In this document: piece by piece, positions 1-64,000 of the stretch | How positions within the stretch are numbered: the stretch's first letter is position 1 | Layout: each line of letters opens with the position of its first letter | Assembly: GCA_950097015.1 (NCBI GenBank) | Contig: CATNEN010000001.1 | Span: forward strand, 27,466,001 to 27,530,000 | Length of the DNA: 64,000 nt | DNA from: Macrostomum hystrix | Lineage: Eukaryota > Animalia > Platyhelminthes | Direction: 5' to 3' | Position numbers and translations under genes: made by a program | Notes under the pieces: generated by a model | Told to the model about the DNA's origin: nothing | Seen by the model: the letters and a program-made list of their open reading frames with translations, nothing else | Database searches by the model: none

Positions 1-205
1 CGAAAAGGGAATTCCTTAGGTTTAGAAAAGGATCGTTGAGGTCATCTCACAAAAGCTATATTAATTCTGCTTGAAATCCAGTTAAGCTATTCCAACAAAG
101 AAAAGCAGACTGTAATCGCTGCTTGCCCGAAAACCTAAAGCTAGCTTTGTTTTAAATAGATTTTTTAATCGAAGCAATATCTAATACTAATAGTTAATAT
201 TAATA

Positions 206-2621
206 ATGTCAGCCAAGTTTATCATCCGAGTTTGCCTTCTATTCCTAATGGGCGTTGGCGTCAGCCTGCTCATCAATGTCATTCAGGCGCAGCGAAGCCA
301 CACCCTGATCACATCCGAGTGGCTCGGCCCCATTAAGTCCGGCATGTGGGTGCCACCCGTGTGCGGCATCTCATCCGGTAAGCTTTCTCTCAGTTATTTG
401 ACCGCATGACTACATGAAAAATACCAAATAAACCAAGAAAACAAAGCCAAGTTTAGTTTTTAAGATATTTTACGAGATCTCGTAGAAGAAACTAGCTTGA
501 TAACTGTTAATCTGCAATTATTTGTCAACTTTCACTTCGTATTATTATATTATTTACATTTTTTAAGTTATCTTTTGGGTGAAATATCAGTGCATCTACT
601 TTAGTTATTGGGCCATCTACGCGCAAATAAGCCTTTTGGAATAAAAACGATTGTTAATCCTATCCTGTTCGTGTCTCATACCAGTAGGTTGATCTTTTTG
701 AGTTGTTTTTATCCCTTATTTTTTATCTGATAAATGTATCTTAGACTTACTTATTTTATATTATTTTAACTTTTATCCCAGTTATTTACCTTATATGTTT
801 TTATTCATTAATTATGATTTAGCACATACTTACTTTTATTATTTCGCTAATAATAATCTATAAAATTTTTGGCGTGTGTACTTTGCAAATGATTTCCCTG
901 ATCCGAATTCAGTTTAGATTGCGCCTCGCTTGTAGAACTCTTGGGTGGGGTGAGCAAAGGAGATTCCCCCTAGGTCCCGCCCCGACCTTGGTTTATTCTA
1001 GGCCAGCGTAGGGAGTTTCCCGACCTTCACAATCTGGCAAGTTCGCTTGTCTTTCTCTCTTACCCATTAAAAGACGCAAAGGCACGATCTGGTGGCGTGA
1101 TGTGCTTGCAGTGCTGGGGGTTTCTCATCTGGCGTGTTTTGAGGTTGGGTCGCAAAGTACGCACGCAGAGCGCGATTCACCCCACACACGCACTCTGCTA
1201 CCCAACACACCCCAAAATTTCAGCCTTGCCTCTCTAGTCTCTTGTCGCTTGTGAACTGAAATGACGCCACTCCAAGGCTAGGGTGGCACGGCCTCTTAGT
1301 TCGGCCGCACTCCAACAGTCCACACCACACACGAAAAAAAACCAACTGGTAGTTCGTGTGCAGTACAGGCTGGCCAAGCTTGTTAGATTAGAACTGGAGG
1401 TGATGGGGTTGGTTAGGGGTAGCCTGACTGCGAACTTGTCTGGTCTCGCTGAACAGTCTAAACGATCGCGCGACTATCTAATGCGTTTTAAGTATTTTTA
1501 AAGCCTTCGCTATTCTGAGAGCAGCATTTTTTAGAAAGGGGTTGGTCTTTTGCTGGTGTTTTGTCGTTTTTGTTGACTATTTACTTTTCAAGAAAGTTTC
1601 AAGAAATAAATTTATATTTAAATAGGGTATAGCCAGTCAGGACTGCGGACTCAGTCAGAGTTGAGATTACTCAGCCAAGTTTTTAAACAGATTTGGCTCT
1701 TCGCCTTAGCTTGTTTTTGGAATTAGCTTGGAATTTTTATTATCTGTCACATGCTTATTAATATTATGTCGAATAGTTCAAAGTACGATTCGAGTGGGTG
1801 GAACGACTGAGTGCTCAAGAAGGGCGATTCTAATCGCATCGCAAGTTCTACTACTGACTCAAGATTCACAAACACAATGTCACATGTTTCAATATGCGCG
1901 CTTTCAGTTGTTGTTACACTGCTGTTGTTTAAGCTGAAGCTTGTCGATTGCGCTGATGTGCTGCACTTTATTATTATTTAATGCAGCAGACACGATATTT
2001 AGCCATGTTTGGTTTGCATTGAGTTGGTTAGAGTACACAAGTACAAAGTACAAAAACTACAATAACAAGATAGGGAAGGAATTTATCTTCAAATGGATTT
2101 GTCATAGTAGATTTCGAAGCTTATGAGCCTGATCATTTGATAACACCGTCGCCCCCACAGTGCTGATCGGCCTTCTTTATCCAACCCTGGACCGTCAGCT
2201 GGGCGACCCGGTGGCAGCCGCGGATCAGCGCAACGACTGGACGCCCGTCATCCGCTGCGTGGCCCTGTTCGTTGGCCTGAACCATGCCACTGCCAAGATC
2301 GACTTCATGTCGCACGAACAGCTGAGCCTCTGCCTGGCCTGCATGAGCCTAGGCCTGTGGTTCTACTTCGATGGCTCGCGATCGGGCCTCGGCCTCAGCC
2401 TGGTCATCGCCCTGCTGGCCAGCGCAGTCAACCAGCTCATGATCTCGCTGGACGCTTACAGACCATCGGTGGACTTTCACCACGTCCGCGCCTGGCTGCC
2501 CTGCATCTTCTTCAGCGGCTCCGTCACCATCGGGCTGGTGGGCCGGCAGCTGGCCAAGTGGGACTGCCTCGGCTCCGTGGGTGACTCGCTGCGCGCCGGC
2601 CTCAAGTCGCACTCAGAGTGA
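206..2621 (+). CDS. INSIG: Insulin-induced gene (INSIG) homolog; exons 206-377 and 2161-2621, about 210 aa
   Basis: Joined product ...MWVPPVCGISS-V-LIGLLYPTLD...DWTPVIRCVALFVGLNHATAKIDF...WFYFDGSRSGLGL...VRAWLPCIFFSGSVTIGLVGRQLA matches INSIG motifs. Donor G|gtaagc at 378 and acceptor cccacag| at 2160 are phase compatible. The start codon could lie further upstream. Confidence 0.93.
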
Positions 2622-5186
2622 CTTGAGCAGCCTTCTCTTAGCCACCTTCCTTCCTGCCGCATTTCTTCTTCTGTTGTGTTTGTTCTGCTTTTGCCGGGCT
2701 CTACTCGACTGTCAGTTTGATTATTGTGGCGTTTATGTTATCATTGGAATCATAATGGCCAGATATTTATAATTAAACAAAGTAATAAATCCCAGTTTTA
2801 CCTGCATTTGCCCCACCCAAATTATCCCATTCAAGCCCTGCTTTGTTATGATATTCTTAGAGCACTATTCTAACCTTAAGAGTTATTATTTTTTATCAAG
2901 CGATGGTTACCATCCACTGTGGTGCCCCGTTTCTGTTGTGTACTACAATCTACAATGGGCCATCTGCGCAAATGTTTTGCTATTGCGCAGATTACTAATG
3001 TAAATGTACTGGTGCATGGCTATCTGGTTGCTGGTATTCACGTATGAGCCATTCATAAGTCTTTATTCAGTAGTTAACAATCGAATTCTATCCGGTGCTT
3101 CAGCTAGTAGCGAACAATGTGCTACTTACATCTAGTACTTTAGTAGTATTAGCTGCGTTTTCTCTCCAAAATTGTTTCAAATTAATGTACAACAAATCTG
3201 ATTTGAAATCGGGTATCATGGGTAATCGTTTGTTTTTTTGTTTTTATTTTCAATCGATGTATGTAAAATATCAGATTTATTCATAAAAACTGTTTGTTGT
3301 TTGGGATAGATCTCAGGGCACTAATGTTTGGATTCGATAATATAATTTTTGAAATGATTTCCATTGTTGGTGCCGTGTCATGGTGAATGGCAATTTTGCA
3401 GAGCTCGGATCTATCCAATAAGAAAATTTAGCTCTGTTTTTCATTATTTTTCAAAAATGGGAAGAAGCTCGAAGTGTTTAAACTGCTACTACTTATTCGA
3501 CATATAATTAGTAAGGTCTATTACATGAAAGGAGAGTTCTTTAAGAATAGTACAGTAGTTCAATGCATATTTGTACGTGTAGTGCCCGTGTTTCTCAGGT
3601 CGGCTGCTCACTAAGGCCGTTGTGTGTTGAAGCCGGTTTGATTGGCACGGCCTTGGCCTCGTCCTTTCTCAGCCTCCTCCCCCGTCCGTGCTCAGAGTGC
3701 CCTGTACCACCATCTGATTGGCTGGGCATGGGCTTGTCTGCCAACCCTTACCCCGGCCCTGCGTGGCGTTGCCCCTCCCGCCAATCAGCTCTGCGTAGCT
3801 TTGCCCCTCCCGCCAATCAGTTCTGCGTAGCTTTGCCCGGCCAGCGCGTACAACCCTACCCCGATCCCTGCGCGCTGGAGGCTTGACTTTGCGCACCTCC
3901 CCCCCCCCCTGTCTTCCCCCCTGCTGCCCTATTTGTTTTTTTATTACCTGCCCGTGCCGGGGCTACCGCGCTGGCGCCGCCGAACTTTAAGATTCGAACT
4001 ATAAAGACGGTCTCTTACTGCGAAGTCTCAAGAATTATTGCCTGCAAATATACCGAACTTGCCAAAATGGTGTCATCCTGTCATTCTGCGTTCCAACCGG
4101 TAAGTGCTGCATTCGTGTCTTTCCTTTCGGAGTGCCCGGCCTGTACGGAGTACTGTATCTTGCTTAGAAGTGCTGTGTGAGCGTCCTAACGCCACCAGTG
4201 CCAGGCTGAAGTAGAGCGTCCTAACGCCAGGTTCAGTGATTTTTAATATTATAACTGTAGGCCGGGGATCCCAAACCGACCAATGTCACTATATACATGT
4301 TCGCGTAATCGGTTGGAGTTAGACTACAACAGAAAATGGCTCACTAGCGACGAAATTATTCTGCCTACCCACCCACAGCAACAAGGGATCCACCAATACT
4401 CACAATGCGCCCTATACAGCTTTTAAAAAGAACTAATTAATCTAGCTAAATATGTAGCTCTTTTTAGATTTGATGTCGCCCCCTTCAGCTTCCCGCTCCT
4501 GAGCTCCCAAGGGTTGTGAGAGGGTAGGACGGACGAAAACGAAAAACAACGAAAAGTCTCAGTGGGTGTTTTGTTGAATGTAAATTCAAGTTGCGAAGGT
4601 CGTTGCAAAACAATACTTTTACGAGTATAAATATAGCGTTTTATATATTCTTTTTACTTATAGAGGCCTCAATGGAGTCTGAGGCATTAAAAAGAAAGAG
4701 AAAGGTAAAAAAATAACCAGCTAATTATGAAAAGAAAGAAAAATGTTAGAAAACTCGACTTGCAATAAAAAAATCTATTGTAAATAAAATAAAGCATTTG
4801 GAAACACGACGCCGCACATTCAGTTGCTAGTCAATTCTGATTGGCTCAGGTGCTGATGCCACACCTATTGATGGTGACCGTCTCTGACTCATATTATTTC
4901 TGGGTGAATCGAGTTTCTGGAAAAAAACAAATTGCAGAATGGGAGTTAAGGGGTGCGGTTAGTGTTAAACAGTCCCGCTATATTAGGAGTAGAATCAAAC
5001 AATTGGCTGCAAACTTCACTACCAAAGGGCTACTTAACTAGGTTATCTAGGTAACTAGGTTCGCGGGTAAAACCAGCAAGTAATCAATGCTTTACTGGCA
5101 AAACTATGAGGCCGCAATAATGTAACTTAGCTAAAAACTAAGCACTGCCTTTTTAATCAAGATTTAATTTGACAAGAACTGGGGGA

Positions 5187-5500
5187 GTAAAGGACAGTCT
5201 TGAGGATCTGGGCGAGTGAAGGACAGTCCTGAGGATCTAGGCGAGTGAAGGACAGTCCTGAGGATCTGGGCGAGTGAAGGACAGTCCTGAGGATCAGGGA
5301 AAGTGAAGGACAGTCCTGAGGATCTGGGCGAGTGAAGGACAGTCCTGAGGATCTGGGAAAGTGAAGGACAGTCCTGAGGATCTAGGCGAGTGAAGGACAT
5401 CCTGAGGATCTAGGCGAGTGAAGGACAGTCCTGAGGATCTAGGCGAGTGAAGGACAGTCCTGAGGATCTAGGCGAGTGAAGGACAGTCCTGAGGATCTAG
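5187..5500. repeat. 29-bp minisatellite (CTGAGGATCTRGGCGAGTGAAGGACAGTC), about 11 copies
   Basis: aggacag recurs at 5191, 5220, 5249 and onward. Confidence 0.95.
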
Positions 5501-6093
<593 letters not shown>

Positions 6094-6138
6094 GCTTGAA
6101 TCCCAGAAATGAAACAGAAGAACATCAGATCAAGAAAA

Positions 6139-7361
6139 CTAAAAAACTAGCAAACTAAAAACTGAGCACGGAATATCGATCTGCTCACCGACGCAAACTC
6201 GATCGCCATTGTTGTTGTTGGCCCCGCCGCCTTCTTCGAAGTCGCAGCCACCATCTTTGCTGGCATTTGCAAGTGTGCCACAGCCGCCACAGGTTCCAGC
6301 ATAGCTGGGGCGCAGGTACAGGCTGACCAGAAGAGCCACCACAACGCCAATGATCCCACCGCCAACCACATCGCTCAAGTGGTGCATGTAGTCGCTGACG
6401 CGGGTGGCACACACAGCGAGGCCCCAGACCAGCATAAAGCACTGCAGCAGCAACTTCACAGCGTGGCCCTTCGAGAAGGTGAACCTGGACTGCAGGTAGA
6501 GGGCGGCGAACAAAGTCGAGTACATGCTGTGCGATGAGTGGCCAGACGGGAAGGACAGCATGGACTCGCGGTACTTCTTCAGGTCCTGCGGCCGGCAGAA
6601 CTGTCCGGGGTTCATGGGCAGATGCGCGGCGCAGTTGGCGATGTACTGAGCGGAGCTGATGTTGGCATGGCACACGGCCAGGAAGTGGGGCCGATGTCGG
6701 CCTATGATGATCTTGATTGTCACTGTCACCACCTGAGGGGTGTAGGATGAGGCAGGTGCGCAGGTGATCCCGCTAAAATTGAATGCTGCGGTGGATAATG
6801 CTGAGGATCTGGAAGGCTGGTGGATAATGCTGAGGATCTGGAAGGCTGGTGGATTATGCTGAGGATCTGGAAGGCTGGTGGATTATGCTGAGGATCTGGA
6901 AGGATGGTAGTTTATGCTCAGGTGGGGATTAATGAGGCTCTATTGTACTATTTTATCCTAACCTCGGTGAACAATGAGCCCAGGGCCGCCAGCAGCAGTC
7001 CCCTGGCGATGGCCACGGTAGCTCGGGTGCAGCCGGACTCAGGTTTGAGTCCGCAGTTGGCAAGGCAGGTCGCGTAGGTTCGATCTGATTGGCTGGCCCG
7101 GCAGCCACTGCGCAGGGCGTGCCGAACGATCTCAACGATGAGCACAGTGAGCAGAATAATCGAGAAACCCACCAAGGCCGCCACCATCGTGGTGACAGTG
7201 TCGGGCTTGTAGCGGTAGCTGATGCTGTGATCGTTGCAAAAGAAGTCGCGTTGAAAAGGCTGCACAGCAAATTGAAAGACGCACACGTAGGCCCACAGGA
7301 TGACAAAGACGGCCACAGCCGTCAGCAGGTTGGCGACCTCGCTGCCTGGCAGACAGGCCAT
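6139..7361 (-). CDS. PAP2-superfamily lipid phosphate phosphatase (PLPP/wunen-like); exons 7361-6963 and 6732-6139
   Basis: Catalytic motifs C1 KIIIGRHRP, C2 SFPSGH and C3 TRVSDYMHHLSD; N-terminal PFQRDFFCNDHSISY; several hydrophobic helices; phase-0 GT-AG intron 6962-6733. Confidence 0.92.
6790..6921. repeat. 29-bp minisatellite, about 4.5 copies, in the phosphatase intron
   Basis: ctgaggatct at 6801, 6830 and onward. Confidence 0.9.
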
Positions 7362-7562
7362 TGTACGACCGTATGGCAGACTATTTGGCTGGCTAATCAG
7401 GCAGGTGAAAATTCAGGCTGTTCTGCTGGCGAAGCTGGCAGCTGAAAACATTCAGCATGGCGCATCGTTCAACAATGGCCTGCCTACACCATACCCTATG
7501 ATGCATACCCGTCCTGAATCCTGCATCCATCTTCTAAACTCCCCCTGCATCCATCTCTTATC

Positions 7563-7770
7563 TCAGTGGCAGAGCGGTGAACGCGTTTTCCTCTCGCGTC
7601 AGGGTCCCAAAGTTCGATTCCGCGGCGAGGCCACATTTATTTGGGGCGGAGAGAAGGCTTTGGGGGCTTGTCGTGCAATTTACGCACTTGAGGGCCAACC
7701 TCCAAGGCACAGTAAAGTACACACTGCCTGAGGATGAGAAAGCCAGAGCAGATGTGCACACCTGTGTAAA
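7563..7770 (+). mobile_element. tRNA-derived SINE family B, 3'-truncated copy
   Basis: A-box-like TGGCAGAGCGG and B-box-like GTTCGATTCC; body (gggccaacctccaaggcacag...gcctgaNgatgagaaag) recurs in the other family B copies. Confidence 0.8.
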
Positions 7771-10465
7771 TAGATAATAAATAAAAATGCGAATTGATTG
7801 CGAATATACGTGATTGCGAATCAAAGAGAATTTTAATTCTCACTAAATACAAAAATAGTCAGTCTGAGCTTGAATACATTCTGAGACATCCGGTCTGTCT
7901 CATTTGGGGCCTCATTTGGGGAAATTACACAAGTAACTTACTTTTGTTACAACTCAGCTTGATGCTACTAATGTACATGTGAATACTATCCCCTCAGCAG
8001 TAAAAAACCAACGTTTACCCAGCAGCAGAGAACCAATTCCCCCCAAACAGAAGAGAACCTCCATAATACCAGAATGGAGGCTACTTGCAGGCTACCAAAC
8101 CCCCAGCAAGAAATATTTGCCATCTTTCTTTGACAGGAAACCATTGCCCCCATATAGCAGAGAAACTATTTTACTCATCCCAGAGGCAACAAATATCTCC
8201 CATTACATCTAGAAAACTGTTAGACACATTTAGAAAACTGTTGGACACTTTTATATATATAGACAAACCCAGGACATTTAGTAATGTTAGGATCTCACTT
8301 AGCATTTTATGTTGTCATATCCAAATGGAAATGCTTACAGATGGAAGAAACATTGAACACTCAGTTCATCGATTAATAGTGCAAAAAATCATTTCATTTC
8401 ACACTTCTTTGAATAGTTAAAAATAATTAAGCTAAATATAGAACTTGAAACTACTACGAATAAATCATAAAATATTTTTTGTCTATTTTTCTATTTAATT
8501 TAAATATTTAATTATAAATTAAATTTAATTAATTAAAAAATTATGACTACTTTTTAAGTACACTTTAGGGAAGATGGTTCATATAGTCGTTTTGATCTTT
8601 TCTTGTAGCTTAGCTAGCTGATATGACTGTACTGACTTTACAAACTCATCAAAGTACTTTGACTGGGCAACTAAATAGCTTAAAAACACTCCCTACATAA
8701 TTATATTATAGATTAAAATTATTTAATCAATTAAAAACTGCAAAAGACAAATATATTGAAGTTGCAAACGATCTGATGCACTTTCTGCCATTCCTTCTAT
8801 TAGTAGTATCCACTTAAAATGGAGTAGGAACACCATTTGGGCCAGTCAAGTCTATACATAAAAATGTATTCTTTTAATTTTGACTAACAGTAACACCCGC
8901 GAAAACTTTTGAAATAATTAAAAAAAGACTGTACCAGCTGCAAAACATTTCAAATTAATTGGTTTATTTACCTAGTTAAAAAAGAAATCGCGATTTCGCC
9001 AAACAGACTTTTTTAGCGAGAGAACAAATAGATAATTGTAAAGTTTTGTTATTCCGCTCTACTGCAATTTTTTAAACTAGATAGTTTTTCATTGAAAAAA
9101 ACGACGTGAACTATATATAGCTGCATTTTTTTCTAGCAATTTCGAGTTAAGCATAAGTTTCGCCGATTGTTCTAATACCTCACTATTTTATTATTTTATT
9201 CATATTATTTATCCTGATGAAGGTCTGTCAAAATTGCAAACGCACCACCTCCTATTTATAATCAGCTCGACCTTTGACAGACAACCGGATCACGTGCTCC
9301 GCCAGACAGACGTTGATTGGTTGAAAAGGGAGTGGGTTGGGCGCATGATGTGATTTACGAGCTAAAAGGTTGACAGATAAGAATTGCATTATGATTTATA
9401 GCCCATAAAAATAAGGGAAAGCTGGAGGGATCGGATGACGAGAGCAAAAATGAAGATTTGGTTCATTACTATATATGATATACATAGGAGACAGGAGGGA
9501 GGTGGATGCGCATTGACAGGTGGGGATTATTTATGAGGGGAGAACACAGGAAAGGAAGGTGGTGGATGAACGCTGGAAAAAACCCAAAAGTCATAAAAAT
9601 AGGAAAATGGAGGGTGAATTTGACAGGTGCATAAAACCACCCAAAAAATAAATTTACGACCGGAGGAGGGGTTGGTGTTCAATGTCACAGGAAACAGTTG
9701 GAGTCATTGGAAAGGGATTGGAAAAGTGAATTATTTAGATAATTTATTAAAACGACAAAGAAAGTCTATATATAACGGCACCTAAACCGTCGCTGTTACA
9801 TCAAATTGTATCATAAGCAAATATGCTCACTAAAAAATAACAGATTGCATAGATAGTGGACAACTTGTTAAGTGGGGTGTCGTTTTTTGATTGCACGTAT
9901 AATTTTCTAATACATGCAAAATTAAATTAACAAATTTTACAGAATTAATTGCTGTTTTCAAAGGCTATTTTAAACTATGCACTAGAGTCGTAATAATGAG
10001 CTACATAAAATAACTAGGTTAAAATAGGTTCAAGTAGTCCTTTCTTGATCTGGTTGTATTTACAGATAAATATAATTTTCTTTTTCGATTTTAGGGTTAC
10101 GTGTACATGTCGGGAGCATAATCCAGATAATTTACGACACTCACTGCTTTACGCCTTTGGCAAAAAAAAACAAAAACAACTTACCAGGGCAGCAGAAATA
10201 CGAAAAAAATCAAGCAAATAACGCCAATAATTATTTTCTTTAGTGTTTGAAACATTTAAAAAATACCTTAAACTTTTTTGGTGTACAGCCAAATCTTGTT
10301 GCTAACATTTCTAAAAGTGTCAAACTTAAAATTCACTTTTCGTGACACATTTTTTGTGTGTACAGCTGCATGATACCAGGCCACTTGACGTGAAATATTA
10401 CCGTCTCTTTTTGCTCTCTTTGGAACTGCAAAGCAGTGTTTTAACACTGCATCTGTGGGACAAAA

Positions 10466-13400
10466 ATGGATTCTCATCTTCGACAGTTAATTAGACAGGC
10501 TCAGCAGTCACCAGAGAGTAAGCGAAATACTTTTCATAATAATTTTCTGAAAAAAAACGACTAAAGAATAATTTATTTTCTCTACATAAAGATATCGAGC
10601 TATTTAGAAAAAATTTTTAAATTTTTTTTATATTTATAAAGTAAATATTAACATACTTTTAATTTAAATATGTTAAGTTGTGTGGTGTCGCTGATTATTG
10701 CATTTTTTAATTACTTTTGTTATGAGTTCAATTTCAATAAACTTAACTTTGCAAAAAATCAAAGCAAAGTTTCTGAACGGCAATGAATGCTTGGTTGAAT
10801 TACGTGATTTAACAAAATATAAATAAATTTCATGCTAAGCAATATTGCATGGTAATATTATTTTTTTTATATAATTTTTTTTATTGTAAATATGAAATTT
10901 GCATCTTGATCGGACGATGTAACTAAATGTAGTGTTGCAATGCTACCAAGAATTTTACTCTTTTTAAAATCTTTATCTGGTTATAAGAAGTATAAATATT
11001 ATAATTATTCGAAAATACATTAAAAATCTGAACAATTTTAGCTGCGGCAGTCAATCTGACAGAAGTGTTTACCAACATCAAGTCCATCCTAGCTGACAAG
11101 AAGCCAAATGAGAGTCTTCCTGTTGGATTTGACATTTTCGTATTGTTAGCTGAGGAAGCAGTTAAGGTAATTAACAAATATCTCTTGCTTGTGTCAGATC
11201 GAATCGTTTGATTTTTTACATCTATCTTCACCAACCTTGTGCAGAATGGACTTGACGACATCAGCAAGGAGTGTCTTCGCATCTACCTGTCCCTAGATGC
11301 GCCAAACAATCAGTTCAGAGCGAGGGCATTCCTGGCTCAGGCAAAGCTGCTGCAGCCCAGCAGCTCGGAGCATCCGGTAGGTGGCTGAAGTTGCTATCGG
11401 TTCAAGCAGTTAGGCTGGCTGATTCCAGCACCATTTTACACCAGCATGCCATTCTATTCCCCATTCCAGCCATTCTATTCCCCATTCCAGCCATTCTATT
11501 CCTCATTCCAGCCATTCTATTCCCCATTCCAGCCATTCTATTCCTCATTCCAGCCATTCTATTCCCTATTCCAGCCATTTTATTCCTCATTCCAGCCATT
11601 CTATTCCCCATTCCAGCCATTCTATTCCCCATTCCAGCCAATTCTATTCCTCATTCCAGACATTCTATTCCTTATTCAAGCCATTCTATTCCCCATTCCC
11701 ACAGGAGGCCCTCGAGAAGCCGGTGGCCTACGTCCTGAAGACCATCGAGCTGTGCCGCAAGACTCCAAAGTATCACTTCCTGGTGTTTAACGCATCCGTC
11801 GTGTATTCCGAACTCGTGCGGCCGTTCTTGAAGCCGCACTTTCGCCGCTTTCTCTGCCAGTCCCTCAGCCAGGTGGTGAAGGCGCTGGAGGCCATCGATG
11901 ACAAAGACTATGAGTGGCGCGCTGAGCTGCTTAAGTGAGCCTCAAAAAATATTTTTTTCTGCCGTGTCTCTCTTCTTTTTCATCGCCACTTTCAGCACTC
12001 CAACCCTCCCTGAAGTGTGGAATATTCAGGCACATATCCCTCCCTGAAGTGTGGAATATTCAGGCACTTATCCCTCCCTGAAGTGTGGAATATTCAGGCA
12101 CTTATCCCTCCCTGAAGTGTGGAATATTCAGGCACTTCAAACGTTTTACTAAAGCCTCCCAAAACGTATCATTCCCTCCCTGCCTCAGAATCCTTCTCGA
12201 GTGCTACCTGGACGCGGGCCTACGCAAAGAGGCCCTCCTGCTGGCAGAGCAGGCTGCCAACTTCGTCACCAAGAACGTGCCCGGCCACTTCAAGGACCTC
12301 CTGGAGCTCATCAGCGTCAACAGCCTCGGCGAGCACGGCAAACTGCAGTGGTGGATTCGCGGCTCTGCGGAGCTGGCCATCTACTACAAGCTGTGCAAAC
12401 TGAAAGTGTGAGGACCGGTCTGTCACTTGTCACTGCTGTCACCTGTCACTGCAGTCTCCTGTCACTGCAGTCACCTGTCACTTCTGTCACCTGTCACTGT
12501 TGTCACCTGTCACTGCTGTCACCTGTCGATGCTGTCATTTGTCACTGATGTCACCTGTCACTGCTGTCACCTGTCACTATTATCAGCTGTCAATGCTGTC
12601 ATTTGTCCCCGTTCTCACATGTCACAGCTATCACCTGTCACTATTATCATCTGTCAGATGAAGTTAAAATTCAGCCAATTGTTTATAAACTTGGATAGAC
12701 AAGCAACTGTGATATGCCTTGTAAGCCAAACACCTATTCAACACCAGAGCCATCAAAGAGCGAGATGCCGAGGTCCAACCCGCCCAGGAGATGGCGAAGA
12801 TCTACCGACAGTTGCTGGCTGAGGATGACGTCACTGTGCAAGCGCCGAAGGGCAAGAAAGACGCCAAGTGAGTGAGAGCTGTCCTTGTGTCTGCCTGCAA
12901 CTGTCCACAGACTGTATAACTGTACCAGCACTGGCCAACAATACTCTCTTGACTAATCAGTTCCCTTTTGAATCCCATCCTATCCTGTCCTATCCTATCC
13001 TATCCTATCCTGTCCTATCCTGTCCTATCCTGTCCTATCCTGTCCTATCCTATCCTGTCCTATCCTGTCCTATCCTATCCTATCCTATCCTGTCCTATCC
13101 TGTCCTATCCTGTCCTATCCTATCCTATCCTATCCTATCCTGTCCTATCCTGTCCTATCCTATCCTATCCTATCCTATCCTATCCTGTCCTATCCTATCC
13201 TATCCTATCCTGTCCTATCCTGTCCTATCCTGTCCTATCCTATCCTATCCTATCCTATCCTGTCCTATCCTGTCCTATCCTGTCCTATCCTATCCTGTCC
13301 TATCCTGTCCTATCCTGTCCTATCCTATCCTATCCTATCCTGTCCTATCCTGTCCTATCCTGTCCTATCCTATCCTATCCTATCCTATCCTGTCCTATCC

Positions 13401-16400
13401 TGTCCTATCCTATCCTGTCCTATCCTGTCCTATCCTGTCCTATCCTATCCTGTCCTATCCTGTCCTATCCTGTCCTATCCTATCCTATCCTATCCTGTCC
13501 TATCCTGTCCTATCCTGTCCTATCCTATCCTATCCTATCCTATCCTGTCCTATCCTATCCTATCCTATCCTGTCCTATCCTGTCCTATCCTGTGCTATCC
13601 TGTCCTATCCTGTCCTATCCTGTGCTATCCTGTCCTATCCTGTCCTATTCTATCCTGTCCTGTCCTATCCTGCCCTATTCCAGTTTCCCTGTTCCTGTTG
13701 GTCATACCCTGGCCAACTCTGAACAGTTCTGTCTCGTAGAAGCTTTGTCTTTCAGAGGCTCACTTGCTCTTCTAAGTTTTAAGATAATAGCGCGTTTTAT
13801 TAGAAAAATCAGTTTTTTTCTTTCGCATCGGTGGCTTATTTGACGCCTAATCAGTCACAAAGCATTCGATTTAGCACGCGCACCTGGCGCACTCTGACTG
13901 CACTTTTATTATTAGAAAGCCGCAGGGTGCCGCAGGCAAGTCGGACGCGCCCGCCATCAGCACTAAGCGCTTGTCGCAGCACAGCCCGGAGAAGTAAGCC
14001 AAGTTCCGGCGACTCATTCTCATAATTAGTGGCAGAAAGCTGCTACTTTTACTAACAGTAGTGCAGTTTGCGCATTATCTGTTGGCGAGCGTATTTATCG
14101 CGCTAATATTTAAGATTCTTTAAGCCTCGATATTCGCGTATTTAACCTGCGTTTTATAGCACATTTATAACAAATATATATATATTTATTTATTTATAGT
14201 GCGTGTGGTACTAGAGCTATTTATAAATATTTATCGTTCAGTGAAAGCATTAAAGCATTAATGCGCGTTGTTACTAACCAGGACACTAACCAAATGTGCT
14301 TTGCACATTATCTTAAATTTCAATGCTTTAAATGCCTTGTCTTCACCGCTAACAGTCACTCATTTATTACTTTTTCTCAGATTTTTCTGAGAAATCAAAG
14401 TTCTAATTTGAGAACTTAAACAATAAAATTTCCAATGATAAAAGTGAGTAAGTAAGTAAGTGAGTGAGTAAGTGAGCGAGTGAGTATGTGAGTGAGTAAG
14501 AAAGTGAGTGAGTAAGTGATTGAGTATGTGAGTAAGTGAGTGAGTGAGTAAGTATGTGAGTAAGTGAGTGAGTAAGTGAGTGACTAAGTGAGTGAGTGAG
14601 TAAGTGATTGAGTGAGTGGGTGAGCGAGTAAGTATGTGAGTAAGTGAGTGGGTGAGTAAGCGAGTAAGTAAGTGAGTGAGTTGCCCACTACTGAAACTCG
14701 CAGGCCGAAGCTGCTGCTTGAACTGGCTCGCCTGGCGGTGGACCAGAGCCAGTTTGAGCTGGCCAGCCAGTGCCTGACGGCCATCAAAGCCTGCCCGCCG
14801 CTGCCGGAGCAGCACTTTTACACCGAGGTGGAGATTCTCAACTGCTATTTCATTGTGAAGAAGCTGGGCCCGAACGAGGAGTCCTACGCCAAGCCTATTG
14901 TACAGGTGCGATGTACTGGCACGATAATACTAGGGCTGCGGGCAATGCCACTTTGGTGACACTAGACCCACAGACAGCGCATAGGCTAGGCGATTCGGCA
15001 CGTTTCCTGAGCACACACTCACCCAGATACTGTACGCAGGCACACGCTCAAACAGGTGTGTACATCTGCCCTGACTTTCTCATTGTCAGGCAGTGTACAC
15101 TCTCGCTGTCCCTTGGAGGTTCGAAATGTATAGAAAAGTGTTTAACATCGTTCCGTGCCCGCTGCGCAGCTCCGTCTCCAAGCGATCGAGCGCTGCCACG
15201 AGGCCCTGCTGAGCGCCAACCGACAGGGCCGGCCGGACACGATCCAGGCCGGCTGCGCCACCCAGTTCAACCTCATCCTGCCGCTGCTGCAGCCCAACCT
15301 GCGCAATCTGGTGCGCAAGCCGCTGGCCCTGCTGGCCCAGAGCCTGGAGACCATAGACAGTCTGCAGTTCCGCCTGCGCTGCCAGGTCCACATCGAGCTG
15401 GCGCGAATCGAGGCCGATCTAGAGCAGGTCAGATTGGCCCTCTCAATTCTAGCGTCTGATCCCCTGTCTAGTTTCTCCCTTGTCTCATCTCTCCCCTGTC
15501 TCATCTCTCCCCTGTCTCATCTCTCCCCTGTCTCATCTCTCCCTAGTCTCATCTCTCCCCTGTCTCATCTCTCCCCTGTCTCATCTCTCCCCTGTCTCAT
15601 CTCTCCCTAGTCTCATCTCTCCCCTGTCTTATCTCTCCCCTGTCTCATCTCTCCCCTATCTCATCTCTCCCCTGTCTCATCTCTCCCCTGTCTCATTTCT
15701 CCCCTGTCTAGTTTCTCCCTTGTCTCATCTCTCCCCTGTCTCATCTCTCCCCTGTCTCATCTCTCCCCTGTCTCATCTCTCCCCTGTCTCATCTCTCCCC
15801 TGTCTCATCTCTCCCTAGTCTCATTTCTCCCCTGTCTAGTTTCTCCCTTGTCTCATCTCTCCCCTGTCTCATCTCTCCCCTGTCTCATCTCTCCCCTGTC
15901 TCATCTCTCCCTAGTCTCATCTCTCCCCTGTCTCATCTCTCCCCTGTCTCATCTCTCCCTAGTCTCATCTCTCCCCTGTCTCATCTCTCCCCTGTCTCAT
16001 CTCTCCCCTGTCTCATCTCTCCCCTGTCTCATCTCTCCCTAGTCTCATCTCTCCCCTGTCTCATCTCTCCCCTGTCTCATCTCTCCCCTGTCTCATTTCT
16101 CCCCTGTCTCATCTCTCCCCTGTCTCATCTCTCCCCTGTCTCATCTCCTCCCTGTCTCATCTCTCCCCTGTCTCATCTCTCCCTAGTCTCATCTCTCCCC
16201 TGTCTTATCTCTCCCCTGTCTCATCTCTCCCCTATCTCATCTCTCCCCTGTCTCATCTCTCCCCTGTCTCATTTCTCCCCTGTCTAGTTTCTCCCTTGTC
16301 TCATCTCTCCCCTGTCTCATCTCTCCCCTGTCTCATCTCTCCCTAGTCTCATCTCTCCCCTGTCTCATCTCTCCCCTGTCTCATCTCTCCCTAGTCTCAT

Positions 16401-19400
16401 TTCTCCCCTGTCTAGTTTCTCCCTTGTCTCATCTCTCCCCTGTCTCATCTCTCCCCTGTCTCATCTCTCCCCTGTCTCATCTCTCCCTAGTCTCATCTCT
16501 CCCCTGTCTCATCTCTCCCCTGTCTCATCTCTCCCTAGTCTCATCTCTCCCCTGTCTCATCTCTCCCCTGTCTCATCTCTCCCCTGTCTCATCTCTCCCC
16601 TGTCTCATCTCTCCCTAGTCTCATCTCTCCCCTGTCTCATCTCTCCCCTGTCTCATCTCTCCCCTGTCTCATTTCTCCCCTGTCTCATCTCTCCCTAGTC
16701 TCATCTCTCCCCTGTCTCATTCCTCCCCTGTCTCATCTCTCCCCTGTCTCATTTCTCCCCTGTCTCATCTCTACCCTGTCTCATCTCTCCCCTGTCTCAT
16801 CTCTCCCCTGTCTCATCTCTCCCCTGTCTCATCTCTCCCCTGTCTCATCTCTCCCATGTCTCATTTCTCCCCTGTCTCATCTCTCCCCTGTCTCATCTCT
16901 CCCTAGTCTCATTTCTCCCCTGTCTCATTTCTCCCCTGTCTCATCTCTCCCCTGTCTCATCTCTCCCTAGTCTCATCTCTCCCCTGTCTCATCTCTCCCC
17001 TGTCTCATCTCTCCCCTGTCTCATCTCTCCCTAGTCTCATCTCTCCCCTGTCTCATCTCTCCCCTGTCTCATCTCTCCCCTGTCTCATCTCTCCCTAGTC
17101 TCATCTCTCCCCTGTCTCATTCCTCCCCTGTCTCATCTCTCCCCTGTCTCATTTCTCCCCTGTCTCATCTCTACCCTGTCTCATTTCTCCCCTGTCTCAT
17201 CTCTCCCCTGTCTCATCTCTCCCCTGTCTAATCTCTCCCCTGTCTCATCTCTACACTGTCTCTCCCCTGTCTCATTTCTACCCTGTCTCATCTCTGCCCT
17301 GTCACATCTCTCCTCTGTCTCTACCCTTTCACATCTCTACTTAGTATCTTCCTTGTCCCACTTGTGTGCCCCAACAATGTGGAGCTGCCATTTTATCAAA
17401 CTGGTAGGTCCAGCCAGCGCTGGAACACCTGCGAAAGGCGGCCAGCTTTGACGACTTCTCCGAGTACCGCGAAGGCATTGCGGCCATGCAGAAGCGGCTG
17501 CTGCTGCGCTCCGAGCTATACAAGGAGCCGGACAGCCCGGAGGACCGCGCCTGCCAGATGCTGGAGCAGGCCCAGGTTAGTCATTTTCTGAGAGATCGCC
17601 TACTTACAGTAGCCAGATATGAATATGAGATAGCGAATTCTGCCTAAATACATAAACTACCATGCACTGACATGATGCAGTGACAAAAATACATCCAATA
17701 TCCAATATCCAAACCAATAGAATCTGAGTAGGCTGCTAATGAGTGCATGCAGAGTTATACATGCTAGTACAAAGCATGAGCATCACTGATCAAGGATAGA
17801 TAATAATAATAATAATAATTGCAGGAGGGCTGCTGGCAATGACACATCATTTGGTGACACTAGACCCGCAGCCAGCGAGGAGGCAATTCTGCCCATTTCG
17901 CTGGCTCCTGAGCACACACGCACAGATACCGTACGCAGGCACACGTTCCCACAGGGGGTGTGTACATTTGCCTTCACTTTCTCATCGTCAGGCAGTGTAC
18001 ACTCTCACTGTGCCTTGGAGGTTGGCCCTTAAGGGCGTAAATTGCACGACAAGCCCCCAAGCCTTCTCTCCGCCGCTGCGCCCCAAATGAATGCGGCCTC
18101 GCCACGGAATCGAGCTCAGGGACCTTGGTACGAGAAAGGTGCAAACGCGTCAACTGCTCTGCCACCGACCCCATTAGTTGGCATGATGCTCATGGTGCAA
18201 AATCGAAATCGCAAAATCTAGAGGAAAGTGCGCAGGTAGCTTATTCCTGTTAGCAAACTACATTGACCGTCAGTCACAAGATAAATCAGCGAATACAGTT
18301 CTACTGTACTCTCAACAACACCCCGACCTACAGGCTGCCTCCGGCAAGGCCGTCGTGGTCCGCATGAGGCGCGCGCTGCTGGCGCAGGTCGGCCTGGCGC
18401 TAGCGCCGGACGCATTCGGCGCCGCCATGGAGGCTGAGGCGGCTGGCGCTGGAAGCAGCGGGCAGCCGAAGCTGGGAGACCCCACCCAGCTTCACCTGTA
18501 CGCTGGTGAGCCATCCCGCTTGTGCACCTACCTCTACAGCATTATTTCCGCTTCTAATAGTCTATGGTACACAGGCACAAGCTATCACAGGTGTGGCCTG
18601 TACAACACCACCACACATACTGCCTTAGATGTCTGATCATCAGCAATTCTCACTGCGGTTTTGGTATTGGCCTACATGGGCGTAAATTGCACGACAAGCC
18701 CCCGAGCGTTCTCTCCACGTGAATGTGGCCTCGCCGCGGAATCGAGCTCAGGGGACCTTGGAGCTACAGGCAAACGCTAGGCTACTAACCCCCCTCACTA
18801 GAATGCCCGTAACCCAAGCTGGGCCAGACGTACAGCCAGCCACAGCGAGCCATCTGAACGTTGCATACGTATGTTCAGTCCATGGACTGGGGAGACGCGA
18901 CACCCACCCTCAATTACCCTAGCTAATGCTGGTACCCATTTAACAGCTGGCTGAAATGAAGCATTGCAGAGAGAGTTAAGAATCTTGCTAAAGGACACAA
19001 ATTGTTCCGGCGTAGTCAGGAATCGAACCCCCGACCTTGAAGTCGTAAATCTGACGCTCAAACCAAAAGGCTACATCCCTCTTAATTATTTATAATATTA
19101 AGATCCCAACCGCAGATTCCCCACCACAATCGCCCTCCGCAGCCAAGGCAACCCAGTACCGGCAGTCCATCGAGAAGATCGCCGGCCATCTGAAGCGCCT
19201 CGGTGCTACCAACGATCGCGTGAGGGCTCGTCTGTGGGCCGATCTCGCCCGCACCGCCCGCAGCCAGGAGGTCTGGGACGTCTGCCGCGTGGCGTGCAGG
19301 TTCTGCCTGCTCTATGACGATGGCCGATGGAAAAACCCTCTGCCTCAGGTGGGGTGGATGCTCGACGTGGGAAAACCTTGAGCACAATCTTGAGCACAAC

Positions 19401-22400
19401 TATTATGGATTCCTCATTTCTCCTTTGGATTCCTCGTGGCAGCTCATCTCACCTTCAGGACAGCTCATCTCACCTTCAGGACAGCTCATCTCACCTTCAG
19501 GACAGCTCATCTCACCTTCAGGACAGCTCATCTCTCCTTCAGGACAGCTCATCTCACCTTCAGGACAGCTCATCTCTCCTTCAGGACAGCTCATCTCTCC
19601 TTCAGGACAGCTAATCTCACCTTCAGGACAGCTCATCTCTCCTTCAGGTCAGCTCATCTCTCCTTCAGGGCAGCTCATCTCCCCTTCAGTATAATTACAA
19701 GTAGAATGCACAAGGGTCTTGAGCAGTCATGAAGAGACTATGTAAATGTTGACCCAACCCATCGCCCGGTTCCAAAGCAGGCCAAGCCAGAGACGGACCC
19801 AAAGAAGAAGAAGAAGCAGCAGACCAGCCCGGACCCGACTCAGTCGTCACAGCAGCAGCAGCAGCAGTCGGGCAGTGGAAACGCCTCCGACGATCACGAC
19901 AGCGACGCGGAGAAGAGCAAGCGCGGCTCTGTTGACTCGCGCGGCGGCTCCGACGCTTTCCTGGACGGCGCCGGCACGATGGCTCCGGCTGCGAAGCCGA
20001 ACCTGTACGAGAAGGAACTGGTGCGCACCCTGGCGGAGATTGGCTTCATCTGCGCCGAGTCACACATTCACCTGGTCCGTTCCGAGGGCGTGCAGCTGTA
20101 CGAGCGGCCTCTGCCGCCGAAGGACACCAGGAAATTGCCGCGCGGCCACGCCAAGAAGGACCCGGAAGCTGACCCGGACTGGAACACCTACTGCGACTGG
20201 GTGACCGAAATGTCCGCCTACTGCCTGGCTTGCTTCGTTCGGTGAGTCCTTAACTGACAGTTGATTAGTTGTGGCCTGGCGGTTTGAGCGTCGGACTCAC
20301 GACTTCAAGGTCGGAGGTTCGATTCCTGACTCCATTGGAGCACTTAGCACTGAATTGCTTCAGTTCACCCAGCTATTAAATAAGAGCCAGCATCAGCTGA
20401 GGTAATTGAGGGTGGGAGTGGCGTCCCCCAGTCCGTGGACTGAACAGCTGTACGCAGCCTTCAGATGCACAGTGCAATAGCTGAGGCCAGATTTAGGCAG
20501 GTGCAATGAATTATCATTATTATTAATTTTTAATTAATCATGACAGTTAATATTATTTGTAGCTCTGGTTGGATAAGGTATCAAGGGAGTTGATGCACCT
20601 GATGCACCTGAAATCCTGAGCTCGAAACTTTTTAATCACTAATAGTTCGTGGAGCAAAAACGATTAACAAAACGAGCAAAAAAATTAATCCGATTTTCTA
20701 CTTTTTTAATCAAATACGAAGTGACTTTCGCTTTGTAACTAACGCGTCTTTGAGCTGAGTTGAAACTTGCTGACAATCGGATGTTTTCCAAACTTTTACA
20801 CGGGGAATTTTGAAAAAAAGCAAGTACTCTCCATCGGTCACGTAGACAAGGCTTTCTTATTCGTTGAAATTTCCATCGCAGGGATTCTAAGAAAGTGAGA
20901 AAAAATCAACCAATTGACCCTTTAAACTCTCAAAGGCCACATTTCGCTTCCATATAAGACGTTGACAGTCTATGCAGAGACAAAACCTGCCTTGAGATGC
21001 CATCTGTTGACACTCACCGAAATGCTGCGTGAAGTCTTGGCTAGTCCGTGGAATTCTCTGCACCTGGAATCATCTACAATTCCCAGGCTTTGCTAGTCAC
21101 CAGCAGGACTTGCACGCCCGGGATAGTCAGACTCACCGAAAAGTTTATCAGCTTATCAAAGCTTATCAAAGTTTACTTTCACCTGACGGATCCTGCATGT
21201 ACTGAAATGGTTGCATTGCAAGGCAGAATAAATATGAAGTATGCAGCATTCTACATGTAGCTGAGTTCAGAATGTTAGAAGTAGTATTGAACAAACTGAC
21301 TCAGATTTCGCCTAGCAAAGCACGACACTTGAAAAGTGTTCAAACAGAAAGTTTCTTTATTTCTAGGTGGAAAAATATGTATTTCGTGCTATAGGTGAGG
21401 AGTTGGACTACTGTTCCTGTTCTCCGCGTTCTCTTGCGCAGCTCTTGCGTGGTTCCGGTCCGGTTCAGGATTTTCCTATTTCTAACGCTAACGTTCTAAC
21501 GCGCTGCCTCCAAGGCACAGTGAGAGTGTACACTGCCTGACGATGAGAAAGTCAGGGCAGATGGGACCAGGCGGGACTTTAGTTGGACCCCTCGATTGCA
21601 CGATTTCTCAGCACGACACTAACCTTGCGGTCAGCCCCATAAACATAGCCGCCTGATTTCCGCCCGGTGATTCACACCGGGACTCATTCATTCCTGGCTT
21701 CGTGCTGTCTCTGTAGAGATTTTCCTGCACGCTAACGGGGGCTGAGCTTCTTTGTAGATCGCCTCACATGATGCCGGAGGCCACTTTCAGCTCGCTCCAG
21801 AGCCTCCAGACACGATTTTGATACCTAGACTTGAGTCGGTCGTGGGGACACAGCCAGTTTCCATTGAGAGGGAAATTTCACCTTCGCGTGTCATCAAAGC
21901 AGTGAAAAATGCAGGTGACACCATCATTCGCTACAAATGTTAGAATTCCTTTTTAACGGAATTCCATTGTCTGTGCGAAGACTGGTAAGACTCCGCATAC
22001 TTGTCTTTGGTCAATTGGTGCGGTCACAAAAATATGTCCAAATTCAAGCCTTCAAATTTGAATTATTTTATGCCACAACCTTAGCTTAGAAACGCAGGTA
22101 GAAGACTCATTGACGTGTATTTTGAAGCGTACAAGTGAAGCTTGTCGCTCATGTTGCTAAGTTTGACATAAACTACGAGCTATAATAAATAGCAACCAAC
22201 TTGCTAAGGTGAGCTGCCGTGTGAAAAACAGGCGTCTATTGAATTGTTGAGGATTCCAGTGAACGGATACTCGTAATTGAGGACACTCACTTAAACGGAA
22301 TGGCTTGTCCCGACTCCATGCCTGCTTCAAATATTTTTTCTTCCTATTGTAAAACTTCTCTTTGTCAAGGAATAGTTTTACCTGTTTCGTGAATTCCTAT

Positions 22401-25400
22401 GTTGCTTTCTGTTTCAAAAGCAGGTTCTCAGTGTCCTTATTTTCCTGTGCGCCAGTGCCGCTGAGGGGAGAGAGAGAAAGTGAGAGTTCAGTGCAGAAAA
22501 CAGTCGACTATTGTACTGGAACAAAAAACTTTGAGCTCTTGGATTTCTTTGACAGAAATTGACTCAATTTCTTAAAAAAAACTAATTGAACCATTTCAAC
22601 GTTTGTCAGTATATCGCATTAGATTAGACTATACGTAGGTGGATTAACAATAAGAACGCTAGAAATTTGTCTCCAGCTAGCAGTCTCAGCCACACAGGTA
22701 GCAGTCTCAGCCACACAGGTAGTAGTCTCAGCCACACAGGTAGTAGTCTCAGCCACACAGGTAGTAGTCTCAGCCACGCAGCTAGTAGTCTCAGCCACGC
22801 AGGTAGCAGTCTCAGCCACACAGGTAGTAGTCTCAGCCACACAGGTAGTAGTCTCAGCCACACAGGTAGTAGTCTCAGCCACACAGGTAGCAGTCTCAGC
22901 CACACAGGTAGTAGTCTCAGCCACACAGGTAGTAGTCTCAGCCACACAGGTATTAGTCTCAGCCACACAGGTAGTAGTCTCAGCCACACAGGTAGTAGTC
23001 TCAGCCACACAGGTAGTAGTCTCAGCCACGCAGGTAGCAGTCTCAGCCACACAGGTAGTAGTCTCAGCCACACAGGTAGTAGTCTCAGCCACACAGGTAG
23101 TAGTCTCAGCCACACAGGTAGCAGTCTCAGCCACACAGGTAGTAGTCTCAGCCACACAGGTAGTAGTCTCAGCCACACAGGTATTAGTCTCAGCCACACA
23201 GGTAGTAGTCTCAGCCACACAGGTAGTAGTCTCAGCCACACAGGTAGTAGTCTCAGCCACGCAGGTAGCAGTCTCAGCCACACAGGTAGTAGTCTCAGCC
23301 ACGCAGGTATCAGTCTCAGCCACACAGGTAGTAGTCTCAGCCACGCAGGTAGCAGTCTCAGCCACACAGGTAGTAAACTCAGCCACACAGGTATTAGTCT
23401 CAGCCACACAGGTAGCAGTCTCAGCCTCGCAGGTAGTAGTCTCAGCCACACAGGTAGCAGTCTCAGCCACACAGGTAGTAGTCTCAGCCACACAGGTAGT
23501 AGTCTCAGCCACGCAGGTAGCAGTCTCAGCCACACAGGTAGTAGTCTCAGCCACGCAGGTAGCAGTCTCAGCCACACAGGTAGTAAACTCAGCCACACAG
23601 GTATTAGTCTCAGCCACACAGGTAGCAGTCTCAGCCACACAGGTAGTAGTCTCAGCCACACAGGTAGTAAACTCAGCCACACAGGTAGTAAACTCAGCCA
23701 CACAGGTATTAGTCTCAGCCACACAGGTAGCAGTCTCAGCCACACAGGTAATAGTCTCAGCCACGCAGGTAGCAGTCTCAGCCACACAGGTAGTAAACTC
23801 AGCCACACAGGTATTAGTCTCAGCCACACAGGTAGTAGTCTCAGCCACACAGCTAGTAGTCTCAGCCACGCAGGTAGCAGTCTCAGCCACACAGGTAGTA
23901 GTCTCAGCCACATAGGTATTAGTCTCAGCCACACAGGTAGTAGTCTCAGCCACACAGCTAGTAGTCTCAGCCACACAGCTAGTAGTCTCAGCCACGCAGG
24001 TAGCAGTCTCAGCCACACAGGTAGTAGTCTCAGCCACGCAGGTAGCAGTCTCAGCCACGCAGGTAGTAGTCTCAGCCACACAGGTAGTAGTCTCAGCCAC
24101 ATAGGTATTAGTCTCAGCCACACAGGTAGTAGTCTCAGCCACACAGGTAGTAGTCTCAGCCACACAGGTAGTAGTCTCAGCCACATAGGTATTAGTCTCA
24201 GCCACACAGGTAGTAGTCTCAGCCACACAGGTAGTAGTCTCAGCCACACAGGTATTAGTCTCAGCCACACAGGTAGTAGTCTCAGCCACACAGCTAGTAG
24301 TCTCAGCCACGCAGGTAGCAGTCTCAGCCACACAGGTAGTAGTCTCAGCCACATAGGTATTAGTCTCAGCCACACAGGTAGTAGTCTCAGCCACACAGGT
24401 AGTAGTCTCAGCCACACAGCTAGTAGTCTCAGCCACGCAGGTAGCAGTCTCAGCCACACAGGTAGTAGTCTCAGCCACGCAGGTAGCAGTCTCAGCCACG
24501 CAGGTAGCAGTCTCAGCCACACAGGTAGTAGTCTCAGCCACATAGGTATTAGTCTCAGCCACACAGGTAGTAGTCTCAGCCACACAGGTAGTAGTCTCAG
24601 CCACGCAGGTAGCAGTCTCAGCCACACAGGTAGTAGTCTCAGCCACGCAGGTAGCAGTCTCAGCCACGCAGGTAGCAGTCTCAGCCACACAGGTAGTAAA
24701 CTCAGCCACACAGGTATTAGTCTCAGCCACACAGGTAGCAGTCTCAGCCACACAGGTAGTAGTCTCAGCCACGCAGGTAGCAGTCTCAGCCACACAGGTA
24801 GTAAACTCAGCCACACAGGTATTAGTCTCAGCCACACAGGTAGTAGTCTCAGCCACGCAGGTAGCAGTCTCAGCCACACAGGTAGTAGTCTCAGCCACAT
24901 AGGTAGTAGTCTCAGCCACGCAGGTAGCAGTCTCAGCCACACAGGTAGTAGTCTCAGCCCCATAGGTAGTAAACTCAGCCACACAGGTATTAGTCTCAGC
25001 CACACAGGTAGTAAACTCAGCCACACAGGTAGCAGTCTCAGCCACACAGGTAGTAGTCTCAGCCACACAGGTAGCAGTCTCAGCCACGCAGGTAGTAGTC
25101 TCAGCCACGCAGGTAGTAAACTCAGCCACACAGGTATTAGTCTCAGCCACACAGGTAGTAAACTCAGCCACACAGGTATTAGTCTCAGCCACACAGGTAG
25201 CAGTCTCAGCCACGCAGGTAGTAGTCTCAGCCACACAGGTATTAGTCTCAGCCACACAGGTAGTAGTCTCAGCCACACAGATATTAGTCTCAGCCACACT
25301 GGTAAGCAGTCTCAGCCACGCAGGTAGTAGTCTCAGCCACGCAGGTAGTAGTCTCCAACGATGTCAATCAGGCTGGCAGGCGGATAGGCGAACCTGAGCA

Positions 25401-28400
25401 GGTGGCACAGCTGCTGCTGCTGAGAGAAGACCACAGCTGGACAGACAGGACTAGCTCCACACTGAGCGGTGCACTCGATGCTGGATGTCGCAGCGAATGT
25501 CCAGAAGGTGGCTGTTGTGGCCACCACCGTCTGACTTGGCCTTGGCTTCTTGATGAACGAATTCTTATCTGAAGCAGTTCGAGTGAGCTTCTCAGAGGTA
25601 ATTAAAAGCTCAAGTAGCAGTAACAGGTGAGCGAGACTCACTGGGGTAGGTCTGGGCGAACACCGAGTTGTGGTTCGCCGCGCCGCACTTCTGTGCTGAG
25701 TTTCCCGGACACGTATCGCTGCAGTCGGTCTCATTGGCAGCTCCTTGAGACCCGTAAGACAGGCCGCAGAAGCACTGGTACCTGTACTGCATTCCGAAGT
25801 AAGGAAACCCGCCCAGTGCGCAGACGTTGCTGCAGAGCTGGCGGGACATGCTGCCGCTCCAGCTGAACGGAATCCCGCCAATGTTGCTCACTTCATTAAG
25901 GGCATTCAAGTCTCTCTCACCTGACTTGTTGTCAATGAAGCAGCCCAGGTAGGAGAACTCAACCACCCTGGCAGCCGCGAGGCAGACAAGAACGCAGCAG
26001 AGAGCGGAGACCAGAAGCATGGTGCGATGCTGAATTTCTGATTCTGATTCAGCACCTGGCCTGGTTTCCAAAGCTCATTTATAGGATAACTAAGCAGGTG
26101 CTTTTTGTCCAGCTTCCAATCAGACAAACTGAGCTAGCCAATAGAAGGAGTTTTGAGCTGCATGTAGCTAGAGGTGTCAAAATTTCTACAGTGAGTACAG
26201 AGTGAGTAGTATTGAGTTCAAAATAGTGAGCACTGAATCAGTCTTCGTGAAAGATATTCGTAAATAAAAAACCTACCATTGTATCCCACTTAACGTGCGA
26301 CTTACATTGCTAAGATTAAATAAAATAGTAAGACACTCTTCATGGGCTTAACATCGAAGCAGCGATGATGTCTATTTTAAATATCTTTAAATATGTGCTG
26401 CAATTTGAGTCCCTTCATTCGCTGGAGCGCAGCTTATCACATGCTTGGCTATCAGGTCTGTCAATAATGTTCGGGCACACATGTAGGAATAGTCTCAGCC
26501 ACACAGGTAGTAGTCTCAGCCACACAGGTAGTAGTCTCAGCCACACAGGTAGTAGTCTCAGCCACACAGGTAGCAGTCTCAGCCACACAGGTAGTAGTCT
26601 CAGCCACACAGGTAGTAGTCTCATCCCCACAGGTAGTAGTCTCAGCCACACAGGTAGCAGTCTCAGCCCCACAGGTAGTAGTCTCAGCCACACAGGTAGC
26701 AGTCTCAGCCACACAGGTAGCAGTCTCAGCCACACAGGTAGTAGTCTCAGCCACACAGGTAGTAGTCTCAGCCACACAGGTAGTAGTCTCAGCCACACAG
26801 GTAGTAGTCTCAGCCACACAGGTAGTAGTCTCATCCCCACAGGTAGTAGTCTCAGCCACACAGGTAGCAGTCTCAGCCACGCAGGTAGTACTCGTAGTCT
26901 CCAGCGATGCTGCTCAGGCTGGCAGGTGGGTAGGCGAACCTGAGCAGGTGGCACAGCTGCAGCTGAGCGGAGAAGATCACAGCCTGGCAGTCATCCCTGG
27001 CTCCGCAAAGAGCCGAGCACTCGATGATGGAGGTCGCATTTCTGATCCAGAAAGTTTTTATCGTAGCCACCACCGTCAGACTGGGCTTTGGAGCTTTTGA
27101 CACGATTTGCTTGCCTGAAACATGATCAAGCGAGTTATGCCCAAACGAGTTCAGTCCATGGACTGGGTAGATGCCTTTTACTTTTACTTAATTGCAGGGG
27201 GGCCTGGGGCACTTGACGCACAAGCGCAGGAACGGCATGCCCCGAGGCCGGCGAACTAGGCAGGAGCCGCCCATCGCGCCATCTAGACCCCTGACACAGG
27301 CACCTCACACAGCCGCAAGCCAAGCGGGGAAGGGGGCGGCAGCCGGAGTGCCTGGACTTAGATGCCTGAAGGGTAGGGACGAGAGGACCAAGCCACGCGC
27401 GCAGACGGCTGGTGAAACCTCGCCGCTCAGAGCACGCATGGCTGGTGCACGGGCTCCACCCCCATACAACGCCTCACACCCGACCCTGCGCACAAACACA
27501 AACACAAACAAGCAGGCATGCTGACGGCAGGGGTTAAGCTATTTAAAATTAGCTTTGGTTGCACAGAATAAGGCGCATCTCCGCAAGTCACTACTTCGCA
27601 AACCTCCAACTATGCCCCGAAATAATCGTGACTTGGAGGGAGGAACGAACCAGCGACCATTGGAAAGTGAGGCAGCGACATTAGCCGCTAAACCACTCAC
27701 CCCCTTTGGGAGATGCCACACCCACCATAAATTACCCCAGCTAATGCTGGCACCTATTTAACAGCTGCGTGAGCTGTAGGAATGCAGATTCAAGTGTCCT
27801 GCTAAAGGACAGAGATAGTTCCAGTAGAGTCAAGAATTGAAACCCCGACCTTCATGTGAGCGTTCCACAGCAACTAGCTGAGGAGTTTACCAGGGTAGGT
27901 CTGCGCAAAAACGGAGTTTCGCCAGCTGTTGCCGCACTTCTGTGTCGAGTTTCCTGAGCACAGCATGCTGCAGTCGGTCTCTTTGGCAGCTCCCTTGGAG
28001 CCGTAGGACTGGCCGCAGTAGCACTGCCTGCCGTACTGCAGGCTAAAGTACGGGAATCCGCCCAGCGAGCAGACATTGCTGCAGAACTCGTGGGTCATGC
28101 TGTTGCTTGTCACACCGTATAAGAGAGTAGCGCTGCGTCCGCCAATGCTGCTCACACCGGCTAGTCCGTGGACGTCTATGGCGGATGTATCCACGAAGCA
28201 GCCGATGTAGGAGAACTCAGCCACCCTGGCAGCGGCGAGGACCGGCAGAACGAAGCAGAGAGTCGCGACCGGGGACGCGATCATGTTTTGAAGATTTTTA
28301 GCGTGTCTGTGGATGCATGGCCATCTTTTGCTTAGCATTTTATACATTTTAAGGGGCTGTTTTCCCACGAGTTGAAGACGATCGCGCTTGGCGTTGCAAG

Positions 28401-31400
28401 GTCCAAAAATGCTTGATGCATGAACGCTTGAACGCCTCCATGACTAGAGACGCTGTTCTAAACTTCCATTTTTACAACTGCATGAAAGTTCATTCCGACG
28501 CGGTATCACAGCATTTTGAGCTTCTTGCGAAGGTGTTGACTCCCTCTGACAATGATGTGCTGCTACTGGTGAAGGTGTTGCCTCCCTCTGACAATGATGT
28601 GCTGCTACTGGTGAAGGTGTTGACTCCCTCTGACAATGATGTGCTGCTACTGGTGAAGGTGTTGACTCCCTCTGACAATGATGTGCTGCTACTGGTGAAG
28701 GTGTTGACTCCCTCTGACAATGATGTGCTGCTACTGGTGAAGGTGTTAACTCCCTCTGACAATGATGTGCTGCTACTGGTGCATGTGCTTTGTTTAGAAT
28801 AGTTAAAAAACGAAACGGAACTTTGTTGATGTGTGAAATAATTATTTTCTTTTCCCGGGTATCAAAAGCATTAATATTAATACTGCAATTGGTTAAATTG
28901 GATGATTGATGTATGTCAGCTTTAAACTCAAAGTTCTCAAGACAAGACAATGAGACTCTCCTGGTCACGGATAAAGCGATATCCAGAGCACAAGATGCTG
29001 GGCCCCTGTTTAAGCGCCTTTTTACAGTCCTCAAGCTGGGCGCCAGTCTACAAGCAACTGCGACAGGAAACTGCGTTTCTTAGAAAATGCTTAGGGGGTG
29101 CAAATTTTGCCAACAAATACTCTGCGGAGATAAAATAATTTCACCTTTCACACTAAAATAGTTATGCATAACTTACATGTTATGCTGTTGCAAGAAATTT
29201 TACATAGCTAGTTTATTCCTTAAAATGTTATCTTTATACTATTACTAGCTTTTTTTGCCAGTTGTTTTTGGGGCAGAAATTTAAAGCAAAGCAGTAAGCA
29301 ATTCACGTCTCTGTATTAACTTTATAGTGAAGGTCACCATTTATTTATTTACTGCATTAATGAAAAGTGAAGAGTTTGTTGAAGGTCGTTTTAAGTAAAA
29401 AAGAAGTGAAAAGTTTGTCCAAACAGCCCCCTCTTGATTACTTCTTTAGAAACATGTCTCAGCCACTCCTCTATACAGTCAGTGGCAGATCCAGGAATTT
29501 TGTTTTGGGGCGGTCTGTCAGGGGAGCGCCATGAGAATCACAGAGGGGGTGCCAGCGGCCGAAAAAGGGCGCCAGGAGCCAAGAAAGGGCGCCAGCGGCT
29601 GAAAAACGGGAGCCAGCGGCTGAAAAAGGGGCGCCAGCGGCCGAAAAGGGGCGCCAGTGCTGCGACTGGCGCCCCTGGTGGGGGCATCTTATTCCCATGA
29701 TTAAAATTTAGGGGGGAGACTGCCCCCCCGCCCCCCCCCCTAAATCTGCCTCTGTATACAGTATGCATGTACACGCGTATACATAAGGAAAATAGCCATG
29801 GCATAACAATAACAATGTCAAAGAAACAAAATTAAACTGTTTCAGAGTTCAGAGTTAGACAGGTCAAGGTCAATTCGTGACTACTTTTCTATTAATTGCT
29901 TGCGAGTCACCTCAAGGCCTGGGGATACACCACATTCTTCGTTATTCCCCTTGGTGCAAAAATGAATAGGCCAGCTGGAGTTCCAACACGGGAGCAGGGG
30001 ACATAAAGCTGCCCATGCGAGAAGCAAGGAGTCTCCAGGTTGATGCCAGCCACCTTCAGCGACTGTCCCTGAGCCTTGTTAATAGTCATCGCAAAGCACA
30101 CTCTCACAGGGAACTGCAGTCGCTTGAACTGAAATGGCAGGTCCGTGGGGATAATTGGAATCCGGGGAACGAACACAGACTCTCCTCTGCCAGATCCAGT
30201 CATTATCGTGGCCTCAATCACGTGTGGGAAGAGCCGCCTGACTATCAGTCTGGTGCCGTTACACAGCCTTGGCGCATTCAGGTTGCGGAGGAGCATAATT
30301 GGTGCCCCAACTTTCAGCTGCAAGTTGTGCGATGGAGTTCCAGGAGGATCTAGAGAGTTCAGAAACTCAACAGGATACTCCACAGCGGTGTCATCAGTCA
30401 ACGTTGTATCAATTGACTTGTAGGTGAAAACTGCACCTGGCAACTCCTGAAGCAGTTGGTAGTTAATTTCGTTGGCGGCATCATTTCTAGGACACAGAAT
30501 TGCCCTCTCTGACAGCCCGGGCTTCGGCGCCCGGGGAAGGGAGGGGGTGGCTGTAATAAAATTTGGCCCGCAGAGTGGCGGAGGGGAGTTGGGGTGGCTG
30601 TCCTCGGAAAACAAAAAGTGACTCACTTTGAGATGATGCAGCTTTGCTCTGGATTGAGTAGAGATGTTCAAAATTGACAGCATTGTTGGAAAACATGTAA
30701 AGTGTAAGTGGATCAAATTTGGAGAAAATCTGACAAAGTGGGGCGACGATATGTCGAATTGAGTGATTTTTTGACGATTTTTGAGCAGTTTTTTGCACTT
30801 TTGAGCAGGAAGGAAATGATTTTTCGGGAATTTGAGTAGCCTATTGCACTCAGCGTAGGTGGTTTTAGGTATGTGCAAAGTTTGGTGCGATTTGGTTGAG
30901 CGGTTTCGGCGTCTATAAAGACAAAAGGTTGTACACACACACACACACACACAGACAGACAGAGTTTTCACTTTTATATATATAGATACTAGCTTTTTTG
31001 CCCGTTGTTTTAGGGGCAGAAATTTAAAGCAAAGCAGTAAGCAATTGTTGTGTCTCACGGCCCTACAGCCTTTGGGGAAGCTGCGACAGCCCAGGTCCCA
31101 GTCGGGTGCCACCCGTCCCGTCTCCCAGGGAATGGCAGAAAAGAGAGCGCAGGGTACTTACGGCAGACGACTGGCCCAGCGAGGCTTGAACTTGGATTGA
31201 ATTGAAGGCTGTTTTAATTAATGAGCAATGCAGGGTGAACAGGCGGAACGGTTGAGACTCGGGTCTCTTCGCAGAGTCAATATATATTTAATTAACAAGT
31301 CTTCGCCCGGGGCTTACGCAAGCGCCGGCCCACGGGTGAAATGTACATTTAACAATTAGGGGGTAGGCTGGGCGATCGATACATATGACTGGGGTGGGGC

Positions 31401-34400
31401 ACGCTAGCCGACTGGCGGGGCAGGGAATGAGAAAGATATGAAAATGATAGGGCAGAGGTGAGGGCTGCGTCACAACATCCTCCCCTCCTTAAAAAAACGG
31501 TGGGAAGTACGAAAACAAAGACTACGAGTATTAGAAGAAAAGAAAAACGGCATTACAAATGAAGAAAAAAAATGATAAGCGGATTAGCAATTGGGTAAGA
31601 ATGCAGTGGGCAGTGAACGAAAACAAGACGCTCAAACGGATGACAAAAAAAACATGTTGATGACGCAATCATGTAGGATTAACGGAAAGGAGAAATAACA
31701 CGAATCGCATGATATATGTAGATGACACATGAGCGCAAAATATTTTAGGGTTGAAACGTCAGTTAGTTTTTTTTTTAGAAAAATGATAATCGTGCTAGTA
31801 ATGTATTCACGATACTCGGCTAGCACAGTTCCTGCAGCTTCGTCACGTCGCGGTATCCAACCGGCTCGCTCCGACCTCGGTTCTGCCAAAGTCGCTCGCC
31901 TCACGCAGTCCTGGCTCGAAACACAGCAGTGTCCCAGCCGAGCTGAATGCCGAACTCGGGTCGCTCGCTGCCGGGCAGCCTGTCGACCCCGAGACCCGCT
32001 GACTCGCCTGCCAGCTCGCTGACTCGTGCGCGCCGACTCCCGTGGCTAGGCCAATGGTCGCTCTCGCATTTTGCCTTGGTTGCCGCCGAACTCGCTCGCA
32101 CTGCCGTTGACCGGTCATCAAGCGCTCTTCAGCTCACAGCGACTGCAGGTGACGCCTTCGTAGCATCTCCGTCGCTCCAGTTCGCTGACTTGACGCTGAC
32201 TGGTTGGTGGTGCTTTGCTGTGGCGCAGCGGTGTCTCCTGCCGTATCTTGCTGCTTCCGGGTCTTCCGCCTCTGGTGTCCTCCACCTGGCCCTCCACCAC
32301 CCCAATGGGAAACGGGCCGAGCGACACCCAACATGAAACCCAGGGAGTGCAGCTTCCCGGACAGGTACCCCTAACTGCTAAGACGAACTGGACGCAGAAC
32401 TGTAGCTAAATAGCGCACGCGTAATACAGTAAAAATGTGTCAGTTGCAACGCAAGTACATGTACTCGTAAATAAATACTAAAATGAAGGAAGTTTTTGTG
32501 ATTTTAGATGTTTTATTAGTCTTTTTTGCGTTTTGACAGTTTTAATGTATTTTTTTGTATTTTTTTCCTTATTGTTTTTAGTGTAATTTATTACAGTGCT
32601 AGTACAGCACAGGGTTGCCGTAGCGCACCGGTGGATTTCCCCTTCCAGGCCGGAGTCTGCGCGGTGACGGCGGAGCAGGAATCTCCTGCAGTGGCGGCGC
32701 TGCACCTTGAATGGGTTCGTTCTGCGGCACTGGTGCTTCGTGCCCCGGCGGCGGCGGCACATAGACGAAGTCAGACTCGGCGTCATCTGACTCGGACTCA
32801 TCCTGCTGAGGTGTCCCTCTAGCTACTTCACCCTGTACTTGGCGCGCCATCCGCCTTTGCCGTCTCTGTTTTGGAGCTTGCAGCTCAGGGGGCCGCTGTG
32901 GAATTTTTCTAAGATTGTTGTAATGGACTATTCTAGTTTTTCGACTGTTCTGGTGGCGAATTTTGAAATTGACATCTGAGATTTTCTCTATGACCTCAGC
33001 CGGGCCTTTCCAATATTTGTGGAACTTGGCAACTTCGCTGGGCTGCAGGGCCGGCGAGTATTCAAGCACAATATCCCCAACATCTATGGTCGGACCTCGA
33101 ACCCTGGAGTCGTAGTTGACTTTCTGCTTGCGCTGATATTGTTGCAGATTTTGCCTTACGTGCGAGTGCGCGTCTGCCAGCCTGTCACCCAGAGATAGCA
33201 GGTACTCAGGCGCATTAGCTGGCAGCGTTTCAGGCAAGTTCCCTATGTCGACCGGAAGGCGCATCTCTTTCGCATACAGCATGTAATATGGGGTATACCC
33301 CGTGCCACGATGGACGCTGCTGCGATAGGCCAGAAGCGAGGGGCCAATCAAGTCCTCCCAGTCCGCCTCAGCCTCGCTCTGCCTGCACTTAATCATGTTT
33401 TTTAGCGTTTTGTTAAAGCTTTCCGCCTGGCCATCGGCCATGGGGTGATAAGACGTAGTTCGGCACTTTTTCACTGCCATCAGCTGACACAGCTGCTTCA
33501 CGAGAAGTGATTCGAAGTTGGTGCCTTTGTCGGTTATCAGGAATTCTGGGCAGCCGAACTGGGCGATCCAGTTGTCAAAAATCGCCTTCGCCACGGTGCT
33601 CGCACGCTGATTCGAGAGCGCCACAGCGACCGGCCACTTCGTGAATGAGTCCTGAATGGTCAGCACAAACCTGGAGCCATTCTTCGATCGAGGCAACGGG
33701 CCCACAATGTCACTCATGATGCGCTGGAATGGAGCTTCCGATACTATCGGCTGCAGCGGCGCTCTGCCAGCTTTCCCCGGCTTGGCTCTGGCGCAATGCA
33801 CGCAGCTCCGGCAATACTCCTCGATCTTTCTCGAGAGCCCTGGCCACCAGAATCTACTCTTAACTTTCGCCTGAGTCTTCTTCACTCCAAGATGACCTCC
33901 AGCAACCCCGTCATGTAATTCACTGAAGACCCTCTGGAACAGACTCGGCGGCAAGACAATTTTTGGCTTCTCCGAGTCAGGTCCCTTGACGACCAAGACC
34001 TGCGCCTCCAGCCTGATCAGCTGGCGTTGAGACCATAGACATCTTTCCTCCCATGACATCACAGGCGGCGCAATCAGCTCAGAGTTACCATTGTGCACAA
34101 AACTGCGGATTACTTCCAGTTTGGACTCAGTTTCCTGGGCTGTTTGAATTTCCTCCCTGCCCAGTCCACTGCAAAGGACGGTATTAACGCCACGAGAGTC
34201 CGCCAGCGTACAGCTCGGACAGGTTTCGTGCCCGGAATGCTTCCTGTATTTGCGAGACAAAGAGTCCGCGTTGCCGTGGAGTTTCCCGGCTCGGTGTTCT
34301 ATGGTGAACTCGTAATTTTGCAGCATCTGCAGCCAGCGAGCACACTGGCCCTCTGTATCACGAAGATTCGTGAGCCACTGCAGCGCTTTGTGGTCAGACC

Positions 34401-37400
34401 TGATTATGAACTTTCTCCCAAGCAGGTAGTAACGGTATTTTTTTACAAAATGCACGATTGCTAGTAACTCTAGGCGAGTGGTGCAGTAGTTCTTTTCACT
34501 GGGCTGGATCATCCGTGACCCATAGGCGATGACCTTCTCAGATCCATCCGCCTGACGCTGTGACAGCACGGCGCCGATCCCGATCCTCGAGCTGGCATCC
34601 GTGTCAAGAATGAATTCGCCAGCGTCGGGCGAGAAATCTGGGAATGCCATCACTCTAGGTGAACACAGGGCAGCCTTCAAGTTGTTGAACGATTCTTCCT
34701 GATCTTGGCCCCATTTAAACTCTGCTCCGCTCGCGGTGAGCCGGTACAGCGGAGCGGCCATTTCGGAGAAATTTGGGATAAAGGCTTTGTAATACACGCA
34801 CAATCCCAAGAACGATTGGACCTTCGCAGCACTGCAAGGCCTTGGCCAGTTTTGAATCTCCGCACACTTCTCGGGGTTCGCGGCAATTCCATCCTTTGAG
34901 ATCACGTGACCTAGGAACTTGATCCGGTCGGCAAGGAAGACACATTTCGCGGGCTTTAGCCTAATGTTAGCTGCCCGGAGACACTGAAAAACGTGCAAGA
35001 GGCGCTCAAAGTGCTGCCGGACTGTTATAGAAAAGACGACAATATCGTCGAAATACACGAGGCACTCCTTCCAGTTCACCTCGGATAGCGCCATAGACAT
35101 GAGTCTCGTGAATGTCGACGGGGCGTTCCTGAGCCCGAAGCTCATGCAATTCCAGGCGAACTGTCCCCGATTCGGCACTACGAAGGCCGTCTTCAACTGG
35201 TCTTTTGGATCCAACGGGCACTGATGGTACCCGGAAGCCAGATCCATGGTGGAGAAGATGCAGTTTCCCCCCAAGGCATCCAGCGTCTCGTCCATCCTGG
35301 GCGGAGGTAGCGGATCCGGCACAGTCACGCTGTTCAGCCGCCTGTAATCCAAGCACATTCGGAGGCTGCCATCCGGTTTCTTGACCGGCACCACCGGGCT
35401 CGACCAGGGTGACTGGCACGGGAATATGCGGCCTTCGGCCAGAAGCTGATCCACCTGTTTGTTGACTTCCTCTCGCCAGTGGGGCGGTAGCCGACGCAGC
35501 GGCTCACTTACCGGCTTTGCGCTGCCCGTGTCAATCTCGTGGGACAAGAGGCCCGTCAGGCCAAGTTCAGAGCTGTCTTTGGCAAACACATCACGGTTTC
35601 TGGCGACAAGCTCCACGAACTCCCTCGACTCACCCTCAGTTAGGCCACACGACCCCCACTCCTTCACTTCGCTAAGGGGGTTCCACGAATCCTCCTCAGA
35701 CTGCACAGTGTTCAGCTGCAGCTCTGCCGGCTGCTGCGCTGAGATCGGCGAGAACCAACCGATGCGCGCCCCCTTTCTCATTGATAGGCTGGACTCGGAC
35801 ATGTTCATGATCCTGACTGACAGATGCCCGTCCTGACTCGGCATCTGCACGGACCGGGCCAGGAGGTGCTCACGCTCACCTTGCCGACAGGGCTCTACCA
35901 TTCCTGGAAACTGGAAACCTTTCGCTCCTTTTCTCTGCAGGCGAACCGGAATCAGCATCTCCTCTCCCATACTCATCCGGATATTCTGGCACAGTACAAT
36001 ACGACAAAGAAGCGGCCTCTCAGCGCACAGGCGAAAAGGATACACGCTGGTTTCTGTCTGCAGGCAGTGTTTGGCAAAATCAATAATCATGCAATGCTTT
36101 AGAAAAAAATCTGTTCCAAGAATGCAAGGCTGTGAAATTCCGTCGACAACCAGGAACTCGTGTGTGAAATTTGTCTCCCCAATTGAAAAATGAAATTGAA
36201 TGTTTCCCTGAATTTCGATCGGCTCACCATTAGCAGTAAAAATAGAAAAATCTAATGTACTGTTTTGCAATTGACCTTTAATATTTTCAGCTTCTAAGAA
36301 ACGATTGCTAAGCAAAGATACGTTGGACCCACTGTCCAGCAAGCAAGCTACCAGAGGCCCCGACTCGAACTTCGCGTCGATGTAGCCCAGCCCAGCTCTC
36401 CCAAGCACACTGTGGGTCTGGGTCGAGGGCCCTGGCGCTTTTCCAGTTACTGAAATCGGGGCCCGGGACGCTGGCCTAGCCGGGCCCCCATCCCGTTTCC
36501 CTGCTGCCGAGCAGCCTGTTGATTCGGGCAACTGGCGCGGGTGTGACCCGGCTGGCCACAGGCGTAGCATGCCACCCGATTCCTGCACTCCGCTGTCGAA
36601 TGTCCAGCCTGAAGGCACCTTCCACAGCTCTTGGCCGACTGAGGCGCTGCTGCTGACTGTGGCTGTGGGCTCGGCCTCCCAGCCTGCGCAGACGCACCTC
36701 CTTGCTTCAGCTGCGCGATTTCCGCCTTCAAGCTAGCGATCTCCGCTGCCATGCGGGCTGCCTGACTTTCAGCCGCCGCGGCAGCCTGGTTGTTCACCAC
36801 GTGAACTGACCGCTTTCCTTCCAGCAGCTTCATCGAAGCCAGAGTCTGGCGGACTCGCTGGATGGCGGCCTGTAGCGTGTCAGGGTCCTGCAGCAGCACG
36901 TTCTCAAGCACCCTGTCCGGCACCCGAATCCCCTTGAGGAAGCGGTCTTTCGCTAGCTCGTCCCTCTGCTCCACCGGCAGCGCCGGGTACGCCTTGCGCA
37001 TTAGCTCCTTCAGAGCGTCAGCGTAGTCCTCAAGAGCCTCCCCGTCTCTCTGATTCCTGCTCTGAAATTCCGTCTTATAGTCCTAAGCCGTTCGATTTTG
37101 ACTAAACCGAGCCTCCAGCTGTTCAACGAACTGGTCATAACCTAACTCCTCGTCCAACTCCATGTTGGCCACTGCCTTGAAGGCCGTGCCGAAGTCAAGG
37201 AGACTCAACAGAGTCTGTTTCCTCTGATCCTCGGGGATCTGGGTGGCCTCGCAGTACGCATTAAATTGCTGCAGCCAGAGCGCAAAATCTTGACTGGGAA
37301 CATATTTATTCGGACGAGGGATTCTCTGACCCACATGAAGCTGTTCCTGGATTCTCGCTGTCAACGCACCAATGAGATCGTCTAATCCGGCCATGACGCA

Positions 37401-40400
37401 CAGCACTCTCTCTCACTCTACAACCAGACGTCAAAAAAACTGAATCACCGGTGCGACAGCCCAGGTCCCAGTCGGGTGCCACCCGTCCCGTCTCCCAGGG
37501 AATGGCAGAAAAGAGAGCGCAGGGTACTTACGGCAGACGACTGGCCCAGCGAGGCTTGAACTTGGATTGAATTGAAGGCTGTTTTAATTAATGAGCAATG
37601 CAGGGTGAACAGGCGGAACGGTTGAGACTCGAGTCTCTTCGCAGAGTCAATATATATTTAATTAACAAGTCTTCGCCCGGGGCTTACGCAAGCGCCGGCC
37701 CACGGGTGAAATGTACATTTAACAATTAGGGGGTAGGCTGGGCGATCGATACATATGACTGGGGTGGGGCACGCTAGCCGACTGGCGGGGCAGGGAATGA
37801 GAAAGATATGAAAATGATAGGGCAGAGGTGAGGGCTGCGTCACAACACAATTCACGTCTCTGTATTAACTTTATAGTGAAGGTCACCATTTATTAATTTA
37901 CTGCATTAATGAAAAGTGAAGAGTTTGTTTAAGGCCGTTTTAAATAAAAATAAATGAAAAGTTTGTCCAAACAGCCCCCTCTTGATTACTTCTTTAGAAA
38001 CATGTCTCTTAGCCACTCCTCTATACAGTCAGTGGCAGATCCAGGAATTTTGTTTTGGGGCGGTCTGTCAGGGGAGCGCCATGAGAATCACAGAGGGGGT
38101 GCCAGCGGCCGAAAAAGGGCGCCAGGAGCCAAGAAAGGGCGCCAGCGGCTGAAAAAGGGGTGCCAGCGGCCGAAAAGGGGCGCCAGTGCTGCGACTGGTG
38201 CCCCTGGTGGGGGCATCTTATTCCCATGATTAAAATTTTGGGGGGCGACTGCGCCCCCCCGCCCCCCCCCTAAATCTGCCTCTGTATACAGTATGCATGT
38301 ACACGCGTATACATAAGGAAAATAGCCATGGCATAACAATAAGAATGTCAAAGAAACAAAATTAAACTGTTTCAGAGTTCAGAGTTAGACAGGTCAAGGT
38401 CAATTCGTGACTACTTTTCTATTAATTGCTTGCGAGTCACCTCAAGGCCTGGGGATACACCACATTCTTCGTTCTTCCCTTTGGTGCGAAAATGAATAGG
38501 CCAGCTGGAGTTCCAACACGGGAGCAGGCGACATAAAGCTGCCCATGCGAGAAGCAAGGAGTCTCCAGGTTGATGCCAGCCACCTTCAGCGACTGTCCCT
38601 GAGCCTTGTTAATAGTCATCGCAAAGCACACTCTCACAGGGAACTGCAGTCGCTTGAACTGAAATGGCAGGTCCGTGGGGATAATTGGAATCCGGGGAAC
38701 GAACACAGACTCTCCTCTGCCAGATCCAGTCATTATCGTGGCCTCAATCACGTGTGGGAAGAGCCGCCTGACTATCAGTATGGTGCCGTTACACAGCCTT
38801 GGCGCATTCAGGTTGCGGAGGAGCATAATTGGTGCCCCAACTTTCAGCTGCAAGTTGTGCGATGGAGTTCCAGGAGGATCTAGAGAGTTCAGAAACTCAA
38901 CAGGATACTCCACAGCGGTGTCATCAGTCAACGTTGTATCAATTGACTTGTAGGTGAAAACTGCACCTGGCAACTCCTGAAGCAGTTGGTAGTTAATTTC
39001 GTTGGCGGCATCATTTCTAGGACACAGAATTGCCCTCTCTGACAGCCAGTCAACGTCAGCATATCGAGAGAAATAGGCTGGCTGGAGAGAAATATCAACC
39101 GGAGAGCCCTGCGCACTGGGACGCCACCGCACTCACCGCAATTAGTCTCAGTGCTGCTTGGGGGCCAGAAGACAGTCTAGGGGTTTGGGCTGTGTACATT
39201 CACGGCTTGAAATACAATGTACAGTCTGGGGCTTCGGCGCCCGGGGAAGGGAGGGGGTGGCTGTAATAAAATTTGGCCCGCAGAGTGGCGGAGGGGAGTT
39301 GGGGTGGCTGTCCTCGGAAAACAAAAGTGACTCACTTTGAGATGATGCAGCTTTGCTCTGGATTGAGTAGAGATGTTCAAAATTGACAGCATTGTTGGAA
39401 AACATGTAAAGTGTAAGTGGATCAAATTTGGAGAAAATCTGACAAAGTGGGGCGACGATATGTCGAATTGAGTGATTTTTTTACGATTTTTGAGCAGTTT
39501 TTTGCCCTTTTGAGCAGGAAGGAAATGATTTTTCGGGAATTTGAGTAGCCTATTGCACTCAGCGTTGGTGGTTTTAGGTATGTGCAAAGTTTGGTGCGAT
39601 TTAGTTGAGCGGTTTCGGCGTCTATAAAGACAAAAGGTTGCACACACACACACACACACACAGACAGACAGACAGACAGAGTTTTCACTTTTATATATAT
39701 AGATTTACTAAGCCTATATATTAAAACATTGACAGGGTCTTGCCATACAATAATAAGCAATCATACAATCATAAGGCTAGGGTCTAAAGAGAAGCTTCAT
39801 CGGCGGAAATAGACGAACCTATAAATAAACTAATATCAATAGAGAAGATTTTGATCCGCCTCAATTCACTTGAATTTTGCATAAAAATAATTAAAATTTC
39901 TAATATACATTGTGTACTTTTAGGCCTTTTCAAAAAGTACCTTTTAGTGTACTTAAATAGGCGTAAAGCAGCCTCTTAGACCTTTTCTAAGAAATCTTGT
40001 CTTCCGTCCTTTAACTCCGAAGTGGTGCTTGTGACCACCTTCAAAACTAATGCTTTAGCCTACCCTTGCCACTTCATTCTGAGCTTCATTTGTCTGCTCA
40101 ATCAATCACCTGTTGCTTGTCCCGCCGCCTCGCTGTCACATTCGCTCCTCGCTCGCCGCCTTTGCCACCAGCAGCTTCATCCACAAGCACCGATCGATGC
40201 TTACCTCGACATCTGGCCCGCCATCTATTAGCCAGCTTTCCAAGACTCTTCATAGCACGAACATTGAAAATCACCTCAACGATTTTTGACACATACTCAC
40301 ACACACACACACACCATAAATATCCAATCTGCTTCTTATTACCAGTTTTCTTCTCAATCTTTGAATAAACAAACTAGCGTGGCATTCTCCTATAGCTACT

Positions 40401-43400
40401 TTAAGTAGCTGATTAAATAAAAGTATATTTGGTAGTATTCTCGGGTTTCGCCTTCTTGTTGGAGCTATGGACTTCTGAACAATAATAGGCCGGGAGTTCA
40501 AATCGCAGATACAATTTTATCTGTTCACTTGACTCTGAAGTGGGTACCAGCTTCAGTTATGGTAGATGCTATCAACCAGGGTTCATTTATAATAAACAAT
40601 TTTAACAATAAGATTCAGTAGTATTAAGTAGTATTGTAAAGCGATTTTTAATTCCTTAGTCTCGACCATAGACTACGCATTAAACGCGTGCATTAAACTT
40701 CCCGCGGTCCCTAAGCGTTTAATGTACAAGGGCAATATCAAGGGCAATATCAAAATTGCTCTATATCAAGAGGTTGTAGCCTAGTGGTTAGGGCGTCGGA
40801 CTAACGACTTGAAGGTCGGGGGTTCGATTCCCGACTCCCCTGAACAATTTGTGTCCTTTAGCAAGACACTTAACTCTGCATTGCTTCAGTTCACCCAGCT
40901 GTTAAATGGGTACCAGCATCAGCTGGGATAATTGAAGGTGGGTGTGGCGTCCCCCCAGTCCATGGACTGAACATCTGTACGCAGCCTTCAGATGTGCCGC
41001 GCAATAGCTGCGGCTGTGCTGTCGGCTGCACATCTGGCCCGATTGGGGCAGGTGTAATTAGTTATTAATTATCATTATTAATCTATATCAAACTCTATGG
41101 CGAATGCATATCGGTAAAAAAATCAAATAATTGACAATAAGATCATAAAAATAATAAATAATAATAGCCGACATTGTCAGATGATGAATTTTTGTGAGCA
41201 GAAATAGAAAAGAAAGGAAGTAGCGGGTATTTGAAAACCAGACGTGGTCTCTCTCTGCTGTTAAGACAAATACGAGACAGATTGTACAGGCAGTCGCTAG
41301 ATACAGAAACTTAGAAAGCTTCGTGCAGCGCTCGCAGCTCTTCCTGAGCAGTGCTCATCGTGTTACTCTGCTTACTCTGTGAAATTCGAAATCGACAATC
41401 ACATTGTAGCAAACTGTCCAGAAGTAATATTTTGAGCCGTTTTCCTGGAAAGGCAAACGCAAGCTGTCTCGAAAACTTATTTTGAATGACTTAATTCAAC
41501 CGAGTCAAACACAAGACTTTATACAACGATAGCCTCAAATTGCCTCAATGAGGCGTTTCAAGCTGTCAATCATCGCTCATTTCGCTTTGCCAGCAGCTCT
41601 TTCCTAACTTTTGCTTTCAGTTCTGCATCGGTAAGTCTCACCAGACCGAAGCGATTTCATTCACATTCGTTTCGTTATCCGCATCACTTGATGAACTGCC
41701 ATGGACTAATAGGGCCAGCAACTGCACACTGTATTTTGTAGACTGAGAAAATAGTATTACAGAACAGACAGGTAAAATACAGGTACTCTGTTGTGCAGCC
41801 GAAAACACAGCCGCAGCTGTTGCGCGGCGCATCTAAAGGCTGCGTACCAGTGTTCAGTCCGTGGACTGGGTATACCAGCTAATGCGGGTACCCGTTTAAT
41901 AATTAAGTGAACTGAAGCCAAGCAGAGTTAATTGACTTGCTAAAGGATTGAAATTGTTCCAATAGAGTCAGGAAACGAACCCCCAACGTTTAAGTCCGTC
42001 GTTCAAAACACAAGGCTATAACTCCCCTGATTGGTACTGCTGCAGGATTTGAGATTTGGCCTCACTAACTGTTGCAACGTTAATTTTTAAAGGCATGCTA
42101 ATGAACTTGACTAATAAAAAAGCCAGTTAGTATTCTCAGTCACACAGGTACTTGTCTCAGACAGCCATGCAGGTAGTAGTCTCAGCCCCACAGGTAGTAG
42201 TCTCAGCCACACAGGTAGTAGTCTCAGCCACACGGGTAGTACTCTCAGCCACGCAGGTAGTAGTCTCAGCCACGCAGGTAGTAGTCTCAGACACACAGGT
42301 AGTAGTCTCAGCCACGCAGGTAGTAGTCTCAGCCACACAGGTAGTAGTCTCAGCCACGCAGGTAGTAGTCTCAGCCACGCAGGTAGTAGTCTCAGCCACG
42401 CAGGTAGTAGTCTCAGACACACAGGTAGTAGTCTCAGCCACGCAGGTAGTAGTCTCAGCCACGCAGGTAGTAGTCTCAGACACACAGGTAGTAGTCTCAG
42501 CCACGCAGGTAGTAGTCTCAGCCACGCAGGTAGTAGTCTCAGCCACACAGGTAGTAGTCTCAGCCACACAGGTAGTAGTCTCAGCCACACAGGTAGTAGT
42601 CTCAGCCACACAGGTAGTAGTCTCAGCCACACAGGTAGTAGTCTCAGCCACACAGGTAGTAGTCTCAGCCACACAGGTAGTAGTCTCAGCCACACAGGTA
42701 GTAGTCTCAGCCACACAGGTAGTAGTCTCAGCCACACAGGTAGTAGTCTCAGCCACACAGGTAGTAGTCTCAGCCACACAGGTAGTAGTCTCAGCCACAC
42801 AGGTAGTAGTCTCAGACACACAGGTAGTAGTCTCAGCCACACAGGTAGTAGTCTCAGCCTCGCAGGTAGTAGTCTCAGCCATGCAGGTAGTAGTCTCAGC
42901 CACACAGGTAGTAGTCTCAGCCACGCAGGTAGTAGTCTCAGCCACACAGGTAGTAGTCTCAGCCACACAGGTAGTAGTCTCAGCCACACAGGTAGTAGTC
43001 TCAGCCACGCAGGTAGTAGTCTCAGCCACACAGGTAGTAGTCTCAGCCACACAGGTAGTAGTCTCAGCCACACAGGTAGTAGTCTCAGCCACACAGGTAG
43101 TAGTCTCAGCCACACAGGTAAGTAGTCTCAGCCACGCAGGTAGTAGTCTCAGCCACACAGGTAGTAGTCTCAGCCACGCAGGTAGTAGTCTCAGCCACAC
43201 AGGTAGTAGTCTCAGCCACGCAGGTAGTAGTCTCAGCCACGCAGGTAGTAGTCTCAGCCACGCAGGTAGTAGTCTCAGCCACGCAGGTAGTAGTCTCAGC
43301 CACGCAGGTAGTAGTCTCAGCCACACAGGTAGCAGTCTCAGCCACACAGGTAGTAGTCTCAGCCACACAGGTAAGTAGTCTCAGCCACACAGGTAGTAGT

Positions 43401-46400
43401 CTCAGCCACACAGGTAAGTAGTCTCAGCCACACAGGTAGTAGTCTCAGCCACACAGGTAGTTGTCTCAGCCACACAGGTAGTAGTCTCAGCCACACAGGT
43501 AGTAGTCTCAGCCACACAGGTAGTAGTCTCAGCCACACAGGTAGTAGTCTCAGCCACACAGGTAGTAGTCTCAGCCACACAGGTAGTAGTCTCAGCCACA
43601 CAGGTAGTAGTCTCAGCCACACAGGTAGTAGTCTCAGACACACAGGTAGTAGTCTCAGCCACACAGGTAGTAGTCTCAGCCTCGCAGGTAGTAGTCTCAG
43701 CCATGCAGGTAGTAGTCTCAGCCACACAGGTAGTAGTCTCAGCCACGCAGGTAGTAGTCTCAGCCACACAGGTAGTAGTCTCAGCCACACAGGTAGTAGT
43801 CTCAGCCACACAGGTAGTAGTCTCAGCCACGCAGGTAGTAGTCTCAGCCACACAGGTAGTAGTCTCAGCCACACAGGTAGTAGTCTCAGCCACACAGGTA
43901 GTAGTCTCAGCCACACAGGTAGTAGTCTCAGCCACACAGGTAAGTAGTCTCAGCCACGCAGGTAGTAGTCTCAGCCACACAGGTAGTAGTCTCAGCCACG
44001 CAGGTAGTAGTCTCAGCCACGCAGGTAGTAGTCTCAGCCACGCAGGTAGTAGTCTCAGCCACGCAGGTAGTAGTCTCAGCCACGCAGGTAGTAGTCTCAG
44101 CCACACAGGTAGCAGTCTCAGCCACACAGGTAGTAGTCTCAGCCACACAGGTAAGTAGTCTCAGCCACACAGGTAGTAGTCTCAGCCACACAGGTAAGTA
44201 GTCTCAGCCACACAGGTAGTAGTCTCAGCCACACAGGTAGTTGTCTCAGCCACACAGGTAGTAGTCTCAGCCACACAGGTAGTAGTCTCAGCCACACAGG
44301 TAGTAGTCTCAGCCACACAGGTAGTAGTCTCAGCCACACAGGTAGTAGTCTCAGCCACACAGGTAGTAGTCTCAGCCACACAGGTAAGTAGTCTCAGCCA
44401 CACAGGTAGTAGTCTCAGCCAGCCATGCAGGTAGTAGTCTCAGCCACACAGGTAGTAGTCTCAGCCACACAGGTAGTAGTCTCAGCCACACAGGTAAGTA
44501 GTCTCAGCCACACAGGTAGTAGTCTCAGCCAGCCATGCAGGTAGTAGTCTCAGCCACACAGGTAGTAGTCTCAGCCATGCAGGTAGTAGTCTCCAACGAT
44601 GTCAATCAGGCTGGCAGGCGGGTAGGCGAACCTGAGCAGGTAGCACATCTGCTGCTGCTTGTTAAAAATGAGAGCCTGGCAGTTTTCAGTAGCGCGGCAC
44701 TGAGCAGCACACTCAAATTTCATCTTGGCATTCCGGATCCAAACAGGTGTACTCGTGGACACAACAGTCAGAATGGGCATTGACTTTTTGTAAAGTAACC
44801 GCTGTCTGAAAAATTTAATAACATGAATTTTTAACCTCAGAGCTGCTAAACAGAAGTATTAGTCATGCTAAGTCAGGGATTGTGTACCTGGATAGGTCTG
44901 AGCAAACACCGAGTTCCGATCACCTGCTCCGCACTTCTGCTTGGAGTTACCTGAGCACGCCTTGTTACATTCGGTGTCACTGGCATTTCGCTGCGATCCG
45001 TAGGAGAGGCCGCAGAAACACTGAGAGCTGAACTGCACACCAAAATAAGGAAATCCACCAAGGGAGCAGACACCGCTGCAGTACTCATGCGTCATCACAC
45101 TGCTCTGCACACCTGCAGAAAGACTGAATGCGAATTCACCGATGCTGCTAACACCTGCCAGCGCATTCAAGTCTCTCATGTTCATTGTGTTGTCACGGTA
45201 GCAGCCGATGTAAAAGTACTGAGCCACCCTGGCAGTTGTGAGGCCCAGCAGTGTGCTACAGATAGCCGAGAACAGAAGCATGATTTGGTCGTAACGATCT
45301 GAAAAGCTCCCAGTGTCACGGCTTATGCTCATTGATAGCTTTATTTATACCCTGGAGAACCTGTCCTGTTTGGCTTCATCCCATTGGGTACTTAAAGATT
45401 TGAAAACAGTTTTTCACTAATTCTACGAGTATATGAAAAAAACGTGTTCATGAGGCTGAAAAAAATATCTGCTTTGGGTGTGTTTAGCACAGGTGTTTAG
45501 CACTAGGTGTTTGGCACAGGTGCTCAAACAGGAACTTGAAAGCTTTTATTTGTGAAGCGAAGCATGTACTCTTGCCAAATCCACCCTCTTTGTCGACTCT
45601 CTCATCACCCAGCTCTGCTCAGCTCGGCCTTGAGCTGAACGAGCCATGGCTCGTGACCAGCGCCGGTGCCTACGTGTGGAACTACGGCCAACACCTGCTG
45701 GCCATGGGCCGGCACAACCTGCTGACGCAGCACCTGCTGCCGCTAGTCGACTGCCTGCGCCGAGGCGGCCACGATGGCCGGACGGAGCTGCTGGTGAACG
45801 TGTGCACGGCTGTGGGCTACGGGCTCATCAGGCAGTGGCTGCCACCGCTGCCGAAGAGACAGACTGCTGGCGAGGGCGAGGACGGAGGTAGGAAAATGTC
45901 GAAGATCTTTGGCTGAATCTACAGAGCTGGGAGGCTGAGTGGCGGTTCGACTCTCACACCAATGTCCCCGAGCTCGATTCCGAGGTCGGTTTCAATCATT
46001 GTGGGCCGAAGCCGCGGGGAGACGGCTTAGAATTAGAGCCTTAGTCTCACAACTTAAAGGTCCACTGGCGGGGAGACGGCTTAGAATTAGAGCCTTAGTC
46101 TCACAACTTAAAGGTCCACTGGCGGGGAGACGGCTTAGAATTAGAGCCTTAGTCTCACAACTTAAAGGTCCACTGGCGGGGAGACGGCTTAGAATTAGAG
46201 CCTTAGTCTCACAACTTAAAGGTCCATTGGAACAATTTGTGTCCTTTAGCAAGACACTGAACTCTGCATTGCTTCAGTTCACCCAGCTGTTAAATGGGTA
46301 CCAGCATCAGCTGGGATAATTTAGGTTTGGGTGATGCTTCCCCCCAGTCCATGGACTGAACATCGTCCTTCAGATGCGCCGTGCCATGGCTGCTTCTGTG

Positions 46401-49400
46401 CTGTCTGCTGCACATAAACACAGCTTGATTATAAAAGTCAGGGTATTTGACAGCCAAGAATATCCGTGACCATCGGAATGAGCATTCGAAGTCGCATCTT
46501 CGCTGGCTGCAGGCGGCCACAGCACCCACAGCCCCTGCAAGAATTCCCCCCATATCTGAATCCCCCGATCCGCTCATCCTACACAGCCGAGGCCGCCGCA
46601 GCTGCGGGCAGCAAGAAGAAGCCCGGCAGCGGCAAGGCGAAGCCGCAGGCAGCCGCGCCCGTGCAGATCAGCCCGGAGGGCGTGCCCGACTGCAAGCGGG
46701 CCGCGGAGGTCACGGCTTACGCGCTGGACGTCACGAATGGCAACCGTGCGGAGGATGGCATTCCGATTGGCCTGCGCTATCCGCTGTTGCAGGTGAGTTC
46801 CCTAATTAGCTGCTCAGGTGAGTTCCCTAATTAGCTGCTCAGGTGAGTTCCCTAATTAGCTGCTCAGGTGAGTTCCCTAATTAGCTGCTCAGGTGAGTTC
46901 CCTAATTAGCTGCTCAGGTGAGTTCCCTAATTAGCTGCTCAGGTGAGTTCCCTAATTAGCTGCTCAGGTGAGTTCCCTAATTAGCTGCTCAGGTGAGTTC
47001 CCTAATTAGCTGCTCAGGTGAGTTCCCTAATTAGCTGCTCAGGTGAGTTCCCTAATTAGCTGCTCAGGTGAGTTCCCTAATTAGCTGCTCAGGTGAGTTC
47101 CCTAATTAGCTGCTCAGGTGAGTTCCCTAATTTGCTGCTCAGGTGAGTTCCCTAATTTGCTGCTCAGGTGAGTTCCCTAATTAGCTGCTCAGGTGAGTTC
47201 CCTAATTTGCTGCTCGAGTGCTCACAAGTGAGAGGCTTACAGTTTATTCAATCACCGACATCATCTGGGCAGGTGTGGCTGCAGGCCAAGCAGATGGCCC
47301 AGCAGGCTGTCGGCAAGGGCCTCGGCGCGGAGGAGGGCCTCGAGTCGTACGACGCGCCCCGCCAGATGACCCGCGCCTGCGTTGCCGTAGAAATGCTCTG
47401 GCTAGGCCGCAACGGCGTCATGGAGTTCAAGGAGGCCCCGGGAGTCGGCGAGGCCGTCCAGATGGTGACGGACTGCCAGTGGACCGACAACCTGGTGGCG
47501 CTGCAGCTGTTTGTCAAGCTGGCCTTCATTGGCCTGGAGATGCAGGAGTACCACCAGGTGTGCTCAATTTATGCAGTGCTTTCCTAACCCTTTTAGCCAT
47601 TTTTAAAATGAAATTTCGTCTAACTTGGCTCCCATATCCCATTGTGTGGTTGAAGTAATCAAGCCTGTTCTCCAACCTTCAGGTGCTGAAATGCTGCGAC
47701 AAGGCCCTGCAGCTGGATGGCCACCTGGAAGATGGTCAGCAGCAGTCAGAGCTGAAGAAGCAGCAGCTGCAGCAGCTTCAGCAGCACCGCCAGATTGTCG
47801 GCCGCGAGCATCTGTCACTGGCAGCAAGTTTGAAGGGCCAGGCGCTGATGCGGGTGATGCAGGGCAAGATGGCAGTCCGCAGGCAAGCGATGGCAGCCTT
47901 CCTGTTGGCCTGTCGGCACGCCAGGCAGGCGAAGAACTACCAGCTGATTGCAGCAGCAGCCAGGCTGTACTGGAATGCGGCTGCCAGCCTTGTCGGCCAG
48001 CCGATCGAGCGGCAGCTGCTGCTGGAGCCGCTGCAGACGATGCTGGAAGCTCTGGCAGCCACTGTGGACAAGAAGCGGCTCAAAAAGCTGTTTGAGCGGC
48101 CTGAGGGACAGGTAAGACTTGCTAATCTGGGGTGAGATTGATTACCTGTGATTTCATGCATACCGTTAAACTCCACTTTGCCGACGCACAGGAGGGCTCA
48201 GGCGCCGGTGTTGTGGAAGACGACGGCCCGACGGATCCCGAGGAGCGCCGGCTGGAGCAGAAGATTCACTTCGTGCAGTCCTCACCTGAGCAGACGGTGC
48301 TGGGCCTATTCCCACCGGCCATCAGCCCGCCGCCCAGCGCCAAGCAGCTGGAGGAGGACCTCACTCTGCGGGCCAACATGTACGGCGTGCTGTTCCAGGC
48401 CTACGCTGACAAGGTAGGCGGCTTTTTCTAATTTTATGATTTGTGAGCTAAACTGACTACTGATGACGTCACAGATAAGTAGGTACGACAAATAATGAAA
48501 GTGACGTCACTAAAGATTATAAAGACCACGGAAAGTAAATGCCCACATTTTCTTCGAAATCTCGTAATCTAATTACCCTAGGGGGGGATTGGCTGGTCTT
48601 TCGACATTTTCCTGGTTTTCCTAGATAAAGTTACACCGAGAAATGTTTCTGCGTTTTTCTGCTCCAGGGCGACCTGGACAAGGGCATCAAAGCCATGGAC
48701 GCCGCCATCGCCAGCATGCCGAGAACGAAGCACCGGCTGCTCATCTTCAAGCACCGCATACTCACGAGGGCCAAGCTTGGCCAGTCTGTGGCCATGGACA
48801 TTCAGAAGTTCCGCGTGAGTTTTGACCATTTGCGTATTGTCTGGCTGCCACAGGTATGAGTCTACTGCTCTGCGTGCGTCTGTGTAGCATGCTCAGAGCT
48901 CTGGACTTCTGTTCCAGACGCCCTACTCTCGATTGAGCTGATCGGCAGTTCGATTGTCGACCCAAAGGGTGCCATTTGCATTTTATTCTAAATTACTTCA
49001 GTTCACCCCAGTAGTAAAATAGGTGCCTCCCCCTACCCAGTCCATGGACTGAAAAGCTGGCTAAACTGGGATATTTGCCAATTCTAACCTTCTGTCGAAG
49101 ATTATGCAGCGCGATTAACGTTTTTGCCTGTCGTACCAAGGTCCTGAGCTCGATTCCGCGGCGAGGCCTTTTGTCGTGCAATTAAAGCCCTTCAGGGCCA
49201 ACTTCCAAGGCACAGTGAAAGTGAACACTGCCTGATGATGAGAAAGTCAGGCCAGATGTGTGTGTGTACGCGTGTGTGCTCAGGAGTCAGCGAAATGGGC
49301 AGAAATGCCTTCTCGCTGGCTGCGGGTCAAGTGGCCACCAAATGATGTGCCATTGCCCGCAGCCCTCCTGCATAAAATATTATTATTAATATTACAAGAG

Positions 49401-52400
49401 CCATGAAATGTTGTTACTGTAAAATGAGTAGTTTAGAACTTTTATAAGGAAGTTTTTCTTTAATTTCTGGCTAATTGTCTCTAATCAATCCACTTTTGTC
49501 GAGCTCAGACCGAACTGATCAAACTGAGACTTCCCGTAAGAAACTTAATGAGCGACCTTGGATTGACGCATAATTCTTTTCTGTAATATAACTGTTCAAA
49601 TGCCCTTGAAATGCACATCGCACTGATTTTTCGACAGTAATTCATGCACAGGATTCGACATTCTCACGCCTCTCTTTTGTTATTTTGCTATTCGTATTCA
49701 CTTGTCACTACTTTACACTGATTATCAGTAGGCACATCCGAAAAATGCCACTAATTTATATTAGAAACTTCAAATGTTCGAATACTTTCAGAGCGAACCG
49801 GAGGACAAACAGGCGGAGCTCTGGCGCATTGTTGCTCTGAGCAGTCACGACACGAAATCTCAGCTGGAGGCTTACAAGAACGCCATCGAGTGCATCACGG
49901 TAGGCTGAGTAATATCTGGTGCGCACTCAAGGAAAACGTATTAAATCTAGAATGGGTCAGAATGGGATCTAGATGCGATCTAGTTGGGATCTGATGGGAT
50001 CTAGTTGGGATCTGATGGGATCTAGCTGGGATCTGATGGGATCTAGTTGGGATCCATACTGGATCTAGAGGGGATCTAGTTAAGATCCGACGGGATCTAG
50101 TTGGGATCTGATGGGATCTAGTTGGGATCTGATGGGATCTAGTTGGGATCTGATGGGATCTAGTTGGGATCTGATGGGATCTAGTTGGGATCTGATGGAT
50201 CTAGTTGGGATCTGATGGGATCTAGATGGGATCTAGAAAGGATCAGAATGGGATCTAGAAAGGATCAGAATGGGATCTAGATGGGATCTAGTTGGGATCC
50301 GATGGGATATAGTTGGGATCTGATGGGATCTAGTTGGGATCTGATGGGATCTAGTTGGGATCTGATGGGATCTAGTTGGGATCTGATGGGATCTAGTTGG
50401 GATCTGATGGATCTAGTTGGGATCTGATGGGATCTAGATGGGATCTAGAAAGGATCAGAATGGGATCTAGAAAGGATCAGAATGGGATCTAGATGGGATC
50501 TAGTTGGGATCCGATGGGATATAGTTGGGATCTGATGGGATCTAGTTGGGATCTGATGGGATCTAGTTGGGATTCATAAGGGATCTAGATGGGATCTAGA
50601 TAAGATTTTTAAACTGCAAGTTTTCACAAAAAACTAGCTACTTGCAGCTTCCGGAGCACGACTGGCTCAAAGTGGACCTGCTGGTGGAATTCTCCCAGTG
50701 GCTGTACACAAACAACTTCCCGTTGGACTTGTGCACTGCTCAGATTGACTGGGCCATAGACATTCTGCTGGGCATGCCGTTTGAGGAGCCGGTCAAGGAG
50801 GACACCGGTAAGCTGCGGTCTGAGTGGCTTTTGCTCAAACACCTGGTTTATTGCTTGGCTTATCTGCACACAATTTTCTTTGCTGCTCTGCTGAAGATTC
50901 TCTCAGCTTCTCAACTGAAGATTCTCTCAGCTTCTAAACTGAAGACTCTCAGCTTCTCAACTGAAGACTCTCAGCTTCTAAACTGAAGACTCTCAGCTTC
51001 TCAACTGAAGATTCTCTCAGCTTCTCAACTGAAGACTCTCAGCTTCTCAACTGAAGATTCTCAGCTTCTCAACTGAAGATTCTCAGCTTCTCAACTGAAG
51101 ACTCTCAGCTTCTCAACTGAAGATTCTCTCAGCTTCTCAACTGAAGATTCTCTCAGCTTCTCAACTGAAGACTCTCAGCTTCTCAACTGAAGATTCTCTC
51201 AGCTTCTCAACTGAAGACTCTCAGCTTCTCAACTGAAGACTCTCAGCTTCTCAACTGAAGACTCTCAGCTTCTCAACTGAAGACTCTCAGCTTCTCAACT
51301 GAAGACTCTCAGCTTCTCAGCTGAAGATTCTCTCAGCTTCTCAACTGAAGACTCTCAGCTTCTCAACTGAAGATTCTCTCAGCTTCTCAACTGAAGATTC
51401 TCTCAGCTTCTCAACTGAAGATTCTCTCAGCTTCTCAACTGAAGATTCTCTCAGCTTCTCAACTGAAGACTCTCAGCTTCTCAACTGAAGATTCTCTCAG
51501 CTTCTCAACTGAAGACTCTCAGCTTCTCAACTGAAGATTCTCTCAGCTTCTCAACTGAAGACTCTCAGCTTCTCAACTGAAGACTCTCAGCTTCTCAACT
51601 GAAGACTCTCAGCTTCTCAACTGAAGACTCTCAGCTTCTCAACTGAAGATTCTCTCAGCTTCTCAACTGAAGACTCTCAGCTTCTCAACTGAAGACTCTC
51701 AGCTTCTCAACTGAAGACTCTCAGCTTCTCAACTGAAGACTCTCAGCTTCTCAACTGAAGACTCTCAGCTTCTCAACTGAAGACTCTCAGCTTCTCAGCT
51801 GAAGACTCTCAGCTTCTCAACTGAAGACTCTCAGCTTCTCAACTGAAGATTCTCTCAGCTTCTCAACTGAAGACTCTCAGCTTCTCAACTGAAGACTCTC
51901 AGCTTCTCAACTGAAGACTCTCAGCTTCTCAACTGAAGACTCTCAGCTTCTCAGCTGAAGACTCTCAGCTTCTCAACTGAAGACTCTCAGCTTCTCAACT
52001 GAAGATTCTCAGCTTCTCAACTGAAGACTCTCAGCTTCTCAACTGAAGACTCTCAGCTTCTCAACTGAAGACTCTCAGCTTCTCAACTGAAGACTCTCAG
52101 CTTCTCAACTGAAGACTCTCAGCTTCTCAACTGAAGACTCTCAGCTTCTCAGCTGAAGACTCTCAGCTTCTCAACTGAAGACTCTCAGCTTCTCAACTGA
52201 AGACTCTCAGCTTCTCAACTGAAGATTCTCAGCTTCTCAACTGAAGACTCTCAGCCTTTCAACTGAAGACTCTCTGAGCTTCTCAACTGAAGACTCTCAG
52301 CTTCTCAACTGAAGACTCTCAGCTTCTCAACTGAAGATTCTCTCAGCTTCTCAACTGAAGATTCTCTCAGCTTCTCAACTGAAGATTCTCTCAGCTTCTC

Positions 52401-55400
52401 AACTGAAGATTCTCTCAGCTTCTCAACTGAAGATTCTCTCAGCTTCTCAACTGAAGATTCTCTCAGCTTATCAACTGAAGACTCTCTCAGCTTCTCAACT
52501 GAAGACTCTCAGCTTCTCAACTGAAGACTCTCAGCTTCTCAACTGAAGACTCTCTCAGCTTCTCAACTGAAGACTCTCAGCTTCTCAACTGAAGACTCTC
52601 AGCTTCTCAACTGAAGACTCTCAGCTTCTCAACTGAAGACTCTCAGCTTCTCAACTGAAGACTCTCAGCTTCTCAACTGAAGACTCTCAGCCTTTCAACT
52701 GAAGACTCTCTGAGCTTCTCAACTGAAGACTCTCAGCTTCTCAACTGAAGACTCTCAGCTTCTCAACTGAAGATTCTCTCAGCTTCTCAACTGAAGATTC
52801 TCTCAGCTTCTCAACTGAAGATTCTCTCAGCTTCTCAACTGAAGATTCTCTCAGCTTATCAACTGAAGACTCTCTCAGCTTCTCAACTGAAGACTCTCAG
52901 CTTCTCAACTGAAGACTCTCAGCTTCTCAACTGAAGACTCTCAGCTTCTCAACTGAAGACTCTCAGCTTCTCAACTGAAGACTCTCAGCTTCTCAACTGA
53001 AGACTCCCTCTGCTTTCTATATGTGTATTTTGCTGTTTCTTATTAGCTTTTTTGCATGCTCACTTTAGTTTCTCAATGACTCATGCGTTGTATTTCGGAG
53101 CCCGAGACTGTTTCTTGACAAGCATTCTCGAGGTCGATCACTATCCCACCCGAAGTCGTGAATAAAAATCCCGAAATTGGCAGACAAAAAAGCTCGCGGC
53201 AAATCCCGGCAAAAGCCGCCGCCATCAGCGGCCTCCGCAGCGAATCCTCAGCAGCAACAGCAGCTGCAGCCGCAGCAGAAGCGAGCGGGCGCTTCTGCAG
53301 CAAAGTCTGCAGCCACTGCATCGTCCGCAGCTGAAGGCGCTGCTTCAAAGAACACAGCTGCTGCTGCTGCTGCTGTTGCAGATCCGAATCAGCGCGAGCT
53401 ACAGCAGCAGTCCTACATTCCAGTGGAAAAGAAAATTGTCATTGGTGTGTCTTGTGTGTCTGCCCCACTGCCTGTGTGTCTGCATTGGTCTAACTGTAGT
53501 CTGACCTGATTTTAAACACCTTTATATGCTCTAAATTCGCTACTCAGGTAGTTCTATCAACTTTGACGTTTTTAATTACTAAACTTGAAAATATCAATTA
53601 AAAATACCGATTTTTAAGGGCGATTTGACTGTCATTTATATCTGGTAAGGGTGTTAGACAGTCATTTGGGTGAGGTGAGGGTGTTAGACAGTCATTTGGG
53701 TGAGGTGAGGGTGTTAGACAGTCATTTAGATCTGATGAAGGTGTTAGACAGTCATATAGATCTGATGAAGGTGTTAGACAGTCATTTAGATCTGATGAAG
53801 GTGTTAGACAGTCATTTAGATCTGATGAAGGTGTTAGACAGTCATTTAGATCTGATGAAGGTGTTAGACAGTCACTTAGATCTGATGAAGGTGTTAGACA
53901 GTCATTTAGATCTGATGAAGGTGTTAGACAGTCACTTAGATCTGATGAAGGTGTTAGACAGTCACTTAGATCTGATGAAGGTATTAGACAGTCACTTAGA
54001 TCTGATGAAGGTGTTAGACAGTCATTTAGATCTGATGAAGGTGTTAGACAGTCACTTAGATCTGATGAAGGTGTTAGACAGTCATTTAGATCTGATGAAG
54101 ATGTTAGACAGTCATTTAGATCTGATGAAGGTGTTAGACAGTCACTTAGATCTGATGAAGGTATTAGACAGTCACTTAGATCTGATGAAGGTGTTAGACA
54201 GTCATTTAGATCTGATGAAGATGTTAGACAGTCACTTAGATCTGATGAAGGTGTTAGACAGTCACTTAGATCTGATGAAGGTGTTAGACAGTCATTTAGA
54301 TCTGATGAAGGTGTTAGACAGTCATTTAGATCTGATGAAGGTGTTAGACAGTCATTTAGATCTGATGAAGGTGTTAGACAGTCACTTAGATCTGATGAAG
54401 GTGTTAGACAGTCATTTAGATCTGATGAAGGTGTTAGACAGTCACTTAGATCTGATGAAGGTGTTAGACAGTCACTTAGATCTGATGAAGGTATTAGACA
54501 GTCACTTAGATCTGATGAAGGTGTTAGACAGTCATTTAGATCTGATGAAGGTGTTAGACAGTCACTTAGATCTGATGAAGGTGTTAGACAGTCATTTAGA
54601 TCTGATGAAGGTGTTAGACAGTCACTTAGATCTGATGAAGGTGTTAGACAGTCATTTAGATCTGATGAAGATGTTAGACAGTCATTTAGATCTGATGAAG
54701 GTGTTAGACAGTCACTTAGATCTGATGAAGGTATTAGACAGTCACTTAGATCTGATGAAGGTGTTAGACAGTCATTTAGATCTGATGAAGATGTTAGACA
54801 GTCACTTAGATCTGATGAAGGTGTTAGACAGTCACTTAGATCTGATGAAGGTATTAGACAGTCACTTAGATCTGATGAAGGTGTTAGACAGTCATTTAGA
54901 TCTGATGAAGATGTTAGACAGTCATTTAGATCTGATGAAGGTGTTAGACAGTCATTTAGATCTGATGAAGGTGTTAGACATTCATTTAGATCTGATGAAA
55001 GTGTTAGACATTCATTTAGATCTGATGTAGGTGTTAGACATTCATTTAGATCTGATGAAGGTGTTAGACATTCATTTAGATCTGATGAAGGTGTTAGACA
55101 TTCATTTAGATCTGATGAAGGTGTTAGACATTCATTTAGATCTGATGAAGGTGTTAGACATTCATTTAGATCTGATGAAGGTGTTAGACATTCATTTAGA
55201 TCTGATGAAGGTGTTAGACAGTCATTTAGATCTGATGAAGGTGTTAGACATTCATTTCGATCTGATGAAGGTGTTAGACATTCATTTAGATCTGATGTAG
55301 GTGTTAGACATTCATTTAGATCTGATGAAGGTGTTAGACAGTCATTTAGATCTGATGAAGGTGTTAGACATTCATTTAGATCTGATGTAGGTGTTAGACA

Positions 55401-58400
55401 TTCATTTAGATCTGATGAAGGTGTTAGACAGTCACTTAGATCTGATGAAGGTATTAGACAGTCACTTAGATCTGATGAAGGTGTTAGACAGTCATTTAGA
55501 TCTGATGAAGGTGTTAGACATTCATTTAGATCTGATGAAGGTGTTAGACAGTCATTTAGATCTGATGAAGATGTTAGACAGTCATTTAGATCTGATGAAG
55601 GTGTTAGACAGTCATTTAGATCTGATGAAGTTGTTAGACAGTCATTTAGATCTGATGAAGGTGTTAGACAGTCATTTAGATCTGATGAAGGTGTTAGACA
55701 GTCATTTAGATCTGATGAAGGTATTAGACAGTCATTTAGATCTGATGAAGGTGTTAGACAGTCATTTAGATCTGATGAAGGTGTTAGACAGTCATTTAGA
55801 TCTGATGAAGGTGTTAGACATTCATTTAGATCTGATGTAGGTGTTAGACAGTCATTTAGATCTGATGAAGGTGTTAGACATTCACTTAGATCTGATGAAG
55901 GTGTTAGACATTCATTTAGATCTGATGTAGGTGTTAGACAGTCATTTAGATCTGATGAAGGTGTTAGACATTCATTTAGATCTGATGTAGGTGTTAGACA
56001 GTCATTTAGATCTGATGAAGGTGTTAGACAGTCACTTAGATCTGATGAAGGTATTAGACAGTCACTTAGATATGATGAAGGTGTTAGACAGTCACTTAGA
56101 TCTGATGAAGGTGTTAGACAGTCATTTAGATCTGATGAAGGTGTTAGACAGTCACTTAGATCTGATGAAGGTGTTAGACAGTCACTTAGATATGATGAAG
56201 GTGTTAGACAGTCATTTAGATCTGATGAAGGTGTTAGACAGTCACTTAGATCTGATGAAGGTGTTAGACAGTCACTTAGATCTGATGAAGGTATTAGACA
56301 GTCACTTAGATATGATGAAGGTGTTAGACAGTCATTTAGATCTGATGAAGGTGTTAGACATTCATTTAGATCTGATGAAGGTGTTAGACAGTCACTTAGA
56401 TCTGATGAAGGTGTTAGACAGTCACTTAGATCTGATGAAGGTATTAGACAGTCACTTAGATATGATGAAGGTGTTAGACAGTCATTTAGATCTGATGAAG
56501 ATGTTAGACAGTCACTTAGATCTGATGAAGGTGTTAGACAGTCACTTAGATCTGATGAAGGTGTTAGACAGTCACTTAGATCTGATGAAGGTGTTAGACA
56601 GTCATTTAGATCTGATGAAGGTGTTAGACAGTCATTTAGATCTGATGAAGGTGTTAGACATTTAGATCTGATGAAGGTGTTAGACATTTAGTTCTGATGA
56701 AGGTGTTAGACATTTAGATCTGATGAAGGTGTTAGACAGTCATTTAGATCTGATGAAGGTGTTAGACAGTCATTTAGATCTGATGAAGGTGTTAGACAGT
56801 CATTAGATCTGATGAAGGTGTTAGACAGTCATTAGATCTGATGTAGGTGTTAGACATTCATTTAGATCTGATGTAGGTGTTAGACAGTCATTTAGATCTG
56901 ATGAAGGTGTTAGACAGTCATTTAGATCTGATGTAGGTGTTAGACAGTCATTTAGATCTGATGAAGGTGTTAGACAGTCATTTAGATCTGATGAAGGTGT
57001 TAGACATTCATTTAGATCTGATGTAGGTGTTAGACATTCATTTAGATCTGATGAAGGTGTTAGACAGTCATTTAGATCTGATGAAGGTGTTAGACAGTCA
57101 CTTTAGATCTGATGAAGGTGTTAGACAGTCATTTAGATCTGATGAAGGTGTTAGACAGTCATTTAGATCTGATGAAGGTGTTAGACATTCATTTAGATCT
57201 GATGAAGGTGTTAGACATTCATTTAGATCTGATGAAGGTGTTAGACATTCATTTAGATCTGATGTAGGTGTTAGACATTCATTTAGATCTGATGTAAGGT
57301 GTTAGACAGTCATTTAGATCTGATGAAGGTGTTAGACATTCATTTAGATCTGATGTAGGTGTTAGACAGTCATTTAGATCTGATGAAGGTGTTAGACATT
57401 CATTTAGATCTGATGTAGGTGTTAGACATTCATTTAGATCTGATGAAGGTGTTAGACAGTCACTTAGATCTGATGAAGGTGTTAGACAGTCACTTAGATC
57501 TGATGAAGGTGTTAGACAGTCATTTAGATCTGATGAAGATGTTAGACAGTCACTTAGATCTGATGAAGGTGTTAGACAGTCATTTAGATCTGATGTAGGT
57601 GTTAGACATTCATTTAGATCTGATGAAGGTGTTAGACAGTCACTTAGATCTGATGAAGGTGTTAGACAGTCATTTAGATCTGATGAAGGTGTTAGACATT
57701 TAGATCTGATGAAGGTGTTAGACATTTAGATCTGATGTAGGTGTTAGACATTCATTTAGATCTGATGAAGGTGTTAGACAGTCACTTAGATCTGATGAAG
57801 GTGTTAGACAGTCATTTAGATCTGATGAAGGTGTTAGACATTCATTTAGATCTGATGAAGGTGTTAGACAGTCATTTAGATCTGATGAAGATGTTAGACA
57901 GTCACTTAGATCTGATGAAGGTGTTAGACAGTCATTTAGATCTGATGAAGGTGTTAGACATTCATTTAGATCTGATGTAGGTGTTAGACAGTCATTTAGA
58001 TCTGATGAAGGTGTTAGACAGTCATTTAGATCTGATGTAGGTGTTAGACATTCATTTAGATCTGATGTAGGTGTTAGACATTCATTTAGATCTGATGTAG
58101 GTGTTAGACAGTCATTTAGATCTGATGAAGGTGTTAGACAGTCATTTAGATCTGATGAAGGTGTTAGACATTCATTTAGATCTGATGTAGGTGTTAGACA
58201 GTCATTTAGATCTGATGAAGGTATTAGACAGTCACTTAGATCTGATGAAGGTGTTAGACATTCATTTAGATCTGATGTAGGTGTTAGACATTCATTTAGA
58301 TCTGATGAAGGTGTTAGGCAGTCATTTAGATCTGATGAAGGTGTTAGACAGTCATTTAGATCTGATGAAGGTGTTAGGCAGTCATTTAGATCTGATGAAG

Positions 58401-60294
58401 GTGTTAGACAGTCATTTAGATCTGATGAAGGTGTTAGACAGTCATTTAGATCTGATGAAGGTGTTAGACAGTCATTTAGATCTGATGAAGGTGTTAGACA
58501 TTCATTTAGATCTGATGAAGGTGTTAGACAGTCATTTAGATCTGATGAAGGTGTTAGACAGTCATTTAGATCTGATGAAGGTGTTAGACATTCATTTAGA
58601 TCTGATGAAGGTGTTAGACAGTCATTTAGATCTGATGAAGGTGTTAGACATTCATTTAGATCTGATGAAGGTGTTAGACATTCATTTAGATCTGATGAAG
58701 GTGTTAGACATTCATTTAGATCTGATGTAGGTGTTAGACATTCATTTAGATCTGATGAAGGTGTTAGACATTCATTTAGATCTGATGTAGGTGTTAGACA
58801 TTCATTTAGATCTGATGAAGGTGTTAGACAGTCATTTAGATCTGATGAAGGTATTAGACAGTCATTTAGATCTGATGAAGGTATTAGACAGTCATTTAGA
58901 TCTGATGAAGGTGTTAGACAGTCATTTAGATCTGATGAAGGTGTTAGACAGTCATTTAGATCTGATGAAGGTGTTAGACATTCATTTAGATCTGATGAAG
59001 GTGTTAGACAGTCATTTAGATCTGATGAAGGTGTTAGACAGCCATTTAGATCTGATGTAGGTGTTAGACATTCATTTAGATCTGATGAAGGTGTTAGACA
59101 GTCATTTAGATCTGATGAAGGTGTTAGACAGCCATTTAGATCTGATGAAGGTGTTAGACATTCATTTAGATCTGATGAAGGTGTTAGACAGTCATTTAGG
59201 TCTAGTGAGTTAGACAATCACGTTGGATGTTTTTAGACAGTAATCATGAAGCTCAATTAATTAATGTGGCCAGCATGTTTGTACTTTTCGTAAAGTAACA
59301 AATCTTGTATGGCATAGTAACTAATTTTCTGTTTGATTAACTTAAAAAGTTTCTGTTACTAATCAACACAATTATAGTTCTTACTAATAGTAATACTAAA
59401 CAGACTTGTGTACACCAATCTTATTCTCAGACAACAAATCTGATTGTGTTGCTAGATCGTTCTAACCCAATTCTTGATGATTAAGCAGACAAAGTCTGTC
59501 CTAACTATGTAGTTCATTAATTTCAGCCTTGATTAAAGCTAATAATGTATTTTTAGATTGCATATAAGAACGACTAACTTGGGTGAGTTGTAGAGCGGTT
59601 AACGCGTTTGCCTCTCGCACCAAGGTCCCTGAGCTCGATTCCGCGGCGAGGCCACATTTATTTAGGGCGCAGCGGCGGAGAGAAGGATTGGGGGCTTGTC
59701 TTGCAATTTTCGCCCTTCAGGGCCAACCTCCAAGGCACAGTGAGTGTACTCTGCGTACAGTATCTGTGGCGTGTGTGCTCAGGAGTCAGCGAAATGGGCA
59801 GAATTGCCTCCTCGCTGGCTGCAGGTCTAGTGTCACGAAATGATGTGCCATTGCTCCCAACCCTCCTGCAATAATTATTATGGGTAATCCGTCAAGGTCA
59901 CAAGAGGCAACATTTAGATCGTGGCGTGAGTGAGGTGTTTTAGAAAGTTCTTTAAACGTCACACAGAGAAAGCTTCATTCTGAATTTGAAATACTTCAAC
60001 TTAATTAGTATTTTCTGACAGGTTTAATTTTATTTTAATCACCGAATCGCAGGTGTTAACACCAGCGCCAAACCTGTGACCAGCTTCTCGGCTCTATTCA
60101 ACGTGCGCCAGCTGGACAACCTGCTGCGCTGTTTCTGCCTCCTCGCCCGCCTGGCCACCCCGGCCAGCCCCGCACATCGGCACGCGCTGCACGCCGCCCA
60201 CGCGTGCGTTGTGCGCATCTTCCAGGTGGCCGTGCCGGCCGCACTGCCAGCCTCCAGGGAGGCCGCCAAAACCAAGGTCGAGGAGAAGGAGAAG

Positions 60295-60326
<32 letters not shown>

Positions 60327-63300
60327 AAAGGGCGGCAAAGGCGGGAAAGGCGCCGGAAAAGACAAAGAGGTCAGTAAGCTCAGTAAATAATGTGCGTTTC
60401 AGGTGCGATTGTAGAGTACGTTGGTCTATGGGTGGTCTTGATAATATTTGATATATCTAAATTTACATTGGTTTATGGGTATCAGAATGTATGCCGCACA
60501 TTTGTCTACGGGCGTGTCTAGGTGTACATTGGTCTATGGGCGTGTCTAGGTGTACATTGGTCTATGGGCGTGTCTAGGTGTACATTGGTCTATGGGCGTG
60601 TCTAGGTGTACATTTGTCTATGGCTGTCTAGGTGTACATTTGTCTATGGGTGTGTCTAGGTGCACATTCGTCTATGGGTGTGTCTTAGTGCATATTTGTC
60701 TATGGGTGTGTCTAGGTGTACATTGGTCTATGGGCATGTCTAAGTGTACATTTGTCTATGGGCGTGTCCAAGTGTACATTTGTCTATGGGTGTGTCTAAG
60801 TGCACATTTGTCTATGGGTGTCTAGGTGCACATTTGTCTATGGGTCTCTAGGTGTACATTGGTCTATGGGGGTGTCTAAGTGTACATTTGTCTATGGGCG
60901 TGTCTAAGTGTACATTTTTCTATGGGCGTGTCTAAGTGTACATTTTTCTATGGGCGTGTCTAAGTGTTCATTTTTCTATGGGCGTGTCTAAGTGTACATT
61001 TGTCTATGGGTGTGTCTAAGTGTACATTTGTCTATGGGGGTGTCTACATTTACATTCATATATTGATGTGGCTCACCCATTATTCACATTAAGTCTATAA
61101 AAATCTTAAGTCCTAATATATATTTCTCAGCGTATTTCAGTGTACAAAGATTTATAACTGTAATTACTCGTAGTTCTTTGCACATGGAAAATGTATGAGC
61201 TAAGCAATTTCTGCTTTAGTTTAGCACTGTAAGAGCCGACGAACCCAACAGCACATTATTTAATTATACGCCTTATAATAAGCTAACTATCGTAGACTTA
61301 CTTTTTTGTGTTAAATATTCACCTAATTGGTGCAGAACTATTAAATTAAAATGGGCTTGTCTAAAACGAAGCGATTTAGATTGTTTAAACAAAAACTCGC
61401 AACAATTTAAACGCACAGGAGCTGACCTCACTGATCAGTTTTGCTGCTGCAGCAGCTCTAAAACCAGTTAATGATGTACGGCTTTATTTCTTTTTTCCTA
61501 CAATATTTTTTTACGATGCACTGAAACTCACAGGTCATCAAATGCAAGGATCAATTATACGCAATTTAAATATTTATCTGCTGAGTTAGCATTATATGCC
61601 TTTCGTTAAGCCAAAGTTCTCACGTTGACAACCTAAACACCTTCTAGGATTTAGATAGGCGTATTGGAATTCAAATTAAATTCCTTTATTATTAAAATCG
61701 GTTCCTGCATTTTTTCACATTTTAGTAGGGGTTGTAGCATTGTGCCAAGTGGTTGGAGGGTCGGGCCTATGACTTGAAGGTCTGGGGTTCGATTTCCGAC
61801 TACATTGAAAACGAATGTGCCCCTTTAGCTCGATACCTAACTGTTAAATAGGTAACAGCTATAGCTGGGGGTAACTGAGGGTGGGTGTCCCCCTGTCCAC
61901 GGACTGAACAGCCGTACGCAGCTTTCAGAGGTCCAATTTAGTGCAATCGTACTATAAAATAATTCAATATTAGGAAAATATATTTTCTTATCCATCATAT
62001 TTTCATTCCGTTTCAGTCCGTCCCGGGAATCATTGAGTTAGAAGTAGGAAGAATTTGTGCTCACCAATTTTGCCTCATTGAAAATATTTATAACAGCTTC
62101 GATTTTTTGATTCCTTATTTTTTTGTTTTACTTGCGTGCTCATGTAAATTGGCGCAGGCTTAGCAACTGGAGTCCCGTTTATTCCTAGTGCTGCACATTT
62201 ATGCTCTGTTTTCATTTAGATTTAGATTTCATTGACTCTGTTTAAAGTTAGTAAAATTTGTACAACTCTGTACATGTCCGCGTACTCACAGCCACCCATT
62301 GAGCTGACAATGTGCTTGATAACAGGCGAAACAGATGGTAACCATGCACTCTTTCCGTTTGAAAACACAATTAATCGATGGAGCATTTCAATTGAAAACT
62401 ACTAACAATTTTGCAGCCCCAGAAAGAGAAGCCGAAGCGCAAGGGCGGCCTGGACTTTGTGCCCCAGTCGGCTGAGGACTGGGCCACCTACGATGTGCCC
62501 GACGAGCTGCTGGAGGTGTTCAAGCGCCAAGACTTGATGCCAGCAACCGGATTGGGACTGCACAACATCGCCAAGCCGGTGAGTTTCTAAATGCTTTTCA
62601 GGTGGTATTCCGAACTGATTACTGATTTGTTTTCTTTGGCGAAAAATTCCGCAGACAATCACTCTATACTACTGCCGTCTACTCACTGAGAAACTTCGCA
62701 ACGTCGGCTTGAGCCACCTGAGCTTGCCAGTGCTGGCTCTGCAGGACTGTCTCACTCGCGACCTGTGCAAGAGTAGGCCGGCCAACTGCCTCGTCCACCT
62801 GACGTGAGTGCCTTCCAAAGCTGTCTTTTTGCGTGGGGGCAGCGTTGAAGTAGAGTAAAATCGATATGCAAACAAAATCCCCTGGTATACCTGACTAACT
62901 CCTGAGCTCGAATCTACAGCGAGGCCACTTATTCGTGTTTATTATACATGCATGCTGTTCCATGGATGCTACGGGACTGGGGACTTCATTTGGTATTGCA
63001 GCGCCATGGACGTCTGCCTGGAGCTCTGCCTCCACCGCGGTGTCGAGTTCCATGAGCACTGCGCCGGTGAGATCGCCCCGGGCGTAGACGAGCTCACAGA
63101 GAATCGCAAGATGCTCGTTCAGTGGCGCGAACGACGCGCCCAGGTTCGCCGCGAAGAGGCGCGTGCTCGCGAGTCGCTGGCCGAGCTGGCGCGCGAGCTG
63201 GGCCGCGACCCGGCTGAGCTGACGGCCGCGGCTGGAACTGTCCGCGGCACTAGCAGCGACGAAGACGACGCTGGCGGACTCGCTGGCGGCCACCTGGGCG

Positions 63301-64000
63301 AGCCGCTGGGCGAGCTGCGGCTCCACAGCCAGTGGCTGGAGATGGCCCGCTTGCTCACAGAGCAGGGCCAGTACCAAACCTCCAGACTGCTGCTCCGCGA
63401 GGTTCAACTGACCGCCGGTGAGCTGGGCGACAAGCGTTGCCTGGCCGCAGCGCTGCTGGAACTGGGCCGGCTGGCCCTGCGGGAGCGCCAGTTCGGTCAG
63501 GCGGCTCAGTGCGTGCGACAGGCTCAGGCCATGATGCAGGTGAGAGGGACTGTATCTATGTTCGGGCTTCAAGGCTAGTCTCCAATTTTTTAAAGAACAC
63601 GATGACTGATTATTACGAGTATCCTCGTATCCTCGACCTCATCCTTGTCTCGCCTTCAGGGCTGGGCGTCGGAAGAGGACTGGTTCCTGAGCTGCCGGCT
63701 GCTGATTGAGGCCACAGCCAGTGACTTCACCAAGAAGGACGCACTCAGCCGGGCCAAGACAGAAGCCCTTCGGGGCATCTCCGTCTTCGAGGAGCTGGCT
63801 CGCCGACGACCGAACAAGGCGCCGCTGATTGACAGTCTGGTGGGCCGGCTGGAGCTGCTGTTCGGTCGGCTGCAGACCACCTGGGCGCTGGACCGGCTGT
63901 CTCAGCGGCTGTGCTCCAGGGGCCGAGCGCACCGCTGGCTCGAGGTGTCCCGGCGCTTCCTGCACTGCGGCCTGGAGCGGCTGACCAACGGGCGCGACTT
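10466..64000 (+). CDS. CFAP46: Cilia- and flagella-associated protein 46 (TTC40), 3'-incomplete. Exons: 10466-10517, 11042-11166, 11245-11376, 11705-11934, 12189-12407, 12748-12867, 13916-13993, 14704-14905, 15170-15427, 17408-17575, 18334-18505, 19143-19348, 19781-20241, 45613-45887, 46587-46792, 47273-47557, 47683-48111, 48192-48413, 48668-48814, 49792-49899, 50648-50807, 53184-53444, 60053-60369, 62417-62578, 62655-62803, 63002-63539, 63660->64000
   Basis: The spliced N-terminus (DIFVLLAEEAVK...KECLRIYL...NQFRARAFLAQAKLLQP...YHFLVFNASVVYSELVRPFLKP...SLSQVVKALEAIDDKDYEWRAELL...LLECYLDAG) matches my recollection of vertebrate CFAP46. Exons join through GT-AG introns in compatible phase, including across the 25-kb intron (CG|C). 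Individual boundaries were read by eye. Confidence 0.9.
11447..11700. repeat. 21-bp minisatellite (CCATTCTATTCCCCATTCCAG), about 12 copies, abutting the acceptor at 11704
   Basis: Direct inspection. Confidence 0.95.
12003..12137. repeat. 34-bp tandem repeat x4 with an internal inverted repeat CCTGAA...TTCAGG
   Basis: tgaag at 12011, 12045 and onward. Confidence 0.92.
12420..12656. repeat. Degenerate TGTCAC-based tandem repeat
   Basis: Repeated ctgtcac/ctgtcacc motifs start just after the exon donor. Confidence 0.85.
12975..13677. repeat. (TATCC/TGTCC)n pentamer array
   Basis: Direct inspection. Confidence 0.97.
14443..14681. repeat. (GAGT/AAGT)n tetramer array just before the acceptor at 14703
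   Basis: Direct inspection. Confidence 0.93.
14925..15120 (-). mobile_element. SINE family B, 3' part
   Basis: Aligns by eye with 17820-18020. Confidence 0.75.
15465..17335. repeat. 16-bp pyrimidine-rich minisatellite (TCTCATCTCTCCCCTG), more than 100 copies
   Basis: Direct inspection; fills most of intron 15428-17407. Confidence 0.97.
17803..18175 (-). mobile_element. SINE family B, near full length, with (ATT)n tail
   Basis: Minus-strand head GGTGGCAGAGCAG...GCTCGATTCC; shared body; tail at 17803-17820. Confidence 0.82.
18665..19081 (-). mobile_element. SINE family B 5' part (18665-18795) next to a SINE family A copy (about 18800-19081)
   Basis: Both match the other family copies; family A head contains GGTTCGATTCC. 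Confidence 0.75.
19439..19689. repeat. 21-bp minisatellite (CAGCTCATCTCWCCTTCAGGA), about 12 copies
   Basis: Direct inspection. Confidence 0.95.
20268..20525 (+). mobile_element. tRNA-derived SINE family A (CORE-like), internally deleted
   Basis: Aligns by eye with the 40770 copy. Confidence 0.8.
22675..25353 (-). repeat. 21-bp array (GACTACTACCTGYGTGGCTGA), about 127 copies, starting in the last codons of WSC-A
   Basis: The first unit is the gene's own D-Y-Y-L-R-G-stop. Confidence 0.97.
25333..26020 (-). CDS. WSC-A: secreted WSC-domain + PAN/apple-like protein; exons 26020-25642 and 25568-25333
   Basis: Signal peptide MLLVSALCCVLVCLAAA; WSC pattern YLGCFID...CSNVC...YFGMQYRYQCFCG...C..TCPGNSAQKCG...SVF; exon 2 ECTAQC-x5-C-x9-CHL...DYY; phase-1 intron A|gtgagt...tcag|AT; TATAAA at 26083-26078. 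Confidence 0.85.
26490..26890 (-). repeat. Same 21-bp array, about 19 copies, starting at the WSC-B stop
   Basis: Direct inspection. Confidence 0.96.
26873..28284 (-). CDS. WSC-B: secreted WSC + PAN/apple-like paralog; exons 28284-27891 and 27114-26873
   Basis: Signal peptide; YIGCFVD...MTHEFCSNVC...LQYGRQCYCG...CSGNSTQKCG; same intron position and phase as WSC-A; TATAAAA near 28344. Confidence 0.85.
27176..27710 (-). mobile_element. tRNA-derived SINE family C, inserted into a family A SINE (27135-27870) in the WSC-B intron
   Basis: Minus-strand head TGGTTTAGCGG / GGTTCGTTCC; (GTAAAA)n tail; flanking direct repeat AGATGCC at 27169-27175 and 27711-27717; family A sequence resumes on both sides. 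Confidence 0.72.
28529..28781. repeat. 42-bp tandem repeat x6 upstream of WSC-B
   Basis: gaaggtgttg at 28529, 28571 and onward. Confidence 0.95.
29480..29754. mobile_element. hAT-type MITE inside Helitron copy 1
   Basis: Imperfect terminal inverted repeats CAGTGGCAGAT...ATCTGCCTCTG; 8-bp target duplication TATACAGT at 29472-29479 and 29755-29762. Confidence 0.85.
29907..30516 (-). pseudogene. Helitron PIF1-like helicase C-terminal fragment
   Basis: LSERAILCPRN...LKVGAPIMLLRNL...LCNGTRL...QFPVRVCFAMTINKAQGQSL...FSHGQLYV; no Rep domain or Walker A motif present. Confidence 0.9.
32599..36501 (-). CDS. pol: Gypsy Pol (protease, reverse transcriptase, RNase H, integrase), probably reached by -1 frameshift
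   Basis: LLDSGS, YFDD, TDAS, HHCC zinc finger and D,D-E core; uninterrupted ORF. Confidence 0.95.
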   Translation of the reverse strand, partial: GKRDGGPARPASRAPISVTGKAPGPSTQTHSVLGRAGLGYIDAKFESGPLVACLLDSGSNVSLLSNRFLEAENIKGQLQNSTLDFSIFTANGEPIEIQGNIQFHFSIGETNFTHEFLVVDGISQPCILGTDFFLKHCMIIDFAKHCLQTETSVYPFRLCAERPLLCRIVLCQNIRMSMGEEMLIPVRLQRKGAKGFQFPGMVEPCRQGEREHLLARSVQMPSQDGHLSVRIMNMSESSLSMRKGARIGWFSPISAQQPAELQLNTVQSEEDSWNPLSEVKEWGSCGLTEGESREFVELVARNRDVFAKDSSELGLTGLLSHEIDTGSAKPVSEPLRRLPPHWREEVNKQVDQLLAEGRIFPCQSPWSSPVVPVKKPDGSLRMCLDYRRLNSVTVPDPLPPPRMDETLDALGGNCIFSTMDLASGYHQCPLDPKDQLKTAFVVPNRGQFAWNCMSFGLRNAPSTFTRLMSMALSEVNWKECLVYFDDIVVFSITVRQHFERLLHVFQCLRAANIRLKPAKCVFLADRIKFLGHVISKDGIAANPEKCAEIQNWPRPCSAAKVQSFLGLCVYYKAFIPNFSEMAAPLYRLTASGAEFKWGQDQEESFNNLKAALCSPRVMAFPDFSPDAGEFILDTDASSRIGIGAVLSQRQADGSEKVIAYGSRMIQPSEKNYCTTRLELLAIVHFVKKYRYYLLGRKFIIRSDHKALQWLTNLRDTEGQCARWLQMLQNYEFTIEHRAGKLHGNADSLSRKYRKHSGHETCPSCTLADSRGVNTVLCSGLGREEIQTAQETESKLEVIRSFVHNGNSELIAPPVMSWEERCLWSQRQLIRLEAQVLVVKGPDSEKPKIVLPPSLFQRVFSELHDGVAGGHLGVKKTQAKVKSRFWWPGLSRKIEEYCRSCVHCARAKPGKAGRAPLQPIVSEAPFQRIMSDIVGPLPRSKNGSRFVLTIQDSFTKWPVAVALSNQRASTVAKAIFDNWIAQFGCPEFLITDKGTNFESLLVKQLCQLMAVKKCRTTSYHPMADGQAESFNKTLKNMIKCRQSEAEADWEDLIGPSLLAYRSSVHRGTGYTPYYMLYAKEMRLPVDIGNLPETLPANAPEYLLSLGDRLADAHSHVRQNLQQYQRKQKVNYDSRVRGPTIDVGDIVLEYSPALQPSEVAKFHKYWKGPAEVIEKISDVNFKIRHQNSRKTRIVHYNNLRKIPQRPPELQAPKQRRQRRMARQVQGEVARGTPQQDESESDDAESDFVYVPPPPGHEAPVPQNEPIQGAAPPLQEIPAPPSPRRLRPGRGNPPVRYGNPVLY
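36447..37394 (-). pseudogene. gag: Gypsy Gag with one in-frame TAG at 37085-37083
   Basis: The frame continues through the stop (QNRTA*DYKTEFQSRNQRDGEALEDYADALKELMRKAYP); two CCHC knuckles, CGRCLQAGHSTAEC and CYACGQPGHTRASC. Confidence 0.9.
36458..36501 (-). promoter_or_regulatory. -1 programmed ribosomal frameshift signal
   Basis: G GGA AAC heptamer in the gag frame (36501-36495), 6-nt spacer, perfect 9-bp stem GGGGCCCGG/CCGGGCCCC; pol lies in the -1 frame. Confidence 0.85.
38030..38284. mobile_element. hAT-type MITE inside Helitron copy 2
   Basis: Same termini and TATACAGT target duplication as the 29480 copy. Confidence 0.85.
38437..39090 (-). pseudogene. Helitron PIF1-like helicase C-terminal fragment, copy 2
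   Basis: Same motifs as copy 1, ending HGQLYVACSRV...TKNVVYPQALR. Confidence 0.9.
40770..41080 (+). mobile_element. tRNA-derived SINE family A (CORE-like), best full-length copy; further copies at about 41835-42027 (-), 46226-46400, 48996-49055 and 61727-61930
   Basis: A-box TAGCCTAGTGG and B-box GGTTCGATTCC; central TGTGTCCTTTAGCAAGACACTTAACTCT...CTTCAGTTCACCCAGCTGTTAAATGGG resembles the MIR CORE domain; AT-rich tail. Confidence 0.85.
42132..44594 (-). repeat. Same 21-bp array, about 117 copies, starting at the WSC-C stop
   Basis: The first unit is D-Y-Y-L-H-G-stop. Confidence 0.97.
44571..45281 (-). CDS. WSC-C: third WSC + PAN/apple-like paralog; exon 1 45281-44888, exon 2 acceptor ambiguous (44805 out of frame, 44842/44845 in frame)
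   Basis: Signal peptide; YIGCYRD...MTHEYCSGVC...VQFSSQCFCG...CSGNSKQKCG; C-terminus LLRFAYPPASLIDIVGDYY identical to WSC-A; TATAAA near 45349. Confidence 0.75.
46013..46226. repeat. 54-bp tandem repeat x4 at the head of a family A SINE
   Basis: The array runs directly into the SINE body at about 46226. Confidence 0.9.
46790..47214 (+). repeat. 25-bp array x17 of CAG|GTGAGTTCCCTAATTAGCTGCT, beginning at a CFAP46 donor site
   Basis: caggtg at 46790, 46815 ... 47190. Confidence 0.97.
49100..49392 (+). mobile_element. SINE family B copy with internal deletions
   Basis: Aligns by eye with the 59580 and 17803 copies. Confidence 0.8.
49945..50600. repeat. 21-bp (10+11) minisatellite GGGATCTAGTTGGGATCTGAT
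   Basis: Direct inspection. Confidence 0.95.
50889..53005. repeat. 22/24-bp minisatellite CTGAAGAYTCTC(TC)AGCTTCTCAA, about 90 copies
   Basis: Direct inspection. Confidence 0.97.
53630..59217. repeat. 30-bp minisatellite GTGTTAGACAGTCATTTAGATCTGATGAAG, about 185 copies
   Basis: Direct inspection; degenerate units at both edges. Confidence 0.98.
59580..59882 (+). mobile_element. SINE family B copy
   Basis: tRNA-like head, shared body and AATAATTATTA tail. Confidence 0.82.
60498..61050. repeat. 28-bp minisatellite GGTGTACATTKGTCTATGGGYGTGTCTA, about 20 copies
   Basis: ggtgtacatt at 60521, 60549 and onward. Confidence 0.95.

What the first reader, a model, noticed from the sequence alone, without database searches (positions are those of the whole stretch)
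22675..44594. Three paralogous genes each end in a tandem array of their own last six codons plus stop codon
Seen: WSC-A, -B and -C end ...YYL(R/H)G-TGA and continue directly into about 127, 19 and 117 copies of GAC TAC TAC CTG YGT GGC TGA. The first unit is the coding C-terminus itself, and the GGAGAC/TGAGAC microhomology could have seeded the duplication. The proteins, introns and flanks have clearly diverged, yet the three arrays share one consensus, including TGT where the genes have CGT or CAT. The unit has no AATAAA, so the mRNA must cross the array or end in it. Inference: one ancestral array was kept through triplication and homogenised by gene conversion or selection. It could act as a 3'UTR element (multivalent RNA scaffold, small-RNA source against the antisense CFAP46 pre-mRNA), or as a conversion anchor, since the last ~20 codons of A and C are also nearly identical.
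Basis: partly seen in the sequence, partly recalled or inferred. Interest (0 to 1): 0.85.

Follow-up and report, generated by a model that had tools for sequence, protein, structure and literature searches.

The report
Stop-codon minisatellite behind flatworm WSC-PAN genes
In a Macrostomum-type flatworm, the last six codons plus the stop codon of small secreted WSC-PAN genes have been copied head-to-tail into 21-base arrays of up to 127 copies in this window, and recombination between gene copies appears to keep these arrays alike; it is a neat case of a minisatellite whose seed can be named, but no function is shown.

Summary
Three minus-strand WSC+PAN genes end DYYLRG / DYEYYLRG / DYYLHG-TGA. 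Each runs without a gap into 127, 19 and 116 copies of GACTACTACCTGTGTGGCTGA, and the first unit is the coding end itself.

The scan had already noted this on other DNA of the same genome (s1-262240, s1-262309). It is family-wide, not a local triplication:
- Of 29 paralogs examined, 15 carry an array with the identical consensus (13 after removing two exact C1/C15 mirror copies).
- One paralog carries a drifted array (5 of 21 positions differ, at least 238 copies).
- An 8-gene clade has the same GDYYLRG-TGA end but no array.
- Arrays lie almost only behind family genes, in two clusters.

Evidence for fast turnover and exchange between loci:
- Near-identical duplicate genes carry 8 versus 73 units.
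- Homology between sister genes stops at the array.
- Rare variants and multi-unit strings are shared by arrays of non-sister genes.
- Genes A and C share a private tract in their last 88 nt (95.5% identity versus about 74% upstream).

My best reading is a minisatellite seeded at a GAGAC microhomology and kept uniform by unequal and ectopic recombination. Transcription, 3'UTR inclusion and any RNA function could not be tested, because no RNA run was listed. Gene C has an apparent one-base frame break.

The parts
25642..26020 (-). Gene A exon 1: signal peptide plus WSC domain; phase-1 donor after 25642
   Evidence: Pfam WSC E 1.8e-15
25333..25568 (-). Gene A exon 2: PAN domain, ends GDYYLRG-TGA; 236 nt, in frame with exon 1
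   Evidence: Pfam PAN_1 26 bits, cut-off 21.4
22674..25355 (-). Array A: 127 units of 21 bp. The first unit (25353-25333) is the last six codons plus the stop of gene A. Higher-order repeats are present.
   Evidence: TRF; parses
27891..28284 (-). Gene B exon 1 (WSC), ATG at 28284, phase-1 donor
   Evidence: tblastn; translation
26873..27114 (-). Gene B exon 2 (PAN), ends GDYEYYLRG-TGA; 242 nt, in frame
   Evidence: Pfam PAN_1 24.4 bits
26490..26893 (-). Array B: 19 units. The first unit (26893-26873) is coding. The distal end lies 470 bp upstream of gene A's ATG.
   Evidence: TRF
44888..45281 (-). Gene C exon 1 (WSC), phase-1 donor
   Evidence: Pfam WSC E 4e-16
44571..44805 (-). Gene C exon 2 (PAN), ends GDYYLHG-TGA. 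It is 235 nt, one base short of the frame set by exon 1. The frames change around the A5 run at 44785-44789, so this is either a real frameshift or a homopolymer error in the assembly.
42124..44593 (-). Array C: 116 units, with an internal duplication of about 40 units. CAT units like the gene's own recur inside it.
   Evidence: TRF
25333..25420 (-). Last 88 nt of gene A. They are 95.5% identical to gene C (44571-44658), against about 74% further upstream. The stretch ATTGACATCGTTGGA is private to A and C.
15146..15607 (+). Open frame holding a CFAP46 exon (matches residues 355-447 of PDB 9ijj_A)
   Evidence: E 6.8e-19
19055..19378 (+). Open frame holding a CFAP46 exon (residues 549-613); the last recognised exon before the WSC genes
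   Evidence: E 1.9e-17
45488..45913 (+). Open frame holding a CFAP46 exon (residues 724-802); the first recognised exon after the WSC genes
   Evidence: E 3.9e-11

Best explanation
This is a non-coding 21-bp minisatellite whose seed is the last six codons plus the stop codon of a secreted WSC-PAN gene.

Inferred origin: the terminal 21 bp is bracketed by a 5-bp direct repeat (GGAGAC...TGAGAC). One slip or microhomology-mediated tandem duplication would give two units, and unequal exchange could then expand them.

Shown:
- The arrays sit directly behind the stop codon of many clustered paralogs.
- They change length quickly.
- They carry higher-order repeats.
- They share one consensus, although the genes' introns and flanks can no longer be aligned.

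Inferred mechanism: the arrays, together with the well-conserved last 70-90 nt of the coding sequence, act as homology for unequal and ectopic recombination between paralogs. This recombination does four things. It keeps the arrays uniform (concerted evolution). It copies short tracts into the coding 3' end (A and C). It lets a unit type enter the gene end (one paralog ends DYYLCG). It swaps the DNA distal to the array, so homology between sister genes stops at the array.

The gene's own last unit mostly stays CGT (Arg), most likely because the protein end GD(Y/F)(Y/F)xRG is under selection, as M. lignano homologs indicate. The non-coding units settled on TGT.

No function of the array is shown. 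I take it to be a neutral or mildly costly by-product that probably lengthens the 3'UTR.
For: Anatomy in the window.

Census:
- Of 29 paralogs examined, 15 have an array with exactly the consensus GACTACTACCTGTGTGGCTGA, and CGT units are the second commonest type.
- A BLAST of array B against the whole genome finds arrays only at C1 26.88-27.55 Mb and C15 2.03-2.08 Mb, plus two weak hits of 77% and 69% elsewhere. Nearly all of them abut a family gene.

Fast turnover:
- Genes 99.5% identical, with homologous distal flanks, carry 8 versus 73 units.
- A 96%-identical pair carries 69 units versus none.

Exchange between loci:
- A and its 95% sister align from -824 to the stop and no further.
- A and C are 95.5% identical over the last 88 nt against about 74% upstream. 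Seven diagnostic sites are shared only by these two.
- The double-substitution unit GTTTAC... occurs 9 times in array A and 13 times in an array 600 kb away behind a non-sister gene.
- Two head-to-head neighbour arrays behind non-sister genes share 4-unit strings that include a 25-bp variant.
- Proximal units copy the gene's own codon: CGA x5 behind a CGA gene, CAT units in array C.

Arguments against strict selection on the unit:
- One array has drifted at 5 of 21 positions and still grew to at least 238 copies.
- There is no excess RNA structure.

Protein-level constraint on the gene end: M. lignano homologs end GDYFVRG, GDYYSRG, GEFYARG.

Permissive setting: 31% of the window is minisatellite.
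Against: - No read data could be laid on the arrays, so neither their lengths nor their transcription is independently checked.
- Shared single-substitution variants could be recurrent mutations. The evidence from multi-unit sharing rests on a few array pairs.
- Synonymous codon identity in the last 30 codons is raised (0.75-0.9, against 0.44-0.55 in the first half of the exon and 0.46-0.71 in the WSC exon). This holds in array-less paralogs too. It could reflect a functional nucleotide element rather than conversion.
- Among 53 distinct variant unit types, only 3 of 90 differences hit the TGA (naive binomial p 6e-4). The drifted array keeps TGAGACTA.TACCTG. Both hint at constraint on part of the unit.
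- The direction and age of events cannot be set, because the tree has no outgroup.
Confidence: 0.6

Rival explanations
1. The 21-nt unit is a functional cis-element in the RNA (for example a protein or small-RNA binding site at the end of the coding sequence). Its amplification in the 3'UTR is kept by selection as a multivalent element.
For: - Synonymous sites in the last ~30 codons, including the unit, are unusually conserved even in paralogs without arrays.
- The TGA and the unit boundary are hit less often than expected among distinct variant types.
- The drifted array keeps TGAGACTA.TACCTG.
- No poly(A) hexamer lies inside arrays. In several paralogs AATAAA or ATTAAA follows 72-118 nt after the array end, similar to the stop-to-signal distance of 85-306 nt in array-less paralogs. 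So a transcript probably has to cross the array.
- An earlier scan note reports 3'UTR inclusion for one paralog (s1-262240; I did not check it).
Against: - Copy number ranges from 0 to over 200 among close relatives, and is 8 versus 73 in near-identical duplicates. This is not what a tuned dose would look like.
- Orphan arrays exist without a gene.
- There is no excess fold.
- No RNA data are available here.
- Gene C, with 116 units, may be broken.
Confidence: 0.17
2. Each array arose on its own from the conserved terminal 21-mer of its gene, with no exchange between loci. The shared consensus then reflects only the conserved seed plus parallel C-to-T change at the CpG of CGT.
For: - The seed GACTACTACCTGCG(T/A)GGCTGA is conserved at nucleotide level across the family, including array-less genes.
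- Proximal units often copy the gene's own codon.
- Small arrays with a CGT majority exist (7 C to 4 T in C1_27342253p).
- TGT and CAT are both CpG-transition products of CGT.
Against: - All arrays of at least 14 units have TGT as the major type and none has CAT.
- CpG depletion is only mild (observed/expected 0.82).
- Double-substitution and indel variants, and multi-unit strings, are shared between arrays of non-sister genes.
- The A-C coding tract shows that exchange does occur.
Confidence: 0.1
3. The arrays are translated, either by stop-codon readthrough (DYYLCG repeats) or by a frame change into the two open frames (TTTCVAE or LLPVWLR repeats), giving a repeat-tailed protein.
For: - The period is a multiple of three.
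- Two sense frames stay open for about 890 codons across array A.
- The TTTCVAE frame would look like a Thr-rich mucin repeat.
Against: - Every unit in A and B, and 115 of 116 units in C, keeps the in-frame TGA. Readthrough would therefore stop again after 7 codons.
- M. lignano homologs end at the same ...RG.
- No splice or frameshift signal was found.
- Open frames follow automatically from a unit without stops in those frames.
Confidence: 0.03
4. The arrays, or their lengths, are assembly artefacts.
For: Long tandem arrays are error-prone to assemble. Gene C's single-base frame break lies in an A5 homopolymer, which shows that base-level errors are possible.
Against: - The arrays have distinct, locus-specific variant orders and higher-order repeats.
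- The same 47-unit array is assembled twice (C1_27543927m and C15_2072910p) with one unit differing.
- Another reader of the scan saw the phenomenon on other pieces of this genome.
Confidence: 0.03

Closest known systems
Human F7 intron 7 (IVS7) 37-bp VNTR minisatellite (PMC1557585, abstract seen)
   Same: It is a minisatellite whose first element spans a functional gene boundary, so every further unit carries a copy of that signal. In F7 the signal is the exon 7 / intron 7 5' splice site; here it is the last codons plus the stop codon.
   Different: F7 is a single locus, the array is intronic, and the repeated signal is a splice donor. Here the repeated signal is a stop codon with six codons, the array lies behind the coding sequence, and the same array type sits behind at least 15 paralogs and evolves in concert.
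Microhomology-mediated tandem duplication (10.1101/2020.03.03.972455 / PMC8639346, abstract seen)
   Same: It is a plausible birth step: a short segment bracketed by a few bases of direct repeat (GAGAC, 21 bp apart) is duplicated in tandem and can expand or revert.
   Different: That work describes reversible duplications inside S. pombe genes under drug selection, not long stable arrays. The birth step here is inferred, not observed.
Concerted evolution of tandem arrays and multigene families by unequal crossing-over and gene conversion (general knowledge: rDNA, satellite families, subtelomeric families)
   Same: The consensus is identical across loci while unique flanks diverge. Derived variants are shared, higher-order repeats are present, and copy number changes rapidly.
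   Different: The homogenised unit is derived from, and still overlaps, the coding end of each gene. As a result, conversion tracts and unit variants spill into the protein's C-terminus (His in gene C, Cys in C1_27543927m).
Trypanosoma brucei VSG cassettes: 70-bp repeats upstream and a conserved 3' end as conversion boundaries (my own knowledge, not checked here)
   Same: It is a functional analogy only: repeat arrays plus a conserved gene end give the homology that lets paralogs of a secreted or surface protein family recombine.
   Different: There is no evidence here for programmed switching, expression sites or antigenic variation. The repeats lie downstream, not upstream. Nothing here was tested against VSG.

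Membership tests
Minisatellite / VNTR | Head-to-tail copies of a 10-100 bp unit | tested here: met
   21-bp period; 127.7, 19.1 and 116.7 copies; 91-95% matches
Minisatellite / VNTR | Copy number varies between related copies or alleles | tested here: met
   8 versus 73 units behind 99.5%-identical duplicate genes; 69 versus 0 behind a 96% pair. Allelic variation was not testable because no reads were available.
   Arrays occur only in two clusters (C1 26.88-27.55 Mb, C15 2.03-2.08 Mb). Nearly all start at the stop of a WSC-PAN gene. Three orphan sites lie inside the same clusters, and one of them sits behind a WSC exon whose PAN exon is gone. Two weak hits (77% on C11, 69% on C38) could not be fetched.
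WSC domain proteins (PF01822) | Match to the Pfam model above the gathering score | tested here: met
   57.3 and 59.5 bits against a cut-off of 27.8 for exon 1 of A and C. B exon 1 is 59% identical to A.
PAN/Apple domain (PF00024 PAN_1) | Match to the Pfam model above the gathering score | tested here: met
   26.0, 32.5 and 24.4 bits against a cut-off of 21.4 for exon 2 of A, C and B
Concerted evolution by exchange between loci | Repeats at different loci are more alike than the unique DNA around them | tested here: met
   The consensus is identical in 15 arrays. Introns and flanks of A, B and C give no blastn alignment.
Concerted evolution by exchange between loci | Derived variants or tracts shared against the gene tree | tested here: met
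   A-C private tract. GTTT unit shared by A and C1_26895060m. The string g-r-m-h is shared by neighbours 26944666m and 26947823p. This rests on few pairs, and recurrence of single changes is not excluded.
3'UTR regulatory element | The array is part of the mature mRNA | not testable with these tools
The look-up of sequencing runs listed no run, so read laying could not be used.
3'UTR regulatory element | Sequence or structure conserved beyond what homogenisation gives | tested here: inconclusive
   Fold z -1.6. One array drifted at 5 of 21 positions. However, the TGA and the unit boundary are under-hit and synonymous sites at the gene end are conserved.
CFAP46 (host gene on the + strand) | Sequence match of flanking + strand exons to solved CFAP46 chains, in collinear order | tested here: met
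   Four open frames match 9ijj_A residues 355-447, 549-613, 724-802 and 1205-1262, in order. Residues 614-723 were not located, so one or more small exons could lie between 20.2 and 45.4 kb.

The most novel reading that the evidence does not exclude
The terminal ~90 nt of these genes, with the 21-nt unit at its core, is a functional nucleotide element. The arrays would then be used by the animal in one of two ways. They could be recombination handles that let a large secreted WSC-PAN family (over 130 PAN-exon matches in the genome) shuffle and expand, in the manner of repeat-flanked surface-protein cassettes. Or they could be a multivalent 3'UTR element whose dose sets mRNA fate. The raised synonymous conservation at the gene end, also seen in array-less paralogs, and the near-invariant TGAGAC boundary are the observations that plain drift does not explain.
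Probability: 0.17. Interest if true: 0.75.

Novelty: new variant of a known kind. Interest (0 to 1): 0.5.

Why it matters
For most minisatellites the seed sequence is unknown. Here the seed is visible (six codons plus the stop, bracketed by a 5-bp microhomology). Related genes show the states from no array through a handful of units to more than 200.

Because the first unit is still coding, repeat dynamics feed straight into a protein's C-terminus (Arg to His or Cys) and into the last 90 nt of the gene. This makes the locus a compact natural system for measuring turnover, conversion tract lengths and the cost or use of kilobase-long repeat 3'UTRs in an animal that can be kept in culture.

It also warns annotators: an in-frame stop repeated 100 times behind a gene is neither an assembly error nor a recoding signal.

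Tried and rejected
**Blocked or blank steps**
- RNA evidence: the look-up of sequencing runs (kind rna) listed none, so read laying was never used.
About 20 further paralogs and the weak hits on C11 and C38 were therefore not fetched.
- The search for homologous proteins with exon 1 of A found nothing. The HMMER library search with exon 2 did find M. lignano relatives.

**Ideas tested and not supported**
- Subtelomeric location: no (TTAGGG)6 match is listed on contig C1, so I do not call the cluster subtelomeric.
- A decayed second unit behind the stop of the array-less clade: the evidence is weak (p 0.01-0.8 per gene), so the idea was dropped. It holds only for C15_2069665m (p 0.02).
- RNA structure of the array: z -1.6, not significant.
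- Strong CpG decay as the cause of TGT: CpG observed/expected is 0.82, only mild depletion.
- Readthrough or frameshift translation: judged unlikely.

**Method notes**
- Spliced gene models were searched exon by exon, by reference.
- Only the PAN exon was used for a tree; the WSC exon was analysed separately for codon identity and was not joined to it.
- Two BLAST runs without masking the arrays gave only repeat noise and were redone with masking.

Full report

Yes. Tandem Repeats Finder reports three 21-bp arrays at 22674-25355 (127.7 copies), 26490-26890 (19.1) and 42124-44593 (116.7). On the minus strand the unit is GAC TAC TAC CTG TGT GGC TGA.

The minus-strand sequence and its translation show three genes that end ...IVGDYYLRG-TGA (A)...AGDYEYYLRG-TGA (B) and ...IVGDYYLHG-TGA (C). 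Each continues straight into the array, so the first unit of each array is the coding end. The unit is bracketed by GGAGAC upstream and TGAGAC at its end.

Gene models, all on the minus strand:

| Gene | Exon 1 | Exon 2 |
|---|---|---|
| A | 26020-25642 | 25568-25333 |
| B | 28284-27891 | 27114-26873 |
| C | 45281-44888 | 44805-44571 |

- Exon 1 encodes a signal peptide and a WSC domain. Exon 2 encodes a PAN domain. Both score above Pfam's cut-offs.
- Exon 2 of C is one base short of the frame set by its exon 1. The two frames meet around an A5 run at 44785-44789. C is therefore either a recent pseudogene or carries a homopolymer error in the assembly.
- I searched the models exon by exon, by reference.

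**2. How diverged are the genes, and how alike are the arrays?**

- A, B and C are 56-59% identical in exon 1 and 60-69% in exon 2 at the protein level.
- With the arrays masked, blastn aligns only exon pieces between them (73-79%). Introns and flanks do not align.
- My unit-by-unit parse nevertheless gives the same 21-nt consensus for all three arrays. TGT is the main type at codon 5 and CGT is second. All units in A and B, and 115 of 116 in C, keep the TGA.
- Array similarity is therefore far above the neutral divergence of the paralogs.

**3. The wider picture**

The window is G000:C1:27466001-27530000, in a 220-Mb assembly of 42 contigs. Earlier notes of this scan call the genome a Macrostomum-type flatworm and had already flagged the same phenomenon on other pieces of it (s1-262240, s1-262309). 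The nearest database proteins are M. lignano WSC-domain proteins at up to 54% identity to the PAN exon.

- The PAN exon has 133 matches in the genome.
- Fifteen of the 29 (13 after removing two exact C1/C15 mirror copies) have an array with exactly the same consensus, ranging from 8 to 127 units.
- A clade of eight genes at C1 25.29-26.38 Mb, and two more at 25.94 Mb, have the same or a very similar end (mostly GDYYLRG-TGA, same codons) but no array. There the stop is followed by TCC, GTC, TGT or TTC rather than GAC.
- A BLAST of array B against the genome finds arrays only at C1 26.88-27.55 Mb and C15 2.03-2.08 Mb, plus two weak hits on C11 and C38.
- Nearly all arrays start at the stop of a family gene. 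Of the orphan sites, one (present in both C1 and C15) follows a WSC exon and part of its intron with the PAN exon missing. The other two lie about 1 kb from family genes.
- So the 21-mer is not a dispersed satellite.
- No (TTAGGG)6 match is listed on C1, so I do not call the cluster subtelomeric.

**4. Turnover**

On a PAN-exon DNA tree (last unit excluded), array presence needs at least two changes on well-supported branches and four on the best tree.

- C1_26884893m and C1_26895060m are 99.5% identical and have homologous distal flanks, yet carry 8 and 73 units. Their first five units are the same.
- C1_26944666m has 69 units. Its 96%-identical relative C15_2069665m has only the coding unit plus one decayed unit.
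- The arrays contain higher-order repeats. One example is a block of about 40 units present twice in array C.
- The mirror copies C1_27543927m and C15_2072910p have the same 47 units with one difference. This also speaks for faithful assembly.

**5. Exchange between loci**

- (a) A's closest relative is not B or C but C1_26947823p, about 540 kb away. The two align at 95% from 136 bp upstream of the ATG to the stop. Homology then ends in the array, and the distal flanks are unrelated. The same holds for the 26944666m / 2069665m pair.
- (b) A and C are 95.5% identical over the last 88 nt but about 74% identical upstream. Within that stretch, ATTGACATCGTTGGA (encoding IDIVG) is shared by A and C only. 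A's sister and C's nearest relative both have the common AGCAGCAT... type. That gives seven diagnostic sites.
- (c) Rare unit types cross the gene tree. GTTTACTACCTGTGTGGCTGA, a double change, occurs 9 times in A and 13 times in C1_26895060m. The head-to-head neighbours 26944666m and 26947823p, which are non-sister genes, share 4-unit strings including a 25-bp insertion variant.
- (d) The gene end takes part in the exchange. Five CGA units follow a gene that ends CGA. CAT units recur in array C. One gene (C1_27543927m) itself ends DYYLCG with TGT.

**6. What argues for or against function?**

Against strict selection on the unit:
- The array behind C15_2048367p has drifted to GACTAGTACCTGATTGAATGA (5 of 21 positions) and still has at least 238 copies.
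- Copy number is erratic.
- Orphan arrays exist.
- The array RNA folds no better than shuffles (z -1.6).

For some constraint:
- Identical codons among identical residues rise to 0.75-0.9 in the last 30 codons. The figures are 0.44-0.55 in the first half of the PAN exon and 0.46-0.71 in the WSC exon. The rise is also seen between array-bearing and array-less genes.
- Among 53 distinct variant unit types, only 3 of 90 differences hit the TGA (naive p 6e-4).
- The drifted unit keeps TGAGACTA.TACCTG.

These points can also come from conversion and from the way variants spread, so I count them as unexplained rather than as support.

The protein end itself is conserved across species: M. lignano homologs end GDYFVRG, GDYYSRG and GEFYARG. 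That explains why the coding unit mostly keeps Arg.

No AATAAA or ATTAAA lies inside any array. In some paralogs such a hexamer follows 72-118 nt after the array, much as it follows the stop by 85-306 nt in array-less genes. This fits a 3'UTR position, but A and B have no canonical hexamer within 600 nt. No RNA run was listed, so transcription across the arrays is untested here.

**7. Context**

- The + strand carries CFAP46. Open frames at 15146-15607, 19055-19378, 45488-45913 and 50600-50983 match residues 355-447, 549-613, 724-802 and 1205-1262 of a solved CFAP46 chain.
- Genes A, B and C therefore lie antisense between recognised CFAP46 exons.
- A Ty3/gypsy-type pol ORF (32599-36618) flanked by two Pif1-like ORFs lies between B and C.
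- Arrays at other loci are not in CFAP46, so a specific link to that gene is unlikely.
- About 31% of the window is minisatellite, which makes this a permissive setting for arrays in general.

**8. Verdict**

This is a real and tidy minisatellite built on a stop codon. It is best explained by a microhomology-seeded duplication, followed by rapid unequal exchange and recombination between the clustered paralogs. Function is open.

The closest published analogue I found is the human F7 intron-7 minisatellite, whose first unit spans the exon-intron boundary (PMC1557585).

The finding is a new variant of a known kind. The scan had already met it elsewhere in this genome.

Noticed in passing
window 44785-44805 (minus strand): Gene C exon 2 is one base out of frame with exon 1. 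The change of frame falls at an A5 homopolymer. It is either a recent pseudogene or a homopolymer error in the assembly.
   Followed up: partly
window 29907-39132: A Ty3/gypsy-type pol ORF (RT, RNase H, integrase; 32599-36618, minus strand) lies between two near-identical Pif1-2B-domain ORFs (29907-31112 and 38437-39132). The same 20-bp tandem repeat lies beside each (29547-29657, 38097-38186). It looks like a retroelement nested in, or flanked by, duplicated helicase-bearing elements. I observed it only.
   Followed up: partly
window 46790-47215 (+ strand): A 25-bp minisatellite (17 copies, 99% matches) has a unit that holds a 5' splice-site-like CAGGTGAGT inside the CFAP46 gene. It is a second repeat in this window that may copy a gene signal, as in the F7 case.
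   Followed up: no
whole window: About 31% of the 64 kb is minisatellite. There are 18 separate arrays with periods of 3-54 bp, the largest being 5.6 kb of a 30-mer at 53627-59203.
   Followed up: no
L032 1693-6701 (G000:C15:2048592-2053600): The array behind paralog C15_2048367p has drifted to GACTAGTACCTGATTGAATGA. It has at least 238 copies and runs off the fetched locus. Each of its units carries two in-frame stops (TAG and TGA).
   Followed up: partly
G000:C1:27537990-27545500 versus G000:C15:2071400-2078829: The end of contig C15 mirrors, in inverted order, part of the end of contig C1. Genes are 100% identical, distal flanks are 99.3-99.8% identical, and the same 47-unit array is present. 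It is either a haplotig or a very recent inverted duplication.
   Followed up: partly
window arrays, + strand reading: Read on the CFAP46 strand, each unit is TCAGCCACACAG|GTAGTAGTC. That places about 260 copies of a weak donor-like CAGGTA and an acceptor-like TCTCAG inside CFAP46 intron sequence. The drifted array keeps CAGGTA too.
   Followed up: no
all paralog C-termini: The proteins end in ...RG in this genome and in M. lignano. A C-terminal Gly after a basic residue is the classic substrate for peptide amidation. This is my own speculation and is untested.
   Followed up: no
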